From a virus, in IMG/VR virus record IMGVR_UViG_3300042564_002580, positions 32,001 to 96,000 of that record: a DNA stretch of 64,000 nt; one strand, 5' to 3'. Of this stretch, positions 1 to 64,000 are shown one piece after another; positions within the stretch are counted from its first letter, which is position 1, and every line of letters starts with the position of its first letter. The notes beneath the pieces are model-generated. The model worked only from the letters and a program-made list of their open reading frames with translations, made no database searches and was not told the origin of the DNA. The position numbers were made by a program, and so were the translations under genes.

Positions 1-86
1 AGGTATGTGTATGCGTCTGCGACATCTTCTTGGATAGTATCCCATTTAGATACGCTGTTATTCTCGTATGAGTATGCGTATGACAT
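1..86 (-). CDS. Small hypothetical protein, 3' part outside window (MSYAYSYENNSVSKWDTIQEDVADAYTY...)
   Basis: Translated by hand; ATG at 86 overlaps the TAA of the preceding ORF (TAATG); open to the window edge. Confidence 0.6.
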   Translation of the reverse strand, partial: MSYAYSYENNSVSKWDTIQEDVADAYTY

Positions 87-199
87 TACTTATTCATCTC
101 CTTAGCAATAGCCTCTGATTTAGTAAGTGCCTCTAGTGCTATGGCTAGAGAGGCGAGGCGTTGCGCCTCCACCATTTGCTTGTATTCATCTAGTGTCAT
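86..199 (-). CDS. 37-aa hypothetical protein (MTLDEYKQMVEAQRLASLAIALEALTKSEAIAKEMNK)
   Basis: Hand-translated; TAATG overlaps at both ends; GAAAGG SD-like sequence upstream. Confidence 0.65.
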   Translation of the reverse strand: MTLDEYKQMVEAQRLASLAIALEALTKSEAIAKEMNK

Positions 200-348
200 T
201 AGTTAGTTTCTACCTTTCGCAAGTGTGCTACTACATTTTTAGAAATCTTTTGTAAATCTTTAACTGTCTTAGTCATCTCATCTACGCTATTAGCGGTTTG
301 AAATCCGAGGAATTGTGAGCCGTCCCAAATTGTGTATGTTATTGTCAT
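199..348 (-). CDS. 49-aa hypothetical protein (MTITYTIWDGSQFLGFQTANSVDEMTKTVKDLQKISKNVVAHLRKVETN)
   Basis: Hand-translated; first gene after the promoter at 385-413; TAATG-coupled to the next ORF. Confidence 0.7.
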   Translation of the reverse strand: MTITYTIWDGSQFLGFQTANSVDEMTKTVKDLQKISKNVVAHLRKVETN

Positions 349-384
349 TTACTGTTCTTCTTTCGTTTGTTGGTTATAATGGAA

Positions 385-449
385 TTGTAGCCTATTGGGC
401 TGACATTATCAAGCCGACACGCACCCTGTGGGGTGTGAGTTGTGTCACA
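385..449 (-). promoter_or_regulatory. sigma70/SigA-type promoter TTGATA-17-TACAAT with upstream GCGTGTCG motif and CRP-like box TGTGA-N6-TCACA (434-449)
   Basis: Minus strand reads gcgtgtcggcTTGATAatgtcagcccaataggcTACAAT; plus strand 434-449 = TGTGAgttgtgTCACA. Confidence 0.7.
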
Positions 450-615
450 TACCTCGCTTGAGGCGAATAGCCTCGACCTGTGCTAATTGCTCAGGTGTAG
501 CGTTGCGGAAAGCCTGTACGCTCTCCCTTATCCAAGGTGACTTAGCCATAGCCTTTTCATGCGCTATGTGGCGAGCAAGGTCTTGCTCTGCCTTTATTCT
601 ATTTAGTGTATTCAT
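445..615 (-). CDS. 56-aa hypothetical protein (MNTLNRIKAEQDLARH...)
   Basis: ORF track 445..660; the ATG at 615 follows GAAAGG and a leader shared with the 348 gene, so it is the likelier start. Confidence 0.7.
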   Translation of the reverse strand: MNTLNRIKAEQDLARHIAHEKAMAKSPWIRESVQAFRNATPEQLAQVEAIRLKRGM

Positions 616-650
616 TAGATGAGTACCTTTCGTTTGTTTGTTATACCTTA

Positions 651-726
651 AGCATAGCATGGGGGACTGACAAATTGAGGCACATCTCGGGCGTGTCGCA
701 AAAAAATCTTTGTGATGCTCATCACA
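651..726 (-). promoter_or_regulatory. Second copy of early promoter module: extended -10 TGcTATGCT, TGTCAG in spacer, GACACGC motif, CRP-like box (711-726)
   Basis: Plus strand 711-726 = TGTGAtgctcaTCACA; GGCGTGTCG at about 690-698; minus strand ttgtcagtcccccatgcTATGCT. Confidence 0.6.
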
Positions 727-839
727 CTCACGCTCAAGCCCAAAAGAATAATGGGCGCACTATCCAAAATGTCCGTTTTGTCCAGGGTGTGTATCATACA
801 TGTAAAAAATATATTAACATTTTCTTAAATCCTAAAAAA

Positions 840-855
840 CAGTCGACTAGAATAT
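840..855 (+). repeat. 16-bp direct repeat copy 1 (CAGTCGACTAGAATAT)
   Basis: Identical to 1884-1899. Confidence 0.85.
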
Positions 856-877
856 AAGGCGGTGGTACAATAGAGAT

Positions 878-991
878 ATGACATGTTCATTTTGCGATAA
901 ATACGCATATACAAGTATGATCAACAGCAAAGGTGTTAAATATAACCTTTGCGAGATACATGTAAAAAAAATTAGCACAATTGACAAGTAA
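878..991 (+). CDS. 37-aa CxxC...CxxH zinc-binding microprotein (MTCSFCDKYAYTSMINSKGVKYNLCEIHVKKISTIDK), leaderless
   Basis: Hand-translated; TGgTACAAT ends 6 nt before the ATG. Confidence 0.6.
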   Translation: MTCSFCDKYAYTSMINSKGVKYNLCEIHVKKISTIDK

Positions 992-1000
992 GGCAAAGCA

Positions 1001-1894
1001 TTGATTGATTCAGAATTACCATTCTTTGGATTTGGCGTAGATATTCCAAAAATTATATGGCAAACTGGAAAAGAAGATTTTGAAAATTTACAATATCCCT
1101 TTAATATAAACGTAGAAACCTGGAAACAGGTTAACCCAGAATGGGAATACAGATACTCCAATCAAAAAGAAAAGATTAGCCAGATAAATGATTTTGGAGA
1201 TAAAGATCTATCTGAGCTTTCATCTAAACTTTGGGGAGCATTTTTAGCAGATCTTTGGAGGTATATTGTTATATACAATCATGGTGGGGTATATGTAGAT
1301 CTAGATACCGTAGCTCGATTGCCCTTAGACATAATTAAATACAATATTACCAATAAGCTAAACGAAACATTTATAATGCCAGATCTAGGAAAATGGGGAT
1401 ACGGTACGCCAAATAGCCCTACAACTTCTATGTTGGTATATAAAGGATCGGAAGATGGCAAAAGGGTTTATTGTCAAGGCTGCTATGATTTTGTAGAGTA
1501 TATTTTGGAAAGAAATGGCAATAAAAAAATTTATCTACCAAATTCTTCTTTTGCTGCAATAAAAAGGGCAAAGCCAATTAAATATGTTTTAGATGAAGTC
1601 AAAGCAAGATTTGCTATGTTTAAAAAACTACATGATTATGATATTGATGGTATTCATGGATCTATACTTTTATCAGTAGACTGCTCTGCATGGGATTATG
1701 CAATAAACAAAAACCCTAAACTAGTAGCACAAAATTTTATATATCAATATGATGCAACACCACTTAAAGGATCACTTTGGGAAAATGAATCTAATAAAAA
1801 TAAAATTTTATTTAAAGATGAATTTATAGATTATGAAATTTTGCAAATAAACAAAACATCTTACAATAAGTTTATTAATAAAGCAGTCGACTAG
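1001..1894 (+). CDS. Glycosyltransferase, GT32/OCH1-like (DxD sugar-binding family)
   Basis: Motifs IPKIIWQT, W..NPEWEY, ADLWRY..IY.HGGVYVDLD. Confidence 0.85.
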   Translation: MIDSELPFFGFGVDIPKIIWQTGKEDFENLQYPFNINVETWKQVNPEWEYRYSNQKEKISQINDFGDKDLSELSSKLWGAFLADLWRYIVIYNHGGVYVDLDTVARLPLDIIKYNITNKLNETFIMPDLGKWGYGTPNSPTTSMLVYKGSEDGKRVYCQGCYDFVEYILERNGNKKIYLPNSSFAAIKRAKPIKYVLDEVKARFAMFKKLHDYDIDGIHGSILLSVDCSAWDYAINKNPKLVAQNFIYQYDATPLKGSLWENESNKNKILFKDEFIDYEILQINKTSYNKFINKAVD

Positions 1895-1899
1895 AATAT
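1884..1899 (+). repeat. 16-bp direct repeat copy 2, containing the GT32 stop codon
   Basis: Identical to 840-855. Confidence 0.85.
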
Positions 1900-1912
1900 C
1901 TTTTAAAATCCA

Positions 1913-1942
1913 TTGACTTTGTAAAATAACAAATGCTACACT
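1913..1942 (+). promoter_or_regulatory. Promoter TTGACT-18-(TGc)TACACT
   Basis: Near-consensus -35 and extended -10. Confidence 0.6.
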
Positions 1943-1948
1943 TAGTTT

Positions 1949-2140
1949 GCTTTGTGGGGGGCTTACCCTGAAACTCAATATGTACCAGATGACATCTGTG
2001 GATATATGTTCAGGAACTGCTTTCTCTATCTTTCCAAAAAGAAAAAATTTGGGGGGTAGGGGGGCTTTCCTAAAATCTAATATCCCCAGATAAATCATTA
2101 AAAACAAAGAAAAAAATACATAAGAAAAGGCGGGATAGAA
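1949..2140 (+). other. Non-coding structured, G-tract-rich region (candidate ncRNA or long 5' UTR)
   Basis: No credible plus-strand ORF; hairpin CCTGAA...TTCAGG at 1967-2014; G6 runs at 1956-1961, 2051-2056 and 2059-2064. Confidence 0.35.
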
Positions 2141-2142
2141 AG

Positions 2143-2220
2143 ATGAAGTTAATTATTGCAGTAGCCATAGTAACTGTAATGACTTTCATCCTTGGTATTA
2201 TATATCAGATAATAGGCTAA
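2143..2220 (+). CDS. 25-aa hydrophobic Ile-rich peptide (MKLIIAVAIVTVMTFILGIIYQIIG)
   Basis: Hand-translated; purine-rich AAGGCGGGA upstream; hydrophobic stretch of one TM length. Confidence 0.55.
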   Translation: MKLIIAVAIVTVMTFILGIIYQIIG

Positions 2221-2225
2221 TATAA

Positions 2226-2300
2226 GGGCCTATAGCTTAATCTGGTTAAAGCAATTGTCTTATATGCAATCGACTTTGGGTTCAAATCCCAATAGGCCTA
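2226..2300 (+). tRNA. trnI-UAU: tRNA-Ile, anticodon UAU (reads AUA); no encoded CCA
   Basis: Acceptor GGGCCTA/TAGGCCT plus A73; D arm GCTT...AAGC with GG; anticodon stem ATTGT/GCAAT, loop CT-TAT-AT; T arm TTGGG-TTCAAAT-CCCAA. Confidence 0.9.
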
Positions 2301-2336
2301 CTTGGTTTCTCACTTAATAGAGAGTATAATACTTAC

Positions 2337-2954
2337 ATGACTAGCAGAATAGTAACCCATATACTTGAATCAAAACTTAAGGATCTCCCGTTTTCTGTTT
2401 TAAAAAATTGCCTTGATTCAGAAATAACGCCAGAAATGTTTATAGAGTATTGCAATAGTGTATATGACGAACAGATTTCAGATTGGGATAAAAACTGTTT
2501 TAGAAGCCCAAGACAGACAATAGAGGCAGATCACCTTAATTACTTTCCTGAATGGAAGATTATAGTAAAAGATTTATCTAAACTTTACGGGAATATAGAC
2601 ACTTATTATCTTAGTCTCATGCAAACTGGAGAAAAGTCGATAAATACAATACATGCTGGTCTTCACAATGATAGTGCAGATGTTGTTCACATAAATTGTT
2701 TTGGTCAAGTAGAATGGACTTTAGTTGACCCAAATGATGTGGATCAAAAAGAAAATAAAGTTGTCTTAGAACCAGGTGATATGCTATATATGAGAGGAAT
2801 GACTCTTCATCAAACCATTCCTTTGACCAAAAGAGGATCGCTTATATTTATGACCCTTCCCTTAAATACAGATTATAATTTTAGCACTGATAATCAAAAG
2901 GAAATGCTTTTAGAAGGTATTAAAAGTGATTTATCTAACAAAAGATACATCTAG
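2337..2954 (+). CDS. JmjC/cupin-like 2OG-Fe(II) oxygenase
   Basis: GLHNDSADVVH..CFGQVEW..LEPGDMLYM.GMTLHQT pattern (HxD...H); leaderless TATAAT-6-ATG. Confidence 0.7.
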   Translation: MTSRIVTHILESKLKDLPFSVLKNCLDSEITPEMFIEYCNSVYDEQISDWDKNCFRSPRQTIEADHLNYFPEWKIIVKDLSKLYGNIDTYYLSLMQTGEKSINTIHAGLHNDSADVVHINCFGQVEWTLVDPNDVDQKENKVVLEPGDMLYMRGMTLHQTIPLTKRGSLIFMTLPLNTDYNFSTDNQKEMLLEGIKSDLSNKRYI

Positions 2955-2979
2955 TTTGTATGTGGAGTATAATAGTAAA

Positions 2980-3123
2980 ATGATAGCTTATGATGTTCCT
3001 CTTTCCGCCCTCCTTTTTATAATGTGGGCTGGCATACCAGTGGAAGAATATATAAAAGGGCCTACTGAGGAAGAAACCTTAGCTTACATTGAGATGATAA
3101 GGAAGATTATTGCGGATGAGTAA
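2980..3123 (+). CDS. 47-aa hypothetical protein
   Basis: ORF track 2926..3123; leaderless TATAAT at 2968-2973 points to ATG 2980. Confidence 0.6.
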   Translation: MIAYDVPLSALLFIMWAGIPVEEYIKGPTEEETLAYIEMIRKIIADE

Positions 3124-3373
3124 ATACAGCATACTAACTGGGTTAAACTATGAAGAAGGCAAATGCGAATACTGCGATGAAGATGCATACGTGAAGCTAA
3201 CTATTAAACTAGAAAGCGCTAAGGATTTAAATGATCCTCATATATGCGAATCTAGATTTTGTTCTATAAGAGGTGGAGCACAATTAGAAAGCATTAAGTT
3301 GCTATGCTCTGAATGTTTAAATGAAAAGCTTCCACACGATTTTACTCACATGGGTAAATATGTTAATACTTAA
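3116..3373 (+). CDS. Cys-rich putative zinc-binding protein
   Basis: CEYC, CESRFC and CSEC motifs; overlaps the preceding stop. Confidence 0.6.
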   Translation: MSKYSILTGLNYEEGKCEYCDEDAYVKLTIKLESAKDLNDPHICESRFCSIRGGAQLESIKLLCSECLNEKLPHDFTHMGKYVNT

Positions 3374-3435
3374 TATTAGAGTCTCTATTTTTCGGCTCAC
3401 TTTTCGCCGCACTTTTTTAGTAGATAGTTTATATA

Positions 3436-4224
3436 ATGGTTAATGCTAATCCTGAAATACTAGAATTAAATTTAAAGCTTCTTTCAAGCAAAAAATTTGA
3501 AAAGCTTTCAGATGAGGTCTATATATATAGAAACTTTTTATCTAAGCAAGAATGTATAGATTTAATAAATGAAGCTTGCCAAGATTCAGAATCACACGAT
3601 TCTGAATTTACATCTAAATCTTTAGATAGATATAGACAAAGATTGCATGAAGAATTTAACTACGAATCTCAAAGTAATATTTCTGAAAACAATTTAGGCG
3701 GCCCCTGGGATAAGCTTTTGTGTCGACAGTTAGATAAAAATAATAATTCTAATTATACATTTTCTCCTCACGTAGATATATATAATTTTTTTGTAGATTA
3801 CCACAATGCAGCTGTTCTAAAACCACTAAAAAACTATACAAAAGTAACCCTTGGCCACATGTCGTTTATAATTTATTTTTCAGAAGACTTTGAGGGTGGG
3901 GAAATTCATTATCCAGAGTATGGCATTACATACAAGCCTAAAACTGGAGACATGATTCTTCATAATGTAGAAGTTGTTCATTCTGTAAAAAAAATATTGT
4001 CTGGGAAAAGATGGTCTTATCAGTCAAGTCTTAGTTCTATTAAATACATACCAGATTTAATGTACGCAAAATTTATAGAAGATAATGATTATTACATTCA
4101 ATGTACAAATGAAAAAAATATAGAAAACAATCCTATATTTTTTTATAGGTCTGATCAAGAACCAATTTTTAATGAAAGGCTAAAGCCGTTTGCTAGTGTT
4201 AAAGGAAATTGGGGCGGAAATTAA
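3436..4224 (+). CDS. 2OG-Fe(II) oxygenase, prolyl-4-hydroxylase-like
   Basis: IYRNFLSKQEC, HVD, YFSEDFEGGEI, KPKTGD, distal H, GKRWS. Confidence 0.85.
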   Translation: MVNANPEILELNLKLLSSKKFEKLSDEVYIYRNFLSKQECIDLINEACQDSESHDSEFTSKSLDRYRQRLHEEFNYESQSNISENNLGGPWDKLLCRQLDKNNNSNYTFSPHVDIYNFFVDYHNAAVLKPLKNYTKVTLGHMSFIIYFSEDFEGGEIHYPEYGITYKPKTGDMILHNVEVVHSVKKILSGKRWSYQSSLSSIKYIPDLMYAKFIEDNDYYIQCTNEKNIENNPIFFYRSDQEPIFNERLKPFASVKGNWGGN

Positions 4225-5084
4225 TTTTTTAAAGAAGCTTTAAGTGCTTCTTCTTCTGCCATATCTGCAAAAAATGCTTCTGCCAAATCTAATCCTTTTA
4301 ATCCAGAGTCTTGCATCTCTTTAATTTTTTCTTTTGTAAACTGAGGATTTTCTATTAATGGCTTCATCCATTCAACCTCAAACTTAGAAGATTTATCTCC
4401 AATTTGCTCAAAGTACTCATCACTTTTGTAATTATAAAATGTTCCAGGATTATCTTCAGCTTTTAAAACAAAATTAGAGTAGGCGTATCTTGTCCCAGAA
4501 GTAACTTCTCTAACACCGTGTGCGTAATCAGAAAATGCTCCGTGTATTACTACATCTCCTTCTTCTGGCTGATACTCTAAGCATGGTCCATCAAAGTTCG
4601 TTGTTTTCTTTGTTCCATCGGGATTTATGTTTGGATAAAATATTGCTCCGCCTTCAAACTTTCCAAAGTACGCAACTAGACCGTAGTCAATTATGCAACA
4701 TGTTTGAAAAACATCTGGCTGAGATAAGAGATGACAAGAATGCTTACCTGGTGAATCAGAATGAATAAACATTCCGTTATCTCCAGGTTTTACTTTTAAG
4801 AAATTTCTAGATGGGTGAATAACATATTCTGGAAAAATTAATTCAGATATAAATTCCCAAATATCTATTATTCCATCAATTGCTCCAGTTGTTTTATCAG
4901 CATACCAATCAATTAATGTTTCTTCGTACTTGGTTGTAATTTCAGACTCTTTTTCAAGCTGGTCTTTAACTGAATTTAAAATTTCTTTAGGTATAATATT
5001 TTTAAAAACAAAAACCCCAGTCTTTGTTCCATAATCATCAATTGTTGTAACAATTGTTTTGCATTCTGGTTTATCGTAAAACAT
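4221..5084 (-). CDS. 2OG-Fe(II) oxygenase, prolyl-4-hydroxylase-like
   Basis: HSD, FEGGAIFYP, YAHGVREVTSGTRY. Confidence 0.85.
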   Translation of the reverse strand: MFYDKPECKTIVTTIDDYGTKTGVFVFKNIIPKEILNSVKDQLEKESEITTKYEETLIDWYADKTTGAIDGIIDIWEFISELIFPEYVIHPSRNFLKVKPGDNGMFIHSDSPGKHSCHLLSQPDVFQTCCIIDYGLVAYFGKFEGGAIFYPNINPDGTKKTTNFDGPCLEYQPEEGDVVIHGAFSDYAHGVREVTSGTRYAYSNFVLKAEDNPGTFYNYKSDEYFEQIGDKSSKFEVEWMKPLIENPQFTKEKIKEMQDSGLKGLDLAEAFFADMAEEEALKASLKN

Positions 5085-5218
5085 TATTTCCTCCTAAAAA
5101 ATTTATCTAAAAAATTTTCAAATTTGCACAGCCAAGATTTGCACTCGTGTTTATTGTTGTTATTAAAATCAGCAAAATAAGGACGAGCCATAACCTGTTT
5201 AAAATGATCTCTTGCCAT
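5084..5218 (-). CDS. 44-aa hypothetical protein (MARDHFKQVMARPYF...FFRRK), leaderless
   Basis: Hand-translated; TGgTATAAT-6-ATG; TAATG overlap with the oxygenase start. Confidence 0.65.
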   Translation of the reverse strand: MARDHFKQVMARPYFADFNNNNKHECKSWLCKFENFLDKFFRRK

Positions 5219-5241
5219 TTATTAATTATACCACTTATAAT

Positions 5242-5268
5242 AAAAAAACCCCATTTCTGGGGCTTTTT
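5242..5268 (-). terminator. Intrinsic terminator
   Basis: GCCCCA-gaaa-TGGGGT stem followed by a T run on the minus strand, just after the stop at 5270. Confidence 0.7.
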
Positions 5269-5269
5269 A

Positions 5270-5455
5270 TTACTTAAGCAAATTATTTGCTAACATCTCA
5301 TCATATACTTCTGATAGAAGATATTCCATTGCAACTAAGCCTTCAGAAATTTTAGCTTCAACCTCTTCTTCTGGCATTCCAGAACCTTTACCAAGGTATC
5401 TGTTTCCTTCAAGAAACTTTTCAAGCATTAGTTTTATTGCTGATTCTTTATTCAT
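5270..5455 (-). CDS. Hypothetical protein
   Basis: ORF track; SD GAAGGA; overlaps the upstream gene. Confidence 0.75.
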   Translation of the reverse strand: MNKESAIKLMLEKFLEGNRYLGKGSGMPEEEVEAKISEGLVAMEYLLSEVYDEMLANNLLK

Positions 5456-5678
5456 TTTCTTCCTTCAAGTTATTATACGCTGGATTAGGCCCAAGGAGGA
5501 ACCCATCTTTATGATATTCTATCATTTTTTCTATTTTTTGTACATCTTCTTCGGATTTTGCCAGCATATTAGCAATTAAAACCATAATGTCGTATATCCT
5601 GTGAGACATTATGTAGTTTACTAGTGGCAAATTGTCTTCAAGAGCATCGCTTTTTTCAGAACCCGCCTCATTCGACAT
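5448..5678 (-). CDS. Hypothetical protein
   Basis: ORF track 5448..5696; ATG 5678 preferred. Confidence 0.7.
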   Translation of the reverse strand: MSNEAGSEKSDALEDNLPLVNYIMSHRIYDIMVLIANMLAKSEEDVQKIEKMIEYHKDGFLLGPNPAYNNLKEENE

Positions 5679-5859
5679 CTTTTGTTTTAATTCCATCTAT
5701 AGCTTCTTGCAAAGTGCTACCACTTTCAAGATGGTGATTTAAATACTTAAGAAATACTGATATTGCATTAGCTGCCAAGAAATCTGTATTCATATGTATA
5801 CACGGTATATTCCTTGAAACTGCTCTAACTAAATCCTGGTCTAAATCAACTTTTTTCAT
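5668..5859 (-). CDS. Hypothetical protein (MKKVDLDQDLVRAV...)
   Basis: 3' part of ORF-track 5668..6021; ATG 5859 overlaps the end of the zinc-ribbon gene. Confidence 0.65.
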   Translation of the reverse strand: MKKVDLDQDLVRAVSRNIPCIHMNTDFLAANAISVFLKYLNHHLESGSTLQEAIDGIKTKDVE

Positions 5860-6055
5860 TAACTTCTTTTTCCATTCTGTCATAAAGGGCCAAGCCAATT
5901 TGCTTTTTATAATTACAGGCCAAACAATACAAGTATATACTATCTTCGGTATCTGTATTGGCAAAGAGAAAGCCTTGGCATAATGGACAATCCATTGACG
6001 CAACAAGGCCTTCTCTTGCAAGAGTTAAATACTTAGATACTAGTTGTACCTTAAT
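5846..6055 (-). CDS. 69-aa zinc-ribbon protein (CPLC...CLAC), apparent ATT start
   Basis: Hand-translated; strong SD GAAAGGAG 5 nt before ATT; alternative ATG at 5995 has no obvious SD. Confidence 0.65.
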   Translation of the reverse strand: MKVQLVSKYLTLAREGLVASMDCPLCQGFLFANTDTEDSIYLYCLACNYKKQIGLALYDRMEKEVNEKS

Positions 6056-6067
6056 ATTAACTCCTTT

Positions 6068-6628
6068 CTAATTTTTAGATGGAAATTTGTTTAGCCACTC
6101 TTTTGTCTTAGTGGTTAAACCTTTCCATGACGACCAATCTTGACCGCCATTGGTCATATAATACGTTATCTCTGCGTTGATTGCTGGATCAAATAACGAA
6201 TAGTTACTGTCCAGTTTGAATTTTTCTTTACGATCATCACCTAGGTTTCCTAGCATGTTGATTTGAAAAATTCCGTAAGAACTGTCTCCAGTTTTCCTGT
6301 TGCCGTTATAAGCCATTGGGCGTCCGTTAGACTCCTTTTTAGCTACAGCCCACGCCATTTTAAGGGCGCTACCCTCAAAGCCTACAGCCTTGAGAAGTTC
6401 AACCAATTCTTTATCTGTTAAAGATTCGGATGGTTTCCACACAGTATTACTGAATTGCTTCAGCGTTTCCTTGTTAAGTTGTGCTTCGGTTTTTACATCT
6501 GGTTTTGCAACCAGAGCAGATGCTGATTGAATCATTTCTGGTTGACCAGTAAATAAAAACAATATAGCTACTGTTATTGCAACATAGTGATGTAAAACAT
6601 CGCTAAGTTTTTCTTTTATATTCTCCAT
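6068..6628 (-). CDS. Lysozyme-like/SLT lytic transglycosylase with N-terminal hydrophobic anchor
   Basis: AVAKKESNG (catalytic E-S), YGIFQIN, NAEITY, GQDWSSW; hydrophobic YVAITVAILFLF; GGAGG 8 nt before ATG 6628. Confidence 0.8.
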   Translation of the reverse strand: MENIKEKLSDVLHHYVAITVAILFLFTGQPEMIQSASALVAKPDVKTEAQLNKETLKQFSNTVWKPSESLTDKELVELLKAVGFEGSALKMAWAVAKKESNGRPMAYNGNRKTGDSSYGIFQINMLGNLGDDRKEKFKLDSNYSLFDPAINAEITYYMTNGGQDWSSWKGLTTKTKEWLNKFPSKN

Positions 6629-6764
6629 AGGCATTTCCTCCAATAGAGATAACGAACTATAAGAATACCATTGTGAGTATTAATATGTCAACCTAGATTA
6701 GTGCAATATTTTATTTTAGTTAACTAATAATAAGCTTGTTTTTAATTGTTTTATTAATAAACTC

Positions 6765-6793
6765 TTCACTTTCTTAAAAAAGTTTGGTAGAAT
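6765..6793 (+). promoter_or_regulatory. nrdJ promoter TTCACT-17-(TGg)TAGAAT; divergent TTGACA-18-TATTCT promoter for the transglycosylase at about 6662-6691 on the minus strand
   Basis: Consensus matching by eye. Confidence 0.55.
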
Positions 6794-6846
6794 AAGACTC
6801 TACTTAAATTAAATTAAACCGCTAGGCGGAGAAAAAGGTACTATTA

Positions 6847-8781
6847 ATGTCCAAGACTATTGAAAACCCATACGAAAATTTTATTGCGTTATCTCGTTAC
6901 GCCAGATGGATTCCAGAAGAGAGCCGTCGTGAAACGTGGGGTGAGACAGTAGATCGATATTTTAACTTTATGCTGAAGCACTTAGAAACAAATTACAATT
7001 ACATTCCATCTGAAAAGCTTGTTGCGGAATTAAAAGACGGTGTATTCCAAAGAAATGTCATGCCCTCTATGCGTTCCGTAATGACTTCAGGAGCAGCTCT
7101 AGAAAGAGATAATGTAGCGGGGTACAATTGTGCTTTTCTTCCAGTTGATTCACCACGTTCGTTTGATGAAACAATGTATATTCTTATGTGTGGCACTGGC
7201 GTAGGTTTTTCTGTTGAGTATAAGTACATCAATAAGCTTCCTTCCGTCCCAGAATCTTTAGAAAAGTCAACTACTGTAATTACGGTTGAAGATTCAAAGC
7301 AAGGCTGGGCAAAAGCATACCGTGAGTTGTTAGCGCTACTATGGTCGGGTCAAATTCCAGCAATAGATGTTTCTAAAGTTCGTCCCGCAGGCGCAAGGCT
7401 TAAGACGATGGGTGGACGTTCGTCTGGACCGCAGCCCCTTATTAATTTGTTTGATTTTACAATTGCAAAATTTAAGAATGCTACAGGAAGAAACCTTAAG
7501 CCCATTGAATGTCACGACATTATGTGCAAGATTGGTGAAGTTGTTGTAGTAGGAGGAGTACGTAGATCAGCAATGATTTCTCTTTCAAATATTAATGATA
7601 TTGAAATGGCACAGGCTAAATCAGGTAACTGGTGGGAGCAAAACCCACAACGTGCATTATCAAATAACTCCGTTGCTTATTCTAGAAAACCAGATATGGA
7701 GCAATTCATTGCAGAATGGAAATCATTGTACGATTCAAAATCAGGAGAGCGTGGAATCTATAATGTTGCAGCAGCTCAAGCACAAGCAGCAAAGTATGGA
7801 CGCAGAGATCCAGAAATTCATTACGGAACTAACCCATGCTCAGAAATTATTCTTAGGCCGTATCAGTTCTGCAATCTTTCAGAAGTAGTTTTGCGTGAAC
7901 ACGACACAAAAAAAGAAATTGAGCGCAAAGTTGAGCTGGCTACAATTCTTGGAACATGGCAATCTACTCTTACTGACTTTAAGTATATTCGTAAAATTTG
8001 GAAAGATAATACAGAAGAAGAACGCTTACTTGGTGTTTCTCTTACTGGGCAGTTTGGTCATAAGCTAATGTCTGGAAAAGAAGATTTGGTTTCGCTTGAA
8101 GCATTTTTAATGAGCCTTAAAGAGTCTGCAAGAGAAACAAATAAAAGCGAAGCTGGAAAGATTGGCATTCCTGAGTCGGCAGCTATTACCTGTGTAAAAC
8201 CATCTGGAACGGTATCTCAATTAGTTGGAGTATCTTCAGGTATGCATGCTTGGCATTCTCCTTACTATATAAGAACCGTTCGTGGCTCAAAAGGAGATCC
8301 AATTTCTGTTTTTCTTAAAGAAGTTGGCATACCAGTAGAAGATGATGTGATGAAGCCAAACGAAACATATGTTTTTTCTTTTCCAGTAAAAGCTCCAGAG
8401 GGTGCAATTGTTAGAAATGATTTGACAGCTATTGAGCATTTAAACATTTGGCTAGTTTATCAACGTGCATGGTGTGAGCATAAGCCTTCTATTACTGTTT
8501 CAGTAAAAGAAGATGAATGGATGGAAGTTGGGGCTTGGGTATACAAAAATTTTGATGAAGTTTCTGGAATTTCATTCTTGCCACACTCAGATCATTCATA
8601 TAAGCAGGCACCGTATCAAGAAGTAACAAAAGAAGAGTACCAGAGCCTTGTTGCAAAAATGCCAAAAAGCATTCGTTGGGAAGATTTATCTTTTTATGAA
8701 ACAGAAGACGGAACATCTACAAATGCAACACTTGCCTGTAGCTCTGATGGCAATTGTGAATTGGTAGATATTAGCGCATAG
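6847..8781 (+). CDS. nrdJ: Class II (adenosylcobalamin-dependent) ribonucleotide reductase, monomeric RTPR type
   Basis: RRETW, YNCAF, GGVRRSA, GTNPCSEI, FCNLSE, TCVKPSGT, C-terminal LACSSDGNC; no adjacent beta-subunit gene. Confidence 0.93.
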   Translation: MSKTIENPYENFIALSRYARWIPEESRRETWGETVDRYFNFMLKHLETNYNYIPSEKLVAELKDGVFQRNVMPSMRSVMTSGAALERDNVAGYNCAFLPVDSPRSFDETMYILMCGTGVGFSVEYKYINKLPSVPESLEKSTTVITVEDSKQGWAKAYRELLALLWSGQIPAIDVSKVRPAGARLKTMGGRSSGPQPLINLFDFTIAKFKNATGRNLKPIECHDIMCKIGEVVVVGGVRRSAMISLSNINDIEMAQAKSGNWWEQNPQRALSNNSVAYSRKPDMEQFIAEWKSLYDSKSGERGIYNVAAAQAQAAKYGRRDPEIHYGTNPCSEIILRPYQFCNLSEVVLREHDTKKEIERKVELATILGTWQSTLTDFKYIRKIWKDNTEEERLLGVSLTGQFGHKLMSGKEDLVSLEAFLMSLKESARETNKSEAGKIGIPESAAITCVKPSGTVSQLVGVSSGMHAWHSPYYIRTVRGSKGDPISVFLKEVGIPVEDDVMKPNETYVFSFPVKAPEGAIVRNDLTAIEHLNIWLVYQRAWCEHKPSITVSVKEDEWMEVGAWVYKNFDEVSGISFLPHSDHSYKQAPYQEVTKEEYQSLVAKMPKSIRWEDLSFYETEDGTSTNATLACSSDGNCELVDISA

Positions 8782-8853
8782 TGGTACAATTATAGAATTG
8801 AGCTAAGGCTCAAAATTCCTAGGCTTCCCGCCTAGAAATAAGGAGGATCAAAA

Positions 8854-9087
8854 ATGGCAAAAGCTAAAGAAGATCTTAATGGAGATGGAAAGGTTACAAT
8901 GCAAGAGAAGATTCTAGCAGCACTAGCAAGTTATGGACGTCATTTTCTAGGAGCGGCAATTGCTCTATATATGACAGGCAACACCAGCCCAAGAGACCTA
9001 CTACTTGGCGGATTTGCTGCCACAGCACCCGTAATTTTGAAAGCACTCAACCCTAATGAACCATCATTTGGGTTTACCAACAAGTAA
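8854..9087 (+). CDS. Small membrane protein, holin-like, with N-terminal DLNGDGKV motif
   Basis: Two hydrophobic segments, C-terminal LNPNEPSFG, SD AAGGAGG. Confidence 0.55.
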   Translation: MAKAKEDLNGDGKVTMQEKILAALASYGRHFLGAAIALYMTGNTSPRDLLLGGFAATAPVILKALNPNEPSFGFTNK

Positions 9088-9107
9088 ACAAAAAATAGTC
9101 AATTAGA

Positions 9108-9141
9108 AATACTCCTGTGCTAAAATTAGTACAGGAGTATT
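9108..9141 (+). promoter_or_regulatory. Long inverted repeat enclosing extended -10 TGcTAAAAT
   Basis: AATACTCCTGTGCTAA-aa-TTAGTACAGGAGTATT. Confidence 0.55.
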
Positions 9142-9163
9142 CCTATTTAGGAGACTATGGCAA

Positions 9164-9511
9164 ATGGCAGGACAAAAGAATTTCGAAGTAGATCAAAATG
9201 CAACATTTAGTTTTATAGTAGAATATAAAGACGAAAATGACAATGCGATTGATCTTACTGGTGCATCTGCAAAGATGCAGGTGCGTGATACAAAAGGCGG
9301 CAGCAAATTAGCCGTTACACTAACATCACCATCTGGCGGAATTACAATTGATGGACCTAATGGTAAATTAACTGTAAGAATGACACCAACACAAACAAGT
9401 AAAATCTTTTATCCGAAATCATCTTATGATGTTATGGTTGTAGATTCTAATGGGAATAAAATAAAGCTCCTTGAAGGGTTTATGACCCTAAATAGATCGG
9501 TAACTATTTAA
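9164..9511 (+). CDS. Virion structural protein, BppU-N/Ig-like adaptor
   Basis: IDLTGASAKMQVR...YDV...KLLEG pattern typical of phage adaptor domains. Confidence 0.6.
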   Translation: MAGQKNFEVDQNATFSFIVEYKDENDNAIDLTGASAKMQVRDTKGGSKLAVTLTSPSGGITIDGPNGKLTVRMTPTQTSKIFYPKSSYDVMVVDSNGNKIKLLEGFMTLNRSVTI

Positions 9512-9951
9512 TGACTGAATCCGTAGTTGTTCGAGAGCAAATAAATAAAGTAGTAATTTCTTCTCCAGGTCCACAAGGACCAAGAGGAAGAACCATTCTA
9601 AATGGAAATGGAGACCCAGCAGCAAATTTGGGTCTTACTGGAGATTTTTACTTTGATATGCTTTCAGCTGCATTTCACGGACCAAAGCTTTCTGATTTAA
9701 ATTGGTCAGGAGCAAGCAAAATATTTTTAACAAATAATACACTAGCGTATCCTTGGGAATTAACCCAAGTTACTGGTCCTTTATCTGGAGTGTATTCTGT
9801 TGTTATTAATCATGGACTAGGATATCAACCAAACGTAACAGTTAAGTCTAGTGCAGGCGATATTTTGGAAACTGGAATAGACTACAATAGTACTAATCAA
9901 ATAACACTGACTATGGCTCAACCATTTTCAGGGACAGCATACCTGTCATAA
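9511..9951 (+). CDS. Virion protein with short collagen-like GPQGPRG
   Basis: PGPQGPRG, GDFYFD, INHGLG.QPNV motifs. Confidence 0.65.
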   Translation: MTESVVVREQINKVVISSPGPQGPRGRTILNGNGDPAANLGLTGDFYFDMLSAAFHGPKLSDLNWSGASKIFLTNNTLAYPWELTQVTGPLSGVYSVVINHGLGYQPNVTVKSSAGDILETGIDYNSTNQITLTMAQPFSGTAYLS

Positions 9952-9962
9952 GGAGATAGCAA

Positions 9963-11030
9963 ATGGCAAGAAAATTTTTAGTTAGCGTTGATCTCAACAA
10001 GAATGAGTTGCTCAATGCTAGAATTCAAAACTTAGGCGCAGCGCCTTCAAATCCAGTATCTGGTCAAATATACTACAATACTGGCACAAATATTCTTTAC
10101 TTCTATAATGGAACAGAGTGGACACCCGCATCTGGCTCTACAGAAGTTATTCAAGACATCATTGGCTCATCCGTATTAGGCGGTACCGCTCTTACAGCTA
10201 CCTATAACGATGCAGCAGGAACAACAACATTAAAGTTAAACGATACATCAGTAACCGCTGGATCTTACGGTTCATCTTCATCTATACCTTCATTTACAGT
10301 TGACGCACAAGGTAGACTAACATCTGCAGCCGAAACAAGTATTCCAGATCCAGTAATTACACTTTCAGGAGATGTAACTGGTTCTGCAACAATGACCAAT
10401 TTGGGTGATGTTACAATATCAACTACAATTGAGCCAAACTCAGTTGCCCTCGGAACTGATACAACTGGAAGCTATGTTTCAACAATTGCAGGAACATCTG
10501 GAGAAATTACAGTATCAGGCTCTGGATCAGAATCCGCAGCAGTAACTATTGGATTGCCAGATGATGTATCAATTACTGGTAACTTAAGCATTGGTGGAAA
10601 CCTTGATGTTCAAGGATCTATTAACTCAATAAGCACAACAGAAGTTAATATTGTTGATAATAAAGTAGTTCTTAACACAAACGTAACAGGAGCCCCATTA
10701 GCAGATGCTGGCCTTAAGGTAAACCGTGGAACCTCTGCAGATGTAGAGCTTTTGTGGAACGAAACGGCAGACCAATGGACATTAACAAATGATGGCACAA
10801 ATTATCATGAGATAACAAGAAAATATAAGACTACGCTAAATACTTCAGCAACATCTTATACAGTAACCCACAATTTAGGAACAAAAGACATAGTTATTTC
10901 TATCTACGAAGTTGCAGCACCATATGCAGAGATACTTGCAGATGTTGAGCATACATCAGATTCAGATATAACTATTAAGTTTGCAGTTGCACCAGCATCT
11001 GGAGAATATAGAGTAGTTGTAATAGGATAA
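9963..11030 (+). CDS. Fibre-like virion protein
   Basis: GQIYYNT, TVDAQGRLT, ITLSGDVTGS, VTHNLGT; Gly/Thr/Ser-rich. Confidence 0.7.
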   Translation: MARKFLVSVDLNKNELLNARIQNLGAAPSNPVSGQIYYNTGTNILYFYNGTEWTPASGSTEVIQDIIGSSVLGGTALTATYNDAAGTTTLKLNDTSVTAGSYGSSSSIPSFTVDAQGRLTSAAETSIPDPVITLSGDVTGSATMTNLGDVTISTTIEPNSVALGTDTTGSYVSTIAGTSGEITVSGSGSESAAVTIGLPDDVSITGNLSIGGNLDVQGSINSISTTEVNIVDNKVVLNTNVTGAPLADAGLKVNRGTSADVELLWNETADQWTLTNDGTNYHEITRKYKTTLNTSATSYTVTHNLGTKDIVISIYEVAAPYAEILADVEHTSDSDITIKFAVAPASGEYRVVVIG

Positions 11031-11039
11031 GGATTTCAA

Positions 11040-11417
11040 ATGGCCAAAAAGTTTAAGTCATTATTAAATCTTCTTACACTTGCAGAAGATCCGTTGAGCG
11101 GATCCACTGGAGATGTTTATTTTAATGTAACAAGCAAAAACATTAAAATTTACAACGGTGCAGTGTGGGTTGACTTAACTCCTGGCACTACTGACCCCGC
11201 TCCATTCTATATGCATACACATTCCTATGATGGAAATGTACATACAGTTAACCTTCAAGAAACAATAAACTTTTCTGAAGATATTAACAATAATGCTGGC
11301 GTATTAGAAACTAATCCTGCTATAATTGGTCTAGACGGTGGTACTCCAACATCATCGTATGCAAACGCAAGTTACACAGAATTAACACTGTTGGACGGAG
11401 GACAAATTGGCAACTAG
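11040..11417 (+). CDS. Virion protein with C-terminal LDGG motifs
   Basis: N-terminus resembles the 9963 gene (MAxKF...GDVYFN...KIYNG..W). Confidence 0.65.
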   Translation: MAKKFKSLLNLLTLAEDPLSGSTGDVYFNVTSKNIKIYNGAVWVDLTPGTTDPAPFYMHTHSYDGNVHTVNLQETINFSEDINNNAGVLETNPAIIGLDGGTPTSSYANASYTELTLLDGGQIGN

Positions 11418-11958
11418 CTACCCAACATCAAAAGATAATCTTACAAATCCTGCCGCAACTGAATCAATGGAAGGCCATGCAGACCTGCACGGTAATGTCA
11501 ATGATGCAATTGAGGCAATTGAGAACAAGCTGGGTGTAGACGGATCAACGGATGTAAACTCAATAGATTATAAAGTAAGTCAGCTTCAAGCAAACCTATC
11601 TACTTTAGATGCAGAAAATGCTTCAGAGCTACTAGGTTTGGACGGAAACAATGATCTTACTATAGACGGTATAGAAAATAAAACAACTATAGATTCATTC
11701 TCAAAGACAGTATACAAGACAGTTAGATATACATTACAGATTGATAAATCTGTTGGAAACTTAACTCACACATCAACAATTGTCTTGCTTAACGATGGAA
11801 CTGATGTTCATATCTCAGAGTCAGATATAGTATCAAACACAGATTTATCTTTAGCTACAGTTACTTTTGAAGAAAATAGCGGTATAATAAGTCTATGCGT
11901 AACACCTGTTTCAGGATCAATAAAAGTAAGATATTTTAGAACAGCATTAAAAGCATAA
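11407..11958 (+). CDS. Virion structural protein
   Basis: HADLH..VNDAIEAIENKLG N-terminus; C-terminal beta domain resembling that of 11986. Confidence 0.65.
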   Translation: MATSYPTSKDNLTNPAATESMEGHADLHGNVNDAIEAIENKLGVDGSTDVNSIDYKVSQLQANLSTLDAENASELLGLDGNNDLTIDGIENKTTIDSFSKTVYKTVRYTLQIDKSVGNLTHTSTIVLLNDGTDVHISESDIVSNTDLSLATVTFEENSGIISLCVTPVSGSIKVRYFRTALKA

Positions 11959-11985
11959 AAAAAGCAGTAAAAGGGAGTCATATCA

Positions 11986-13584
11986 ATGGCAACAGTAAAC
12001 AAGAATTTTAGAATTAAAAATGGTCTTATCGTTGAGGGTGGAACAGCTACCGTTAACGGTTTTGGTGTATTAACCAAGGCACAGGCAGACCAAGACTACA
12101 TTGTTGGTCTTATTGGTGGTACAGCAACTTCAGCTAACACAGTAAATACTGTAGTTAAGCGTGATGCATCAGGCAATTTTGCCGCAGGAACAATTACTGC
12201 TACATTTGTTGGTAACCTTACTGGTGATGTAACAGGTACAGTTTCAAGTCTTTCAAATCATGACACAGCGGATCTTGCAGAAAATGCAGCAAACAAATAT
12301 TTTACAGATGCTCGTGCACTTGCAGCAACAGCCGCAGCATACGATGCAGCAGGCTCAGCAGCAGCAGCACAGTCAGCAGCAACTACAGCAGCAGCAACAG
12401 ATGCAACAACTAAGGTAGCAGCAGAAGCAGCACTTAGAGTATCAGGCGACGCAGCTTCAGTATCAACTGCAGCAGCAGATGCTACTACAAAAGCTAACGC
12501 AGCTCAAGCAGCAGCAGAAGCCACAGCAGCATCAGATGCAACATCTAAGGCTAACGCAGCTCAAGCAGCAGCTATCTCAGCAGCAGCAGCAGATGCTACT
12601 ACAAAAGCCAACGCAGCACAGTCTGCAGCAGCATCAGATGCTACTACAAAAGCCAACGCCGCTCAAGCAGCAGCCGAAGCTACAGCAGCAGCAGCGCTTT
12701 CATCTGCAATCTCAACAGAGGTTTCAAACCGTAACACAGCAATTTCAACTGCAGTAGATTCATTAGTGGATGGCGCACCATCACTTCTTAACACATTAAA
12801 TGAATTAGCAGCAGCAATCAATGATGATGCTAATTACACAACAACTATAACAACAGCCCTTGGAACAAAGGCTAACTCAGCTCAAGTAACAACAGATATT
12901 GCGGCAGCAGTTTCAACAGCTGCATCAGATGCTACTACAAAAGCCAACGCAGCTCAAGCAGCAGCTATCTCAACAGCCGCATCAGATGCTACTACAAAAG
13001 CTAACGCAGCTCAAGCAGCAGCAGAAGCAACAGCAGCAGCAGCGCTTTCAGCACACAGCGCAGATACAACAAACATTCACGGAATTGCAGATACTTCACT
13101 TCTAGCAACTACAGCAAACGTAGCAACAGCAGTTTCAACAGCCGCATCAGATGCTACATCTAAGGCTAACGCAGCTCAAGCAGCAGCAGAAGCAACAGCA
13201 GCAGCAGCTAATACTGCTCAGCAAAATGGAACTACATCATTTACAGCAATTAATTACAATGATGTTGCTAAGCAGGTCGCAGCAACAACTGGAAACATTG
13301 CGGTGGCAGCAGAAACAACAGCTATTTCATGGGTAGCAGCAGACTACAGAAGCGCTAAGCTTGTAGTTAAAGCAAAGAATGGTGTTCACACCCAGGTTTC
13401 AGACTTGGTTGTAACACTTGATACTGCAAATAACGTAGGAGTTTCTGAATATGGAATTACATATTCAAACGGAACAGAACTAGCAGCAGTAACAGCAGAT
13501 TATTCTGGATCAGATGTAAGAGTCAGAGTAACACCAGCAAACGCTAACACAGAAGTTATTGTTGTTGGAATACTAATTAAATAA
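11986..13584 (+). CDS. Ala-rich coiled-coil fibre protein
   Basis: Repeated DAT(T/S)KANAAQAAA units; LVDGAPSLLNTLNELAAA fibre motif; YRSAKL C-terminal domain. Confidence 0.75.
   Translation: MATVNKNFRIKNGLIVEGGTATVNGFGVLTKAQADQDYIVGLIGGTATSANTVNTVVKRDASGNFAAGTITATFVGNLTGDVTGTVSSLSNHDTADLAENAANKYFTDARALAATAAAYDAAGSAAAAQSAATTAAATDATTKVAAEAALRVSGDAASVSTAAADATTKANAAQAAAEATAASDATSKANAAQAAAISAAAADATTKANAAQSAAASDATTKANAAQAAAEATAAAALSSAISTEVSNRNTAISTAVDSLVDGAPSLLNTLNELAAAINDDANYTTTITTALGTKANSAQVTTDIAAAVSTAASDATTKANAAQAAAISTAASDATTKANAAQAAAEATAAAALSAHSADTTNIHGIADTSLLATTANVATAVSTAASDATSKANAAQAAAEATAAAANTAQQNGTTSFTAINYNDVAKQVAATTGNIAVAAETTAISWVAADYRSAKLVVKAKNGVHTQVSDLVVTLDTANNVGVSEYGITYSNGTELAAVTADYSGSDVRVRVTPANANTEVIVVGILIK
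12470..13210 (+). repeat. Intragenic imperfect repeats encoding DAT(T/S)KANAAQ
   Basis: gatgctactacaaaagc(t/c)aacgc recurs about seven times. Confidence 0.85.
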
Positions 13585-13600
13585 TTAAATAAAGGTTTCG

Positions 13601-13623
13601 GGGGGATTCCTTAAAAATCCCCC
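13601..13623 (+). terminator. GC-rich hairpin without U tract (terminator or mRNA stabiliser)
   Basis: GGGGGATT-ccttaaa-AATCCCCC directly after the 13584 stop. Confidence 0.5.
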
Positions 13624-13653
13624 AACAAAAACTTAGGGGATATGTGAACTTAA

Positions 13654-14019
13654 ATGGCAACAGTAGATAAGAATTTTAAAGTAAAGAATGGGCTCAATGT
13701 CGCAGGAACTGCCACATTTGGGTCTAATGTTGTTTTAGGAGAAACACCCCTTAGATTTGATACAGTAACAAATAAATTACAGCTTCAAATAAATGGTGCT
13801 TGGGTCCCAATTGCACTTAATTCTGAGATCCCAGACACTTCACAAGATATTAGCTTTATGGATATTGGTTTAGCTATTGATTATAATGGGCAGCCAATAT
13901 ATACAGTACAGGCAAATGGAGTCACTCCAACAGGAATAAATAAGTTTATCGATGGAGGATCACCATCCTCTACAGATAATGATGTTTCAATGGTTTTTGA
14001 TTCAGGTGCTCTAGCTTAA
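13654..14019 (+). CDS. Short virion protein sharing the MATVxKNFxxKNGL N-terminus, with IDGG motif
   Basis: N-terminus near-identical to the 11986 gene. Confidence 0.7.
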   Translation: MATVDKNFKVKNGLNVAGTATFGSNVVLGETPLRFDTVTNKLQLQINGAWVPIALNSEIPDTSQDISFMDIGLAIDYNGQPIYTVQANGVTPTGINKFIDGGSPSSTDNDVSMVFDSGALA

Positions 14020-14071
14020 AGTAATAAATGATATAATAAGCAGTATAAATAAAATATAAAGGGGTAATAAA

Positions 14072-16276
14072 ATGGCAACAGTAAGAATTCAAGTACGAAG
14101 AGGAACCGCTTCACAATGGACCTCAGCAAATCCAACTTTGGCAGCAGGAGAGCTCGGCGTTGAGTCAGATACTAACCTCTTTAAGTTTGGTAACGGTTCA
14201 ACAGCATGGACAGCCCTTGCTTACGCAAATAACTCAGATGTAGCGATTGGTGAAATTTCCCAAGACGCAATTAATACAGCACTTACAATGGGTGCGGGTC
14301 TTACAAAGACATATAATGATGGTTCAAATACTATCACAATTACAGTAGATTCAAATGTAGTTGCGCTTAAGTCATATGTTGACAGCGCATTAACAGCTCA
14401 CGAAACTGATACAACTTCTGTTCATGGAATTCAAAATACAGCAGATCTAGTTTATTTGACAGGTGCTCAAACACTTACTGGAAAAACTTTAACAAGTGTT
14501 GTTTTAGATGGTACTCCTGTAGCACCAACACAAGCAGCTAATGATAATTCTACTAAAATTGCAACAACAGCATACGTTCAAACAGAGCTTGCAGATCTTA
14601 TAGGAGCAGCACCAGCATTGCTAGACACATTAAGCGAGCTATCAGATGCACTTGGCGATAATGAAAACTATGCAGCAGCAATGACAGCAACAATAACTGG
14701 TATTAATAATACAGTTGCAACAAAACTTGCTACAGCAGATTTTACAGCACATGTTATTGATACAACAGATGTTCATGGAATTTCAAATACAGCAAACTTA
14801 GTTTATACATCAGATTCAAGACTTTCTGATACTAGAACCCCTACAGCTGGATCTGTTGTTGCAGCGTCCATGGCCGTAGATTCTGTTGCAACAACAAGCT
14901 TGCTTGATTCTTCTGTAACTACTGCAAAAATTGCAGCAGTTTCAGTCACAGAAGCTAAACTTGCTGACGACTCAGTAACAGCAGCAAAGATAGCAGCAGG
15001 AGCGGTTGGAACTTCAGAGATTGCAGACCTAGCAGTTACTGCTTCTAAAATAGCAGCAGATGCAATTGGATCAACTCATATTGCCACATCTGCAGTAGGA
15101 ACTTCAGAGATTGCAGACGATGCAGTAACAGCAGCAAAGATAGCAGCAGGAGCGGTTGGAACTTCAGAGATTGCAGACGATGCAGTAACATCAGCAAAGA
15201 TTTTTGCAGGATCCGTTGTAACTGCCTCAATTAATAATTCAGCCGTTACAGAAGATAAAATTGCAGCACTTGCAGTTACTGAAGGTAAGATAGCAGCAGG
15301 AGCAGTAACATCTGGCAAAATTGCAGATGGAGCAATTGTAAATGCAGATATTAACGCAGCAGCAGAAATTGCAACATCAAAGATAGCAGGCCTTGACACA
15401 GCACTTGGCCTACTGGCACCTCTTGCTTCGCCAACATTTACTGGTACAGTAACTCTTCCAGCAGGAACAGTAACAACAGGAATGATACTTGATGGAACAA
15501 TTACAGATGCAGATATAAATGCAACTGCTGGAATTGCACAGTCTAAGATCTCAGGATTAACTACAGATCTTTCAAATAAGCTAGATTCAACAACAGCTGC
15601 TTCAACTTACGCACCACTTGCTTCACCAAATCTTACAGGAACTCCTACAGCTCCTACAGCAGCAGCAGGAACTTCTACAACACAAGTTGCAACTACAGCA
15701 TTTGTTGGAACAGCAGTAGCAGATCTTGTTGCATCAGCACCAGCAGCACTTAATACTCTTAATGAGTTAGCAACTGCACTTGGAAATGATGCTTCGTTCT
15801 CAACAACAGTTACAAATGCAATTGCACTAAAGTCACCACTAGCTTCTCCAACATTTACTGGTACATTAACTGCACCAGCAATAACAGCAACTGGTTTAGT
15901 AACTGCTTCAGCTTCAGGTATAGCATTTACAGATGGAACACAAACAAAGGCAGGAGTTCCATCATTGACTGTAATTGGAACTACAATTTCTGCAGCATAC
16001 AACCTGTCAACAGGCGGACTTGCCCTGAGAGATCAGTTAATACCAATTTCAGGTACACAGGTAATTACAGTACCAACAAATGCAACAACAGCATATCCAA
16101 TTGGAACTTCAATAAGCTTCTACCAGGCATCTGGAACTGGAGCAAGTTTTGCCTTCGCAAGCGGAGTCACACCTCTTGCAACACCAGGACAGACACTAAG
16201 AGCTCTATCATCTTCTGCAACACTAACAAAGGTTGCAACAGATACTTGGTTACTTGCTGGAGATCTAAAAGCTTAA
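14072..16276 (+). CDS. Fibre protein with Mtd_N-like N-terminus and 10-residue VTxxKIA repeats
   Basis: RIQVRRGTASQW..NPTLAAGELGVESDT..FKFGNG; AVTAAKIAAG/AVGTSEIADD repeats; two AP..L.TL.EL..ALG motifs; C-terminal W.L.GDL. Confidence 0.8.
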   Translation: MATVRIQVRRGTASQWTSANPTLAAGELGVESDTNLFKFGNGSTAWTALAYANNSDVAIGEISQDAINTALTMGAGLTKTYNDGSNTITITVDSNVVALKSYVDSALTAHETDTTSVHGIQNTADLVYLTGAQTLTGKTLTSVVLDGTPVAPTQAANDNSTKIATTAYVQTELADLIGAAPALLDTLSELSDALGDNENYAAAMTATITGINNTVATKLATADFTAHVIDTTDVHGISNTANLVYTSDSRLSDTRTPTAGSVVAASMAVDSVATTSLLDSSVTTAKIAAVSVTEAKLADDSVTAAKIAAGAVGTSEIADLAVTASKIAADAIGSTHIATSAVGTSEIADDAVTAAKIAAGAVGTSEIADDAVTSAKIFAGSVVTASINNSAVTEDKIAALAVTEGKIAAGAVTSGKIADGAIVNADINAAAEIATSKIAGLDTALGLLAPLASPTFTGTVTLPAGTVTTGMILDGTITDADINATAGIAQSKISGLTTDLSNKLDSTTAASTYAPLASPNLTGTPTAPTAAAGTSTTQVATTAFVGTAVADLVASAPAALNTLNELATALGNDASFSTTVTNAIALKSPLASPTFTGTLTAPAITATGLVTASASGIAFTDGTQTKAGVPSLTVIGTTISAAYNLSTGGLALRDQLIPISGTQVITVPTNATTAYPIGTSISFYQASGTGASFAFASGVTPLATPGQTLRALSSSATLTKVATDTWLLAGDLKA

Positions 16277-16304
16277 TTAATATAAAGAAATAGGAGATAT
16301 ATAA

Positions 16305-17231
16305 ATGTCAAAACATATAGGTAGAAAGTCATCTGCTCAAGATAACTTTGTGGGACCAAATCCAGTAACTGGAGTAACCGCAACAGATTATTTAAACGGA
16401 GTAAACAACGCTAGAGCGTTTAATGACGGAGCAATTACAGTTTCATGGTCCGCTCCAGTAGCAGGAAATACACCTACTGGATATAAAGTTTATGAAGCTG
16501 GAGTTCTACGGGCAACTGTTGCTTATGGTACAAATACAGCATTAATAACTGGCTTAGGCTCAAATACTTCACATACATATGCAGTTTCGTCTTATGACTC
16601 CTATTTAGACAATTCTTCAAATGCAGTTGCTGCACCAGCAGCAACAGCAACTACTGTTCCACAAGCACCAAATACCCCAACAGCAACAGCTGGTGTAGAT
16701 TTGGATACAATTGCATGGACACTTAATGCAAATGGTGGAAAAACAGTAATTGATATATATATTGAATCAAACGAAGCGACTCCAAAAAATAAAACAGTTA
16801 CAACCGCATCAAATGGAAGCACAACTATTGCAAATGAAGCAAATACTGCACAAGCTTACAGAGTACGAGCAAGAAATGCAAATGGCTCTAGTTCATTTTC
16901 AGCATTTTCTAACTCAGTTACGACGCTACCGCCTTCATTCTTTAGCCCACCGTTCTTCCCACCTGGCTTCTTCAGCCCACCGTTCTTCCCACCTGGCTTC
17001 TTCAGCCCACCGTTCTTCCCACCTGGCTTCTTTAGCCCACCGTTCTTCCCACCTGGCTTCTTCAGTCCACCGTTCTTCCCGCCAGTGTTCTTCAGCCCAC
17101 CGTTCTTTCCACCTGGCTTCTTTAGCCCACCGTTCTTCCCACCTGGCTTCTTCAGCCCACCGTTCTTCCCACCTGGCTTCTTTTCTCCACCAGCATTTGG
17201 TGGCGGCCAATTTTCTTTGAGGGCGTACTAA
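16305..17231 (+). CDS. Fibronectin-III virion protein with C-terminal (SPPFFPPGFF)x8 tail and GGG
   Basis: Two FN3-like domains (VSWSAP..GYKV..ITGL..YAVS; IAWT..YRVRARNANG); Pro/Phe repeat. Confidence 0.8.
   Translation: MSKHIGRKSSAQDNFVGPNPVTGVTATDYLNGVNNARAFNDGAITVSWSAPVAGNTPTGYKVYEAGVLRATVAYGTNTALITGLGSNTSHTYAVSSYDSYLDNSSNAVAAPAATATTVPQAPNTPTATAGVDLDTIAWTLNANGGKTVIDIYIESNEATPKNKTVTTASNGSTTIANEANTAQAYRVRARNANGSSSFSAFSNSVTTLPPSFFSPPFFPPGFFSPPFFPPGFFSPPFFPPGFFSPPFFPPGFFSPPFFPPVFFSPPFFPPGFFSPPFFPPGFFSPPFFPPGFFSPPAFGGGQFSLRAY
16941..17180 (+). repeat. Eight tandem 30-bp coding repeats
   Basis: tt(t/c)agcccaccgttcttcccacctggcttc x8; unit 5 has G to V. Confidence 0.95.
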
Positions 17232-17232
17232 T

Positions 17233-17637
17233 ATGACTAAACATTATGCGATCTTATCATTAAATAAAGTTATAGATAAAATTGATGTTGAAAATGTAGA
17301 TGAAGATCTAAATAGAATAGATAGATTTTCAGAACTGTTTGCATCTGAGTTTTTCTGTAAAGATGTAACCGAAAGCAAAAAAGTTAAATTAGATTCAGTA
17401 TGGGATGGAAATTCTTTCTCAGAGTTTGATGTCGAAAGAAATGAAGTTTCTCCATACTCCGTAGCTCTTATTTCAAACAACACTGTAAAAGCAGTTATTA
17501 GAGTATATACTTTAAAAAGACATAATCTATACAAAGAAGCAGAAGTTAATGGAATTTCTGCAGTTGAAGTACCAGAGTCAGACATTGAGCAGGTAAAAAC
17601 TGGAATGTCATGGGACGGTACATCTTTTACAGAATAG
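17233..17637 (+). CDS. Two-repeat protein with WDGxSF motifs; fibre-assembly-chaperone-like
   Basis: Halves end in SVWDGNSF and MSWDGTSF; starts just after the fibre gene stop. Confidence 0.55.
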   Translation: MTKHYAILSLNKVIDKIDVENVDEDLNRIDRFSELFASEFFCKDVTESKKVKLDSVWDGNSFSEFDVERNEVSPYSVALISNNTVKAVIRVYTLKRHNLYKEAEVNGISAVEVPESDIEQVKTGMSWDGTSFTE

Positions 17638-17649
17638 GAAGTTAGTTCT

Positions 17650-18345
17650 TTGAGTAAAGATATTTTAAAAAATGAGATATCTCCTGGTCTATGGGTTTAT
17701 AAAAATCAAATAGATAAAAATATCATCAATGACGTAGAAGATCTACTGTCTAAATATGATGATGATTTTGAGTGGCGAGAAGCAACAGTAGGATATGATG
17801 TAAAAGTACCTTCATATAGAGACTGTGTAGATTTTAAAATTCAAAAGCAGGAAATGCCCAACATGCCAGAAAGCAGAAAAGATTTAAATAAAATATGGCA
17901 AAAAGCATACGATATGCAGATAGATGCAGTTAAAGATTACTGCAAACTTTATAACATTGATATGCAATTCTGGGAAGCAATGAACTTTATTAAATATGGA
18001 GAAGGCCAGCATTTCCAAGAGCATTCAGATCATGGATTTTCTTACATAGCAACAGTTTCATTGGTTTCATATCCAAACGATGACTATGAAGGAGGGGAAT
18101 TATATTTCCCTAAACTTAATTTAACCATAACTCCAGAGGCAGGAGATATAGTTATTTTTCCTTCAACTTATTTGTTTTCACACAGAGCAATGCCAGTCAA
18201 ATCAGGAGTTAAGTATTCAATAGTTACAATGCTTGATTACAACGATAACACTCACAATCAGGAGTTTGATCTTCTTAGAATGAAAAGGACTAATTCTGCC
18301 GCTGCAAGAGAAAGTGCAATGAGTGGAAATAATAAAAGCTTATAA
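17650..18345 (+). CDS. 2OG-Fe(II) oxygenase, P4H-like
   Basis: FIKY..GQHFQEHSD, NDDYEGGEL, FPS...SHRAMPVKSGVKYS. Confidence 0.9.
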   Translation: MSKDILKNEISPGLWVYKNQIDKNIINDVEDLLSKYDDDFEWREATVGYDVKVPSYRDCVDFKIQKQEMPNMPESRKDLNKIWQKAYDMQIDAVKDYCKLYNIDMQFWEAMNFIKYGEGQHFQEHSDHGFSYIATVSLVSYPNDDYEGGELYFPKLNLTITPEAGDIVIFPSTYLFSHRAMPVKSGVKYSIVTMLDYNDNTHNQEFDLLRMKRTNSAAARESAMSGNNKSL

Positions 18346-19039
18346 AACCAAAGAAGGCTTTGCAGAAATAAAGACTCTTCCAGTTAAAAGAGACTGGATG
18401 GATAGCACTTGGCAAAAGCATGCCTATCATTGCTTTCCAGTAACTTTAACAAATACATTAGGGTGGTATTTAAGTTTTCCAGAAGATATAACTTTTATTT
18501 GGGACGGTATTTCAAATTTTGATCCATCCCATGTCAAGATTTTAAAAGGTGACAAATACGCTTATGCTGGAAGAGCAAACGGAACAATAAGTTTTAATAC
18601 AGGTATTAAATTTAAAACCGAAAAAAATGTAACATTGCTGACCATGCCCGCTCCTAATTTTTTTATTGATGGTGCATCTCCTTTTACAACATTAATAAGC
18701 ACATCATTCTTTAGAGCAGATCTTCCAGTAGCTTGGATGATCACATCTCCAAATAAAGAAATTACAATTCCAGCTGGTCACCCAATATGCTCAATAATAC
18801 CAATCAGTCTTGGAGATTTAAATAATTCAGAAATACAAATAGGACCAGAACCAAAAGAACAAGAAGTTTCACAAAAAGAACTATATGAATATTCTATGGC
18901 AGTTCATGAAATAAACAAAAAGTTTAGCTGGTCCGATTTTTACAGAAATGGTGTTGACCATAAGGGAAAAGCCTTGGGTGATCATGAAATAAAAGCTTTA
19001 AAGCTAAAGGTTATAGAGTATAGCCCTAGTGATATTTGA
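18323..19039 (+). CDS. Conserved protein resembling DUF6065
   Basis: KRDWMD..HAYHCFP...N.LGW...WDG signature, recalled family pattern. Confidence 0.6.
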   Translation: MEIIKAYKTKEGFAEIKTLPVKRDWMDSTWQKHAYHCFPVTLTNTLGWYLSFPEDITFIWDGISNFDPSHVKILKGDKYAYAGRANGTISFNTGIKFKTEKNVTLLTMPAPNFFIDGASPFTTLISTSFFRADLPVAWMITSPNKEITIPAGHPICSIIPISLGDLNNSEIQIGPEPKEQEVSQKELYEYSMAVHEINKKFSWSDFYRNGVDHKGKALGDHEIKALKLKVIEYSPSDI

Positions 19040-19063
19040 TATAGAATATGGTATATTGTACTT

Positions 19064-19810
19064 ATGGAAATAGTTAATCAAGGAATTATGGGGGGCGGAA
19101 GAGCTCCTATATCAATTACACCATCAGGTTTTTTTGGGGACTCAATAGATAATATTGTTGAGCTAGAAAACTTTATAACAGAAGAAGAACAGAAGAGGCT
19201 TATTAACTTTGCTCTAACTAATAAAGTTTGGGATAAAACAGAGACCCATATTGATGAAGACGGTTTAGTGCTTTACGATGCAAATATTTGGGAAGATAGA
19301 GTTTGTACTGCAGCCTCACTAAAAAAATCTGATCCAGCAATAATTGATTTGCTATGGGACATGATTGATAGGCTAAAAATAGAAGTAGATAAATTTTTTA
19401 ATGTTAACGTTCAAGCAACTGGCCCAGCAATTGTTAGATGGCCAGTCGGAGCAAGACAAGAGCCTCATGCAGATAAAGAGTTTCACACAGGAGAAGAAGA
19501 AGGAAGACCAAATGATTTTCCTTACTATGACATAGCTGGACTATTCTACTTTGACGATGATTACGAAGGTGGAGAGCTGTATTTTCCAAGACACGGTATT
19601 GAATTTAAGCCAAAGCCTAGGGCAGCTTATTTTTTCCCAGGAGATAAGTATTATGCTCATGGAGTTAGACCAGTAAAGTCTGGAAACAGATTTACCGCTC
19701 CATTTTTTTGGACCATTGTAGAGCACACTGGAGAAAAACAACCTCCGAAAGATTATTCAGACCAGTTTAAATCGCCGTCATGGCAAAAGCTTTATGGAGA
19801 CAGGGGTTAA
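19064..19810 (+). CDS. 2OG-Fe(II) oxygenase, P4H-like
   Basis: VRWPVG..QEPHAD, DDDYEGGEL, YAHGVRPVKSGNRFT; leaderless TGgTATATT-6-ATG. Confidence 0.9.
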   Translation: MEIVNQGIMGGGRAPISITPSGFFGDSIDNIVELENFITEEEQKRLINFALTNKVWDKTETHIDEDGLVLYDANIWEDRVCTAASLKKSDPAIIDLLWDMIDRLKIEVDKFFNVNVQATGPAIVRWPVGARQEPHADKEFHTGEEEGRPNDFPYYDIAGLFYFDDDYEGGELYFPRHGIEFKPKPRAAYFFPGDKYYAHGVRPVKSGNRFTAPFFWTIVEHTGEKQPPKDYSDQFKSPSWQKLYGDRG

Positions 19811-19813
19811 CAG

Positions 19814-20659
19814 ATGCATAGTTTAAATATAGTTGATGATATAAATTCTTTAGATTGGACAGAGCTGCTTCCAGGTGTAATCCTTTACAGAGGAATGCTA
19901 AAAGATCCAGACCTTGCATATAAGATAATGATGCGCTCAGAGTCTTCTGAACAAAGTAATTTTTTCCAGAACTGGACTCCATGGGCTCAATATGGAACAT
20001 ACACCCAGGCAAAAGATCAGCAAATGATTGAGTCAGCAGAAAAAAATGAAATTTTTGAAGAAGAAAAAGCTTTATACGAAGAGATTGCGACATCTTACGA
20101 TAAAGCAATATCACACTATTTTAAGCACACTGGAATTGAAATTCCAGAAGGTGCAAGATATAGTGGTCAGTCATGGTGTAAGTACTTCAATCTAATTGAT
20201 ACATTAAAAAATAAAATGACCATGCAATATCACACTGATTTTATTATTTCTCAGAAGGATATGCCTGGAGAAAAGTTTCACACAACATGTACTTTTTATA
20301 TTAATGACAATTACAATGGCGGAGATATAGAGTTCTTTGTTGAAGGTAAATTTGTAAATCATAAACCGTCTGCTGGAGACCTTCTAGTATTTCCATCAGG
20401 AGAGCCTTTCTATCATGGAGTAAAAACAATACCAGATGGAAATAAGTTCTTCATTAGAAACTTTGTAATGTTTGATTATGATGGCTCAAAAGAGTGGTTA
20501 GCAAATCAAAAAAGATACGGCGCATATAGGTGGGGTAAACAAGAAATTGAAAGAATCGCAAATGAAGACCCAAGAAATATGATCTATATAAGAGATAATG
20601 AAGTTATATCTTATGAAGAAATAATGGGCGTTGACACTGGCGGAGGAATATACAATTGA
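19814..20659 (+). CDS. 2OG-Fe(II) oxygenase, P4H-like
   Basis: MQYHTD, YINDNYNGGDI, FPS..FYHGV...GNKF. Confidence 0.88.
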   Translation: MHSLNIVDDINSLDWTELLPGVILYRGMLKDPDLAYKIMMRSESSEQSNFFQNWTPWAQYGTYTQAKDQQMIESAEKNEIFEEEKALYEEIATSYDKAISHYFKHTGIEIPEGARYSGQSWCKYFNLIDTLKNKMTMQYHTDFIISQKDMPGEKFHTTCTFYINDNYNGGDIEFFVEGKFVNHKPSAGDLLVFPSGEPFYHGVKTIPDGNKFFIRNFVMFDYDGSKEWLANQKRYGAYRWGKQEIERIANEDPRNMIYIRDNEVISYEEIMGVDTGGGIYN

Positions 20660-21435
20660 AACTAATTAAAGTTAGAGATAATGAGCACCCAGTATATTTG
20701 TATGAAGATTTTTTAACTAAAGAAGAATGCGCTGGTATTATTAAAATGTTTAACAATCTTATAAAAAGCGGAGACTTTGAATGGCATCCAATTTCTTTTT
20801 ATGAGTCTTATGCGTATAACATGCCAAACCAACTAACAGATGATAAGAATAAGCTATCTCGATGGTATGCAGATGCTGGATTGCCAGACAACTTCCTAGA
20901 TGACCTAGAAAAAAAGTTTAAAGATGCAGCTCGTGAAATAATCGGAGGAGAAGCTTATAAAATAAGTTTTCATAGTCAAAAATGGATTCCTGGAGCATAT
21001 GCAGCTTTTCACTCAGACAACAGTTATGATGGTGAGCCAAGTGCATTTGAAAGAAGTAGATACGCAGGTTTTCTTTATTTAAACGATGAGTTTGATGGCG
21101 GGGAACTTAATTTTAAAAACTTTGATTTAAGCGTAAAGCCTAAAACAGGAATGTTTGCTATTTTTGACGGCGGTCATGAAAACACTCATGAGGTAACACC
21201 TGTATTTAAAAGCGACAGATATACTGTAGGATCATTTTGGGATGATCGGCCAGAAGAAGATTATCCTCAAGAAACAAGAGACAGGTGGGCTTCAGAAATT
21301 GATGATACAAGAAAGAAACAAAAAGTAGAGCAAGAAGAGTGGAAAGAGATAAGAGATAGCGGAAAAAGAAGAACGCCAGATGGCAGAGAGTATGATGCAG
21401 TTTTAGCAGAAAGCGGAGAAATCCATGGAAATTAG
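20656..21435 (+). CDS. 2OG-Fe(II) oxygenase, P4H-like
   Basis: YEDFLTKEEC, FHSD, YLNDEFDGGEL, HEVTPV..DRYT. Confidence 0.9.
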   Translation: MKLIKVRDNEHPVYLYEDFLTKEECAGIIKMFNNLIKSGDFEWHPISFYESYAYNMPNQLTDDKNKLSRWYADAGLPDNFLDDLEKKFKDAAREIIGGEAYKISFHSQKWIPGAYAAFHSDNSYDGEPSAFERSRYAGFLYLNDEFDGGELNFKNFDLSVKPKTGMFAIFDGGHENTHEVTPVFKSDRYTVGSFWDDRPEEDYPQETRDRWASEIDDTRKKQKVEQEEWKEIRDSGKRRTPDGREYDAVLAESGEIHGN

Positions 21436-22117
21436 AGAAGTTCAGCCAAGGCAAATGTACACTATGTTTGACATTGTGTTTCACGATAGAGGAATAGTTT
21501 ATTTTGAAAATGTAATTAGTTATCCAGAGACCCTGTTAAAAGTTATGGAAGACCTAGATTCTAACCCAAAATCACATAGCGGAATACCTGAATGGAGCAA
21601 GTGGGGGGCAAGCAACGATGATAATCATGGGTATGGAATTCAAAAGTTTATTGATACCTCTAAAAAGCTTATGAACACCGATGATGAGTTTTTAAACAAA
21701 CAAGTTTTGTATGTTGTTAATAGCTTAATCATGGCCCCAGAAATGTGTGCAAAAAGATATGCTGAAATAATGCGTAGAGATGCATCTAGAATCCAAAAAG
21801 TAGATAGCACACCAGAGCAGGTTAAGATGGGCCTAGATTATATTAAGGTTGCTAAATATGACACTGGTAAAGGTATGGGTCCGCATTGTGATGCTGAAGA
21901 TCCGTCTGGTACTGGACAAAATCTAAAGTACTCCCTAGTTTGCTATTTGAATGATGATTACGAAGGTGGAGAAATTTACTTTAAAAATCAAGATATAAAG
22001 ATTAAGCCAAAGGCAGGTAGCCTTGTTCTATTCCCTTCAGTTCATCCATATTTACATGAATCTCTTCCAGTTACAAAAGGAAATAAGATCATGTTTACTA
22101 CTCATTGGATGGTTTAG
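21425..22117 (+). CDS. 2OG-Fe(II) oxygenase, P4H-like
   Basis: KY..GKGMGPHCD, YLNDDYEGGEI, FPS..YLHES.PV..GNK. Confidence 0.9.
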   Translation: MEIREVQPRQMYTMFDIVFHDRGIVYFENVISYPETLLKVMEDLDSNPKSHSGIPEWSKWGASNDDNHGYGIQKFIDTSKKLMNTDDEFLNKQVLYVVNSLIMAPEMCAKRYAEIMRRDASRIQKVDSTPEQVKMGLDYIKVAKYDTGKGMGPHCDAEDPSGTGQNLKYSLVCYLNDDYEGGEIYFKNQDIKIKPKAGSLVLFPSVHPYLHESLPVTKGNKIMFTTHWMV

Positions 22118-22156
22118 TCGATATCCAATAGGATTGGTATCTGATATAATTTAAAT

Positions 22157-23920
22157 ATGTCATATTACCTTTTAGCAATTAAAGACTCTCCTCTAGGCTT
22201 ATGGAAGCTAGATGAGACATCTGGATCTGTAGCTTATGACACTTCTGGTTGCGGAAATAATGGTTCTTATGTTGGTCAGATATCTAGGTCTAGTTTGCCA
22301 ATTGTATCTGGAGGATCACATTCTAATAAAATAGACAGCGTTAACTACTTACAGTTTACATTATCAAAAGATTTTTCTGGAACAAATGGCACTGGTGGGT
22401 TTGCAACAACAGACACTTACGATAATGACTTCACATTAGAAGTTTGGTTTCATCCAAAAACCTTAACATCCTTAACACCCATACTTGCTGACTCAAATGG
22501 CATAGGTCTGTATTGGGATAAAGGAAATGTCGTATTTAAATTAGAAGATCAAAGAATTGATTATTCAGTTCCAAACCCAGATAGAGTAATTCATGCTGTT
22601 GGAGTTTACTCAGTTAATTCAATCATGTTGTATGTAGACGGCATTTTGGTTGCATCTAAATCAGTAGATTTTAAGTTTACAAATAGTAGTGTCACTCTTT
22701 TTTCTGGACCATCTTCTGGCTCAGAATATTTTATAATTGATTGCCCAGCCGTATATAGGTACTCGTTATCACAAAGAGCAATATCTTCACACTATAATAA
22801 CTTGTTTTTAAATAATGATGAGCAGGTATCTGTTCCAGATCTGGGAGAGCTTTTTAGAGCTGCAGAAAAATATCAAGACATAGAAACAAAATATGTTTAT
22901 CCAATTCAAGAATCTTGGGAGACTTTGATTTATGATAATGAGGCTTTGTCATACAACCCAAGCAACAATAGTATACGTTTAAATTCAGGGTTTTCTAATG
23001 GAGAGTTTGTAGAGGATGTAGTTTTAAATATTACAAAACAATACGTATCTTCAAAAATAGAATGGGTCTCATCTAAAGGAGTCTCCGTGTATGTTTCAGA
23101 AACATCAGCGCTTGGGCCATGGAGAATATGTTCAAATGGGTCTTCTATACCAGAATTTACACAGGGTTCTAGTTTTTCTTCACAAAAAATACTTTACTTT
23201 AGAATAGTTTTTGACTCATCAAATCCAGATATTTATCTTCCAGAACTATACTCTTTAAAGATTTACTTTCATTCTGAAAAGAAAATGTTTGCACATAATG
23301 GAGGAAGTACGCTTTCAATATCTCAACCCACTACTGGATCAACTTGGGATTTTGATGTTTCTAACAACAGCTACCCAGCTAGAAGTCGAAACTACCATAA
23401 CGGAATAAGACCAAAATCTTCAGCATTTTTTATAGACTCAGTAAATGATGTTCGTAATATTGAAATGATATTTACCCCAAAAACGCTTTCTAGCGGAAAC
23501 CTAATATTTAATAAGACTGGCGCAATAGAGACATCTCTTTCCTGGGCGGCAGGCGGAGAAATATCAAAATCTAACATTAGCAACATATATATAAATGGTC
23601 AGGATGTATCCTCAGCAACCAATATCTCATCATACTTATATATAGATGAGCCAAATTATATATTGATAAAAACTTCTAGCATAATATCTGGGCCTATTTG
23701 GTTTAATGGCAAGCAGATATTGGGAGTAAGGTCTAATGTCCTAGATGACAATATGTATCAAAATATTGCCCTATATTCAAATCCAGATATTAGCCACCAA
23801 AATCATTATAACCTGTATACAGGTAAATCTGCATCTATTGGGCAAGGTTCGTCAATGGAAGTGACAGAAGAGTCGGTATCTACCTACTCTAGAGACAGAG
23901 TTGTGTTTCAGATTATATAA
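22157..23920 (+). CDS. Virion protein with LamG/concanavalin-like domain
   Basis: PLGLWKLDETSG..AYDTSG.GNNG, FTLEVWF, LYVDG motifs; leaderless TATAAT-6-ATG. Confidence 0.75.
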   Translation: MSYYLLAIKDSPLGLWKLDETSGSVAYDTSGCGNNGSYVGQISRSSLPIVSGGSHSNKIDSVNYLQFTLSKDFSGTNGTGGFATTDTYDNDFTLEVWFHPKTLTSLTPILADSNGIGLYWDKGNVVFKLEDQRIDYSVPNPDRVIHAVGVYSVNSIMLYVDGILVASKSVDFKFTNSSVTLFSGPSSGSEYFIIDCPAVYRYSLSQRAISSHYNNLFLNNDEQVSVPDLGELFRAAEKYQDIETKYVYPIQESWETLIYDNEALSYNPSNNSIRLNSGFSNGEFVEDVVLNITKQYVSSKIEWVSSKGVSVYVSETSALGPWRICSNGSSIPEFTQGSSFSSQKILYFRIVFDSSNPDIYLPELYSLKIYFHSEKKMFAHNGGSTLSISQPTTGSTWDFDVSNNSYPARSRNYHNGIRPKSSAFFIDSVNDVRNIEMIFTPKTLSSGNLIFNKTGAIETSLSWAAGGEISKSNISNIYINGQDVSSATNISSYLYIDEPNYILIKTSSIISGPIWFNGKQILGVRSNVLDDNMYQNIALYSNPDISHQNHYNLYTGKSASIGQGSSMEVTEESVSTYSRDRVVFQII

Positions 23921-23975
23921 TTTTGTCATATTGAGTGACAAAAAGCTGGACTTAAGCATGCAAAGATGGTAAAAT
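23921..23975 (+). promoter_or_regulatory. Inverted repeat TTTTGTCA-N7-TGACAAAA next to promoter TGGACT-17-(TGg)TAAAAT
   Basis: Direct reading; precedes the head operon. Confidence 0.6.
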
Positions 23976-23983
23976 AATTAACT

Positions 23984-24328
23984 ATGGATATAAAAAGAAT
24001 TAATGCCCAAATGAAGTCTGGTGAAACTAGGCTTGGAGTCTATGTCTGGGAAATGCCTGACGGAAGATGGGTTGGTGACGAAGACAATAACTTTTTATCT
24101 ATATCATCCATGATTGGAAACAAAGAAAGAATTGCTTTGCTTGCAGCAGCCGTAGCACACTATGGAATTGATGTTGGTCAGCCTAAGTTTATTGAGGGAA
24201 GCCGACAAATTGATGAGGAAGAGTTTGAGTATCAAAAACAAAGATTAAGATGGGGTCTAACTCCAGATCCACTAGACATCGGTGTTCACAAAGAAGAAAT
24301 GGCTAGACTAAATGGTGGTAAAAAATGA
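23984..24328 (+). CDS. Hypothetical protein preceding portal
   Basis: ORF track; overlaps the portal start (ATGA). Confidence 0.75.
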   Translation: MDIKRINAQMKSGETRLGVYVWEMPDGRWVGDEDNNFLSISSMIGNKERIALLAAAVAHYGIDVGQPKFIEGSRQIDEEEFEYQKQRLRWGLTPDPLDIGVHKEEMARLNGGKK

Positions 24329-25905
24329 TTGAGTATGACGAAGACACAGTTCAGGATAATGTAGAGATATCCAATGTTGCAGATTGGATGAGATTTAACA
24401 ATCCCACAACACAAAAATCTGATGACTTGTTTGAAATAGACGCTGAAGAGATATTAAAGCTTTCAGGACTCGGTGCTTCATTTAGAAGAAAAGTATCTAG
24501 AGATCTACAAAAAGCGTTTACTGGTAAAGATGGATCTGTAAGCCAGCAACTTCAACACCAACAGGCAGTTAGTGGCTATGCCACATTTGATCTAATTCAA
24601 CCAGAATATAATTTAGATTATCTTTCAACAATTTATGAGATTTCGCCTTACAACTATGCAGCAATAAATGCAAAGGTTGCTAACATTGTAGGTCTAGGAT
24701 TTGACTTTATTGAATCTAAAAAAACTACAGACACACTTGAAGATATAGAAGATGAAAAACAGCTAGAAAGAGCACGTAAGAAGCTAAATAGAATTAAGCA
24801 AGACTTACATCGCTGGCTAGAAGATTGCAATGAAGATGAAACATTTAAAGAAACGCTTATAAAGTTTTACACCGACATAGAGGCTACTGGTAATGGCTAT
24901 CTGGAGGTCGGCAGAACAACGACTGGCAAGATAGGGTACATCGGACACATCCCTTCAAAGACAATGCGTGTAAGACGCCTTAGAGACGGTTTTATACAGC
25001 TTCTTTATGGCAAGGCTGTTTTCTTCAGAAATTTTGGAGACACAGAAACAGTAAATCCAATCGCTGGTCAAGAAGACAGACCAAACGAAATTATTCATTT
25101 AAAGAAGTACACCCCAAAGAATAATTATTACGGAATCCCAGACATTATTGCTGCACAAAATGCCATGGCTGGTAATGAATTTGCTGGTAAGTATAACCTA
25201 GATTACTTTGAAAATAAAGCGGTTCCAAGATATATTATTACCGTAAAAGGCGCAAAGCTTTCTGCAGAATCAGAAAGAAAGCTACTTGAATTCTTCCAGG
25301 TAGGCTTAAGAGGAAAGAACCACAGATCTCTGTATATTCCACTTCCTCCAGATTCACCAGATTCAAAAACTGAATTTAAGATGGAGCCAATTGAGGCAGG
25401 ATCTCAGGAATCTTCATTTAATATATATCGTCAATCAAATAGAGACGAAATCCTAATGGCTCACAGAGTCCCAATTAATAAAATTGGTACTCCAGCAGGT
25501 ATTAATTTAGCTGCTGCTAGAGATGCGGATAAGACATTTAAAGAGCAGGTTTGTCGTCCAGCCCAAGAAAACCTAGAGAAGAAATTAAATAAGATAATCC
25601 AAGAAATGACGGATGCCCTAGAACTTAAATTTAATGAATTAAGTTTGACGGATGCTGACACCCAATCAAAGATAGATGAAAGATATCTTAGATTCCAGGT
25701 AATAACTCCAAATGAAATTAGAGTAAGAATGGGAATGGTTCCAAGAGAAGGCGGAGATGTCCCAGTAGATCTTGCAGCCCAAGCAGCTGAAATTAAAGCC
25801 CAAGCAACCCAAAGCAGAACTCGTGACCAAGAAAGATCGTCTAATTCTCCAGATAAATCTGGGGAGGGCAGAAATGCAAAAGGAGATGGAAGACAAGTCA
25901 ACTAG
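24325..25905 (+). CDS. Portal protein
   Basis: ATGNGYLEV, EIIHLK..YYGIP, YFENKAVP, AHRVP, ITPNEIR motifs; size and position. Confidence 0.92.
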   Translation: MIEYDEDTVQDNVEISNVADWMRFNNPTTQKSDDLFEIDAEEILKLSGLGASFRRKVSRDLQKAFTGKDGSVSQQLQHQQAVSGYATFDLIQPEYNLDYLSTIYEISPYNYAAINAKVANIVGLGFDFIESKKTTDTLEDIEDEKQLERARKKLNRIKQDLHRWLEDCNEDETFKETLIKFYTDIEATGNGYLEVGRTTTGKIGYIGHIPSKTMRVRRLRDGFIQLLYGKAVFFRNFGDTETVNPIAGQEDRPNEIIHLKKYTPKNNYYGIPDIIAAQNAMAGNEFAGKYNLDYFENKAVPRYIITVKGAKLSAESERKLLEFFQVGLRGKNHRSLYIPLPPDSPDSKTEFKMEPIEAGSQESSFNIYRQSNRDEILMAHRVPINKIGTPAGINLAAARDADKTFKEQVCRPAQENLEKKLNKIIQEMTDALELKFNELSLTDADTQSKIDERYLRFQVITPNEIRVRMGMVPREGGDVPVDLAAQAAEIKAQATQSRTRDQERSSNSPDKSGEGRNAKGDGRQVN

Positions 25906-25923
25906 TCCTGCTCAACTAGTTAT

Positions 25924-25952
25924 TTGCCTTTTTATGTAACAATCTCTATAAT
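25924..25952 (+). promoter_or_regulatory. Promoter TTGCCT-17-TATAAT (same -35 as 31552-31580)
   Basis: Exact 17-bp spacing; shared TTGCCTTTT with the major tail promoter. Confidence 0.65.
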
Positions 25953-25961
25953 ATATAACAT

Positions 25962-27275
25962 ATGATCATAGAAAAGTCACATTGGTCTTCTAATGGAAAT
26001 GCTATTAATTTATCAGTTCCATTTACGAAGGTCAATAGAGAAAAAAGAACAGTCTCAGGATTCGCAACACTAGATAACCTGGATCAGACTGGTGATGTCG
26101 TTACTCAAGAAGCTAGCATGAAAGCGTTTGAAAGCTTTAGAGGTAATCTAAGAGAAATGCATCAGCCACTTGCAGTAGGCAAGGTAGCATCATTTAGACC
26201 AGAAACTTTTTATGACCCTGCAACAAAAGAATTTTACAATGGTGTTTACGTTGATGCGTACATTTCTAAGGGCGCTCAAGATACTTGGGAAAAGGTTCTA
26301 GACGGAACACTAACAGGATTTTCTATTGGCGGAAAGATTATTGAATCAGATAACGAAGTAAACAAATCAACAGGAGCATCAGTAAGGTTTATTAAAGACT
26401 ATGCGCTAGTTGAACTATCAATCGTTGATTCACCAGCAAATGAACTATGTAACATTTTATCTATTGAAAAAGTAAATGGACAAATGATTTTTAAAGGCAT
26501 CGCAGCAGATGTTAAAATGGAAAATATTTTTTATTGTGCAGAAAGTGATTCTGTATTTATGTCAACAGAATCAGAATACATATCTCCAGTTACTGGTAAA
26601 AAAACAGAACTCATTGGATGGGTGGAATCAAACGACGTAAACAAAGGAAAAGAAATAGAGAAGATTCTTGATTCACGTAGATCAAGATTGCAAACATTGC
26701 CTGAAACACAAAATATAAATACGGCAATTGCAGAAGGAGGAAATGAAGTGGAAAAGCTTAATGTAACAGAAGCAACTCCAGTAGTAGAAGAAGCAGTAGT
26801 AGAAACACCTGCAGAAATTATTGAAGAAGTTGCCCCAGTAGAACAAGATTCTGCTGAAGTTGTAGCTGAAGTAACTTCTGCCGAAGTTCTGGAAAAATCA
26901 GCAGAACTAACAGTTCAGGAATCACCTGACTTTGTTAAAATGCTAGGCGACCTTAAGGGTTTCTTCTCAGAGACTTTGGAAAAGGCCTCTGAGGCAAACG
27001 CTGCTCAGGTTTCAACAATCAAGGAGACAGTCGAAGCTTTTAGCAAGAATGTCGATTTGAGAATTTCAGAATTAGCAGAAAAGCACACAGAACTCTCAAC
27101 AGCAGTTGATTCAATCAAGTCTATCATGGACACAGTTGAAAAAAGAGTAGACGCAGTAGAATCAGACACTGCAATAAAGAAGTCCTCTGACCTTGGCGGG
27201 TCAGCTGGAGTAACAATCAAAAAATCAAAATGGAACGGCACTTTCCTCGGTTCCGTTAGCGAATTAACAAAATAA
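25962..27275 (+). CDS. Prohead protease (HK97-type) fused to acidic/coiled-coil scaffold region
   Basis: VSGFAT..DQTGD, LREMH, GFSIGG, ELSIVDSPAN; Glu-rich C-terminal half. Confidence 0.9.
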   Translation: MIIEKSHWSSNGNAINLSVPFTKVNREKRTVSGFATLDNLDQTGDVVTQEASMKAFESFRGNLREMHQPLAVGKVASFRPETFYDPATKEFYNGVYVDAYISKGAQDTWEKVLDGTLTGFSIGGKIIESDNEVNKSTGASVRFIKDYALVELSIVDSPANELCNILSIEKVNGQMIFKGIAADVKMENIFYCAESDSVFMSTESEYISPVTGKKTELIGWVESNDVNKGKEIEKILDSRRSRLQTLPETQNINTAIAEGGNEVEKLNVTEATPVVEEAVVETPAEIIEEVAPVEQDSAEVVAEVTSAEVLEKSAELTVQESPDFVKMLGDLKGFFSETLEKASEANAAQVSTIKETVEAFSKNVDLRISELAEKHTELSTAVDSIKSIMDTVEKRVDAVESDTAIKKSSDLGGSAGVTIKKSKWNGTFLGSVSELTK

Positions 27276-27294
27276 AGGGTAAGGTGAAAAACTA

Positions 27295-28350
27295 ATGAGT
27301 AATGAACTATTAGCAAAAGCAGCTGAAGCAGGCACAACACTAACAGGTGGAATGACTGGCGCAGCAAACCCTACCGACGGAATTCACGTAGGTTCCGAGG
27401 GTAAGGGAGGTTTGCTCAATCCTGAGCAATCCGCAAGATTCCTCGATTACATGTTCGATGCAACAGTAATCGGTAAAGTAGCACGTACAGTTCGAATGAG
27501 AGCTGACACTACAGAGATTGATCGTATTGGCGTTGGCACAAAGCTTATGAAGCTTGCAGCTGAAGCAGAGAACACTGGCGAAAATGCAGCCGTACAGTTC
27601 TCAAAGATTTCTCTCACAACAAAGAAGCTTCGCCTAGATTGGGAGCTTTCAACTGAGTCTCTAGAAGACAACATTGAAGGTGCAGATCTAGAAGATCACA
27701 TTGCAAGACTTATGGCAACACAGGCTGGTAACGACCTTGAGGACGTAGTCCTTAACGGTAACACAGCTCTAACATCAGATGCACTATACAAGTCATTTGA
27801 CGGTGTTGTTAAGATTGCAAAGGCAAACGGCCATGTAGTAGCTGGAGCAGGCGCAAACGTGTCTCGTGAAATCTTCAACAAGGCTCTTAAGGCTATGCCA
27901 CGTAAGTACAAGCAACGTCGTCCAGACCTACGCTTCCTTGCAGGCTCAAACCTAATTCAAGACTACTTGTACTCAACTTCACAGTTGGGTCAATACGGTT
28001 CTGCTAACCCACAAGATATTGCTTCAAGCATTATCCGTGGAAATGAAGGCGGACTTGGTGGACCTGCAGGATATGTGGCACCATTCGCATTCGGTATTCC
28101 GATTGTTGAAGTTCCACTTCTTTCAGAGACACAAACTGGTACATATGCAACACCAACAGGCTCACATGGAGATGTCCACTTGACATTCCCAAATAACGTA
28201 GTTATTGGTATCAAGCGTGATGTAACTGTTTACCGATTCTTCTGGCCAAAGAAGGACTCAATCGAATATACAATGTATACTCGCGTTGGTACCCAAATTG
28301 AGCAGGCAGACGCATGGGTAGTCGTAAAAGACGTTAAGGTTGCTTCTTAA
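27295..28350 (+). CDS. Major capsid protein (HK97 fold)
   Basis: Position after protease; GGLLNPEQ..F, ELSTESLEDNIEG, LNGN, FGIPIVEVP; biased codons; terminator follows. Confidence 0.92.
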   Translation: MSNELLAKAAEAGTTLTGGMTGAANPTDGIHVGSEGKGGLLNPEQSARFLDYMFDATVIGKVARTVRMRADTTEIDRIGVGTKLMKLAAEAENTGENAAVQFSKISLTTKKLRLDWELSTESLEDNIEGADLEDHIARLMATQAGNDLEDVVLNGNTALTSDALYKSFDGVVKIAKANGHVVAGAGANVSREIFNKALKAMPRKYKQRRPDLRFLAGSNLIQDYLYSTSQLGQYGSANPQDIASSIIRGNEGGLGGPAGYVAPFAFGIPIVEVPLLSETQTGTYATPTGSHGDVHLTFPNNVVIGIKRDVTVYRFFWPKKDSIEYTMYTRVGTQIEQADAWVVVKDVKVAS

Positions 28351-28370
28351 TTTAAGAAATAACTTGCTGG

Positions 28371-28400
28371 AAAGGCCCCCAATTAATTTTGGGGGCTTTT
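28371..28400 (+). terminator. Intrinsic terminator after capsid gene
   Basis: GCCCCCAA...TTGGGGGC followed by TTTT. Confidence 0.85.
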
Positions 28401-28450
28401 CATTTTAATTTTCTAGTGCTATAATTTATATACATACCAAAGGAGTATAT

Positions 28451-28849
28451 ATGTCATTTGACACACTTAAGGTCAAGGATCTAAAGACATTAGCAGCAAA
28501 CTTTGCAGTTGATGTCGATGGACTAAAAAATAAAGCAGATGTAATTGCGGCACTTGCAGAAGAGGGAGTTACTTGGTCAGTTTACCAAGGAACACTCAAG
28601 AATATTGAAAGCGCAAAAGAAGATGCAGACGAGATTCTTCCTAGACTGGATCCAAATCAAAAAATTGATGAAGATATGATTCTAGTAAAGATGGACAGAC
28701 CAAATGCTAGATATGATGCCCTAGGCTTTACATTTACAAGAGATCATCCATTTGTAGCAATGAAGCCCGATGTGGCTCAAGAAATTTTTGATAAGGAGGA
28801 AGGGTTTAGATTAGCTACCCCTAGAGAAGTACAGGAGTACTACAACTAA
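28451..28849 (+). CDS. Head-associated protein with N-terminal helix-extension-helix-like motif
   Basis: LKVKDLK.LA...GLKNKADVIAAL; position. Confidence 0.55.
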   Translation: MSFDTLKVKDLKTLAANFAVDVDGLKNKADVIAALAEEGVTWSVYQGTLKNIESAKEDADEILPRLDPNQKIDEDMILVKMDRPNARYDALGFTFTRDHPFVAMKPDVAQEIFDKEEGFRLATPREVQEYYN

Positions 28850-28858
28850 GCCTAACAA

Positions 28859-29842
28859 ATGGCAGAGATATATGTAAACACAAGCACACCTGCAACAACA
28901 AAGATTTATGTAAAGGGTGAGGCTGTAACACCTAGCTCTCCAGTAACTGTCAAAGTTTATGACATAACTGGAGACCCAGTCATATCTCCACCAATTAATC
29001 CAACATCAATACTTGCAACCATTACAGCTGAGCAAAGCGAGGTTGATATAGGATCCTATAGCGTTTATCTACCACTATCGTACACAGCAAGAACAAGAAA
29101 GTTTAAGCTGGTATGGGAATGGCAGTATGAAGGCTCTTCCTATTCTAATACAACGATGCTTGATATTGTAACCCCGTATGTAGATATACAGGAGGCTGCA
29201 CAAGAAATGGGATTGGGTTCAGATTCTAATGATCCAAATCACAAGACATATCAAGAACTTAAGCTTGCTGAAAGATATGCAAGAAATATAATTGATGGAT
29301 ATACTGGTCAAAAGTTTTTCCTACACGATGATTATTTTTCTTCAGTAGGAAATGATTCTGACACTATGCCTCTTACCAAAAAAGTAAATAGACTGCACAC
29401 CCTTCACGCAAATGATCAGCTTCTTATTGATAATTTAAATGAAGTTAATAACCTTGGCTTGACCGTAGATATTACTACAAGCGGTTTTGGGCTAAAGGTA
29501 AATATAGCATCTATTTTAGATAATGATGTTTATATAGCTAACGGAATGATCCCTCCATCAATTCACGACTCTTCTCCAGATATATTTAGAAGGTCTAAGA
29601 ATTATAAAGTCTACGCTAGATTTGGTTGGGAATATGTTCCAAACGAGGTTCGTGACGCAGCTGTAGAAATAATGAAGATGTACTTTGCAAAAGATCGTGT
29701 CTGGAAAGACAGATATGTTAAAAAGGTCTCCACGACAGACTGGGACTTTGAATATTCTTCAGAAGCATTTAGTGGAACTGGCTCTTCATACGCAGACAAA
29801 CTACTTGCAGACTATGTAATAACACAAATGGTTCTGGTGTAA
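28859..29842 (+). CDS. Head-tail adaptor
   Basis: AR.IIDGYTGQKF and FGWEYVPNEVRDAA adaptor patterns. Confidence 0.7.
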   Translation: MAEIYVNTSTPATTKIYVKGEAVTPSSPVTVKVYDITGDPVISPPINPTSILATITAEQSEVDIGSYSVYLPLSYTARTRKFKLVWEWQYEGSSYSNTTMLDIVTPYVDIQEAAQEMGLGSDSNDPNHKTYQELKLAERYARNIIDGYTGQKFFLHDDYFSSVGNDSDTMPLTKKVNRLHTLHANDQLLIDNLNEVNNLGLTVDITTSGFGLKVNIASILDNDVYIANGMIPPSIHDSSPDIFRRSKNYKVYARFGWEYVPNEVRDAAVEIMKMYFAKDRVWKDRYVKKVSTTDWDFEYSSEAFSGTGSSYADKLLADYVITQMVLV

Positions 29843-30267
29843 TGTTTGACTTAGTAGACGGCCTCATGACCATGAAGATGGACGTATATCGACAAACTGA
29901 GCAGCAGGATAAAGATACTGGCGCAATGATAAGGGAGTTTTCTTTTATAAAAACAATTGATTGCTATGCTAGAGGAGTAATTACTGAAAGCAGAAACAGG
30001 TCTAATGATAGCCAGAAGTTTTCAAATAAATATTCAAATAACCAATACATCGAGGCTAGAACATCCGACAGGCTAACTGCAAGAGATAAGGTTAAGAATA
30101 TCCGAGATGTAAATGGAAAGCCTATCTGGTACGAGCTAAACTATCCAAGCGATACAGATACAGTTTTTGATGTTGTAGGAACTACACCAATATCAGACCC
30201 ATTTGGAAATGTTGTAGGATATAACTCTTCATTACAAAGAGCGGAGAATCAGCAAATTGGCATCTGA
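29842..30267 (+). CDS. Head closure/stopper protein
   Basis: Size, synteny and beta-rich composition. Confidence 0.6.
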   Translation: MFDLVDGLMTMKMDVYRQTEQQDKDTGAMIREFSFIKTIDCYARGVITESRNRSNDSQKFSNKYSNNQYIEARTSDRLTARDKVKNIRDVNGKPIWYELNYPSDTDTVFDVVGTTPISDPFGNVVGYNSSLQRAENQQIGI

Positions 30268-31048
30268 AGTTTTAGCAATTAAAGCAGCAAGCGGATTAGT
30301 TAACCTTATGGCTAATAAGCCAGTAAGTGGTGCAATAAAAGATAGCACAGTTGCACAGATATCTGCTGCATTGTTTTATAAAACAAATGTCATGGCCAAG
30401 CTTGCAGAGAATCCTCAATTTCAATCTGCATTTAGAAATGTAATCTTTGATCAACTTCAGGTTGATTTTGGAGACTATGTGGACGCTAAGGCAAGAACAG
30501 CCCCTAAATCTTTTCACCATGTTTATGAATGGGGTAGAATAGGCGATGATCAGGCCAGACTATTCAAGTTGAAGCAGCTACCAGCCGATGGCCTTTCGCT
30601 AAAAGTTAATTATGAATTAACAGACTCTAAATCATTTGTGCCTTCTGAAAACTCTAACAATAAGCATGTGTTTGTTAAGAAAGCTTCAGTTATGGAAGAG
30701 GGAAAAACCGTAGTTATTTCTCCAAGATTTTCTGAAAGGCTTGTATTTGATGTTGATGGATACACAATATTTATGCCAAAGGGAGAATCTGTTACTGTGA
30801 AAAAACCAGGAGGAGCGGCAACTAAAAATGCATTCTTTGCACAATATAGATACTTCTTTACTGGACAGCTTGTTAACATGTCTATAAAAAAATCGGGATT
30901 CCAAAGACTATTTAATTCATCATTGTCTAGAGCATTAGGTGTACCAGCACAAGTTAAATCAGTTAAGTATAGCTTCTCTCCAAATCAATTGGCAAATGAA
31001 GCAGAAATTGCAACATCAGCAGCATTTGCGAGGTTAGTAAATGGCTAA
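30257..31048 (+). CDS. Neck/tail completion protein
   Basis: Synteny; HHVYEW motif. Confidence 0.5.
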   Translation: MASEVLAIKAASGLVNLMANKPVSGAIKDSTVAQISAALFYKTNVMAKLAENPQFQSAFRNVIFDQLQVDFGDYVDAKARTAPKSFHHVYEWGRIGDDQARLFKLKQLPADGLSLKVNYELTDSKSFVPSENSNNKHVFVKKASVMEEGKTVVISPRFSERLVFDVDGYTIFMPKGESVTVKKPGGAATKNAFFAQYRYFFTGQLVNMSIKKSGFQRLFNSSLSRALGVPAQVKSVKYSFSPNQLANEAEIATSAAFARLVNG

Positions 31049-31550
31049 TTATAAACTAGATGCGATGTTTGAAATAAGAAAGTTTTTGTGGAATAGACTC
31101 ACATGGCTTGGCATATTTGATGAAGAAAACTATTATTCAGATAATCTAAATGAGACTCTTGTGCCAATTGTCCCAGTCCAGCAACAGCCAGAGATGAATC
31201 AGTTCCTTAGCGGAAAGAAGCATATAGTCTATGACAAGGTTGGAATGTCATATGAGAACAACTGGATGATATGCTGCGAACAAATACTTCTTACCCTATA
31301 TTCACCAGACCTTCTTGATATTGTTGAGATAAGAAACTTCCTTACTGATGAATTTAGAAGAATGGATGAGTCTGCCAAGGATGTAAATAAATGGGCGGGG
31401 CTATCAGATAAATTCAAGTTCCATAGCATCCATATAGCAGACATATCATCTACAGCCCCATCAGAAGAGATACAAGGCTTCTATGCAGCAGATGTAATAT
31501 TAGAGGTAAAATACTCAAGAATAACTAATGGCCAAGGAAGATTTGCTTAA
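31041..31550 (+). CDS. Tail terminator-like protein
   Basis: Size and position immediately before the major tail gene. Confidence 0.55.
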   Translation: MANYKLDAMFEIRKFLWNRLTWLGIFDEENYYSDNLNETLVPIVPVQQQPEMNQFLSGKKHIVYDKVGMSYENNWMICCEQILLTLYSPDLLDIVEIRNFLTDEFRRMDESAKDVNKWAGLSDKFKFHSIHIADISSTAPSEEIQGFYAADVILEVKYSRITNGQGRFA

Positions 31551-31551
31551 T

Positions 31552-31580
31552 TTGCCTTTTATACCTTAGTAGAGTAAAAT
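31552..31580 (+). promoter_or_regulatory. Promoter TTGCCT-17-TAAAAT for major tail gene
   Basis: Consensus match and spacing. Confidence 0.6.
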
Positions 31581-31651
31581 TAGAACAGAGGAAAGGGCCT
31601 AGCCAGCCACATATATATATATTAATTTCATGAAATGAAGGAGAAATAACA

Positions 31652-32419
31652 ATGGCACAAAACATTGGAAATGCAAAAAACATTCTTGTTGGTGCATCAC
31701 CGCTATTCTTGTCTGTAGACGATTCTACAGTTTCAGGATACGATGACAGCATGGAGGCAGGACAAGCAAACGCAGGAACAGCAGCAGTTGGTGCAGTAAA
31801 GCCATCCACTCTAGTACCAGCATTTGCATCAGGAGTTTCTTACACAGATACTCTAAACGGAGCAACACCAAATAAAGCAGGTGGCGTTACAGCAGCAGCC
31901 TACCGCAACGTAGGTTTTACAAACAACGGTCTTCAGATCAGCTACCAGCCAACATTCGATTCAGTAACTGTTGATCAGTTGCTCGATACAGCTAAGCTAT
32001 TTAAGTCTGCGATGATGGTTCAAATTTCAACAGAAATGGCAGAAGGCACACTAGAAAATATCCTAGCGGTATTTGGCCAGAAGCAAAACACATTGACAGA
32101 GAAAAAGGGTGGAACACCAGAAGCAGTTCTAACAGGACTAGCAGCAGAAGACCACCTTGGACTAGAAGCAGGTGCACTTGGTGCAGCTCCAACAGAGCGT
32201 CAGCTAATTGCAGTTGGTCAGGCTCCAACATCAGAAGCAACAGCAACAGAGCGTGTATACTATGCACGTCGTGTTCTATCTGTTGAGCAGTCACAGTTCT
32301 CTTTGGCTCGCACAGCAGCAACAACATTCCCAGTAACATTCCGTTTGCTACCATCAGGTAACTCAGACCACATTGGTTCAGAGTACGGTAAGATTATTGA
32401 CCGAGTTCTAGCAGTTTAA
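31652..32419 (+). CDS. Major tail tube protein
   Basis: NILVGA, VGFTNNGLQISYQP, VDQL, AEGTLEN, FPVTFRLLP; strong SD; biased codons. Confidence 0.85.
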   Translation: MAQNIGNAKNILVGASPLFLSVDDSTVSGYDDSMEAGQANAGTAAVGAVKPSTLVPAFASGVSYTDTLNGATPNKAGGVTAAAYRNVGFTNNGLQISYQPTFDSVTVDQLLDTAKLFKSAMMVQISTEMAEGTLENILAVFGQKQNTLTEKKGGTPEAVLTGLAAEDHLGLEAGALGAAPTERQLIAVGQAPTSEATATERVYYARRVLSVEQSQFSLARTAATTFPVTFRLLPSGNSDHIGSEYGKIIDRVLAV

Positions 32420-32438
32420 TTATATTAATAATTAATAT

Positions 32439-32466
32439 CAAAGCCCCCAAGAAATTGGGGGCTTTG
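32439..32466 (+). terminator. Intrinsic terminator after major tail gene
   Basis: CAAAGCCCCCAA-gaaa-TTGGGGGCTTTG. Confidence 0.85.
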
Positions 32467-32526
32467 CTGTTGTACCCGTATAATGGTTATGCTATAATAA
32501 TTTAGACGATCCTTAAGGAGGATAAA

Positions 32527-32859
32527 TTGGCAAGTACAGTATATGATGTAGAAGAGATTGAACTACAAAGCGGAGCTAAAGTAAAGCTCAAGCCATTATC
32601 AATCAAGCAGCTACGAAAGTTTATGGAAGTAATTAAGAAAGTACAAGACGCAGAAGACGAGACTGCAACACTTGGCATTTTGGTTGAAGCATGTGGAGTA
32701 GCATTAGAAACTCAACTGCCAGATCTAGTTGCCGATCTTGACAAGCTCGAAGATGCATTGGATGTTCCAACAATTAACAGAATCCTTGAAGTTTGCGGAG
32801 GAATTAAGATGGACGACCCAAACCTAATAGCGGCAGCGGTACTGGCTGGTCAGAACTAG
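32527..32859 (+). CDS. Tail assembly chaperone (lambda gpG analogue)
   Basis: Between tube and tape measure genes; slippery site near the 3' end. Confidence 0.8.
   Translation: MASTVYDVEEIELQSGAKVKLKPLSIKQLRKFMEVIKKVQDAEDETATLGILVEACGVALETQLPDLVADLDKLEDALDVPTINRILEVCGGIKMDDPNLIAAAVLAGQN
32817..32823 (+). other. Programmed -1 frameshift heptamer C CCA AAC
   Basis: X XXY YYZ form in the correct phase; -1 frame is open to 33197 and in frame with ORF 32937..33197. Confidence 0.8.
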
Positions 32860-33197
32860 ATTTAGCCGCTTTAGAGGGCCAAGTTTTTCTTTTAGGACAT
32901 TGGAAGAATTACGAGGAGTTAGAAGAGAATTTATCAATGCCAGAATTGATTCAGACAATAACTGCAATCAATCAAAAAGAACATAACCAGAGAAAGTTTG
33001 CAGCATCACTAAAAGGAATCCAATTAGATGATGATGCAGAAGAAGAAAAAGAAAAAGGTTCTACCTTTGAGGATATCCAAAGAAGAGCCCTTGGAATTAA
33101 AGCATCAGCAGATGATGTTGTTGGTTTACAAGGACCCTTCGCAGCACAAGCTGGATTTGGAATTGGCGCAGGGTTAGGATACTCTAGGAGTAATTAG
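32817..33197 (+). CDS. Frameshifted extension of tail chaperone (gpGT analogue, about 223 aa in total)
   Basis: -1 frame reads PKPNSGSGTGWSELDLAALEGQVFLLGHWKNYEELEENLSMPEL... Confidence 0.75.
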   Translation, partial: PKPNSGSGTGWSELDLAALEGQVFLLGHWKNYEELEENLSMPELIQTITAINQKEHNQRKFAASLKGIQLDDDAEEEKEKGSTFEDIQRRALGIKASADDVVGLQGPFAAQAGFGIGAGLGYSRSN

Positions 33198-36100
33198 TGG
33201 CTGACGAACAAATTGTAACCAGTATAGTCGCCAAAGCCGACTTATCTAGCCTTGTGTCTGAAGTACACAGGGCTAGTTCTAGTCTCCAACAATTACAAAG
33301 AGAGTTGCTTGCATCTAACAAGGCAATCTCTGCTTCAACAAAATTAGCAAACAACTTATTTAGAGATACTTTAACTAGTAGCGGACAGTTCTCTAGTCAC
33401 TTCGTAAACCTTAATTCAGATGTAGATAAGTTTGGTAAAAACTTAGATGCTGGTAGATTAAAGCTAAAAAACTATTTCCAGACATTTAGAGAACACGCTA
33501 CAACGCAAAAGGGAATGATCAGAGAGCTTGCCAAAGAACAGGTAATGCTTCAGAATTCAGTGCTGCAGCCATTAGGCAGAAATGCTCAAGGCTTAATGCA
33601 GTACAACGTTATGATCCCAAGAGGATTAGATGCTGTAAAGAATAGTGCACAGCTGGCTCGTATGGAGCTGCAGATAATGAATCGTGCACTATCTGAAGGA
33701 GCTGGATCTTTAATTAACTGGGGTAAAAATACTCAGTGGGCAGGTCGTCAGCTTACAGTTGGACTTACAGTTCCTCTAACGATGTTTGGTTCTGCCGCAG
33801 GAAAAGCATTTAGAGAAGCAGATCAAGAGCTAGTAAGACTTACAAAGGTTTATGGTGGATTAGCTGCAACATCTGCAGCAGATTTAAAAGCAATTAGAGA
33901 AGAAGTAGTACAAACAGCAAAAACTTTATCTCAAACAATGGGTGCATCTTTTAAAGACACTATTGCTTTAGGTGCTGATATTGCAGCAACTGGAAAAATG
34001 GGCAACGATCTATTAGGCTCAATAGAAGAGACAACAAGACTGTCCATCCTGGGTGAAGTAGATAGACAAGATGCGATGAAGGCTACACTTTCGATTCAAA
34101 CCGCATTTAAGCAGAACACAGAACAACTTACAGAATCAATTAACTTTCTTAACGCAGTTGAAAACCAGACGTCTACAACTCTTAACGATTTAGTAGAAGC
34201 TATTCCAAAAGCTGGTCCAGTTATACAGCAACTAGGCGGAAGCATTGAAGATTTAGCTTTATACATGACAGCAATGAGAGAAGGCGGTATCAATGCATCT
34301 GAAGGAGCAAACGCATTAAAGTCAGGACTTGCTTCATTAATTAACCCAACAAAGCAAACAGTTGGAATGATGTCAGATTTTGGCATAGATGTAATGGGAA
34401 TGGTTGCAAAAAATACTGGAAACACAACTGGTCTATTAATAGATTTGCAGGGAGCGCTAGATAAGCTAGATCCACTAAGCAAGGCAAGAGCACTAGAGCA
34501 AATGTTTGGTAAGTTCCAGTTTGCAAGAATGAGCGCATTGCTTAACAACCTTGGAAAAGAAGGAAGCCAGACCCTTCAAGTTATGGATCTTATGAAAGCA
34601 AGTACTTCAGATTTGGCGGGAATAGCAGAGCGAGAATTAGGAATGATTACAGAGTCTGCATCTGGTAAATATAGAAAAGCAATTGAGACTCTCAAAGCCA
34701 CTCTGGCGGAAGTTGGAGAAGAGTTTTTAGGTGTTGCTACTAAAATTATAAATGCTGCATCAAAAATATTAGACTTTTTTACTAACCTTCCTAGCCCAAT
34801 TAAAAAAGCTCTTACATTTATGGCAGGATTTACAGCATTAGTAGGTCCACTTATTATGTTAACTGGTGTGCTTGCAAACTTCTTCGGATATATAACAAAA
34901 GGAATAGTCCAACTTAGATCTTTCTTTATGAGAGCAAATGGTTGGAAAATGCTTACGCCAGAAATTATTGCTGCTCAAAAAGCAGCAGAGATGGTTGAAA
35001 ACGCATTCTATTCAGATGCAGCAGCAGCTCAAGTTCTACACAATGCCTTACAGAAGCTTGTTTTAGATTATCAAAATCTTCAGGCTGCATCAATGAAGAA
35101 TGCAGTCCCAGTAAATCCAGGAGTTACCACGGTTGCTGGAAATACAATTGTTGCAGCGGGAAGAAGAGTTGTAGATCCTAACGATCCATATGTTGGCGAT
35201 CCTAATACTAGAGCGATGTCTCACATTAGACCGAGAGATCCCAATGCTCCAGCAACTTTATTTGGCGGAGTCCCAGGAGCTATACCAGTAAATAGAGGAA
35301 TATCAAGAACTCCTCAAATTTATATGAACGATAGGCTTCCAAACATTGAAGGATTAACAAGTGTAAAAGGAATATCTACAGGAATTGTTGCCCCAGAAGC
35401 AGCTAAATTCCATGCGCTTATGGCAACTCTTGGTATGCAAACAGAGCAGGAAGTTGCAATGCTAAAGAAAACAATTGCAATGGGTGGAACTGTAAGTAGA
35501 GAGCTACTTGATACATTTGATGACATTCTACCTATAACACAAAGATTTGCAAATAGCGCAGCAGAACAATCGGCCCTAATAGTTCAACAAATGAGAAATG
35601 CAGAAATAACTGTTGATCAAGCAAAGGCAAGGATACTGGCACTCAATGCACAAATAGAAGCAGATATGGGCGCAGCTGTAAGCATGTATGCAGCTGGTAA
35701 AGGAAGATCAATAGATTTAACAAAAGCTCCTATGATGAATCAGCCAGTTGTTGATGCTAACGGACAATTTACATTAAGAGATTTATACAAAAAAGAATCT
35801 AACAGAACAGTAATGGAAGAGTTTGGAAGAGTGCGTGGAGTTAGAACATTTGGCGCACCGTATAGCATTCAAACAACAAGACTGCCTAAGTTTAATGAAG
35901 GTGGAGGAGTCGAAGATTTTGGTCCAGGGAAGACCATGGTTTCTGGACCGTCTTCAATTAATTATGACGACAGGCTGGGTAGCGTTCCAATCGGAGGCTA
36001 TGTACTAAATCAATCTGCTTCAATGGACCCAGCAAATGCTCCACTTGTTGAAATGGCTGCAGCTACATATGAAGACGGCGGAAAAATAACAGCAGCACTT

Positions 36101-39100
36101 ACCCCACGGGAAGTAGTCTTTGGCCCTAGGATTCAAAGAATGCCTGAGCTGTATGCAGCAGTAGATGCAGCAAATAACGGATATAGTTTTGGCGGGCAGA
36201 TCATGAGAGGCACATATGGATATGGAAGAGAAAGCGTATTATCAATATGGGCAAGATTAGTTAACTCTAAGGATTATCCAAAAGTTATTAAAGCAGCAAC
36301 AATTGCCTCTGATGCTGCAATATTGTCAGCTCTTACTGGAATGGATATTAAAGACGCTACAAAACGCACAACTTCAGATTATGATTCAGCAACAAAGCAT
36401 GCTAAAAAAGCTGCTAATGCAAATGGAACAACAAAACTGGAAGAGTTTGTAAAAGCAAGAACAGCTCAGTTGATTAAATTAAGCAAAGAGCATCCAGATG
36501 CAAACTTGATTTTAGATGCCTATTCAAATAAAAATAAATATGATCAGTCTGCAAAAGCATCTGGACACAAAAAAATTGATACAACGAACTACACAAGAAC
36601 AATGCTGTCCGTAGTTGATGATCTAGTTGCTCAAGGAATTATAAGCCCAGGACAAGCCAAAAAGGTTCTTGGAATTTTAGGTGATGTTTCAGCTTCACCC
36701 GATCCTATTCATAAATCTCATTTTATGACTGCAAAAGAATCTGCTTCAATCTTTAAGCCAGGAGAGCTAGAAAAGCTACTTGTAGCAGATGGAATGTCAA
36801 AAGCCGAAGCAGCAAAGTATGCTGGTATTACTGGAGTTAGATCAAACAACTATGTTGGTCAATCTGCAGGATTAATGGGATCTTTTAATACCATGTTTGC
36901 TGGAATAGCATCAGGCAAGGGCGGCAACTTTAAAGATGAGATTTCTCCATTTCAAGATGAGGCGAAGCGGAATTTTATAGAAGGAATTAAGAAGATTAAA
37001 GCTAAGCTAGGTATAAAAGGCAAAACAACAATGCCTGAAATTATTAAACAGCTTACTACGCTGAAAATGAAATCTGGAGGTGGAATGTATGGCAGAATGA
37101 TTCCAACACTCGGTGGAAGGTTAGCTTCCATGAACAGTTCTTGGATGAGACCATTAACTGGTCCAGCTGTTGGATTTTTTAACGCAGGAGGTCCAGTTGG
37201 TCCTGCTGATCTTTCAACAATAGGTAACTACGAAGATTCTTCAGGAATATTTCAGCGCAACGTTGGGATGGACCCTAAGCTGGGATTTTTAATGGGGGGA
37301 ATGATTCCAGGTGGATCTATATCTAGAGGCAGATCAAATTATGGAAATATTGCTCCTGCCCTAAGATTGCTTGCACCAGATAAACAATTAAAGATTTTAG
37401 CAAAGGCAAGAGAATTAAGCTCAAGAGGATCGCTAGGTAAATTTGCTGATATGCCAGTAACTGAATATGGGCATCAAATTTCTGCAAGCACAGGAATGAG
37501 TTATCCCGTACCTGGTGTATCTGGACTGTATAAAGTCGGTAACAAAAAAGTTTTTGTTAAAGGTGTTCCTAATGAATTAACTGCAGTTCATGAGCCAATT
37601 GGCACTCAAATTGCAAGAGATCTTTTTGGAGTACATTCTCCAGTACAAACAGCTAGAACAGTTGCAAATCCATTAGATCCAACAAAAAAAACCAAGCTAC
37701 TTGCTCTAGAATCAGATTACGACCCACGCTTTGCAAACACTAATGTGCCATGGGATGAAGATACAGTCCTTAGACAGCTTGCTAATTCTCTTCTTTTAAA
37801 CAACAAAGATTTATCTAGAGCAAACGTGTATGGTAATTTTAATCCAGATGTTGGACAAGCTGGAGTATTACCTAAAGCATCTGGTAATACACGTCTTGCA
37901 TCAGCTGATGAAATGAACTCTATGGAAAAGCAAGCAATGATTAATCTGCTTGCCGTTAAAGGTGGAGCAAGAAAAGATTTTGCACGTGACACTGCCCCAA
38001 TAATTTCTCAAATGAGCCCAAAAAAATACGGCAAAAAAATGAAAAAGATATTAGAAGATGCCCGTCCAAAATTAGTAAAAATAATAAATGGTTTACCTGT
38101 AGATCTTAGACCACCTTATGAAGCAATGCTCAAAAGATTGGATGATGGTATCGAGGTTGATTGGAGTAAATATCATGCCGTACATGCTAATCCAAAATAT
38201 CTTAATGCTGGAGGACCAGTCGGTGGAGGTCCAGTTAAGAGAAATAGATCTGCTTACGGAAGGCCAGGCAACCCAGCAAAAAGAGCAGCTTGGGAAGCAG
38301 AACAACGTGCACAAAGAGAAAGGGATGCAGCGGCAGCAAGATCTAGAGCAGCATCTCATCAGATAAGTGGACAGCAGGCTTTAACAAGCGGCTTAGGTAG
38401 AGAAGCAGTAAGAACAGGTACAACAAGTTTCTACAACCCTGGTCAGGTAATTGTTAACAACGCCCTTGACCCATTTAGAAACTCTGCAATGATGAAGGCT
38501 AGATACCTTGAAGCTGGATTTAATAACCTTGCAAATTCTGCAACAAAGGGTGCAGTTACATTAAGATATGGATTGATGACATCTGGAACTCATGTAAAGC
38601 AAGCTTATCAAGAGTATACAAAAAAACTTGTTAATTCAGGAAGAGCATCACTTGCTACAATGAAAATGAATGCAGCAATAGCGCAAGCCGCTGGAAGCGT
38701 TTTTGCATCTGGAGTACGTGCAGAAAATGCTGGAAGACTTGGACAAGCTTATCCTGGACAATATAGTATTAATCCCGCAACTGGACTTCCAATAAACACT
38801 GCAACTGGAAAGCAAGTTGGAATGATGAGTGGACCAGCAATTATTGGAAACTGGAAGCAAGCTGGAGATGGTGTCAACAGCAGAAAAGTTGGAACTTTAG
38901 GTTTTAGAAAAACAGAGTACATGGTTGGCGATAAAGTAATGACCGCAGCGCAGATGAAGGCTGCTGGAATGGCTGTTCCTCAAAAGCCAATGGGTATGGG
39001 CGGCGGAGCGATGGGCGCATCTATGGCTGGATCAATGGCTGGTATGGCAATGATGAGCCAAGAAAAAGTTTTGGGTATGAGTGGACAAGCTGCTGGTATG

Positions 39101-41770
39101 GGAGTTATGGGAGCCGCATCAATATTGCCTTTCATAGCTGGACCAGCTATAACTAAAGCTAGGGCTGGTCTTTCAGGATTAGGATCTGGCGTCAAGGCAA
39201 TTACTGCAGGCACAATGAGTTTAACTAAAGCTATGCATAATGTTTTAATGGTTGCAAAAGGATTTGGCCCAGTAGGGTTAGCAATAAGCGCAGTTTTTGC
39301 AGGCTTTAAGATTTACAAGAAAGTTCAGGATGATTGGCAAGACGCAAGAATGGGTCTTTCCATGACAGCTAAAGCTGCAGAGCAAGCTGGAGTAAAGTAT
39401 TTTAACTTGCAAGAAACAATGCAGGGGTACATAGATAAACAAAAGTTAGCAACAGCAGCCGCAAAGGGTTCAGCAAATAGTTCAATTGGAATGCCTGGTC
39501 TTCCTCAGTCTATAGAAGAAATGAAAAAGGCAAAAGAAGAAGGTAAGGGATTAAAGGATCTAATTGAATCTATTAATAGATCAACTAGTACGCAAGAAAC
39601 ACAAAGACTGGTATCTAATCAAAAAGCTCAATACATTGCAGCTGGAATGAGTATTGAAGAAGCAAATAAAAAGATATATGGTGCTTTAGCTAATAGCGAT
39701 AAAGCATCTCAAGCTTATACCATGCTTGCAAATACAGAATTTGGAGCAATAATAGACAAGTCTTCAGCAGCAGAATTTTCTGTTGGAAACCTTGTAAATA
39801 CTTTAAGTAAGGGCCCAGGAACTGCCGATTGGTATAAGGAAGTCGGGAATGGTTTTGAAGGCCTTATAAACGTTTTCTCTAATGCTACTAAATCTCTAAT
39901 TGGCACTAAAGACGAGCTTGGAAACGTTATAGACGAGTATAAAGCATATGAAATGGTTATGTCAAAAGCAGAAGCAAATAATCCTGGAATGAATAAGGAG
40001 ATTGGTTCAGACGTATATAGTAATCTTGAAAAGACCCAACCCCTTCTAGCATCAATAACAAATCAAACAGACAGCATAAAGGGAATTTTAGCAAAATGGA
40101 AGTTATTTACTTCTGGAATTAATATAGATTTAAGTAAGATTGATTCTACCTTAGCAATAAAATTAGCTGGGTTTACATCAGCAATTGGAACAGGTATTGC
40201 TGAATTAACTAAAGCTGCTGATAACGCGACAACATATGGGAAAACTGGAGCAGCCTTAGCTAAGCTACAAAAAACAATCGCTGCAACTTCAGCTGCTTCA
40301 CAAAGAGCAAATGCAGCTTCTCAAAGAAGCGCACAGGAAGAATTAAAAGCAATTGCTAAAAAGATTAAGCTTATAGAAGAAGAAAAGAATAAAAAGCTAG
40401 AAGCGTTAAGAGCAACTCAAGATGCATCAAACTATGCTTTAGAGCTACAAAAGCTACAAATAGAGTATGCCGATGCGGTTTCTCGTGGAGATATGGCAGG
40501 AGCTGCATCAGCAAGAATAAGCATTGATCAGCTTACATCTAATAGACAAAGCGAGCTTGCGGCTAAAGCCATTGAAGATGCTGCAAATAAAGCCAAAGCG
40601 CCTTTAGAAAAAGATGCTGAGCGCATACAGGATAGGTCTGATAAAAAAACAATTGCTTTTCAGAATGCCACGGATAATGCCGCATTAGCTGGCGAAATAA
40701 TGACAACCATTACTGGATTCCAAACAAAGTATAATGATTTAACAACTAGAGCCATTAACGCAAAGCTTCTTCCTGATAAAGAAAGAGCAGCAGAAGAGTT
40801 AAAAATTACTGAAGAGCTAGTAGCTCTTATTAAGGAAATTCAAAAGGCTGGTTCTGGAAGTACTACATCTGCAAAAACAGTAAGAGAGGCATTCGGCACG
40901 TATTTTGATAAAGACGGAAAGCCAATGTCTCCTGGAACCACAACTTCTGGATCTCCAGTTGGATTTGATAAAAATGGTAAGCCTATATTGTCTAGCACAA
41001 CAACAGTCAATAAAGGTGTTACAGATGCATTCCAAAGAGATTTAGCTGCTGTAGAAAAGCTAGCAACAGCAATAACTGGAAATGTAACAATTAAGCAACT
41101 TCGTGATGACGTTGTAAAAGCACTAGGAGGCTACAAGGCACCCGCACCAAAGGGTACTGTTGAATTTGGAAAGGATACAGTTCAGCAAGGTAGAGGAAAA
41201 AATGCAATAGAGGCTGCTAAAAACGCAAGATCTTCTGGATCCTCAAAGATGGTTAGCATTAATGATGTTGTATGGTATAGATTTAGCTGGAATGGGAAAG
41301 AGTACATAAGTAATGATTCTGGAACAGAAGTTTATTCATGGGATGACCAGAAAAAAACTAAGGGTGCTAGAGTTAAGTATGCCAACGGAGGATTAGCTAA
41401 AAACTTTGCTCCAGGTGGAGGAGTTTATGGTCCAGGAACTGGAACATCAGATTCTATACCAGCAATGTTATCAAATGGTGAATATGTTATTAGGGCTCAA
41501 TCGGTTCAAGCAATAGGGGTTCCTATGCTAGACAAGATAAACAAATTAGCAGGCGGAGGAATGGTAAGTTATGATGTTCCTAGGATGTCAAGCGGTGGCC
41601 GAATAAGATTTAACGAAGGAGGCCTTGCTTCATCTGGAAGCACATTGTATAATATCAATGTAGAGCTTAATGGAACTAATCTTACAGCGGATCAAGTTGC
41701 TGCATCAATTCATAAAGAAATGAGAATTAGAGAAATGGCTGCTGGAGTAAATAGAAGGGTTGGTGGATAA
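33197..41770 (+). CDS. Tape measure protein, 2857 aa, with internal non-helical inserts including a kinase-like domain
   Basis: TP901-type core (NWGKNTQWAGRQL, NFLNAVENQT, GANALKS); hydrophobic segments; C-terminal GPGTGTSDSIPAMLSNGEYV. Confidence 0.93.
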   Translation: MADEQIVTSIVAKADLSSLVSEVHRASSSLQQLQRELLASNKAISASTKLANNLFRDTLTSSGQFSSHFVNLNSDVDKFGKNLDAGRLKLKNYFQTFREHATTQKGMIRELAKEQVMLQNSVLQPLGRNAQGLMQYNVMIPRGLDAVKNSAQLARMELQIMNRALSEGAGSLINWGKNTQWAGRQLTVGLTVPLTMFGSAAGKAFREADQELVRLTKVYGGLAATSAADLKAIREEVVQTAKTLSQTMGASFKDTIALGADIAATGKMGNDLLGSIEETTRLSILGEVDRQDAMKATLSIQTAFKQNTEQLTESINFLNAVENQTSTTLNDLVEAIPKAGPVIQQLGGSIEDLALYMTAMREGGINASEGANALKSGLASLINPTKQTVGMMSDFGIDVMGMVAKNTGNTTGLLIDLQGALDKLDPLSKARALEQMFGKFQFARMSALLNNLGKEGSQTLQVMDLMKASTSDLAGIAERELGMITESASGKYRKAIETLKATLAEVGEEFLGVATKIINAASKILDFFTNLPSPIKKALTFMAGFTALVGPLIMLTGVLANFFGYITKGIVQLRSFFMRANGWKMLTPEIIAAQKAAEMVENAFYSDAAAAQVLHNALQKLVLDYQNLQAASMKNAVPVNPGVTTVAGNTIVAAGRRVVDPNDPYVGDPNTRAMSHIRPRDPNAPATLFGGVPGAIPVNRGISRTPQIYMNDRLPNIEGLTSVKGISTGIVAPEAAKFHALMATLGMQTEQEVAMLKKTIAMGGTVSRELLDTFDDILPITQRFANSAAEQSALIVQQMRNAEITVDQAKARILALNAQIEADMGAAVSMYAAGKGRSIDLTKAPMMNQPVVDANGQFTLRDLYKKESNRTVMEEFGRVRGVRTFGAPYSIQTTRLPKFNEGGGVEDFGPGKTMVSGPSSINYDDRLGSVPIGGYVLNQSASMDPANAPLVEMAAATYEDGGKITAALTPREVVFGPRIQRMPELYAAVDAANNGYSFGGQIMRGTYGYGRESVLSIWARLVNSKDYPKVIKAATIASDAAILSALTGMDIKDATKRTTSDYDSATKHAKKAANANGTTKLEEFVKARTAQLIKLSKEHPDANLILDAYSNKNKYDQSAKASGHKKIDTTNYTRTMLSVVDDLVAQGIISPGQAKKVLGILGDVSASPDPIHKSHFMTAKESASIFKPGELEKLLVADGMSKAEAAKYAGITGVRSNNYVGQSAGLMGSFNTMFAGIASGKGGNFKDEISPFQDEAKRNFIEGIKKIKAKLGIKGKTTMPEIIKQLTTLKMKSGGGMYGRMIPTLGGRLASMNSSWMRPLTGPAVGFFNAGGPVGPADLSTIGNYEDSSGIFQRNVGMDPKLGFLMGGMIPGGSISRGRSNYGNIAPALRLLAPDKQLKILAKARELSSRGSLGKFADMPVTEYGHQISASTGMSYPVPGVSGLYKVGNKKVFVKGVPNELTAVHEPIGTQIARDLFGVHSPVQTARTVANPLDPTKKTKLLALESDYDPRFANTNVPWDEDTVLRQLANSLLLNNKDLSRANVYGNFNPDVGQAGVLPKASGNTRLASADEMNSMEKQAMINLLAVKGGARKDFARDTAPIISQMSPKKYGKKMKKILEDARPKLVKIINGLPVDLRPPYEAMLKRLDDGIEVDWSKYHAVHANPKYLNAGGPVGGGPVKRNRSAYGRPGNPAKRAAWEAEQRAQRERDAAAARSRAASHQISGQQALTSGLGREAVRTGTTSFYNPGQVIVNNALDPFRNSAMMKARYLEAGFNNLANSATKGAVTLRYGLMTSGTHVKQAYQEYTKKLVNSGRASLATMKMNAAIAQAAGSVFASGVRAENAGRLGQAYPGQYSINPATGLPINTATGKQVGMMSGPAIIGNWKQAGDGVNSRKVGTLGFRKTEYMVGDKVMTAAQMKAAGMAVPQKPMGMGGGAMGASMAGSMAGMAMMSQEKVLGMSGQAAGMGVMGAASILPFIAGPAITKARAGLSGLGSGVKAITAGTMSLTKAMHNVLMVAKGFGPVGLAISAVFAGFKIYKKVQDDWQDARMGLSMTAKAAEQAGVKYFNLQETMQGYIDKQKLATAAAKGSANSSIGMPGLPQSIEEMKKAKEEGKGLKDLIESINRSTSTQETQRLVSNQKAQYIAAGMSIEEANKKIYGALANSDKASQAYTMLANTEFGAIIDKSSAAEFSVGNLVNTLSKGPGTADWYKEVGNGFEGLINVFSNATKSLIGTKDELGNVIDEYKAYEMVMSKAEANNPGMNKEIGSDVYSNLEKTQPLLASITNQTDSIKGILAKWKLFTSGINIDLSKIDSTLAIKLAGFTSAIGTGIAELTKAADNATTYGKTGAALAKLQKTIAATSAASQRANAASQRSAQEELKAIAKKIKLIEEEKNKKLEALRATQDASNYALELQKLQIEYADAVSRGDMAGAASARISIDQLTSNRQSELAAKAIEDAANKAKAPLEKDAERIQDRSDKKTIAFQNATDNAALAGEIMTTITGFQTKYNDLTTRAINAKLLPDKERAAEELKITEELVALIKEIQKAGSGSTTSAKTVREAFGTYFDKDGKPMSPGTTTSGSPVGFDKNGKPILSSTTTVNKGVTDAFQRDLAAVEKLATAITGNVTIKQLRDDVVKALGGYKAPAPKGTVEFGKDTVQQGRGKNAIEAAKNARSSGSSKMVSINDVVWYRFSWNGKEYISNDSGTEVYSWDDQKKTKGARVKYANGGLAKNFAPGGGVYGPGTGTSDSIPAMLSNGEYVIRAQSVQAIGVPMLDKINKLAGGGMVSYDVPRMSSGGRIRFNEGGLASSGSTLYNINVELNGTNLTADQVAASIHKEMRIREMAAGVNRRVGG

Positions 41771-42360
41771 TGAGTTTTCAAAATTTAAGTAAAGCATCAA
41801 TTCTGTACATTGAAGCGCTTGACCCATTTGCAATTGATACAGCAAACAATAGTTTTTCTTACAAGGGTGCAACCTTGACTGCTCCAGGAAACACTTATTC
41901 AGCATCAGTTGCTACTAGAAATAACTTAGCATACAGCTCTGCAAACCAATTAAGATTTAGAAGAGTTTCAGAGCATAATAGACAGCCACTTTCAATTAAT
42001 ATTGATCGAATAGAGCAGTCTTCTCGAATGGCTAATGGAACAACTAGAAAGTATTTTGTTGCAGACAAGCTAAACATATCTGTTTCTTGGGAAATGCTAC
42101 CATCATTTAGAAATGAAACCGTAGATGGTGCTTGGGGCGCAGAGGATATAAAAAACTTTTATGAAAGCACAGCTGGTCGTGGAGCGTTTAGAATTAAATT
42201 AAATCCAACAGTCTTTTCACCAGATCTAATAACTGATTCAGCGGGAGCCCTGTCTGACGACTATACATATACCGTAATGTTTACATCATGCGACTTCACT
42301 CTTATTAAAAGAGGATTGCAGCCTTTTTGGAGTGTTAATATAACGCTGGAGCAAGTATGA
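41770..42360 (+). CDS. Distal tail (Dit-like) protein
   Basis: Follows TMP; RMANGT.R, SVSWEMLP, W.VNITLEQV. Confidence 0.65.
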   Translation: MSFQNLSKASILYIEALDPFAIDTANNSFSYKGATLTAPGNTYSASVATRNNLAYSSANQLRFRRVSEHNRQPLSINIDRIEQSSRMANGTTRKYFVADKLNISVSWEMLPSFRNETVDGAWGAEDIKNFYESTAGRGAFRIKLNPTVFSPDLITDSAGALSDDYTYTVMFTSCDFTLIKRGLQPFWSVNITLEQV

Positions 42361-45300
42361 TATCAGTATCAAATACCACTAAAGATTTACTTAAAAAGGG
42401 ATATTCTATTTCAACTTCTGCGGGGGCGGTGATAGAATATAACCTTAACTCCATGGTTGAGTATATAAAAGCAACAACAAATCCAGAAAATATAGTAAAC
42501 CCATATTCTAATGCTTTTAAAAAGTTGTTTCCAATAGATACAATATATAAGCCTTTTAGACCATTAGCCCCAGGAATTAAATACCTAGTTAATACAACAG
42601 GTAATACTGATACCCCTTTAAATTCTTTTGAAAGACCAAGAGATATAGACTTGGGAACAAAGCCTAGACTATATTACCCTGGCCCAGATATGACATACAA
42701 GTATTGGCTTGCTCCTAAGAATACAAACATAGACATATCTTTGGAGTATTTTTCAGATGAAGCAAAGACTGTAGCAAAGATAGTACCAGCAAATAAAATA
42801 ATTGCAAGATTTGAAACAAACCACGATACCCCAACATCATGGATAATAAGCGGTGTGAAGCAAGATGGAACAACAATATCTGCATCAGGCACATCTCTTA
42901 ATTCAAGTGGGGAGGCAGTAATACATTACAATGGAACTACATGGTCTACAACAGAACCTACTACATATACATCAACACAGTATTTAAAGAAAATATCTTT
43001 AACTGCAGTTAATTCAAATACTGGCAAATTAATAGGTGTTATTGAATTAAGCCCAAGATGGGTTTTGCCAATTGATTCTGATTTAGTATCCTTTTCTGTT
43101 AATAAAGAAACAACTGCAGATGATGGATCAATTGTTCCAGTTGGAATAATTACAGCAAATTACCTCAGCGTATCTTTAATGAAGCCACATTCAACTTCTA
43201 GATCAATAGTAGAATATAATGTAAAAAACAATATTGATAATACAAAAATATATTTGTTTAAAAATTCTATTGTAAAGCCATATGTAAATATTGGGAATGG
43301 ATCTAGTACTGAAAAAGTTCCTCAAGGTTTATTCTATGTTAACTCTTGGTCATTGAGTGAGTTTGGAGAGTCTGTAGTTGAGTGTACAGATGCTGCAAAA
43401 ATATTACAAGACACTTTATGTCCACAATTATTGGTTCAAGATTCACCAGTAACTGCAATAATAAAAAGAGTGCTTGACTCAGTTGGATTTTCTAATTACA
43501 GAATCAATGTTAAAAAAACAGATGGCAAGGTGGACGATAACTCTATTCCATCCTTATCTTATTGGTGGTCTGATGGAGATAAGACTGTGTGGGATGTTCT
43601 GCAGGAGCTGTGTAGAGATATTCAAATGAACGCATTTGTAGACGAGTATAATGTTTTAAATTTTTATAGTAGAAACTTAATATATGATAAAACAGCTCCA
43701 ACCACATGGACATTTACTAGCGAAGACATAAGCAACAACGGAGTATTATCTTACGCACCAAACATTGCAAGCCTTTCATCTAGAGAGATATTTTCTGCAA
43801 ACCAGGTTAGAGTTAGATACTCTACTGCATTTGTGTCCACTAACGATCAATCTTCCTCACCACTTTGGAAATCTAGCGAGTCGTTTTTAGGAGCAGGATC
43901 CCTTGCAACAGACATATCAGACAGCACTACAGTTTTTCAGCTAAATCCAAACACCATAAACTCAGCAAGGCCAGATAAAGTTCTAGATGCATTTAGCGGA
44001 TACGTAATGATTAACGGTGAAATTATTGAGTACGATGGATTGTGGTACCAGTATGTTCCTTCTTCGGGCGGAGGACCTACAAGAGTTTTGATTAAAACCC
44101 AGTCAGACATATGGAAATATTCAGCGTTGTCAAAACCAGGATATAAAAACTTTTACCCAACTGGAGAATATAATATTAAAACCAGAGGTGCACTCTCAAC
44201 ATCTAAATCTGATCATAAAAAATCCCTAGACTCATATATAAATAAAGCTGGAGAAAACGATGCCAATAAGTTTAATAAGTATAATATTACTTTAGCAACT
44301 CCAGATATAGCAAAGCTAAAGCCTGGCGTAGGAAACCTTACAACTCCAGCAAGCACCACGGGAGAAACAGTTGCTAAAAGCTTTTTATCAATTTCAAGTT
44401 TAGATAAAGATAAAAAAACTTTTGATATTGCAGTTAAACAGTTTAATTCAATAGACATTTCAAAACCATATTTGTCATTTGGTACAAGAATGTTTTTTGA
44501 TAGTCAACTTAATACTCCAGAGCAGGTAGGCGGTATTGGATTTTGTCTAGATTCAACTGGTAAAAACGGATACTATGTTCTTGTGCGTACTACAGCATTC
44601 TCTGGTCTTCAAAAAGATATTATGATAGTTAGAGTTAATAACGATAAGCTTACAGTTTTAAAAGACAGCCAGCAGACGTCTACTAAAACATTAGCTGGAA
44701 TTTATGCTGGAAGCTCTTACAACATAGACGTGCTTGTTAAAAAAGAATCTTTAAAAAATACAATTACTGTTTTCATTAACGGGTTTAAGATAACAGCAAC
44801 AGATTCTGGTAGTGATTCGGTTAATTTAACTATACCTCCTATGTCTCTTACAAAAAATGTAGGATTGCACTGCGGACAAGGAGTTGCGTATTTTGAGTAC
44901 TTGTATGCTAAATCAATAGATGAGGCGGCGTACAAAACATTAAGCCTAAACAAGTCATTTGAGTATAATGGTGTATATTCTGATGACACAATATCAATGC
45001 TTTATGGAGATTTAATTTATAATGATGGAGAAACATCTCCAGACCAGAGTGGATCTCTTTTTGAATTTGGAACAACTGCAAGAGAAATTAGAAAAGTAAA
45101 AGTCTCTTATGACGACAGGCCAGCAGTCCCTATTCAATTTAGGACATCAATGAATAAGTATGCCACTGTGCTAGACCAAAGACTACAGCCATTTACTGCA
45201 GAAACTTATATATTGAATAATACATCTACTACGGTAGTTCTAGATGATAGCAATTATACTAGCTTTTATGTGTTAGGAAATTCTATCAGAAGATCAGGTG

Positions 45301-45611
45301 TAATTGATTACGATACAGATCAGTCTACTGATTCAGAAAATAAAGAGTCTGTTATATTTGATTCATCTTGGATACAGTCAGAAGAAGATGCAAAATCACT
45401 TGCAGAATGGATAAAGTCTAATTCTTTGAGTAAGGGCAGATTTGTAGAAATGACAATATTTGGAAATCCGATTATATCGGCAGGAGATATAGTGTCAATA
45501 AATTATCCGATTTTAGGCATGACAGAGAGTAGCGAAAAATACATAGTTACAAGGTGCTCTTTAAATTATCAGGAAGGGATAAGTACCTCAATTTCGTGTA
45601 GAGCTATCTAA
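42357..45611 (+). CDS. Tail tip/baseplate hub protein
   Basis: TVWDVLQEL..FVDEYNVLNF hub pattern; GNPIISAGDIV C-terminus. Confidence 0.7.
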   Translation: MISVSNTTKDLLKKGYSISTSAGAVIEYNLNSMVEYIKATTNPENIVNPYSNAFKKLFPIDTIYKPFRPLAPGIKYLVNTTGNTDTPLNSFERPRDIDLGTKPRLYYPGPDMTYKYWLAPKNTNIDISLEYFSDEAKTVAKIVPANKIIARFETNHDTPTSWIISGVKQDGTTISASGTSLNSSGEAVIHYNGTTWSTTEPTTYTSTQYLKKISLTAVNSNTGKLIGVIELSPRWVLPIDSDLVSFSVNKETTADDGSIVPVGIITANYLSVSLMKPHSTSRSIVEYNVKNNIDNTKIYLFKNSIVKPYVNIGNGSSTEKVPQGLFYVNSWSLSEFGESVVECTDAAKILQDTLCPQLLVQDSPVTAIIKRVLDSVGFSNYRINVKKTDGKVDDNSIPSLSYWWSDGDKTVWDVLQELCRDIQMNAFVDEYNVLNFYSRNLIYDKTAPTTWTFTSEDISNNGVLSYAPNIASLSSREIFSANQVRVRYSTAFVSTNDQSSSPLWKSSESFLGAGSLATDISDSTTVFQLNPNTINSARPDKVLDAFSGYVMINGEIIEYDGLWYQYVPSSGGGPTRVLIKTQSDIWKYSALSKPGYKNFYPTGEYNIKTRGALSTSKSDHKKSLDSYINKAGENDANKFNKYNITLATPDIAKLKPGVGNLTTPASTTGETVAKSFLSISSLDKDKKTFDIAVKQFNSIDISKPYLSFGTRMFFDSQLNTPEQVGGIGFCLDSTGKNGYYVLVRTTAFSGLQKDIMIVRVNNDKLTVLKDSQQTSTKTLAGIYAGSSYNIDVLVKKESLKNTITVFINGFKITATDSGSDSVNLTIPPMSLTKNVGLHCGQGVAYFEYLYAKSIDEAAYKTLSLNKSFEYNGVYSDDTISMLYGDLIYNDGETSPDQSGSLFEFGTTAREIRKVKVSYDDRPAVPIQFRTSMNKYATVLDQRLQPFTAETYILNNTSTTVVLDDSNYTSFYVLGNSIRRSGVIDYDTDQSTDSENKESVIFDSSWIQSEEDAKSLAEWIKSNSLSKGRFVEMTIFGNPIISAGDIVSINYPILGMTESSEKYIVTRCSLNYQEGISTSISCRAI

Positions 45612-45634
45612 TAACGTAATGGTATAATAAATAA

Positions 45635-45976
45635 ATGGGAATTGAATCAGGAAAAATTGCGGTCATATTTGATGATGACCCGCGTTTAGCCGCAGTATGG
45701 AAAGGTAAGTCTGGAGAGACTAAATCCGCTACACAATCGTTTCCATTTACAGCAACTACTTCTGGTGGTAATAACGACGACGGAGATGATGATCCAAAGA
45801 GCGGGAAAAGGCCTCAGCTTTCAGATATAGTTTTAAAAGGATTTGAACTGTATGAGGATGCATCTGGAATGCAAAGAGCAAGAGCAAAGTTTAGAATTTA
45901 TAATTCAAGCGAAGAGCAGATAGATGGATTCCTGTATGCAATAACAATTTCAGATACCCAAGGAGGAAGATCATGA
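45635..45976 (+). CDS. Hypothetical tail-region protein
   Basis: Leaderless TGgTATAAT-6-ATG. Confidence 0.7.
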   Translation: MGIESGKIAVIFDDDPRLAAVWKGKSGETKSATQSFPFTATTSGGNNDDGDDDPKSGKRPQLSDIVLKGFELYEDASGMQRARAKFRIYNSSEEQIDGFLYAITISDTQGGRS

Positions 45977-46833
45977 TAACTAAATTTGGTAAGAGATTCC
46001 TTGCAAATTTTGTAGCAGGAAATTCTTCATTTGCTTCAAAAGAAATGGCTATCGGAATTGCAACAGGAACTGAGTATGCTTTGTCAGATAGCAACTCAAG
46101 ATTAGGGTTTGAGTTTTATCGTGTTCCAATTAGGGTGGGCGGAATAGATATAGACTCCTCCGTATCACCAGTAAAGTATACAGTTATATATTCAGCTACA
46201 CTTCCTACAAACATTGCAGGAAAAATAAATGAAATTGGAATCTACTCTGGTCAATCTTATTCAAGGAATTTATATGAAAGCAAATTCATATCTAATTTTG
46301 AATTGCCATATCAATGGAGTCCAGAACCATCATTAGATCAAACAAATTATAGAGTTGGAGACAGCTCATTAATATTTACATCAAATGCGACGGCTCCAAG
46401 AGAGTACACACACGTACTTGATAGTATGGATATATCTGGATACAACCCATCAGATACATTATCATTTTCATACAAAGCAAATGATGCAAACCTATCCTCA
46501 TTAAAGGTAAGGCTATATAGCTCAGATAACGATTATTTGGAGTTTACATTTACTGGACACTCAGTTGGATATAATATAAAGAATTTAAACATGTCTACTG
46601 GGGTATCAACAGGAACATTTAATCCACAAAGTGTTGTTAAGTTAGGAATTATTGTTACTCCAACAACTGCTCAAACATCTGTATCTATGGATGGTCTTAG
46701 AATAAATGACGAGGACACCTTTGATCCAGAATACGGTTTAATAGCTAGGTCTTTACTAGACTCAACAATGATTAAAGTAATAGGACGAGAAGCAGCAATA
46801 GAATTTAAACTAGACCTATCGTTTGGCGAGTAA
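45973..46833 (+). CDS. Tail/baseplate structural protein
   Basis: MITKFGKRFL..AIG..LGFEFYR..INEIGIY N-terminal pattern of phage tail proteins. Confidence 0.6.
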   Translation: MITKFGKRFLANFVAGNSSFASKEMAIGIATGTEYALSDSNSRLGFEFYRVPIRVGGIDIDSSVSPVKYTVIYSATLPTNIAGKINEIGIYSGQSYSRNLYESKFISNFELPYQWSPEPSLDQTNYRVGDSSLIFTSNATAPREYTHVLDSMDISGYNPSDTLSFSYKANDANLSSLKVRLYSSDNDYLEFTFTGHSVGYNIKNLNMSTGVSTGTFNPQSVVKLGIIVTPTTAQTSVSMDGLRINDEDTFDPEYGLIARSLLDSTMIKVIGREAAIEFKLDLSFGE

Positions 46834-46834
46834 C

Positions 46835-49306
46835 ATGTCTGAACAGTATCCAGATCTAGGTATCACACAAAAACAAGATGGTGATTACTGGGATGTTGTA
46901 ATTCCAGACTTAGACTGTAATACTGATTACGCACTTCAGGTTGCTTGGGTATACAGCGATAAATCATTGGGCTCTAGCGAATTCTCAGATAGATTTAATT
47001 TCAGAACCCCAGGACCGTCTAGAGTTTGCCCAGCAAATGTATCTGCAACATGGGATGCTAAAGCTGGACTAAATGTTACATGGCAAAAAAATGATAACCG
47101 TGTAAAAAATTATGTAATTACTCTTGTGGCTGGTGGGTACAGAAGGTCGCACCTTATTTCAGCAACTGGATCCTCTTTAAACTACTCATGGATATTGACA
47201 AGAGAAAATAACATATTCCAATTCGGAGGAGTATTTAGAAAATCCTTTACATCTTTTTCTATCCAAAGCGTTTATGGAGATGGAAGCTCAGATGAATGTC
47301 CAGTAACCGTTGCAGAATATGTAGACCCAGTATGTTCTCATACAACACTAGCAGCCTCATGGAATGTTGTTAGCCAAAGCAACGGCATACTTGTTTCTTG
47401 GCAAGATAGTGCAACAGGATACGGAACGTATAGAGAAACTAGGGTATACGTTTCAGAAACACCTAGCCCTTATAATTGGGAGCTTCGATATACTGGAATT
47501 GGTCCAGCTTCAATAACACTAGATACCCTAGCAACAGTTTATGTTAAACTAAATCATCTTTCTTATTCAGACTGTGAGTCTTTGAACTCAGATATAAAAG
47601 AAGGAAAAGCATACGACCCAATAGTATTTGACGATTTACCACCAGAAAATAACTTTGATTTAGGATCTACTACCGTTGAAGAAGATTCAAATGGTCTATT
47701 TAATTTTGATAAAAAAATTCTTTTTACATGGACACAAAACACAGATACTTCAACTTCTGGATACAGAATAAGATACAAGACTGCTTCTGATACTAATTAT
47801 ACATATATGTCTGTTCCAGGAAGAGGAACTATATCTACATATCTGTATGGATTAAAAGCGGGACAAGCTTATCAGATAGCTGTAACAACATACGATGTTT
47901 ATGGAAATGATAACTCTCAGTATAAGCAGTATCCAGATATAGTTATCCCAGCAAACACATCATTAAAAACAGATGTAGCAATTTCTGCAGGAGATATGAA
48001 GCTTGGATATGGAATTGGTGGAAGCAACTCAAATAAAGGTTTATACATTGCCCCAGAAAATTATTGGTATGTAACTGGAAATACCAGCGTTTCATCTTCT
48101 GCAAGATTTAAAGTTGGAGGAACAAACGACTGGTTGCTTTGGAACGGAACTAATTTAGAAATAACTGGAAAAATAAATGCTAATGCTGGAGCATTTACTG
48201 GTTCTGTAGACATAGGAACATCATCTGTAGATGGACAACTTAGAGTAACAACATCATCTGGAAAATTTGAAATAGGAAAGCTAACAAATATTTCTGGAGA
48301 AAAGATTGGTATTGGAATCCAAGGAACAAACTCCTCTGGTAAGCTTTTCCAGCTAGACACTGAATCTGGAATTATTGCTAACAAAGGAACAATTGCTGGT
48401 TGGACAATTGACGATACATCAATTAACAAGGCTGGCAACGTAGGGTTCTTTGCCACAACAACTCCCTCAGATGTTGCAATTTGGGCTGGAGGATCTAGAA
48501 CAGTAAGTCCTAATTTTTCAGTTACATACGCAGGAAAAATGATAGCTAAAGATGCCGTTCTTAAAGGAATGGTACAGGCTGGAGAAGGCGGATTTGGAAT
48601 ACTTATAGCAGATGCAACTACAGCAACTGGTTATAGAGTTTCTAATGGGTGGACAATTGATTCTGCAAAAATAGTATCTACAAATGCAAGTTCTCAAGTA
48701 ACGCTTGATGGATTGCAAGGCTCAATAATAGGCGGAAATATTGTTGGATCAAATCATTATTTTATGAGCCCATCTGCATGGACGACAGCTTATCCTGGAG
48801 AGGGAAGCGGTAACCCAGGGAATGTTGATTACATATCATCATCTGGTAATTTCAGACTTGCTAATGGAAAGCTAACATATGATGGAGATGAATTTAAAGT
48901 TCAAACAGATTTAGTTGCGTCTAACGTATTTTTAGGAGCAACATCAAGTCTGGGAGATACAGCCAATTATTTACTAGGAAAGTCAACTACAATTGGTGGT
49001 GTAACAAAAGCTGCAGGAAGCTTTAGTTTAGGAAATGGTGCAATTAATTACACCTCTGGATCAAGTGTCTTAAATGTAGATGCAACTAGGATTGATTTTA
49101 ATATTAGAAGTAATAATGATGGAACACTTGGAGATGAAACAGTTGTTCAAGACGTAGATACTGGGGAGCTTACTTTAGGAAGAGCATTTTTTTACGGAGG
49201 AAATAACTACCCAGGAAGCACTACTGATAGAGTAACGCATGCGGATGGAGATCAGGGCAGCGGAGCCTTTAAAAAAGGCGACATATGGTTAAGCAGGAAA
49301 GCATAA
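46835..49306 (+). CDS. Tail fibre/spike protein with FN3 domains
   Basis: FTW..GYRIRYK..YGLKAGQAYQIAVTTYD FN3; GTIAGWTI beta-rich region; ATG 46835 preferred over TTG 46823. Confidence 0.75.
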   Translation: MSEQYPDLGITQKQDGDYWDVVIPDLDCNTDYALQVAWVYSDKSLGSSEFSDRFNFRTPGPSRVCPANVSATWDAKAGLNVTWQKNDNRVKNYVITLVAGGYRRSHLISATGSSLNYSWILTRENNIFQFGGVFRKSFTSFSIQSVYGDGSSDECPVTVAEYVDPVCSHTTLAASWNVVSQSNGILVSWQDSATGYGTYRETRVYVSETPSPYNWELRYTGIGPASITLDTLATVYVKLNHLSYSDCESLNSDIKEGKAYDPIVFDDLPPENNFDLGSTTVEEDSNGLFNFDKKILFTWTQNTDTSTSGYRIRYKTASDTNYTYMSVPGRGTISTYLYGLKAGQAYQIAVTTYDVYGNDNSQYKQYPDIVIPANTSLKTDVAISAGDMKLGYGIGGSNSNKGLYIAPENYWYVTGNTSVSSSARFKVGGTNDWLLWNGTNLEITGKINANAGAFTGSVDIGTSSVDGQLRVTTSSGKFEIGKLTNISGEKIGIGIQGTNSSGKLFQLDTESGIIANKGTIAGWTIDDTSINKAGNVGFFATTTPSDVAIWAGGSRTVSPNFSVTYAGKMIAKDAVLKGMVQAGEGGFGILIADATTATGYRVSNGWTIDSAKIVSTNASSQVTLDGLQGSIIGGNIVGSNHYFMSPSAWTTAYPGEGSGNPGNVDYISSSGNFRLANGKLTYDGDEFKVQTDLVASNVFLGATSSLGDTANYLLGKSTTIGGVTKAAGSFSLGNGAINYTSGSSVLNVDATRIDFNIRSNNDGTLGDETVVQDVDTGELTLGRAFFYGGNNYPGSTTDRVTHADGDQGSGAFKKGDIWLSRKA

Positions 49307-52300
49307 ATGAGCTGGTGGAGAAAAGCAAACCTAAACGATGCTGGTAATATTGATGGCTGGATAAAAATAAGAAGCATTTGGAGAAAAACTAATTTAGGTG
49401 ATGCAGGATCAACAGACGGTTGGTTAAGAATAAGAAGCGCTTGGAGATTTCAAGGATTAAATGCGTTAGGCGCTGGAATTTGGTATAAAATTTTTGGAGG
49501 GGAGTCTCCTTATCCAAAAGAAAACCCAAAGCTAATATTTGTTTCTCCAGATTCAAGCACTTCTGAAATACAATGCACTCAGCAAGATAAGATGTATGTT
49601 ACAAGAGGGAAATGGTACGAAGACCCATTATCATTTTTAATTAAAATACAAAGGTCTATAATCTCAAATTGGGATGCTCCAACAACATTAGTTAGCCAGG
49701 AGCTAGAGTACACAACATATCTAGATTCAGACTATTTAGATGAAGTTCCTAAGTTGCCTGCAGATAGACCAACAATAACATTAGACGACGTCAAAGCTAA
49801 AAGAGGATTTAGGGCACAGGTTCAAGCTGGGCAGGATGCCAATCCAACAGAATCAGACTACGCACTTGCAACTTCATGGTACCCAAGCCCAACAGGAATA
49901 TTCCCAAGACTAACATTTGGATTTACTACATATAGCACAGGAGATCAAATTGTTGAAGATGAAACAATCAGTATGCCTGAATTTAAAATATTTGGTTTTA
50001 AGTGGCAGTATCTTACTTCTTCTGCAGCATCATATCCAAACGGTCAGTACTTTCCATCATCTCGAACAGATGAGTTTATTGGGAAACAAATAATTGAGTT
50101 AACTGATTTTTATGGGGTTAGGATAGGTGCATTGCAAGAAGTTGATGTTTTGCCAATTCATCAATATTCTGGAAGTATAACATACACTCAAGCAATGATA
50201 GATTCTGGCGATGATTATATTATAAATGTTTATTCGGTTGCAAAAGATTATTACTATAATAGCGGACTGTCTTTAGATGGACATATATCTGATCCAAATG
50301 AAACATCAAGAATTGCATCTTATGTATTTACCCCTCCAAGGGAAATAGAAAACCCAGAAATAACAATATCAAATAGGACAAAAAGCTCTGTAGATATATC
50401 CTGGTATTCTCCAGATGCGGAAAGATATAAGGTTAATATAATTGATTCTATTACAGGTAACTCTTTGCCTGGCTATCCATTAACCTCAACAACAAATACT
50501 TCTGCCAGCCCTTTTGGATTAACGGAAAACAGACTGTATACCGTTTTGGTAACGGCACTTGCTGGAGAAGGAGACAAGTACAAAAGCGACGAGGTTTCTA
50601 AAAGCTTTAGAACATTGTCGTCTGGAATTGCAGCAGAATTAGGAATGCCTTACGACATAACATCAACAGGGTATAAGGTTGACATAACAAATTGGAGCAC
50701 TATCAGTTCATTTGATATAACAGTTTCTGCAACAAGTGGAAGTGCGACAAGGTCCTCCGAAGTTATATCTGTAAGCAATGTTACATCGGGAGCCAATTCA
50801 TGTCTAACAGCAACAACATCTAAAATTGATAATATAAACTTAACTTCAGTTTCCTATGAGTCAAAAGAGTCTGCTGCTAGATGTATTGTTATCGGAGGTA
50901 CCTGGTACTGCTTATCTCTTGTTACGGGTGGCCTTTGTTCTAAATCAACCGAGACATACGACAAAACAATAAATGGATCATACTATGCAATTGTATGCTC
51001 TCAAACAGATAACCTATGCTGCCCTTCAGTTGTTCTTGAGCCAAAAGTCTACGGTGAATGGGTCACAGGACTTTGCACAGTAGCTCCACAAGATCCACAA
51101 AGAACAAGAACAAGGACATGGACCCAAATTCAAAAAACAACTGCTCAAAATTGTGTTATTACAAATGTAGAGCTTTCTGGTGTAGATATAGAACAGATTG
51201 ATTGCTGTGTACCAACATCCACTCTTGGAGCAAAAACTTATGGGACACCAAATGCTTGGGGCACATGTAATTTAAATACTGGACAAATTGGAAGAACTGT
51301 TCCGTGGACAGCAACAAAAACTAATTTTACTAGAGACTGTACCACAACTACAACAGAAGAAAGCGGTCTTGAAGTTCAGTATAAAGATTGTTGTACTGCC
51401 AGCTCATCTTTGGGAACTAAAACTTATAGCGACTGGTCTCCATATGGATCATGTATTCAAGGAGAAAGAGCAAGCTATAGAACCTGGACTGCTATTCAAA
51501 CAAATAATACAATTAACTGTACCACAACATCTAACGAAGTTAATGGTACAGAATATAGATACACATCATGTTGTACAGCTGGTTGTACTTTAGGAACTAA
51601 AACTTACGGTGATTGGTCAGCTTACGGTTCATGTGTTCAGGGGGAGAGAAGACGACAAAGATCCTGGACTGCTATAAATACCTGTATAGATTCAAGCTGT
51701 AATATTATTTCTCAAAATGAATTAAATAGCGTAGAGTATGAGTACACATCATGCTGCGTACAATCATGTACTACTGGAGCAAAAACTTATGGTGCATGGA
51801 CAGCCTATGGATCCTGTATCCAAGGTGAACGTGCTAGATCGAGGAGTTGGACTGCTACACAATCATGCTTTACAACAAGTTGTACTAATACAACTGAAAC
51901 AATTAGCGGTACAGATTTTGAATACACTGGCTGCTGCACGGCAAGTAGTACAACTGGCACTAAAACTTATGGTGCATGGACAGCCTATGGATCCTGTATC
52001 CAAGGTGAACGTGCTAGATCGAGGAGTTGGACTGCAATACAGACTAATATTGATTCTAGCTGCAATACCACTACAACAGAAGTTAACGGTACAGATTTTG
52101 AATATACTTCATGCTGCACGGCAGGATGTACAACTGGTGATAGAAGTTATAGCCCATGGGGGTCATGGGGTTCCTGTAGCCAAGGAGAACAAGCTAGAAT
52201 TAGAACGTGGACTGCTATAGAGACATGTATTAATTCAAGCTGTAATGTTTTGTCTACCAGAGAAGTTAGTGGTTTTGAAATAGAATACAGAAACTGTAGC

Positions 52301-53005
52301 ACTATTAATACTATTAATACAATTAATACTATTAATACAATTAATACTATTAATACAATTAACACTATTAATACTATTAACACAATTAACACTATTAATA
52401 CAATTAATACTATTAACACTATTAATACAATTAACACTATTAACACTATTAATACAATTAATACTATTAACACTATTAATACAATTAATACAATTGATTC
52501 AGGCGGCGGCGGCGGATGTCACGTATTTGGTACACAAATACAAATGTTTGACGGAACATTTAAAAACATTGAAGATTTATATATTGGGGATGAAATCATG
52601 GCGGCTAATATACCAGGCTTAGATGATAATGAATTAGATATTAATAATCTATTATTATGGTCATCTGAAGACATTTCTGAAACAACAAAAACTTCTGCTA
52701 TGGTTACAAATATATTTACTAGATCATATGGACAATACTACCTTATTAATGATACAATTAAAATAACTTATGAGCATATAGTTCCTGCACGTAAATCTGG
52801 GGTATGGAAATTTATTCAAATTGAAGAATTAGAAATTGGAGACAATATTATGAGTGATACGTTAGACGTAGTCGAAGTAGCATCTAAAATATTAATAAAT
52901 GAAGATGTAGAGACTATATCAATAAACATTGAAACAAAAGACGTTTATTTTGTTGATGGCTTAATGGCACACAATATTAATCCAGATAAGATGCAGGAAA
53001 CATAA
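49307..53005 (+). CDS. Fibre-tip protein: FN3 + 7 Cys/Trp-rich TSR-like repeats + (TIN)x21 + Gly5 + Hint domain
   Basis: Domain motifs read directly; see findings. Confidence 0.8.
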   Translation: MSWWRKANLNDAGNIDGWIKIRSIWRKTNLGDAGSTDGWLRIRSAWRFQGLNALGAGIWYKIFGGESPYPKENPKLIFVSPDSSTSEIQCTQQDKMYVTRGKWYEDPLSFLIKIQRSIISNWDAPTTLVSQELEYTTYLDSDYLDEVPKLPADRPTITLDDVKAKRGFRAQVQAGQDANPTESDYALATSWYPSPTGIFPRLTFGFTTYSTGDQIVEDETISMPEFKIFGFKWQYLTSSAASYPNGQYFPSSRTDEFIGKQIIELTDFYGVRIGALQEVDVLPIHQYSGSITYTQAMIDSGDDYIINVYSVAKDYYYNSGLSLDGHISDPNETSRIASYVFTPPREIENPEITISNRTKSSVDISWYSPDAERYKVNIIDSITGNSLPGYPLTSTTNTSASPFGLTENRLYTVLVTALAGEGDKYKSDEVSKSFRTLSSGIAAELGMPYDITSTGYKVDITNWSTISSFDITVSATSGSATRSSEVISVSNVTSGANSCLTATTSKIDNINLTSVSYESKESAARCIVIGGTWYCLSLVTGGLCSKSTETYDKTINGSYYAIVCSQTDNLCCPSVVLEPKVYGEWVTGLCTVAPQDPQRTRTRTWTQIQKTTAQNCVITNVELSGVDIEQIDCCVPTSTLGAKTYGTPNAWGTCNLNTGQIGRTVPWTATKTNFTRDCTTTTTEESGLEVQYKDCCTASSSLGTKTYSDWSPYGSCIQGERASYRTWTAIQTNNTINCTTTSNEVNGTEYRYTSCCTAGCTLGTKTYGDWSAYGSCVQGERRRQRSWTAINTCIDSSCNIISQNELNSVEYEYTSCCVQSCTTGAKTYGAWTAYGSCIQGERARSRSWTATQSCFTTSCTNTTETISGTDFEYTGCCTASSTTGTKTYGAWTAYGSCIQGERARSRSWTAIQTNIDSSCNTTTTEVNGTDFEYTSCCTAGCTTGDRSYSPWGSWGSCSQGEQARIRTWTAIETCINSSCNVLSTREVSGFEIEYRNCSTINTINTINTINTINTINTINTINTINTINTINTINTINTINTINTINTINTINTINTINTINTIDSGGGGGCHVFGTQIQMFDGTFKNIEDLYIGDEIMAANIPGLDDNELDINNLLLWSSEDISETTKTSAMVTNIFTRSYGQYYLINDTIKITYEHIVPARKSGVWKFIQIEELEIGDNIMSDTLDVVEVASKILINEDVETISINIETKDVYFVDGLMAHNINPDKMQET
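51017..52300 (+). repeat. Seven Cys-rich coding repeats of about 60 aa; 74-bp exact duplication at 51782-51855 and 51962-52035
   Basis: CC.....G.KTYG.W..YGSC.QGER.R.R.WTA...C consensus. Confidence 0.9.
52301..52498 (+). repeat. 9-bp tandem array ac(t/a)attaa(t/c): 21 Thr-Ile-Asn units plus one Thr-Ile-Asp
   Basis: Counted from the DNA; variation among the TIN units only at synonymous positions. Confidence 0.95.
52517..52975 (+). other. Hint (intein-like) autoprocessing domain, 153 aa, no homing endonuclease
   Basis: Block A CHVFGTQI.M.DG..K.IEDL.IGDEI; block B ITYEH; EELEIGD; terminal YFVDGLMAHN. Confidence 0.88.
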
Positions 53006-53583
53006 TGGTGCAAGATTTAGGTAATAATATATTCATGTACAAGAATGTTATAGGCTCAGACTTAGATATATTAAAAGAAGTTAATTCTATATTTGTCACT
53101 TACAATAGAGGATTTGCAGAGTCTACAATGAATGATGGCGATTACGATAAAGCTCTTAGGTCCTGCACCGTCTTTTCATTGTATACAAATAAACAAGAAG
53201 ACGTTGACTACAATAATTTAAAGAAGATATTAAATAAAAAAATAGATATTGCTCTTTCAGGATGCATACTGGATTTTGTTAAAAAATCTGGAATAAAGAT
53301 TAAAGAAAGAGAACCCTGGGAAATATTGAAATATGAAAAAGGCCAGATGGTTACTTGGCATTGTGATGATGGGGAAGTTCACCCATCAAAAATATCATTC
53401 GTTTACTACATAAATGATGATTACGAAGGCGGAGAGATACAGTTTAAGAATAAGGTGTACACTATGCCAATAAAGCCATCTAGAGATAGCCTTATTGTTT
53501 TTCCTTCAGGCATGGACTATATACATAGAGTTACTCCAGTAACAGAGGGAACAAAATATTCAGTAATATCTTTTGGGAAATAG
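53005..53583 (+). CDS. 2OG-Fe(II) oxygenase, P4H-like
   Basis: LKYEKGQ..WHCD, YINDDYEGGEI, FPS..YIHRVTPVTEGTKYS; TAATG-coupled to the fibre gene. Confidence 0.9.
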   Translation: MVQDLGNNIFMYKNVIGSDLDILKEVNSIFVTYNRGFAESTMNDGDYDKALRSCTVFSLYTNKQEDVDYNNLKKILNKKIDIALSGCILDFVKKSGIKIKEREPWEILKYEKGQMVTWHCDDGEVHPSKISFVYYINDDYEGGEIQFKNKVYTMPIKPSRDSLIVFPSGMDYIHRVTPVTEGTKYSVISFGK

Positions 53584-53594
53584 GTAAAATAAGG

Positions 53595-53623
53595 TAGACA
53601 AAATTTTAACTAAATGCTAGAAT
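53595..53623 (+). promoter_or_regulatory. Promoter TAGACA-17-(TGc)TAGAAT
   Basis: Consensus match. Confidence 0.55.
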
Positions 53624-53645
53624 ATTATAATGTTACGGAGATATT

Positions 53646-53879
53646 GTGAATAAATCAGATATGCAAGGAAGCACATATATGGTGCTTGTTGATGGTGAGT
53701 ACGCTGGGTGGTTTAACATTGCTGGCCCTGGAACCGATCTATTAAGAGCTGGTCTTTCAAGCACACCAATTTTAGTAGATATGGAAGACATTGAAATTGA
53801 TATTCCAGATTTACCAAAAGCTGGTGCTAATTATTTTTGGAACGGTAAGTCTTTTGAATTGAGAGAAATAAATGGCTAG
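53646..53879 (+). CDS. Small protein ending in WNGKSF; resembles one repeat of 17233
   Basis: Y.VLVDGE...GANYFWNGKSF. Confidence 0.6.
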   Translation: MNKSDMQGSTYMVLVDGEYAGWFNIAGPGTDLLRAGLSSTPILVDMEDIEIDIPDLPKAGANYFWNGKSFELREING

Positions 53880-54108
53880 CAAGTGGGAGCAGGTTAAAAA
53901 GCTTGTGAACTCTAATGAAGTCAAGCCATGGGACTTTTTGAACCCAAATACTGAATATGCATCTGAAGAAGATTCGTCTTATAGATATTCATTGTGCCAA
54001 GCCTGTCCTAAATTTAATAATGGTGTAAAGACTTGCCAAGAGTGCGGATGCTTTATGCCAGCAAAAACAAAGCTACAGGGCGCCACCTGCCCTATAGGTA
54101 AATGGTAA
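53872..54108 (+). CDS. Small Cys-rich protein (CxxC..CxxCGC..K...CP..KW; DUF6171-like)
   Basis: Six Cys in a recognisable pattern. Confidence 0.7.
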   Translation: MASKWEQVKKLVNSNEVKPWDFLNPNTEYASEEDSSYRYSLCQACPKFNNGVKTCQECGCFMPAKTKLQGATCPIGKW

Positions 54109-54134
54109 TGGTATAATATAAATAGGAGGTAATC

Positions 54135-54356
54135 ATGTCAGAATACACACTATCAAATGAAGAAAAAAGCTCCATCCTTGAGTCACACCTAAGAACACTT
54201 GGATACTCTAAGTATAACCTTGAGGTAAATCTAATGGAAGAAGAGTCAGCGACTACTCCAGCTGCAGATGCAATTGCAGCGGTAAACGCACAGATAGCTT
54301 CAGTAAACAAAAAAATAGCAGCACTTGTCGAAGAGCTAGCTTCCTTATCAGAATAA
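54135..54356 (+). CDS. Small coiled-coil protein
   Basis: ORF track; SD AGGAGG. Confidence 0.8.
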   Translation: MSEYTLSNEEKSSILESHLRTLGYSKYNLEVNLMEEESATTPAADAIAAVNAQIASVNKKIAALVEELASLSE

Positions 54357-54367
54357 ATTAGGTAAAA

Positions 54368-54556
54368 ATGTCTTCAAAAGAAGAATTAATTATTACGGCC
54401 ATGCAGCAAAGAATTGCTGAGCTGGTTGCTGATTACGAATTAAAGATTTCAATACTTAGAGCAGACCTAACAATAATGTCAGATGCCCAAAGAGAAAAAG
54501 AAAAAGCATTAGAAGAATACTCTAAGGGTATAGAAAATAAAATCTCGGAGGAATAA
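54368..54556 (+). CDS. Small coiled-coil protein
   Basis: ORF track; coupled to the next gene. Confidence 0.75.
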   Translation: MSSKEELIITAMQQRIAELVADYELKISILRADLTIMSDAQREKEKALEEYSKGIENKISEE

Positions 54557-54978
54557 TGACTGTAACGTTTCAAGATGGAGAGCCAGTAGACCCAAAAAAA
54601 TTACAGGACCTACAAACTCAAATAGATAACATTAAGCTTAAGTCCGATGAGTCTTATAACCTAAGTACAAGCACTGCAAACAGCGTCACCAGCCTAGCCG
54701 TAATGCATTTAAAAGCTGGTGTTGTTACTTTTGAAAATGGATTAACAGGTGGCAAGGTAAACACCATAGAGATAGAGTTGGGCTGGGGAGCAGATTATGA
54801 AGTTGCATACGTTGTAGCAACTCCAAGACTTCAAGATCCTAAGACTAATAACATAAGATGGTCACTTTCTGGAAACTCAGCAAACACAAAGCTAAATGTT
54901 TTTGCTGAAAAAACTATATCTGGTGCAATTAATTTTCACTGGATGAGTGCAGGTAAAAAGATTATAACAGCACCGTAA
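54556..54978 (+). CDS. Hypothetical, probably virion-associated protein
   Basis: FQDGEPVD..KL..L N-terminus, beta-rich C-terminus; SD GGAGG. Confidence 0.65.
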   Translation: MTVTFQDGEPVDPKKLQDLQTQIDNIKLKSDESYNLSTSTANSVTSLAVMHLKAGVVTFENGLTGGKVNTIEIELGWGADYEVAYVVATPRLQDPKTNNIRWSLSGNSANTKLNVFAEKTISGAINFHWMSAGKKIITAP

Positions 54979-54986
54979 AGTGCCTA

Positions 54987-55046
54987 TTGACACATTGATT
55001 TAATATGTTACAATTACTATAACGTTAAGCCACGATATCGTGGCTT
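54987..55046 (+). promoter_or_regulatory. Promoter TTGACA-16-(TGt)TACAAT followed by perfect 20-bp palindrome AAGCCACGATATCGTGGCTT (55027-55046)
   Basis: Direct reading; start of the replication block. Confidence 0.65.
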
Positions 55047-55067
55047 TTATATATATTAAGGGTTTTA

Positions 55068-55868
55068 ATGAGCAACGATTTAAAGTGGATGATATCATCC
55101 GATCAACAATTTCCGTATCAAGATGATAAAATGATTGCGCTTTGGTTCAAGGTTATGAAGTGGTTTAAGCCAGATGTTGTGGACTACCTTGGAGACACTG
55201 ATGACCAAGCTTGTTACAGCAAGTATACAGAGGGTCGTTCCGCAGAATTTTTAAATCTTCATAAGACTGATAGCCGAGACCTTATTGTCCCAATGATGCG
55301 TCATGAAGCAAAAGGGGCTAGAGATTTTTACACAAAGACAAGAGAGATGCTTCCAGAGGCTCAGCTTTTTTCAGCACTAGGAAACCACGACGTTAGAATT
55401 TTTAACTATGTTGATGCAAAGCTTCCTGACTATATTAATGAAGTTACTCCAGAAGCACTATGGGGGCTAGACTCTTTAGGATATGAATATATCCACTATA
55501 ACGAATTACCAAAGCGACGCTTTGGGGATATCCACGTTCACCATGGACTTTCAATTGCATCAACTGGATCTGTTCGTAAAGATATGGAAGACCTTCAGAT
55601 ATCATTAATAAGAGGCCACTCTCATAGAATTGCTTCTCATTTAGTTACATACGAATTAAGAAACAATGGCGAAGGAGAAACTCTTCGTGGCTATGAGCTT
55701 GGTCACATGTGTGATGAAAAGGGACCAGGAATGAAATATATGCAACATCATGATTGGCAAAAGGGGTTTGCTGTTGCACACATTGTAAATGATTACCCAC
55801 ATATTAATATGATTCATGTGGCACCAGACTATTCATGTGTTGTTGATGGGAAGCTAATTACGCTATGA
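55068..55868 (+). CDS. Calcineurin-like metallophosphoesterase
   Basis: SDQQ, LGDTDD, LGNHD, HHG, GHSHR motifs. Confidence 0.85.
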   Translation: MSNDLKWMISSDQQFPYQDDKMIALWFKVMKWFKPDVVDYLGDTDDQACYSKYTEGRSAEFLNLHKTDSRDLIVPMMRHEAKGARDFYTKTREMLPEAQLFSALGNHDVRIFNYVDAKLPDYINEVTPEALWGLDSLGYEYIHYNELPKRRFGDIHVHHGLSIASTGSVRKDMEDLQISLIRGHSHRIASHLVTYELRNNGEGETLRGYELGHMCDEKGPGMKYMQHHDWQKGFAVAHIVNDYPHINMIHVAPDYSCVVDGKLITL

Positions 55869-56053
55869 TGAAATGCAATAGATGCCAAGGAAGAGTTTTT
55901 GTTGACAGAGTATTTTCGCAAAAACTACACGTAGAGCTTTTCTGCTTGTTGTGCGGTAAAAGATGGATGATTAATAAGGATACGAGTGCACTAGGTAAAT
56001 GGTTAGAAAAAAGAGAAAAAATTCAGCTAAAAGCATTCGGTATTTCTTCTTAA
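55865..56053 (+). CDS. Zinc-ribbon protein
   Basis: CNRC...CLLCG. Confidence 0.75.
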   Translation: MMKCNRCQGRVFVDRVFSQKLHVELFCLLCGKRWMINKDTSALGKWLEKREKIQLKAFGISS

Positions 56054-56481
56054 ATAACAAGATACATAAAGTATTAAGTCATTCAAGATCTAAAGACCAA
56101 ATGGTTGCTTGGTGCTATCCAGATAAAAAGAGATTGCTTTATTCCTATTCACAAGTTTTAAAAACTATGGAGAATGCATATTCAACTAGTCAAGTAGCTC
56201 AAATGCTTGGTAAGCATAAGGTAACCATAGAAGATTATATTTTGGACGGGAAGATAAGATATCCTCAGAAAGTATATCCAATAGGTAATCCAGATAGTAC
56301 TTGGTATAAGTTTATGTATAGTGAATCGGACATTATGGACATACATGAGTTTATATTAGAATCAGGATACTCTAAGGATATGCCATCAAAGAATGAGATG
56401 AGAGCTCTTCTCAAACACAACACTATATTGTATACTAAGACCAATGAAGGAAATTTTGTACCAGTATGGAAAGCAGAATAA
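55999..56481 (+). CDS. Helix-turn-helix DNA-binding protein (MerR/excisionase-like)
   Basis: YSTSQVAQMLGKHKVTIEDYILDGKI. Confidence 0.7.
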   Translation: MVRKKRKNSAKSIRYFFLNNKIHKVLSHSRSKDQMVAWCYPDKKRLLYSYSQVLKTMENAYSTSQVAQMLGKHKVTIEDYILDGKIRYPQKVYPIGNPDSTWYKFMYSESDIMDIHEFILESGYSKDMPSKNEMRALLKHNTILYTKTNEGNFVPVWKAE

Positions 56482-56588
56482 TGTCTAACAGGGTAGTAGT
56501 CTGTGACATATGCAAGAAAGAGATAGAATTACGTTGGGGCATCTTTGCTCATGACAGTTTAAGCAGACATAGAAAGGCTGAGCACTAA
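56481..56588 (+). CDS. 35-aa C2H2-type zinc-finger microprotein
   Basis: Hand-translated MSNRVVVCDICKKEIELRWGIFAHDSLSRHRKAEH; TAATG overlaps at both ends. Confidence 0.75.
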   Translation: MSNRVVVCDICKKEIELRWGIFAHDSLSRHRKAEH

Positions 56589-56797
56589 TGGAAAAAGGAA
56601 CTCAAGTTAGAGTAGACTTATCTTTTACACGCAACCTTGGTAACTTTGAAAGCATCAAGATTGGTATTGGTGTAGATGATTTTGTGCGAGACGGAGAGAC
56701 AGTAGATGCCGCAGCAGACAGAGTCTATAAGTTTGTTGAAGATAAGCTAATTCAAAAGACACAAGAAGTAGAAGAGGAATTGCGTGGCAGTAAATAA
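56588..56797 (+). CDS. Hypothetical protein
   Basis: TRNLGNFESIKI motif; coupled start. Confidence 0.8.
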   Translation: MEKGTQVRVDLSFTRNLGNFESIKIGIGVDDFVRDGETVDAAADRVYKFVEDKLIQKTQEVEEELRGSK

Positions 56798-57098
56798 AGA
56801 ACCCTACATTCTTCTTTCTTTGTACTCTATTCTATATGAGGAGGCTTATAAAACAAAGCCAACTATCAATAGGTATAAGGAAAAATGGGCTATGCAAGAT
56901 GTTATAGATAGCATAGGGTTTGATAGAGCTAGAGATGTTTTAGAATATTATTTTAAGACTGGAAAGAATAGACACCCACTTAATTTCTTTTACAATAATT
57001 TTGACAGAATAGAAGACATGATGATTCAAATTAAAGAAGATAAAGTTAACAGAAGCCGTCTGTTGCAAGAAACTAAAAGAATGGTTGAGGATAATTAG
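56784..57098 (+). CDS. Hypothetical protein upstream of helicase
   Basis: ORF track; overlaps both neighbours. Confidence 0.75.
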   Translation: MAVNKEPYILLSLYSILYEEAYKTKPTINRYKEKWAMQDVIDSIGFDRARDVLEYYFKTGKNRHPLNFFYNNFDRIEDMMIQIKEDKVNRSRLLQETKRMVEDN

Positions 57099-58333
57099 TG
57101 AATACAGAAGCAGAGCTAATTTCAGCAGTTTGTAAAAACAAAGACATAAGCACCATTCTTGCAGATAATTCAGACGACCTGTTTGTATCCCATAAGGATA
57201 TCTGGGAAGGCCTTAAGTCATACTACTATAAATTTAGGGCAGTGCCAGAAGCTACAATTCTACAGGATAAGTTTAAAGACTTTGAGCCAGTTGAAACAAA
57301 AGGAGAAACTGGTTATTACCTAGATAAATTAAAAAATGAATTTGTAGGGAATAAGTTGAAGACTATTCTTATGCAAGCAGGCTCATCTCTAAAAGAAGAC
57401 GCACCCTCAAGAGTTCTTGGCACAATGCAGTCACAACTCGCAACACTAAGTCGATACACAAACAATGTTAAGGATTTAGACATTACAGATTTAGACTCGG
57501 CTGAAAGACACTACGAGTCAGTAAGAACTAGATCGTTAGCAATGGGAGGAAGCCCAGGAATTTTAACAGGCTTCGATGCAATTGATAAAGCTTATCCAAC
57601 TGGAATGGCACCAGGCCACCTTATCGTTGCTATTGGTTGGCCAGGACGCGGTAAGACTTGGTTTACATCTTACCTAGCATGCAAAGCTTGGGAGCAGGGA
57701 TTTAAGCCAATGATTGTTTCTCTTGAGATGGCACCAGAGAATATGCGAGATAGAATTTATACAATGCTTGGCTCTGGTTTATTTAGAGCAAGCGATTTGT
57801 CAAAGGGTGACATTAACATTGATGATTTTAAAACATGGGGAAAAAAGAAGACAGAAGGTAAGAATAGCTTTATCCTAGTTTCAAATGAGGGAGCTGGAGA
57901 AGTAACACCTGCAACTATTCAGGGAAAGATTGACCAGCATAAGCCAGATCTAGTTATCCTTGACTACCATCAGCTGTTCAATGATAATAAGAGAAGTAAT
58001 TCTGAAGTTGAAAGAAATAGAAATATCTCAAGAGACTTCAAACTCCTTGCTGTAACAAATGGAATTCCTATTATTGATATTACTGCTGCAACTGCAGATG
58101 ATATCTCAGATCAAAAAGAACCTCCAATGATGAGCCAGGTAGCATGGTCAAAGGCTATTGAGTACGATGCTGATATGGCTATTGCAATTCATAAGCATGC
58201 AAATACAGATCTTATTGAGGTTGTATCTAGAAAGAATAGGCATGGTCACGATTTTAGATTCTTCCTTGACTGGGATATCAATAGAGGAGTCATTACTCCA
58301 ATCTATGAAGACCTTCCAGAGCTGAGCAAGTGA
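57098..58333 (+). CDS. dnaB: Replicative helicase, DnaB family
   Basis: TGFDAID, Walker A GWPGRGKT, SLEM, LVILDYHQL, IEYDAD, KNRHG. Confidence 0.93.
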   Translation: MNTEAELISAVCKNKDISTILADNSDDLFVSHKDIWEGLKSYYYKFRAVPEATILQDKFKDFEPVETKGETGYYLDKLKNEFVGNKLKTILMQAGSSLKEDAPSRVLGTMQSQLATLSRYTNNVKDLDITDLDSAERHYESVRTRSLAMGGSPGILTGFDAIDKAYPTGMAPGHLIVAIGWPGRGKTWFTSYLACKAWEQGFKPMIVSLEMAPENMRDRIYTMLGSGLFRASDLSKGDINIDDFKTWGKKKTEGKNSFILVSNEGAGEVTPATIQGKIDQHKPDLVILDYHQLFNDNKRSNSEVERNRNISRDFKLLAVTNGIPIIDITAATADDISDQKEPPMMSQVAWSKAIEYDADMAIAIHKHANTDLIEVVSRKNRHGHDFRFFLDWDINRGVITPIYEDLPELSK

Positions 58334-58620
58334 CCCATCAAAATATTAAAAGGTTTCAAATAAGAGTTGAGTTTTTAGATGATTCAGATATGATCAGAAT
58401 AAAAAAACAATATGATGATTTGCTTGTAGGCCAAATGAAAGACGCTGGATACACAAGGGTACTTGACATAGACCCAGCTTTTTCGGTAGAATTTGACGGA
58501 CAAACATGGAAGTTCTTAATGACCCTCCATGGAGTTTATGTAGGAAAGAAGAAGGCATGGCAATTAGAGGGTATAACCCAAGGCAAATTGATACATCGGA
58601 ATACTCCTCTGCCCACATAA
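58330..58620 (+). CDS. Hypothetical protein
   Basis: GTGA overlap with dnaB; natural composition. Confidence 0.7.
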   Translation: MTHQNIKRFQIRVEFLDDSDMIRIKKQYDDLLVGQMKDAGYTRVLDIDPAFSVEFDGQTWKFLMTLHGVYVGKKKAWQLEGITQGKLIHRNTPLPT

Positions 58621-59546
58621 AATCAATAGTTCAAAGTTTAGGAATAGATATGGTTGGAGAAACTTCCAACGACTTTCTTGCCTATTGTCCATTTCATTCA
58701 AATAGACACACCTCAAGCTTTAGTATAAGTAAAACAAAAGGTGCATATATTTGCTTTAACCCATCATGCGGTGAATCTGGAACAATGAGCGATCTAGTAA
58801 AAAAGATTTTAAACAAAAATGAATTTCAGTCTCTAAGGTATATCGAATCAAAGCAAAATGAAGCTCTAGAAAATTTTGACGAATCCCTTAATGAGATGTT
58901 AGAAGACAAGCCAGATTTCGTTGAATTCCCAGAAGAGACACTAGTTAATTTACACAAAGGTTTGATGAATAGCGATAAAGGAAAAGACTATTTAAAATCT
59001 CGCGGTATTGACTTAGATTCAATTAAACATTTTTCATTAGGGTATTCGGATAATATGGATATGATAACTGTACCAGTTCATAGTCCAGATGGAATCCCAG
59101 TTGGAGTTGTTGGACGATCCATTTCTGACAAAAGATTTAAGAATAGCAAAGACCTTCCAAGAAGTAAAACTATGTTTAACATACACCGTGCTAAAAAAAT
59201 TGGAGATAGGGTTATTGTCGTCGAGTCTAGCTTTGATGCAATTCGTGTTCACCAAGCTGGCTTTCCAAATGTTGTGGCTACATTGGGTGGTCACATATCT
59301 GGACAAAACCTTAACCTGTTAAATAGATACTTCAATACAGTTATTATTATGACAGATGCGGATAAGGCTGGAAGAGATTTAGGCTCAACAATTGCATACA
59401 AATTAAGTAATAAAAACATCTTGTGGGCATCGCATTCTTATGGTAGAATATATCCAGAGGGTGTAAAAGATGCAGGTGATATGTCTGATGAAGATATTAA
59501 AGCCTGTATAGCAAATGCCATATCTAATTTCGAATATAAAAATTAA
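58557..59546 (+). CDS. dnaG: DNA primase (CHC2 zinc finger + TOPRIM)
   Basis: CPFH..SF..CFNPSC, YLKSRGI, VVESSFDA, MTDADKAG, KDAGD; ATG 58557 after GAAGAAGG. Confidence 0.9.
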   Translation: MAIRGYNPRQIDTSEYSSAHIKSIVQSLGIDMVGETSNDFLAYCPFHSNRHTSSFSISKTKGAYICFNPSCGESGTMSDLVKKILNKNEFQSLRYIESKQNEALENFDESLNEMLEDKPDFVEFPEETLVNLHKGLMNSDKGKDYLKSRGIDLDSIKHFSLGYSDNMDMITVPVHSPDGIPVGVVGRSISDKRFKNSKDLPRSKTMFNIHRAKKIGDRVIVVESSFDAIRVHQAGFPNVVATLGGHISGQNLNLLNRYFNTVIIMTDADKAGRDLGSTIAYKLSNKNILWASHSYGRIYPEGVKDAGDMSDEDIKACIANAISNFEYKN

Positions 59547-59604
59547 ACAATAATATAAGTGATCACAAACGGATATATACCGTTACATACATAAGGAGAA
59601 TAAA

Positions 59605-60279
59605 ATGGGAATAGTAAAAGGTTTGTCAGGAATGACAAAGGCAATGGACAAGGTTACATACACTAGTTCAGAAGATAGCAAGGCAAAGTGGTTAAAGATT
59701 GAAGATGGAGAAGCAGTAAAGATTCGCTTCTTGCAAGAGCTTGATCCAGATTCACCACACTATAATGAAAAAATGGGTTGCGGATTTTTTGCAATTGAGC
59801 ACACAAACCCTAAAGATTATCGCCGTAAGGCACTAGACACAATGGAAGATGAAGGCCGTGACTGGGCTCAAGAACAGCACCGTAAAGATCCAAAGGCTGG
59901 CTGGGGTGCAAGAAAGCGCCTATATATTAATGTCCTAGTTGATGACGGAAAGACTGAGCCATATGTAGCAATTCTTTCTCAAGGAGTAAGCGGTAAAACA
60001 ATTACACCAACACTGATTGAATATGCAAATGAAATGGGAAGCATCACAAATCTAATGTGGCGTGTAAAGCGTAGTGGTCTTAAGACAGACACAAGCTACA
60101 CAATTATACCGTTGGCTAAAGATGAAAAGCCATTCGACTTTTCTGCTGTCGAGCTGTTTGATTTAGAAAAAACAGCAGTGCGTAGCGTTCCATACGCAGA
60201 GCAGGAAGCATTCTATACTGGTGAGTCATCTCCAGAAGAACGAGAGTCATCTTCAACAAGTAGCAGCGTAGACTGGTAA
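59605..60279 (+). CDS. Single-stranded DNA-binding protein (gp32-like)
   Basis: KIRFL, LYINVL, KRSG..TSY, acidic/Ser tail ending VDW; position between primase and polymerase. Confidence 0.7.
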   Translation: MGIVKGLSGMTKAMDKVTYTSSEDSKAKWLKIEDGEAVKIRFLQELDPDSPHYNEKMGCGFFAIEHTNPKDYRRKALDTMEDEGRDWAQEQHRKDPKAGWGARKRLYINVLVDDGKTEPYVAILSQGVSGKTITPTLIEYANEMGSITNLMWRVKRSGLKTDTSYTIIPLAKDEKPFDFSAVELFDLEKTAVRSVPYAEQEAFYTGESSPEERESSSTSSSVDW

Positions 60280-60304
60280 GAGAGAGTATAGGCGGAGAAT
60301 TAAG

Positions 60305-63300
60305 TTGAACTTCACACATTTACATGTGCATTCTTTCTATTCATTAATGGATGGGCTTAATTCTCCCGCCGAACTCGTAAAAGCTGCGAAGGAAGCAGGG
60401 CAGACTTCTTTGGCAATTACTGACCACGGAACTTTGTCTTCACACCGTGAAATGCAAATTGCATGTAAAGATCAAGGCATTAAGCCAATTCTCGGAGTTG
60501 AAGCTTACATTTCTCCGACAGATAGATTTGATCGTTCATCTAAGACAGATAAGTCTATTCAGGCTTATAACCACATTATTCTTTTAGCTAAAAATAAAAA
60601 AGGTCTTGAGAATATTAATATACTACAGGAACTTGCATGGAATGAAGGTTTTTATCACAAGCCACGTATTGATAGGGAGGTTCTTAGGGAATATGCTGAA
60701 GGCATTATTGTATTGTCTGGATGCCTTAATGGGCTTATCTCTAAGGCTATCGAAAGGGGCGAATTTTCTGAAGCTAAAATGGTTCTCAAAGATTTTCAAA
60801 AAACTTTCGGTCAAGATTTTTATGTTGAGGTTCAATCTCACAATCCGCAAGAAATAAATTTAAAGCTGCTTGAATTAGCAGATGAGCTTAAAATAAAGGC
60901 GGTAGCAACAGGTGATGCTCATTTCGCTAAAGAAGAAGACCGTGTACTAGAAGAAGCAATGCTTATTCTATCAACATCTCCTAAGTCAGATAAAGATGCA
61001 GACTTTGAAATGTCAAGACAAATGCCAGATATGATGGATAGATTTAATTACCTATATCCAGAACGTAGAATATCATTTCAAGACTATAATCTATTTATTC
61101 AAAGTAGGTCTGAAATTGAGGCGGACTTTAATAAAGTAGGAATTACTCGTACAGACATATACGATAATACAATGGAAATTGCTGATAAAATTGGCGAGTA
61201 TGACTTCCATGAGGGGCTAGATCTGCTACCTATCCCAAAGACCAATGCTGACAAGAAACTGTCTGATATGGCCTTAGAAGGCCTTAAAAGACTATCCCTA
61301 GACAAAGATCAGGTCTACTTGGATAGAATTGCAGAAGAATTATCTATAATTAAAGATAAGGCATTTGCTTCATATTTCCTAGTTGTAGCAGATATGATTA
61401 CATGGGCTAAGTCAAATAATATTATGGTTGGCCCAGGACGTGGCTCTGCAGCTGGCTCATTAGTTTGCTATGCCCTTGGAATTACAGATGTGGATCCAAT
61501 TAAATATGATCTTCTATTCTTCCGATTTATTAACCCAGAGCGCAATGACTTCCCAGATATTGATACCGATTTTGAAGACCGCCGTCGCAAAGAGGTAAAG
61601 GATTACTTAAAGAAAAAGTTTAAGCACGTTGCATCTATTTCTACATATACTTATTTTAAAGATAAGGGTGTAATTAGAGATGCTGCAAGAGTATTCATGG
61701 TTCCCCTTTCAGATGTTAATCGTGCAATGAAATCGATTGATACATTTGAAGACTTTATGGATTCGCCAAATACAAAAGAATTTAGAGCAAAGTATCCAGA
61801 AGTAACTTGGCTTGCAGAAAGACTTCGTGGAAAGATTCGAAGTGTTGGAGTCCATGCTGCAGGTGTTGTAGTTGCAAAAGATGATTTAAGAAAGTACGCA
61901 CCAATAGAGTCCAGAGCTGATGCAAATGATGAAGTCTCTGGAAGAATTCCAGTCGTGGCATACGATATGGATACGGTTGCAGATATCGGTCTTATTAAGC
62001 TAGATGCCCTAGGTCTTAAGACTTTATCTGTGATCTCTGATACTTTAAAATCAATTAAGAGTCGATATGACAAAGATATTAATCTTTATGACATTGCTTT
62101 AGATGATGAGAATGTTTATAAAATTTTTAACGATGGATACACAAAAGGAATATTCCAGGCAGAAGCAACACCATATACAAACTTACTTATAAAAATGCGT
62201 GTCGATAAATTTGAAGACTTAGCTGCATCAAATGCTTTGGTTAGACCAGGAGCTATGAATACAGTTGGAGCCTCTTACATCAAGCGTAAGCACGGTAATG
62301 AAGCAGTTAATTATATCCATCCAATTATGAAACCTTTTACAGAAAATACATACGGGGTGATTATATATCAAGAGCAGGTTATGCAAGCATGCGTACACCT
62401 AGGAGGAATGACTTGGTCAGAGGCTGACAAGGTTAGAAAGGTTATTGGTAAAAAGCAAGATGCAAAAGAACTCAGTCCATTCAAAGATAAATTTATTCAG
62501 GGCGCTAAAAAGCATATCAGCGCAGAAGAAGCAGACAATCTCTGGAAAACATTCGAAGCTCACGCTGGATACTCATTCAATCGTAGTCACGCTGTCGCTT
62601 ATTCTATGCTTTCTTATTATACCGCTTGGCTTAAGTGCTATTATCCTTTGGAATTTTTATTCTCGATCCTTAAAAATGAAGGGGACAAAGACGCCAGAAC
62701 AGGCTATTTGATTGAGGCTAAGAGGCTTGGGATTAAAGTTAAGCTGCCACATGTAAATGAATCAGATGTAAATTTTTCACTACAAAAAGATTCAATTAGA
62801 TTTGGTTTAGCTGAAGTTAAATTTATTTCAGACAGCATTGCAAATAAAATTATTGAAAAGAGACCTTATGAAAACTATAAAGATTTTGTTGACAAGGCAT
62901 CCAAAAAGGGTAGCGGCATTAACTCTAGGGCCGTTAATTCTCTTAATGCTATTGGGGGCGCTGCTTTTGATGATAACCCTAGAAGCGGTAAAGAAGCAGA
63001 GTCTTATTACGAGTTTTTAGGAATACCTTCCTTTAACCTATCCAACTTAGAGCCAAGAGTAAAGGCACAAGCTAGACCTATTGATGAGTTTGAAGAGCTA
63101 GGATCTTTTGTTATGTTTGGAATGGCTAAAAGTATAAAGCGTGGGAATGGCTGGTCACGAATAGAGTTAGTCGATGAAAGTGGATCTGTTGGACTGTTTG
63201 ATATTGAACAGACAAAAATAGAAACAAACAAAATGTATTTTGTTTTAGTTGGAGACAATAGAATATCTAGATATATAGATGTAGATTCTATTACCAAAGA

Positions 63301-63574
63301 TTCAGATGATCCATTTGTAAAGTATTTATATGCAAAGTCTTACCCTATTGACGAAAATCAAAGGTTTGTGATAAGCTATACTCCATATAAAACAAAAGCT
63401 GGCAAAACCATGGCTCACCTTGTAATGTCAGATAAAGATAAGAATTTAAATAGAGCAATTGTGTTTTCAAGCATGTACCCACTTTCGTTGGCAAAGATGC
63501 GAGAAGGAATGATATGCGAGCCAGTTCTAAAAACTTTAGAAGATGGAACACTTATGGTTAAGGAAGTAAAATGA
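60305..63574 (+). CDS. dnaE: DNA polymerase III alpha subunit (family C)
   Basis: HLHVHS.YS..DG, AITDHG, GPGRGSAAGS, PDIDTDF, HAAGVV, YSFNRSHA. Confidence 0.96.
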   Translation: MNFTHLHVHSFYSLMDGLNSPAELVKAAKEAGQTSLAITDHGTLSSHREMQIACKDQGIKPILGVEAYISPTDRFDRSSKTDKSIQAYNHIILLAKNKKGLENINILQELAWNEGFYHKPRIDREVLREYAEGIIVLSGCLNGLISKAIERGEFSEAKMVLKDFQKTFGQDFYVEVQSHNPQEINLKLLELADELKIKAVATGDAHFAKEEDRVLEEAMLILSTSPKSDKDADFEMSRQMPDMMDRFNYLYPERRISFQDYNLFIQSRSEIEADFNKVGITRTDIYDNTMEIADKIGEYDFHEGLDLLPIPKTNADKKLSDMALEGLKRLSLDKDQVYLDRIAEELSIIKDKAFASYFLVVADMITWAKSNNIMVGPGRGSAAGSLVCYALGITDVDPIKYDLLFFRFINPERNDFPDIDTDFEDRRRKEVKDYLKKKFKHVASISTYTYFKDKGVIRDAARVFMVPLSDVNRAMKSIDTFEDFMDSPNTKEFRAKYPEVTWLAERLRGKIRSVGVHAAGVVVAKDDLRKYAPIESRADANDEVSGRIPVVAYDMDTVADIGLIKLDALGLKTLSVISDTLKSIKSRYDKDINLYDIALDDENVYKIFNDGYTKGIFQAEATPYTNLLIKMRVDKFEDLAASNALVRPGAMNTVGASYIKRKHGNEAVNYIHPIMKPFTENTYGVIIYQEQVMQACVHLGGMTWSEADKVRKVIGKKQDAKELSPFKDKFIQGAKKHISAEEADNLWKTFEAHAGYSFNRSHAVAYSMLSYYTAWLKCYYPLEFLFSILKNEGDKDARTGYLIEAKRLGIKVKLPHVNESDVNFSLQKDSIRFGLAEVKFISDSIANKIIEKRPYENYKDFVDKASKKGSGINSRAVNSLNAIGGAAFDDNPRSGKEAESYYEFLGIPSFNLSNLEPRVKAQARPIDEFEELGSFVMFGMAKSIKRGNGWSRIELVDESGSVGLFDIEQTKIETNKMYFVLVGDNRISRYIDVDSITKDSDDPFVKYLYAKSYPIDENQRFVISYTPYKTKAGKTMAHLVMSDKDKNLNRAIVFSSMYPLSLAKMREGMICEPVLKTLEDGTLMVKEVK

Positions 63575-63795
63575 CAGATAGCACTGAAGACGTATTCAAG
63601 ACGATGAACTCATCTAGGGTTCTAGTTGCGATATTAAATAAGATAGGATCTATTGAGATTCCAACCGAAGACTTTGTAAAAGCAAGTAGCGAGGACGCTC
63701 AGCTATCAGTAACTTATAATAATGAAACATTGTCATTTGAGTTTAAGATTGAGGATAAGGGCACAGATTCTAACCTTGAAGTGATATCTGATTAA
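63571..63795 (+). CDS. Hypothetical protein
   Basis: ATGA overlap with dnaE. Confidence 0.75.
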   Translation: MTDSTEDVFKTMNSSRVLVAILNKIGSIEIPTEDFVKASSEDAQLSVTYNNETLSFEFKIEDKGTDSNLEVISD

Positions 63796-63799
63796 TCAA

Positions 63800-64000
63800 A
63801 TGGATATTAACTTAGATGACATCTTAGCAAAGCTAGATCCCAAGACCAGGGCTAGAGTACAATCCGCTGTTGATATACAGGTGGATAGGCAGCCTACTTC
63901 TAGTATAGGTTTAAACTTTGCCCTTAATGGTGGATTTGCTTACGGCAGACAGATACTTGTATGGGGAAATAAATCGGCTGGAAAATCTTCTTTCTGTCTG
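63800..64000 (+). CDS. recA: RecA/UvsX-like recombinase, N-terminal part (truncated by window)
   Basis: Hand-translated ...PTSSIGLNFALNGGFAYGRQILVWGNKSAGKSSFCL: RecA-type GG..GR motif and Walker A. Confidence 0.8.
   Translation, partial: MDINLDDILAKLDPKTRARVQSAVDIQVDRQPTSSIGLNFALNGGFAYGRQILVWGNKSAGKSSFCL

Follow-up and report, generated by a model that had tools for sequence, protein, structure and literature searches.

A Phe/Pro-repeat protein as a plausible target of neighbouring P4H-type oxygenases in an uncultured phage

Why should a phage encode five proline-hydroxylase-like enzymes right behind a protein that ends in Phe/Pro repeats? This question is raised by a window of 64,000 nucleotides (the whole stretch of DNA that was analysed), whose source is an uncultured phage with a probable host among the Actinobacteria. 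An earlier note had described the arrangement and proposed that the oxygenases modify the repeats. We confirm the observation and find the interpretation partly supported. As judged from the sequence, the tail with its Phe/Pro repeats is a plausible target of the phage oxygenases because the five enzymes are encoded immediately downstream. The features are as follows (all on the + strand).

16305..17231, +, repeat protein, 308 aa (from the ORF list)
16944..17183, +, eight full 30-bp units encoding SPPFFPPGFF (translated in the frame of 16305-17231)
17233..17637, +, WDGxSF protein, 134 aa, motifs at residues 57 and 127
17650..18345, +, oxygenase 1, 231 aa, PF13640 51.2 bits; H125-x-D127, H178, K188
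18323..19039, +, DUF6065 protein, 238 aa, PF19541 111.5 bits (cut-off 26.6)
19064..19810, +, oxygenase 2, 248 aa, PF13640 29.5 bits; H135-A-D137, H199, R209
19814..20659, +, oxygenase 3, 281 aa, PF13640 32.3 bits; H140-T-D142, H201, K211
20656..21435, +, oxygenase 4, 259 aa, PF13640 40.0 bits; H119-S-D121, H178, R188
21425..22117, +, oxygenase 5, 230 aa, PF13640 56.4 bits; H154-x-D156, H211

The repeat protein and its Phe/Pro tract

The repeat protein consists of a short N-terminal segment, two FnIII domains (approximately residues 20-207), the Phe/Pro tract (approximately residues 208-297), and the tail GGGQFSLRAY. The Pfam fn3 match of the window's protein was sub-threshold (20.1 bits; cut-off 25), and orthologues reached 31-46 bits. 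The AlphaFold2 model comprises two beta-sandwiches (pLDDT 83-95), followed from residue 210 onward by a region without secondary structure (pLDDT 38-59). FnIII tandems were the top structural matches in Foldseek, e.g., titin A84-A86 with an E value of 4e-10. As the tract is predicted to be disordered, it should be accessible, and no second Phe/Pro-rich stretch was found in the 117-kb genome; both points favour it as the substrate. The gene previously termed the last fibre gene is indeed located after the fibre genes, but itself encodes a tandem-FnIII protein. The suggested RiPP-like layout did not hold: the term is inapt because the candidate substrate is a folded protein of 308 aa with two FnIII domains, and no leader/core layout was seen in it.

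Tandem Repeats Finder detected a single array at positions 16938-17182 with a period of 30, 8.2 copies, and 92% matches. The eight full units described earlier are present in frame, with the fifth reading SPPFFPPVFF instead of SPPFFPPGFF; LPPSFF leads into the first unit, and SPPAFGGGQFSLRAY-stop comes after the last. The statement that the repeat variation is almost entirely synonymous was likewise correct, as eight of the nine base differences from the commonest unit are silent at third codon positions and the remaining one is a second-position change from G to V. Assuming that the three codon positions are equally likely, the P value for at least eight of nine differences at third positions is ~0.001, a value that is only rough given the possible common descent of the three TTT variants. 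Two further open frames span the array (16750-17220 on the + strand and 16935-17210 on the - strand), and the third-position substitution pattern is consistent only with the frame of 16305. In 46 unique variants of the protein, FF and PP were retained, with the FnIII part falling to 34% identity. These patterns support selection on the Phe/Pro tract as a peptide.

Behind the tract, 31 of the 46 unique variants continue with Cys and a domain of ~155-170 aa. Its profile best matched 2lwy, a solved structure of a bacterial intein-like domain (E 3.4e-6), with inteins coming next. Compared with Hedgehog-type and BIL Hint domains, the domain of the relatives is placed C-terminally, directly after Gly, Lys, or Phe, and its position is that of a putative N-terminal self-cleaving module. 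It differs from these domains in that it lies below the Pfam cut-offs and that the alignment shows no clear counterpart of the usual block-B His. The window's repeat protein lacks a Hint domain altogether.

The oxygenases and their partner genes

The gene order is repeat gene, WDGxSF gene, oxygenase 1, DUF6065 gene, and oxygenases 2-5. All genes downstream of the repeat gene lie on the + strand with intergenic gaps of -23 to +24 nt, in agreement with the initial description of co-oriented, mostly abutting genes. The DUF6065-like gene was correctly listed as a member of the row, but it is positioned between oxygenases 1 and 2 and not at the end. No terminator-like site was seen on the + strand from 16305 to 22010. 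A 9-of-12 sigma-70-like match occurs upstream of gene 19064 (at 19029-19057), to which a promoter of its own had been ascribed; however, matches of that grade are at chance level in the region (42 versus 39.3 ± 7.3 in shuffles), and the promoter was not borne out. The row is embedded among late structural genes: those for fibres precede it, and those for portal, protease, and capsid follow.

All five oxygenases score above the Pfam cut-off of 27 bits for PF13640 (29.5 to 56.4 bits). The HxD motif and the distal His are invariant (at least 97%) in 62-67 unique orthologues per oxygenase (62 for oxygenase 1 and 65 for oxygenase 2). The earlier claim that HxD, His, and a basic residue are intact in all five thus applies to HxD and His throughout; in oxygenases 1-4, invariance extends to the basic residue (K188, R209, K211, R188), which is absent from the invariant list of oxygenase 5. 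The best solved relative was the P4H of B. anthracis (3itq, 5hv0), with E values of 2.1e-7 for oxygenase 1 and 4.9e-6 for oxygenase 5. The catalytic core is the same, and the match spans just this core of ~80-110 residues. The proposed substrates of the B. anthracis enzyme are collagen-like Gly-Pro-Pro repeats, whereas the phage tract is devoid of Gly-X-Y periodicity. Oxygenase 5 also matched PBCV-1 P4H (5c5t) with an E value of 1.3e-3. Motifs and matches support the assignment of the cassette enzymes as intact P4H-type 2OG/Fe(II) oxygenases. Oxygenase 2 is the most conserved cassette gene, with 115 residues invariant across 65 unique orthologues and an identity of 72-96% in the best 80 of 304 relatives. 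It is better conserved than the portal of the same loci, e.g., 77% versus 54% in L023.

Pfam and PHROG searches with the WDGxSF protein gave no family match. Its orthologues appeared only where the repeat protein lacks a Hint domain, e.g., in eight of the 42 repeat-protein-anchored loci. The Atlas yielded no more than weak leads to tail-fibre assembly proteins (score 0.76, TM 0.35); the protein may assist in the assembly of the repeat protein. The DUF6065 gene, which begins with a GTG, shares 23 nt with the end of oxygenase 1, and the two form a constant pair that is retained in rearranged clusters, too. The model of the DUF6065 protein (pLDDT 90.3) aligned with M. tuberculosis dUTPase over 127 residues (Z 10.4, rmsd 5.0 Å; VIA-align), and nearly all of the 13 chains with a Z score of at least 8 were dUTPases. 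Foldseek gave a dUTPase-like match as well (E 1.7e-4). The predicted fold is dUTPase-like.

The fold shared with a nucleotide enzyme, together with matches of the oxygenase domain to the PHROG families 'DNA endonuclease' and 'DNA endonuclease V', would suit oxygenases that modify nucleic acid by AlkB or Tet/JBP-style chemistry. We consider this highly improbable. The Tet_JBP match reached 12.5 bits, far under the cut-off of 34.9; the PHROG names label the shared double-stranded beta-helix domain, for which '2OG-Fe(II) oxygenase' is the top family; and among solved structures, the nearest relatives hydroxylate proteins.

Linkage of tract and cassette among related phages

When the repeat protein served as the anchor, the cassette was found directly downstream in 39 of 42 loci. 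One of the other three ends too early to judge, and two (L012 and L013) carry a Pro-poor variant. With oxygenase 2 as the anchor (best 80 of 304 relatives, 22 of them not judgeable owing to contig ends), a Phe/Pro tract lay no more than 3.5 kb upstream of oxygenase 1 in 57 of 58 judgeable loci, and the sole exception, L057, begins within a Hint domain of the kind that follows such tracts. An anchor independent of both genes, a degenerate DNA pattern for FFPPFFPPFF, retrieved 120 loci, of which 34 were too short to judge. Oxygenase or DUF6065 genes followed downstream in 77 of the 86 judgeable ones (median gap 767 bp) and were lacking in nine. Three contigs are more distant (oxygenase 2 at 54-62% identity); two of them have the tract just upstream, and the third begins at oxygenase 1. 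These counts support that tract and cassette travel together in nearly every judgeable locus, from either anchor side.

The tract remains at the 5' edge despite altered enzyme gene order. In L151, L157, and L171, for instance, the order is tract, oxygenase-2-like gene, and sulfotransferase gene, with oxygenase 1 and DUF6065 further along. In many relatives, a precise insertion of a sulfotransferase-like and an Asp/Asn beta-hydroxylase gene separates the tract gene from oxygenase 1. The Pro-poor repeat of L012 and L013 reads TPFGF; in both loci, oxygenases 1-5 have no orthologue (best matches at 37-41% identity) and the enzyme set is a different one, which suggests a qualitative match of repeat to enzymes. 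A quantitative one was not seen: in 32 unique bounded clusters, with five to seven oxygenase genes and tracts of 27-130 aa, oxygenase number did not correlate with tract length, proline fraction, or PP pairs (Spearman rho -0.17 to -0.28, p > 0.1). Oxygenase 5, the least conserved of the five, drifts to 38-43% identity among its orthologues while the FF/PP motif stays unchanged.

The fibre genes, repeat gene, cassette, LamG-like gene, p114, and portal are syntenic across these phages, and therefore one ancestral arrangement in a large clade could explain most of the counts. The loci are not independent, and because gene order is conserved throughout the module, mere proximity to the cassette does not set the tract gene apart from its neighbours. 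The cassette might instead target other proteins (fibres, the LamG-like protein, capsid, tail, or host proteins), with the tract gene as a merely inherited neighbour. Individual prolines of folded proteins, among them EF-Tu, Skp1, and ribosomal proteins, are also substrates of known bacterial P4H relatives. The lack of scaling between enzyme number and tract would fit this explanation, as would six further PF13640 genes in this genome, whose sole Phe/Pro-rich stretch is the tract of the repeat protein. These six (three in tandem among replication genes, one adjoining a terminase-like gene, one in the tail module, and one at G000 10922) are all situated away from a Phe/Pro tract, and none was seen in the DNA read around the three-gene replication-module array. 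Such enzymes clearly have other roles, too. Accordingly, occurrence of oxygenase clusters just as often with no repeat gene nearby, which would count against the interpretation, holds for P4H-like arrays in general, but not for this cassette. Conversely, L154, a member of the same clade (portal 75% identical), has retained tract and Hint domain, followed by LamG-like gene, p114, and portal, without the cassette. Other protein targets are nevertheless unlikely, if worth serious consideration: the tract gene is still directly upstream when cluster order and content differ, the tract is also upstream in the distant contigs, the TPFGF variant pairs with different enzymes, and the rest of the genome has only one other Pro-rich stretch (G000 64-430), at a great distance from the cassette.

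The pattern-anchored loci L132, L134, L199, and L228 are likewise at odds with the linkage: (FFPP)n forms internal linkers of other proteins there, and no oxygenase gene was present within 3.7-9.7 kb downstream. The records of L132 (31% complete) and L199 (26% complete) gave no PF13640 match anywhere, and that of L134 gave six, ~30 kb from the tract. The recurrence of the tract as a portable C-terminal or internal module of unrelated proteins is consistent with a docking or scaffolding element. Its role would then be to bring in the enzymes, or to attach the FnIII domains either to the particle or to a host envelope of hydrophobic character, and the oxygenases would act elsewhere. Extreme hydrophobicity and predicted disorder of the tract would agree with such a function, and the invariant N-terminal S-x-T-P-S-G-F-x-G of oxygenase 2 resembles a tract unit. 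We regard docking in either form as very unlikely, because it leaves the retention of five catalytically intact paralogues unexplained.

Known systems and a proposed role of the cassette

Phages with long rows of dioxygenases have been described before (PMC2938197). The authors suggest metabolite biosynthesis for the ten tandem dioxygenases of Synechococcus phage Syn9, and they assign cyanophage arrays to metabolite synthesis, as predictions only, with no tie to a repeat protein (PMC2938197). An auxiliary metabolic or secondary-metabolite function on small molecules would also accord with the PHROGs category of the matching family ('moron, auxiliary metabolic gene and host takeover') and with the closest phage-database matches of oxygenase 5, which are cyanophage oxygenases (26-45% identity). 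For the present cassette, we judge this improbable: metabolite genes such as those for a halogenase, an NRPS, or a transporter are absent, the cassette lies inside the late structural block, fixed beside a repetitive protein, and its best solved relatives are peptidyl-prolyl hydroxylases. The same study predicts an enzyme-substrate relationship for bacterial operons that combine hydroxylase, sulfotransferase, and repetitive-protein genes, the repetitive partners being collagen-like or tail-collar proteins (Iyer et al., 2010; PMC2938197). As described there, these operons likewise have several dioxygenases in a row beside a repetitive, non-enzymatic predicted substrate, and the sulfotransferase-like and Asp/Asn beta-hydroxylase genes of the relatives match that layout.

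The nearest viral precedent is PBCV-1 P4H, likewise a small, virus-encoded P4H-type 2OG/Fe(II) oxygenase. That virus has one such enzyme and a eukaryotic host, whereas the tailed phage encodes five paralogues plus a DUF6065 partner, and these paralogues are fixed beside one candidate substrate of another kind (FF/PP). According to work attributed to Eriksson and coworkers in 1999, the Pro-rich peptide substrates of PBCV-1 P4H were reportedly repeats encoded by the virus itself. A review reports that the virion proteins contained no detectable hydroxyproline and that the role of the enzyme is unknown (PMC7019647). By analogy, this precedent would weigh against the hydroxylation of virion proteins.

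We assign a probability of roughly 0.45, i.e., somewhat below even, to the explanation that we consider best as a whole, namely, that the cassette hydroxylates prolines of the tract during virion morphogenesis and thereby stiffens an appendage. The repeat protein would be a late-expressed protein of the fibre region with two FnIII display domains and a presumably disordered, very hydrophobic tract of ~95 residues, in which Phe-Phe and Pro-Pro pairs alternate. The six genes after the WDGxSF gene would constitute a dedicated protein-tailoring cassette of five long-diverged P4H-type oxygenases with intact active sites and the DUF6065 protein. The analysis shows how repeat protein and cassette are built, the enzyme family with its intact catalytic residues, selection on the peptide, and a close and widespread linkage of tract and cassette; we infer the tract as substrate, proline as the modified residue, the location in the virion, and the effect of hydroxylation. 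The likeliest task of the cassette would be proline hydroxylation at the x-Pro-Pro motifs of the tract; Ser-Pro-Pro and Ala-Pro-Pro resemble the hydroxylated motifs of plant and algal hydroxyproline-rich glycoproteins. The paralogues would probably differ from one another in the positions or in the hydroxylation sites that they address. The product would be a hydroxyproline-rich appendage that is less greasy and, in a polyproline-II-like conformation, stiffer.

Genomic setting of the repeat gene and the enzyme cassette

The virus record containing the window is 117 kb long and 98% complete according to CheckV. Within it, the repeat gene and the enzyme cassette lie in the late structural block, directly after the fibre-like genes. 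The window features are, in order:

6847-8781, class II (B12-dependent type) ribonucleotide reductase, just 5' of the fibre genes
9164-16276, a run of fibre-like genes, one of them encoding a 734-aa protein that has an Mtd_N domain and numerous PHROG matches of the tail-fibre type
16305-17231 (+), repeat protein, 308 aa, with a C-terminal Phe/Pro tract
17233-17637 (+), WDGxSF protein, 134 aa
17650-18345 (+), oxygenase 1
18323-19039 (+), DUF6065 protein
19064-19810 (+), oxygenase 2
19814-20659 (+), oxygenase 3
20656-21435 (+), oxygenase 4
21425-22117 (+), oxygenase 5
3' of the cassette and before p114, LamG-like protein, 587 aa
between the LamG-like gene and the portal gene, p114, a protein of 114 aa
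24325-25905, portal, with 55-59% identity to its counterparts in large Streptomyces siphophages
after the portal gene, prohead protease and then capsid

A WhiB-family gene outside the window (positions 3568-3741 of the whole record, 47.9 bits) and the portal, which is closest to those of Streptomyces phages, point to an actinobacterial host on the basis of gene content, despite the genomic G+C content of ~37% (~32-43% for the window). Three matching genome-bin contigs carry the discordant labels Lishizhenia, Acidimicrobiaceae, and Beijerinckiaceae and thus provide no information on the host. Promoter and terminator scans of the region stayed at chance level, with 42 matches versus 39.3 expected and 9 versus 8.8 expected, respectively.

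The AlphaFold2 model of the repeat protein comprises two beta-sandwich domains (approximately residues 20-207, pLDDT 83-95), followed from residue 210 to the end by a stretch without secondary structure (pLDDT 38-59). The top Foldseek matches of the folded part were tandem FnIII structures (E 4e-10 and following). The Pfam fn3 profile scored below threshold for the window's protein (20.1 bits vs. 25) and passed the cut-off in six orthologues (31-46 bits). We conclude from fold and profile that the repeat protein carries fibronectin type III domains. Eight successive 30-bp repeats make up the tract, each encoding one SPPFFPPGFF unit. Of the nine base differences between these units, all but one are silent, in agreement with the earlier note, which had described the repeat variation as almost all synonymous. 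The protein ends with GGGQFSLRAY, the stop codon following 15 residues past the last full unit, and a Hint (bacterial intein-like) domain with an N-terminal Cys after the tract is absent from it. The whole genome contains no second Phe/Pro tract. The only other proline-rich stretch is an acidic repeat of the TPEPSPEP type at positions 64-430, the very start of the record and outside the window.

The designation "RiPP-like", proposed earlier for this layout, does not fit: the candidate substrate has 308 residues and two well-folded FnIII domains, unlike a short leader/core precursor. A Pfam search revealed no protease gene within the cassette. In an annotated phage collection, which may omit records near the window, neither the whole 5.8-kb stretch as DNA nor the repeat protein as query gave a match. 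The tract region was also compared with 5.8 billion proteins, the search being confined to those of 169-539 aa and the scoring to the 8000 candidates with the most shared words; the 27 matches were all unnamed metagenome proteins, most with fn3.

Properties of the cassette enzymes

All five oxygenases proved to be P4H-type proteins of family PF13640 (2OG-FeII_Oxy_3), with 51.2, 29.5, 32.3, 40.0, and 56.4 bits for oxygenases 1-5 versus a cut-off of 27. The iron-binding H-x-D ... H triad, which the earlier note had described as intact, is present in each of them and invariant (≥97%) across 62-67 unique orthologues of each. A basic residue that binds the C5-carboxylate of 2-oxoglutarate is expected about ten residues past the distal His. 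It is invariant in oxygenases 1-4 (K188, R209, K211, and R188); oxygenase 5 of the window has Lys residues after H211, and the 97% list of its orthologues contains no basic residue. In a search of solved structures with oxygenases 1 and 5 as queries, both matched the P4H of B. anthracis (E 2e-7 and 5e-6, respectively), and oxygenase 5 also matched the PBCV-1 P4H (E 1.3e-3).

The cassette genes are all co-oriented, with gaps of -23 to +24 nt, the WDGxSF gene included. Since each oxygenase forms its own orthologous lineage in related phages and retains the invariant HxD...H motif, the five are old paralogues that have been maintained separately, as opposed to recent duplicates. Oxygenase 2 has 115 invariant residues among its unique orthologues and is kept more strongly across the clade than the portal (72-96% identity for the best 80 of 304 relatives vs. 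54-95% across loci for the portal); oxygenase 5 is the least constrained. The N-terminus of oxygenase 2 contains an invariant S-x-T-P-S-G-F-x-G motif similar to the tract unit PPGFF, which could be a pseudo-substrate or a chance resemblance. For oxygenase 1 together with Fe(II) and repeat-protein residues 208-257, a complex prediction run without controls scored 0.00 versus a mark of 0.32, which gives no verdict in either direction.

The DUF6065 protein matched PF19541 with 111.5 bits (cut-off 26.6) over profile positions 2-231 of 236. Its confident model (pLDDT 90.3) shows a dUTPase-like barrel, so that it is not a sixth oxygenase. VIA-align gave Z scores of 8.2-10.4 to 13 chains, nearly all of them dUTPases (rmsd 2.4-5.6 Å over 101-127 residues, identity just 8-16%), the next unrelated entries lying below Z 4; Foldseek gave an E value of 1.7e-4. 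Judged from the model, the protein shares the fold of the dUTPase/dCTP deaminase superfamily. Its gene overlaps that of oxygenase 1 by 23 nt in the window and is always paired with it, rearranged clusters included. A literature search on DUF6065 found no mention of this family.

Eleven PF13640 matches were found in the genome, six of them outside the cassette and located in the following regions:

10922-11224 of the whole record, PF13640 oxygenase gene(s)
97784-100093 of the whole record, PF13640 oxygenase gene(s)
104193-104450 of the whole record, PF13640 oxygenase gene(s)
53005-53583 of the window, PF13640 oxygenase gene(s)

They include three tandem genes (337-363 aa) among polymerase, recombinase, SSB, and nuclease genes, as judged by eye from the translations, a 195-aa gene just before a terminase-like gene, and a 192-aa gene right after that of a 1232-aa tail protein. 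None of the six is accompanied by a Phe/Pro tract, as the genome holds only one.

Linkage and variation of tract and enzymes in related phages

We searched for linkage in three ways, starting from relatives of the repeat protein, from those of oxygenase 2, or from a degenerate DNA pattern encoding FFPPFFPPFF. With the repeat protein as anchor, the cassette lay directly downstream in 39 of 42 loci; one locus ends too early, and two represent a special variant (L012 and L013, see below). Among the best 80 of 304 hits to oxygenase 2, the tract was located at most 3.5 kb upstream of oxygenase 1 in 57; in 22 the contig ends too soon to judge, and one (L057) starts inside a Hint domain of the kind that lies behind such tracts. 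In three more distant genome-bin contigs (54-62% identity in oxygenase 2), two carry the tract just upstream and the third begins at oxygenase 1. The DNA pattern, which ignores both the FnIII part and the enzymes, identified at least 120 loci. Among the matches listed, oxygenase or DUF6065 genes followed downstream in 77/120 (median gap 767 bp), 34/120 were too short to judge, and 9/120 lacked enzymes.

The nine enzyme-less loci are of several kinds. Two (L213, L221) represent an upstream tract copy in a second protein of the same module, one (L126) is a chance match in a hydrophobic ORF, and one (L189) has the tract in an open frame with a stop right behind. In four (L132, L134, L199, L228), (FFPP)n forms internal linkers of other large proteins. 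The records of L132 and L199, 31% and 26% complete, have zero PF13640 matches; that of L134 has six, ~30 kb from the tract. The ninth, L154, is a clade member in which tract and Hint domain are directly followed by the LamG-like, p114, and portal genes. As a separate observation, other large phage proteins contain (FFPP)n and (YFPP)n tracts as internal linkers or at their ends (L132 4421-7174, L134 891-3770, L199 1761-2741, L228, L189) on contigs with no oxygenase gene within several kb.

Because every neighbouring gene of the module is syntenic as well, most of the linkage counts may stem from one ancestral arrangement. A test of whether the repeat co-varies with the oxygenase set, as suggested in the earlier note, gave no correlation: across 32 unique bounded clusters, enzyme number (5-7) followed neither the length nor the proline content of the tract. 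This count omits duplicates (same tract and same enzyme count), loci lacking a bounding LamG, p114, or portal gene, tracts cut by the contig start (which removes the oxygenase-free L154), and loci whose bounding gene lies >12 kb from the tract.

The tract itself is always assembled from FF and PP pairs, separated by a small residue that varies (FFPP, GFFAPP, SFFAPP, VFFTPP, and so on), and measures 27 to 130 residues in 46 unique variants. Two full units versus eight are found in two relatives, L001 (1120-1863) and L002 (1146-2069), which both share 92% identity with the repeat protein of the window; the difference reflects either natural copy-number variation or assembly collapse. Some relatives encode a second protein of 725-1057 aa with another N-terminal part (xDGxxW repeats, Cys-rich modules) and a Phe/Pro tract at its end (examples are L004 1556-4729, L011 1252-3723, and L028 2934-5111, two of the three with a Hint domain). 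As the same tract terminates proteins with different N-terminal parts, it is a portable module.

In 31 of the 46 unique variants (BLAST to four references), the tract is directly followed by a Cys and a C-terminal domain of ~155-170 aa. Examples are:

L004, 10811-11278, Hint domain
L006, 10865-11338, Hint domain
L017, 3602-4108, Hint domain
L012, 9767-10282, Hint domain

Among solved structures, the domain's profile matched the bacterial intein-like domain 2lwy best (E 3.4e-6) and inteins next. The Pfam intein and Hint models matched below their cut-offs, and the alignment shows no evident block-B His of the usual kind. The domain suggests self-cleavage at the end of the tract in these relatives. 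No pertinent title emerged from a literature search on Hint domains of phage fibres.

The WDGxSF gene, which starts one base after the repeat gene and encodes two WDGxSF motifs, occurs only in lineages whose repeat protein is Hint-less. We rejected the protein as a Hint-domain relic (hhalign, 7 aligned columns, E 0.49) and likewise as kin of the xDGxxW-repeat N-terminus of the relatives' second tract protein (12 columns, E 0.12), leaving a resemblance in motif only. Pfam offers no credible family for any member of the WDGxSF alignment, and the Atlas leads for the protein were all below 0.9.

Hint lineages of the CIDxDT type carry additional genes between the tract gene and oxygenase 1, encoding a sulfotransferase-like protein (PF00685/PF03567, at or just below the 22-bit cut-off) and an Asp/Asn beta-hydroxylase (PF05118, E 5e-11). 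The insertion spans 4112-5369 in L017 and is also found in L022, L031, L039, L057, L074, L097, and others. The special variant L012/L013 has a Pro-poor TPFGF repeat with a Hint domain. Orthologues of oxygenases 1-5 are absent; in their place stand a further beta-hydroxylase gene, two distant PF13640 genes, and both DUF6065-like and unknown genes.

A candidate proline-hydroxylation system

The feature is real and conserved. It is also widespread, with relatives of oxygenase 2 encoded on 304 stretches of the viral collection and the tract pattern present on >120. The claim that the repeat is the substrate of the neighbouring oxygenases is plausible and unproven. In the simplest reading, the cassette would hydroxylate tract prolines during production of the structural proteins, to which we assign a probability of about 45%. 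It is based on P4H-type enzymes with intact active sites and on a tract that is predicted to be disordered and accessible, is rich in proline pairs, and is the only such stretch of the genome. It also draws on a linkage that persists through changes in gene order and in distant relatives, and on the insertion of further protein-modifying enzymes in relatives at exactly the junction of tract and cassette. Our confidence is limited by the module-wide synteny, the six PF13640 genes elsewhere, tracts that lack nearby enzymes, an enzyme number that does not follow the tract, and the negative hydroxyproline result for PBCV-1. The P4H of that virus is the nearest viral precedent, and hydroxyproline was not detectable in its virion proteins according to a review (PMC7019647).

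Viral and bacterial P4H-type enzymes beside a repetitive candidate substrate are already known, and the present system is a variant of that arrangement. Iyer et al. (2010; PMC2938197) describe a parallel layout for bacterial operons, in which a hydroxylase, a sulfotransferase, and a repetitive protein are predicted enzyme-substrate sets, and place tandem dioxygenase arrays of cyanophages on record. Our literature search for prolyl hydroxylation of structural proteins by phages found no paper; it covered material other than the supplementary gene neighbourhoods of PMC2938197, which may be relevant to prior art. Should the tract prove to be the target, the system would provide the first example from a phage of a structural protein whose prolines are hydroxylated enzymatically, with Phe-flanked Pro-Pro as a new kind of substrate. 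A five-enzyme set fixed beside one simple, conserved, and accessible peptide tract makes the question testable at the bench.

A far-reaching and, in our view, unlikely extension combines these elements. In it, many related freshwater phages forming a large clade, with Actinobacteria as probable hosts, would make a hydroxyproline-rich, extensin-like particle polymer, whose FF/PP tract would receive hydroxyl groups from the P4H paralogues at several positions and be further sulfated or beta-hydroxylated in some lineages. The Hint lineages would release the tract as a reactive thioester that is moved covalently, Hedgehog-style, to another virion component or the host envelope. Genes for 2OG/Fe(II) oxygenases rank with the most common genes of unexplained role in aquatic phages, and they are usually classed as metabolic passengers. 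If the polymer reading were true, these "auxiliary metabolic" oxygenases would at least in part be virion-tailoring enzymes.

Follow-up and report, generated by a model that had tools for sequence, protein, structure and literature searches.

Repeat-stalked fibre genes beside predicted oxygenases suggest that lake siphophages may chemically tailor their own fibres

Two fibre loci and their neighbours

We analysed a window of 64,000 nt (positions 32,001-96,000) of the virus record IMGVR_UViG_3300042564_002580, a genome of 117,027 bp. The portal shares 56% identity with the portals of Streptomyces phages in the Stanwilliamsviridae, and the lineage that hosts the module described here is a large group of uncultured freshwater (lake) siphophages. 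An earlier note, made from the letters alone, described two fibre clusters that share a repeat-tailed fibre, P4H-like enzymes and a small protein. The genes, repeats and gene orders that it claimed are all present, as judged from translations, Pfam and TRF (Table 1). Oxygenases are named below by their first position.

Table 1. Features at the two loci, with positions in the window
Feature	Position	Strand	Basis
Upstream fibre-like protein of 734 aa in cluster A, with Mtd_N at its start and repeats rich in Ala (context)	14072..16276	+	Pfam Mtd_N E 6.1e-14
FibA, 308 aa: FN3-like body, (SPPFFPPGFF)8 stalk, GGG, 9-aa end	16305..17231	+	translation, orthologues
30-bp tandem repeat x 8.2 (Pro/Phe stalk)	16938..17182	+	TRF score 427, 92% matches
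SMA, 134 aa, with a pair of W[DN]GxxF modules; may be a fibre chaperone	17233..17637	+	alignment, hhalign, AF2
Fibre-proximal P4H-like 2OG-Fe(II) oxygenase, locus A	17650..18345	+	PF13640 E 2.6e-13
DUF6065 protein, constant oxygenase-cluster member	18323..19039	+	PF19541 E 5.7e-32
Four PF13640 oxygenase paralogues: 19064-19810, 19814-20659, 20656-21435, 21425-22117	19064..22117	+	Pfam, tree
Laminin_G_3 protein downstream of cluster A (context anchor)	22157..23920	+	PF13385 E 2e-11
Penultimate fibre protein, cluster B, 827 aa (context)	46823..49306	+	Pfam fn3 E 5.9e-7
FibB, 1232 aa: fn3, Cys-rich 60-aa repeats, TIN stalk, Gly5, Hint	49307..53005	+	translation, Pfam, TRF, orthologues
9-bp repeat x 21.7 encoding (T-I-N)n	52301..52495	+	TRF
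Gly5 hinge directly before Hint Cys1	52502..52516	+	translation
BIL-type Hint domain (modelled): Cys1, TYEH, terminal His-Asn; then 9 aa starting Ile	52517..52975	+	AF2, Foldseek
Fibre-proximal 2OG-Fe(II) oxygenase, locus B	53005..53583	+	PF13640 E 3e-14, TIN-Hint subclade
SMB, 77 aa, single W[DN]GxxF module (WNGKSF)	53646..53879	+	alignment, hhalign
Cys-rich protein, 78 aa	53872..54108	+	DUF6171 E 3.7e-4 (under cut-off), phrog_13558 E 1.6e-16

At locus A, the fibre-like gene upstream of FibA holds tandem repeats (14943-15310). The fn3 match of FibA itself is weak (E 7.6e-4, under the Pfam cut-off), and its translation, in which GGG is followed by the last nine residues, contains no Hint domain. 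All five locus-A oxygenases exceed the Pfam cut-off, and intact HxD...H and Lys/Arg catalytic motifs can be read in the oxygenase translations. The four distal enzymes each form a separate orthologous group in the oxygenase tree, and their order is conserved. The DUF6065 gene co-occurs with the oxygenase cluster in relatives and has no detectable kinship with the oxygenases (hhalign 0.3%); the Laminin_G_3 gene is retained in relatives both with and without oxygenases.

At locus B, the Cys-rich repeats of FibB have 180-bp units and the TIN stalk contains no proline. Beyond the stalk the protein reads SGGGGG/CHVFG...TYEH...AHN/INPDKMQET, with the putative scissile Gly/Cys bond at 52516/52517. 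The start of oxygenase 53005 overlaps the final base of the FibB stop codon (53003-53005). The gene for the Cys-rich 78-aa protein, missing from the earlier reader's list, frequently accompanies small W[DN]GxxF proteins in the neighbourhoods of relatives.

Oxygenase kinship and association with stalk type

The earlier note singled out three motifs common to the oxygenases nearest each fibre, 17650 and 53005. The motifs are there, with spacings slightly different from those given: KY..GQ....H.D has four residues rather than three, and FPS.....H...PV..G.KYS five rather than two. NDDYEGGE, offered as a mark of the pair, also occurs in oxygenase 21425; KY..GQ....H.D is confined to 17650 and 53005. 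These two are reciprocal best paralogues (80 bits over 187 aa, against at most 68 bits) and fall within one fibre-proximal clade (support 0.96) that has separate TIN and Pro/Phe subclades, so that oxygenase phylogeny tracks repeat type. In another genome (G009) a TIN-Hint cassette is joined to a fibre body of unrelated type, together with an oxygenase 72% identical to the TIN subclade. The closest solved relative of oxygenase 17650 is the Bacillus anthracis prolyl 4-hydroxylase (3itq, E 2.1e-7; also 5hv0), which aligns over only ~80 residues, and 53005 matches PKHD-type hydroxylases only, weakly (E 5e-3).

The tails are interchangeable, as had been proposed. Locus-B fibre orthologues end in (PFFPP)n in place of TIN-Hint, and one has both. 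The suggestion that locus A lost its Hint domain fits the 21 clusters of FibA orthologues that retain Hint after a Pro/Phe repeat. The Pro/Phe tract is not always a C-terminal peptide: in some cases it sits internally, as a linker ahead of an FN3 domain.

Oxygenases are abundant in this genome. PF13640 has 12 matches, 10 of them above the cut-off, and an HMM built in this analysis counts 14; six to eight additional genes are distant from the fibres, with matches at genome positions 10.9, 36.5, 97.8-100.1 and 104.2 kb. Proximity to fibres is therefore weak evidence by itself, and it is the comparative data that bear the case. Among 33 locus-A loci showing at least 6.9 kb upstream, 18 carry the oxygenase cluster. 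The upstream gene is a Pro/Phe-tailed fibre in all 12 cluster loci where that gene is visible and in none of the 15 loci without the cluster; presence and absence of the cluster require five state changes, counted on the portal tree rather than the locus tree. An oxygenase lies within three genes in 33 of 41 Hint clusters, against a background of 6.9% (117/1701 genes), an association stronger than general oxygenase abundance. Across 65 clusters of Hint-ended proteins surveyed for stalk type, an oxygenase neighbour accompanies Pro/aromatic, Pro-rich or TIN stalks (31/39) and rarely Gly-rich or other stalks (2/19). Hint-ended proteins of other stalk types are followed by a PF11397 GlcNAc-transferase (L280, L295/L296), a GT7+LamG protein (L267-L269) or a TylF-like O-methyltransferase (L251). 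The sole record without an oxygenase (72% complete) is also without a Pro/Phe, TIN or Hint fibre.

These patterns bear on the possibility, which we consider unlikely, that the oxygenases form a hitch-hiking island: auxiliary or host-directed genes that moved by linkage with fibre cassettes and act on, for example, host proteins, nucleic acids or small molecules, the fibres not being substrates. Besides the many oxygenases elsewhere in the genome, the PHROGs category of these genes ('moron, auxiliary metabolic gene') favours it, as does the treatment of phage P4H-like genes in the literature as AMGs of cryptic role (PMC9301287). Hint-less Pro/Phe-tailed locus-B fibres have an adjacent oxygenase in 0 of 13 clusters, and eight of the 41 Hint clusters have none nearby, so any action there would be only in trans. 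In two genomes (G001, G003) such a locus-B fibre occurs together with a fibre and oxygenase cluster at locus A; two others (G002, G005) have clustered matches for the locus-A fibre plus oxygenase cluster, with a Pro/Phe locus-B fibre lacking an adjacent oxygenase. Since the fibre region recombines and neighbours are co-inherited by linkage, co-occurrence is no proof of function. Against such a passive island stand the dependence of oxygenase occurrence on stalk type, the fibre-proximal clade with subclades that match TIN or Pro/Phe, the perfect split at locus A over its five state changes, and the presence in other lineages of another protein-tailoring enzyme class in the same position.

The Hint domain and the small W[DN]GxxF proteins

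The C-terminal domain of FibB folds in the AF2 model (pLDDT 89.9) as a BIL-type Hint domain. Pfam Hint families match it under the cut-off only; the top Foldseek matches are Tetrahymena BUBL1 BIL2 (6y75, E 7.5e-9) and Clostridium thermocellum BIL (2lwy, E 3.3e-8), which have the same fold (TM 0.70-0.82). Cys1, TYEH and HN are invariant across our Hint alignment A5, as are Gly33-36 and Cys37. The domain resembles A-type BILs in its Cys1, TxxH and terminal His-Asn, in having no homing endonuclease and in its C-terminal place on a variable surface protein. It differs from BIL systems in capping a fibre right after a stalk and poly-Gly, usually with a tailoring-enzyme gene next.

Modelled together, stalk-Gly5-Hint and oxygenase 53005 reach an ipSAE of 0.67 (runs 0.67, 0.68 and 0.66; best of three controls 0.01), a score that expresses the model's own confidence, from alignments built in this analysis, and passes a mark reached by 58/80 solved complexes and 2/110 mismatched pairs. 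At least 37% of contacts are common to the runs, partner pLDDT is 83 or more, and the predicted interface sets Hint residues against oxygenase residues 75-102. This model, too, argues against passive linkage. We know of no solved Hint-oxygenase complex.

The two small proteins, whose lack of homology would have refuted the idea according to the earlier note, are homologous (hhalign 92.4%, E 5.3e-7, 59 columns). SMA carries two W-D-G-x-S-F motifs, and SMB corresponds to its second half. The best structural match (VIA) of the SMA model (AF2 pLDDT 87.1) is the N-domain of the Pam3 chaperone gp25 (Z 5.5, rmsd 2.8, 55 aligned, 22% identity), and the chaperone lead has an Atlas score of 0.80. Caudo_TAP does not match the small proteins even at E 10, and a Foldseek search with a small-protein model found nothing. 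We treat these as weak leads that the small proteins may be fibre chaperones. At locus A, Hint and SMA are nearly mutually exclusive: SMA follows FibA in 0 of 21 clusters with Hint and in seven of nine without.

A possible fibre-maturation and tailoring module

We infer the oxygenase substrate, Hint cleavage and the chaperone role from these patterns, and the earlier interpretation of the module is partly supported. In the fibre-like virion protein a folded body leads into a stalk of low complexity, either Pro/Phe-type or T-[IV]-[ND], and then a Gly-rich hinge, with many alleles ending in a C-terminal BIL-type Hint domain. A P4H-like oxygenase of a dedicated clade lies immediately downstream, locus A adding four to eight paralogues and DUF6065, and the third part is a small protein with the W[DN]GxxF motif and a beta-sandwich fold. 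While attached, the Hint domain may give its cognate oxygenase a place to dock, and the enzyme would hydroxylate the adjacent stalk, on Pro in Pro/Phe repeats and possibly on Asn/Asp or Thr/Ile in TIN stalks. The Hint domain would then cut itself off through an N-S acyl shift at Gly/Cys1 and resolution of the thioester. The small proteins may be Tfa-like trans chaperones that replace the lost Hint at locus A. We put the probability of this whole proposal, a stalked fibre with a dedicated oxygenase clade and a small W[DN]GxxF protein for its maturation and tailoring, at roughly 55%. Weighing against it are the absence of proline from TIN, the weak PKHD-type match of 53005, the oxygenases far from the fibres, and the Pro/Phe and Hint clusters that have no oxygenase beside them. 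Our literature searches found no account of a fibre-tailoring module with repeat stalk, Hint, oxygenase and small protein.

Without a +1 nucleophile the Hint domain is predicted not to splice, and its thioester would have to be resolved in some other way. The oxygenase might itself supply the hydroxyl nucleophile, on the fibre or a partner protein, so that the product is an ester-linked covalent cross-link or an adduct at the C-terminus, in the manner of Hedgehog cholesterol transfer or BUBL BIL conjugation. The structural matches to BUBL BIL2 and BIL domains, the modelled placement of the oxygenase on the Hint domain rather than the stalk, and the frequency with which the two are neighbours would suit such a capture. 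It is decidedly improbable in our judgement: BIL thioesters usually end by simple hydrolysis, locus A here retains five oxygenases without a Hint domain, and many Hint proteins occur without an oxygenase. Of 24 metagenomic poly-Gly Hint loci with stalks other than TIN, none has one, and none was found with the collagen-Hint virion protein of an Erwinia jumbo phage, so Hint function needs no oxygenase.

More doubtful still is that the repeats matter mainly as DNA, where slippage or recombination would change the length of the fibre or exchange its C-terminal cassette, the peptide being a passive spacer that requires no modification: relatives that are nearly identical differ in TIN copy number (10 to 31), cassette swaps fall exactly at the stalk and the Pro/Phe tract can serve as an internal linker, but Pro/Phe composition is kept across periods of 5, 6, 7 and 10 aa and differing codons, which points to protein-level selection, and the enzyme neighbours and their tracking of stalk type are left unexplained. 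Such a DNA-level device is compatible with fibre tailoring.

Known systems offer partial parallels to the fibre-tailoring reading. The prolyl 4-hydroxylase of chlorovirus PBCV-1 reportedly acts on the virus's own Pro-rich repeats, so that there, too, a P4H-like enzyme and Pro-rich repeat proteins come from one virus. PBCV-1 is a giant algal virus, whereas the bacteriophages have up to nine ordered paralogues plus DUF6065, and repeats that are Pro/Phe or proline-free TIN, Hint-linked and only predicted to be hydroxylated. On the PBCV-1 enzyme, PMC9301287 cites Eriksson et al. 1999. Tail-fibre chaperones act in trans (Pam3 gp25, TfaMu) or as C-terminal intramolecular domains (T5 pb1, K1F endosialidase), as described in PMC9608196. 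SMA resembles the former in being a small gene directly 3' of a fibre gene and, in its model, in the fibre-binding beta-sandwich of gp25; it differs in having neither a Caudo_TAP match nor a C-terminal helical trimerisation domain. The self-removing domain of T5 pb1 and K1F, an alternative to a trans chaperone, parallels the Hint/SMA exclusion at locus A, although it is a Peptidase_S74 and the candidate here is Hint.

A further parallel lies in hydroxyproline glycosylation. PF11397 has no match in this genome, in a search whose control likewise matched nothing anywhere, and no locus collected in this analysis combines an oxygenase with a PF11397 transferase. In Skp1 hydroxyproline glycosylation, the prolyl hydroxylase PhyA acts first and the GlcNAc-transferase Gnt1, of family PF11397, acts next. 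The PF11397 transferases of other lineages lie directly after Hint-ended repeat proteins, in the position that the oxygenase holds here.

Stalk type and the neighbouring oxygenase

The association of fibre genes with oxygenase genes in this phage and its relatives is real, modular and recurrent. The earlier note had observed that both fibre clusters, locus A (fibre FibA) and locus B (fibre FibB), end in a fibre, a P4H-like enzyme and a small protein, and had proposed a tailoring system; all the elements that it listed lie where it had placed them. Its interpretation stands in so far as the comparison of loci provides good evidence that stalk type and adjacent enzyme are probably functionally linked. 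It needs qualifying in that clear exceptions have no adjacent enzyme, and any action there must therefore be in trans.

The whole virus record comprises 117,027 bp and is rated 98% complete; the window covers its bases 32001-96000. The window also encodes a head protease, a capsid protein and fibre genes. Locus A is flanked by ribonucleotide reductase and portal genes, and locus B forms the end of the tail module. The portal is 55-58% identical to those of Streptomyces phages of Stanwilliamsviridae, a kinship suggesting that the host is probably an actinobacterium. A nucleotide comparison with 50,697 cultured phage records gave no relatives of the fibres or of locus A; protein matches in cultured phages are confined to the Hint part (37 Erwinia/Dickeya jumbo-phage records, 27-29% identity).

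Positions of features in the virus record (window coordinates unless stated) and in related loci (L) and whole records (G)
Feature	Source	Position	Detail
tRNA-Ile	window	2226-2301	single; anticodon TAT
Portal	window	24325-25905	
Tape measure	window	33197-41770	2857 aa
Minor tail protein	window	42357-45611	
Cys-rich protein	window	53872-54108	78 aa; phrog_13558; DUF6171-like
Three tandem oxygenase paralogues	whole record, beyond window	97259-100360 (window-equivalent 65259-68360)	337-363 aa
Locus-A fibre with Cys-rich knot	G007	27391-28434	
Locus-A fibre with Cys-rich knot	G001	86322-87395	
Fibre with internal Pro/Phe tract	G003	10562-13315	
Fibre with internal Pro/Phe tract	G001	43474-47943	
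Two conserved genes	L041	1078-2173	~180 and 194 aa; no family match
Two conserved genes	G009	33285-34386	
Long collagen-like protein	L001	5892-8612	Gly-X-Y x 41
Long collagen-like protein	L043		
gp107, Erwinia phage pEa_SNUABM_30	L219	4017-5459	annotated virion structural protein
SegE-type endonuclease gene	L292	5773-6252	marine metagenome; E 8.4e-27
SegE-type endonuclease gene	L293		marine metagenome

Few auxiliary metabolic genes are reported more often in aquatic phages than those of P4H-like 2OG-Fe(II) oxygenases, whose use PMC9301287 calls cryptic. This genome alone has 12 PF13640 matches, so adjacency to a fibre proves little by itself. The comparison set comprised 179 loci from related viral contigs, obtained by anchored searches. 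Here an oxygenase lies within three genes downstream of all 28 Hint genes (13/13 clusters), as against 117 of 1701 other genes, an association beyond general oxygenase abundance. With 46 further loci from a type-2 Hint profile, the count becomes 33 of 41 clusters; for several of the eight exceptions, the same contig carries a Hint fibre and an oxygenase cluster about 5 kb away.

The pattern at locus A was assessed in 33 loci with at least 6.9 kb visible upstream of the Laminin_G_3 gene. At least four oxygenases are present in 18 of these. In 12 of the 18 the view extends past the cluster to the next gene upstream, which in every case encodes a Pro/Phe-tailed fibre; the cluster fills the view in the other six. 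The remaining 15 loci, with one oxygenase or none, lack such a fibre. The portal tree shows five switches between having the cluster and lacking it.

Locus-B orthologues that end in TIN repeats (10 to 31 copies), Gly4/5 and Hint always have an oxygenase next. The alternative fibre end, (PFFPP)n, has neither a Hint domain nor an adjacent oxygenase, and one lineage combines Pro/Phe, TIN, Hint and oxygenase in that order. In the related records G001 and G003, locus B has the Pro/Phe end with no adjacent oxygenase, and locus A has a Pro/Phe fibre with an oxygenase cluster. Record G006 lacks oxygenases along with Pro/Phe, TIN and Hint fibres, and keeps the pair of small protein and Cys-rich protein. 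In G009 the fibre body that bears the TIN-Hint cassette is a different one, and the oxygenase after the cassette has 72% identity to the TIN subclade.

FibA orthologues have Pro/Phe repeats with a period of 5, 6, 7 or 10, and some alleles read (small-P-P)(small-F-F). We considered whether these repeats are collagen-like and dropped this reading, because the 10-mer in the window has no Gly at every third residue. In some relatives (L001, L043), the genes after the oxygenase cluster encode long collagen-like proteins, among others; collagen-like proteins also occur with no oxygenase at all, in other relatives and in G006.

The suggestion that locus A may have lost its Hint domain gains support from 21 clusters of FibA orthologues (at 90% identity) that carry a Hint domain after the repeat, in several divergent subtypes with 15-25% identity to that of the window. 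The gene of the small protein SMA follows none of the 21 Hint-bearing copies and 7 of 9 Hint-less ones. This fits the idea that Hint and SMA may be alternatives, in cis or in trans, for the same assembly task.

Other fibre architectures were also encountered. Two locus-A fibres (G007, G001) end in a Pro/Phe/His stalk, VGG(G) and a short Cys-rich knot, a third kind of C-terminal cap in place of Hint. Elsewhere in G001 and in G003 an FN3-like domain comes after an internal Pro/Phe tract; the tract can therefore be a linker instead of the tail end of a fibre. In one sublineage, a Ser1-type Hint fibre is separated from the oxygenase cluster by two conserved genes.

Oxygenases and small proteins

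The six module oxygenases, named here by their start positions, score 51.2, 29.5, 32.3, 40.0, 56.4 and 54.2 bits against PF13640 (gathering cut-off 27). The iron triad and 2OG residue, read from translations, are HSD/H/K in 17650 of locus A and HCD/H/K in 53005 of locus B; in the other four, as listed, the triad and basic residue are HAD/H/R, HTD/H/K, HSD/H/R and HCD/H/K. H119, D121 and H174 are invariant in the oxygenase alignment (A4). The motifs that the earlier note saw as shared are present, with spacings slightly different from those it gave, and one of them, NDDYEGGE, is non-specific. DUF6065, encoded at locus A, has no detectable kinship to the oxygenases (hhalign 0.3%).

The two fibre-adjacent enzymes, 17650 and 53005, are reciprocal best paralogues (80 bits, 30% identity over 187 aa; next best 66-68 bits). 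In a tree of 130 distinct sequences from related contigs and the 12 from this genome, the fibre-adjacent oxygenases form one clade (support 0.96), which splits into TIN-Hint and Pro/Phe subclades; oxygenase phylogeny thus follows repeat type. The remaining cluster oxygenases fall into separate orthologous groups for each position, in conserved order. 17650 resembles the prolyl 4-hydroxylase of B. anthracis (E 2.1e-7), and 53005 matches PKHD-type hydroxylases only, weakly (E 5e-3); the TIN stalk contains no proline. Three larger tandem paralogues beyond the window form their own clade beside the 19814 group, distant from all fibre genes.

The small W[DN]GxxF proteins of the two loci, SMA (134 aa) and SMB (77 aa), are homologous, as the earlier note required. 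Direct BLASTP was too weak to establish this (E 0.025, over the terminal motif), so profiles were needed; hhalign with profiles of 10 and 7 members confirmed the relationship (92.4% probability, E 5.3e-7). SMA consists of two tandem copies of a module that ends with W[DN]GxxF, and SMB matches its second half. The SMA model (pLDDT 87.1) has two beta-rich modules with short helices; it has no helical bundle, and the C-terminal helical trimerisation domain of Tfa chaperones is not present. Among 48,161 chains, its best structural match is the fibre-binding beta-sandwich of the Pam3 tail-fibre chaperone gp25 (7ypx_a residues 2-56, Z 5.5, rmsd 2.8, 55 aligned; next Z 4.1), which we regard as a lead. 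So too are the nearest named Atlas clusters, the Caudo_TAP families, at 0.80 (Caudo_TAP_N) and 0.78. Three small-protein members matched no Pfam family at E <= 10, Caudo_TAP and Caudo_TAP_N included, Foldseek with the SMA model returned no matches, and a PDB sequence search with SMA was uninformative.

A Cys-rich ORF, absent from the earlier note's list, follows SMB. In many relatives it occurs together with the small W[DN]GxxF proteins; G006, a record with no oxygenases, is among them.

Hint domains in and beyond this lineage

The FibB C-terminal domain is predicted to adopt the beta-strand horseshoe of the Hint fold (AF2 pLDDT 89.9, pTM 0.84). Foldseek matched 53 PDB chains at E <= 1e-3, all those listed being BIL, intein, Hedgehog or Vint domains; the best are BIL domains 6y75 (E 7.5e-9) and 2lwy (E 3.3e-8), with inteins and Hedgehog next. 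Scores against Pfam fall below cut-off for PT-HINT (21.0 bits against 27.7), Hom_end_hint (19.4, 32.1), Hint (15.5, 29.7) and Hint_2 (14.3, 28.4), and a PDB sequence search was uninformative (E 0.3). Peptidase_S74 has no Pfam match on FibB or its C-terminal 168 aa, where the Hint domain lies.

Position 1 is Cys, directly after Gly5 (GGGGG/CHVFG), the TxxH block reads KITYEH in translation, and the terminal His-Asn is present; C37, T120 and H123 are invariant in the Hint alignment (A5). Five to ten residues, or none, follow the terminal Asn in FibB and its relatives. At +1, where canonical splicing inteins have Cys, Ser or Thr, FibB has Ile; its relatives have Phe, Tyr, Asn or Leu there. Splicing by FibB Hint is unexpected because of this Ile.

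A Hint profile search found 7,892 representatives at E <= 1e-3 (1,233 at E <= 1e-10). In most of the best 150 of these, Hint is the C-terminal domain and comes after low-complexity repeats that are aromatic or Pro-rich, after poly-Gly or after both; the repeat types include PFFPP, FGFTPFG, FSPFGVFG, PPYFPYFP, PPDFTPAPP, YYAP, GFYHG and poly-Pro. On one viral contig (L220), an oxygenase gene overlaps that of an FGFTPFG-Hint protein.

Does the Hint domain alone dictate an oxygenase? This is ruled out by a metagenome scan with poly-Gly type-1 Hints, which gave 31 loci: two oxygenases follow the TIN-bearing ones (L283-L285 and fragment L289), and of the 24 loci without TIN not one has an oxygenase next. 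At that position, some of these loci without TIN have a different tailoring enzyme: a PF11397 GlcNAc-transferase at +1 (L280, L295, L296), a GT7-Laminin_G fusion at +2 (L267-L269) or a TylF-like O-methyltransferase at +1 (L251). A PF11397 search of this genome returned no match, nor did its control search. The pooled set of 106 Hint genes in 65 clusters was sorted by stalk type: an oxygenase follows in 31 of the 39 clusters with Pro/aromatic, Pro-rich or TIN stalks, and in 2 of the 19 with Gly-rich or other stalks. Together with the other tailoring enzymes, these counts argue that the neighbouring enzyme follows stalk chemistry, not Hint as such.

A possible recruiting role for the Hint domain

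We modelled the FibB tail (ten TIN units, Gly5 and Hint) in complex with oxygenase 53005. The complex scored 0.67; 58 of 80 solved complexes attain this mark, as do 2 of 110 mismatched pairs. The highest score among three controls was 0.01. Runs shared at least 37% of contacts, with partner pLDDT of at least 83. The modelled interface consists of Hint residues 57-60 and 98-104 (numbered in the construct) and, on the oxygenase, of residues 75-102, which lie outside the catalytic core; the confident contacts fall here. The model supports a putative docking of 53005 on the FibB Hint.

We propose, tentatively and with a probability of roughly 0.3, that the Hint domain is a self-removing 'follower', which would recruit a cognate tailoring enzyme to the fibre stalk and then excise itself. 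It would be comparable to the leader peptide of ribosomal natural products, here on a virion protein. The enzyme class, whether oxygenase, GlcNAc- or galactosyl-transferase or O-methyltransferase, would be set by stalk chemistry. At the level of titles and abstracts, we found no paper that ties Hint/BIL domains or P4H-like enzymes to the processing of phage fibres; PMC3482391 deals with toxin-releasing HINT domains and PMC3556154 with terminase inteins, neither of them relevant here.

The module offers a concrete, testable candidate substrate for P4H-like enzymes, namely the stalk repeats of a fibre that the phage itself encodes, as well as a predicted docking surface on the Hint domain; assays with short constructs co-expressed in E. 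coli would not require the host. If this view of the module is correct, host-range prediction from sequence misses chemistry that enzymes install on host-recognition structures, virion assembly becomes a function of Hint/BIL domains, and part of the 'AMG' census should be reclassified as structural maturation genes. If the follower proposal is true, the ~7,900 representative Hint-ended repeat proteins would represent a large, undescribed, enzyme-programmed chemical diversification of phage adsorption organelles, and the proposal would account for many 'orphan' phage P4H-like genes that currently pass for metabolic ones.

Hint-ended proteins also occur in other settings. gp107 of the cultured jumbo phage pEa_SNUABM_30 has collagen repeats and a C-terminal Hint ending His-Asn/Thr; in this record, the one inspected of the 37, there is no oxygenase and the next two genes are also collagen-like. 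In two marine metagenome loci, a free-standing SegE-type GIY-YIG homing endonuclease gene directly follows that of a Hint-ended poly-Gly protein, a hint that some of these cassettes may owe their mobility to the endonuclease next to them.
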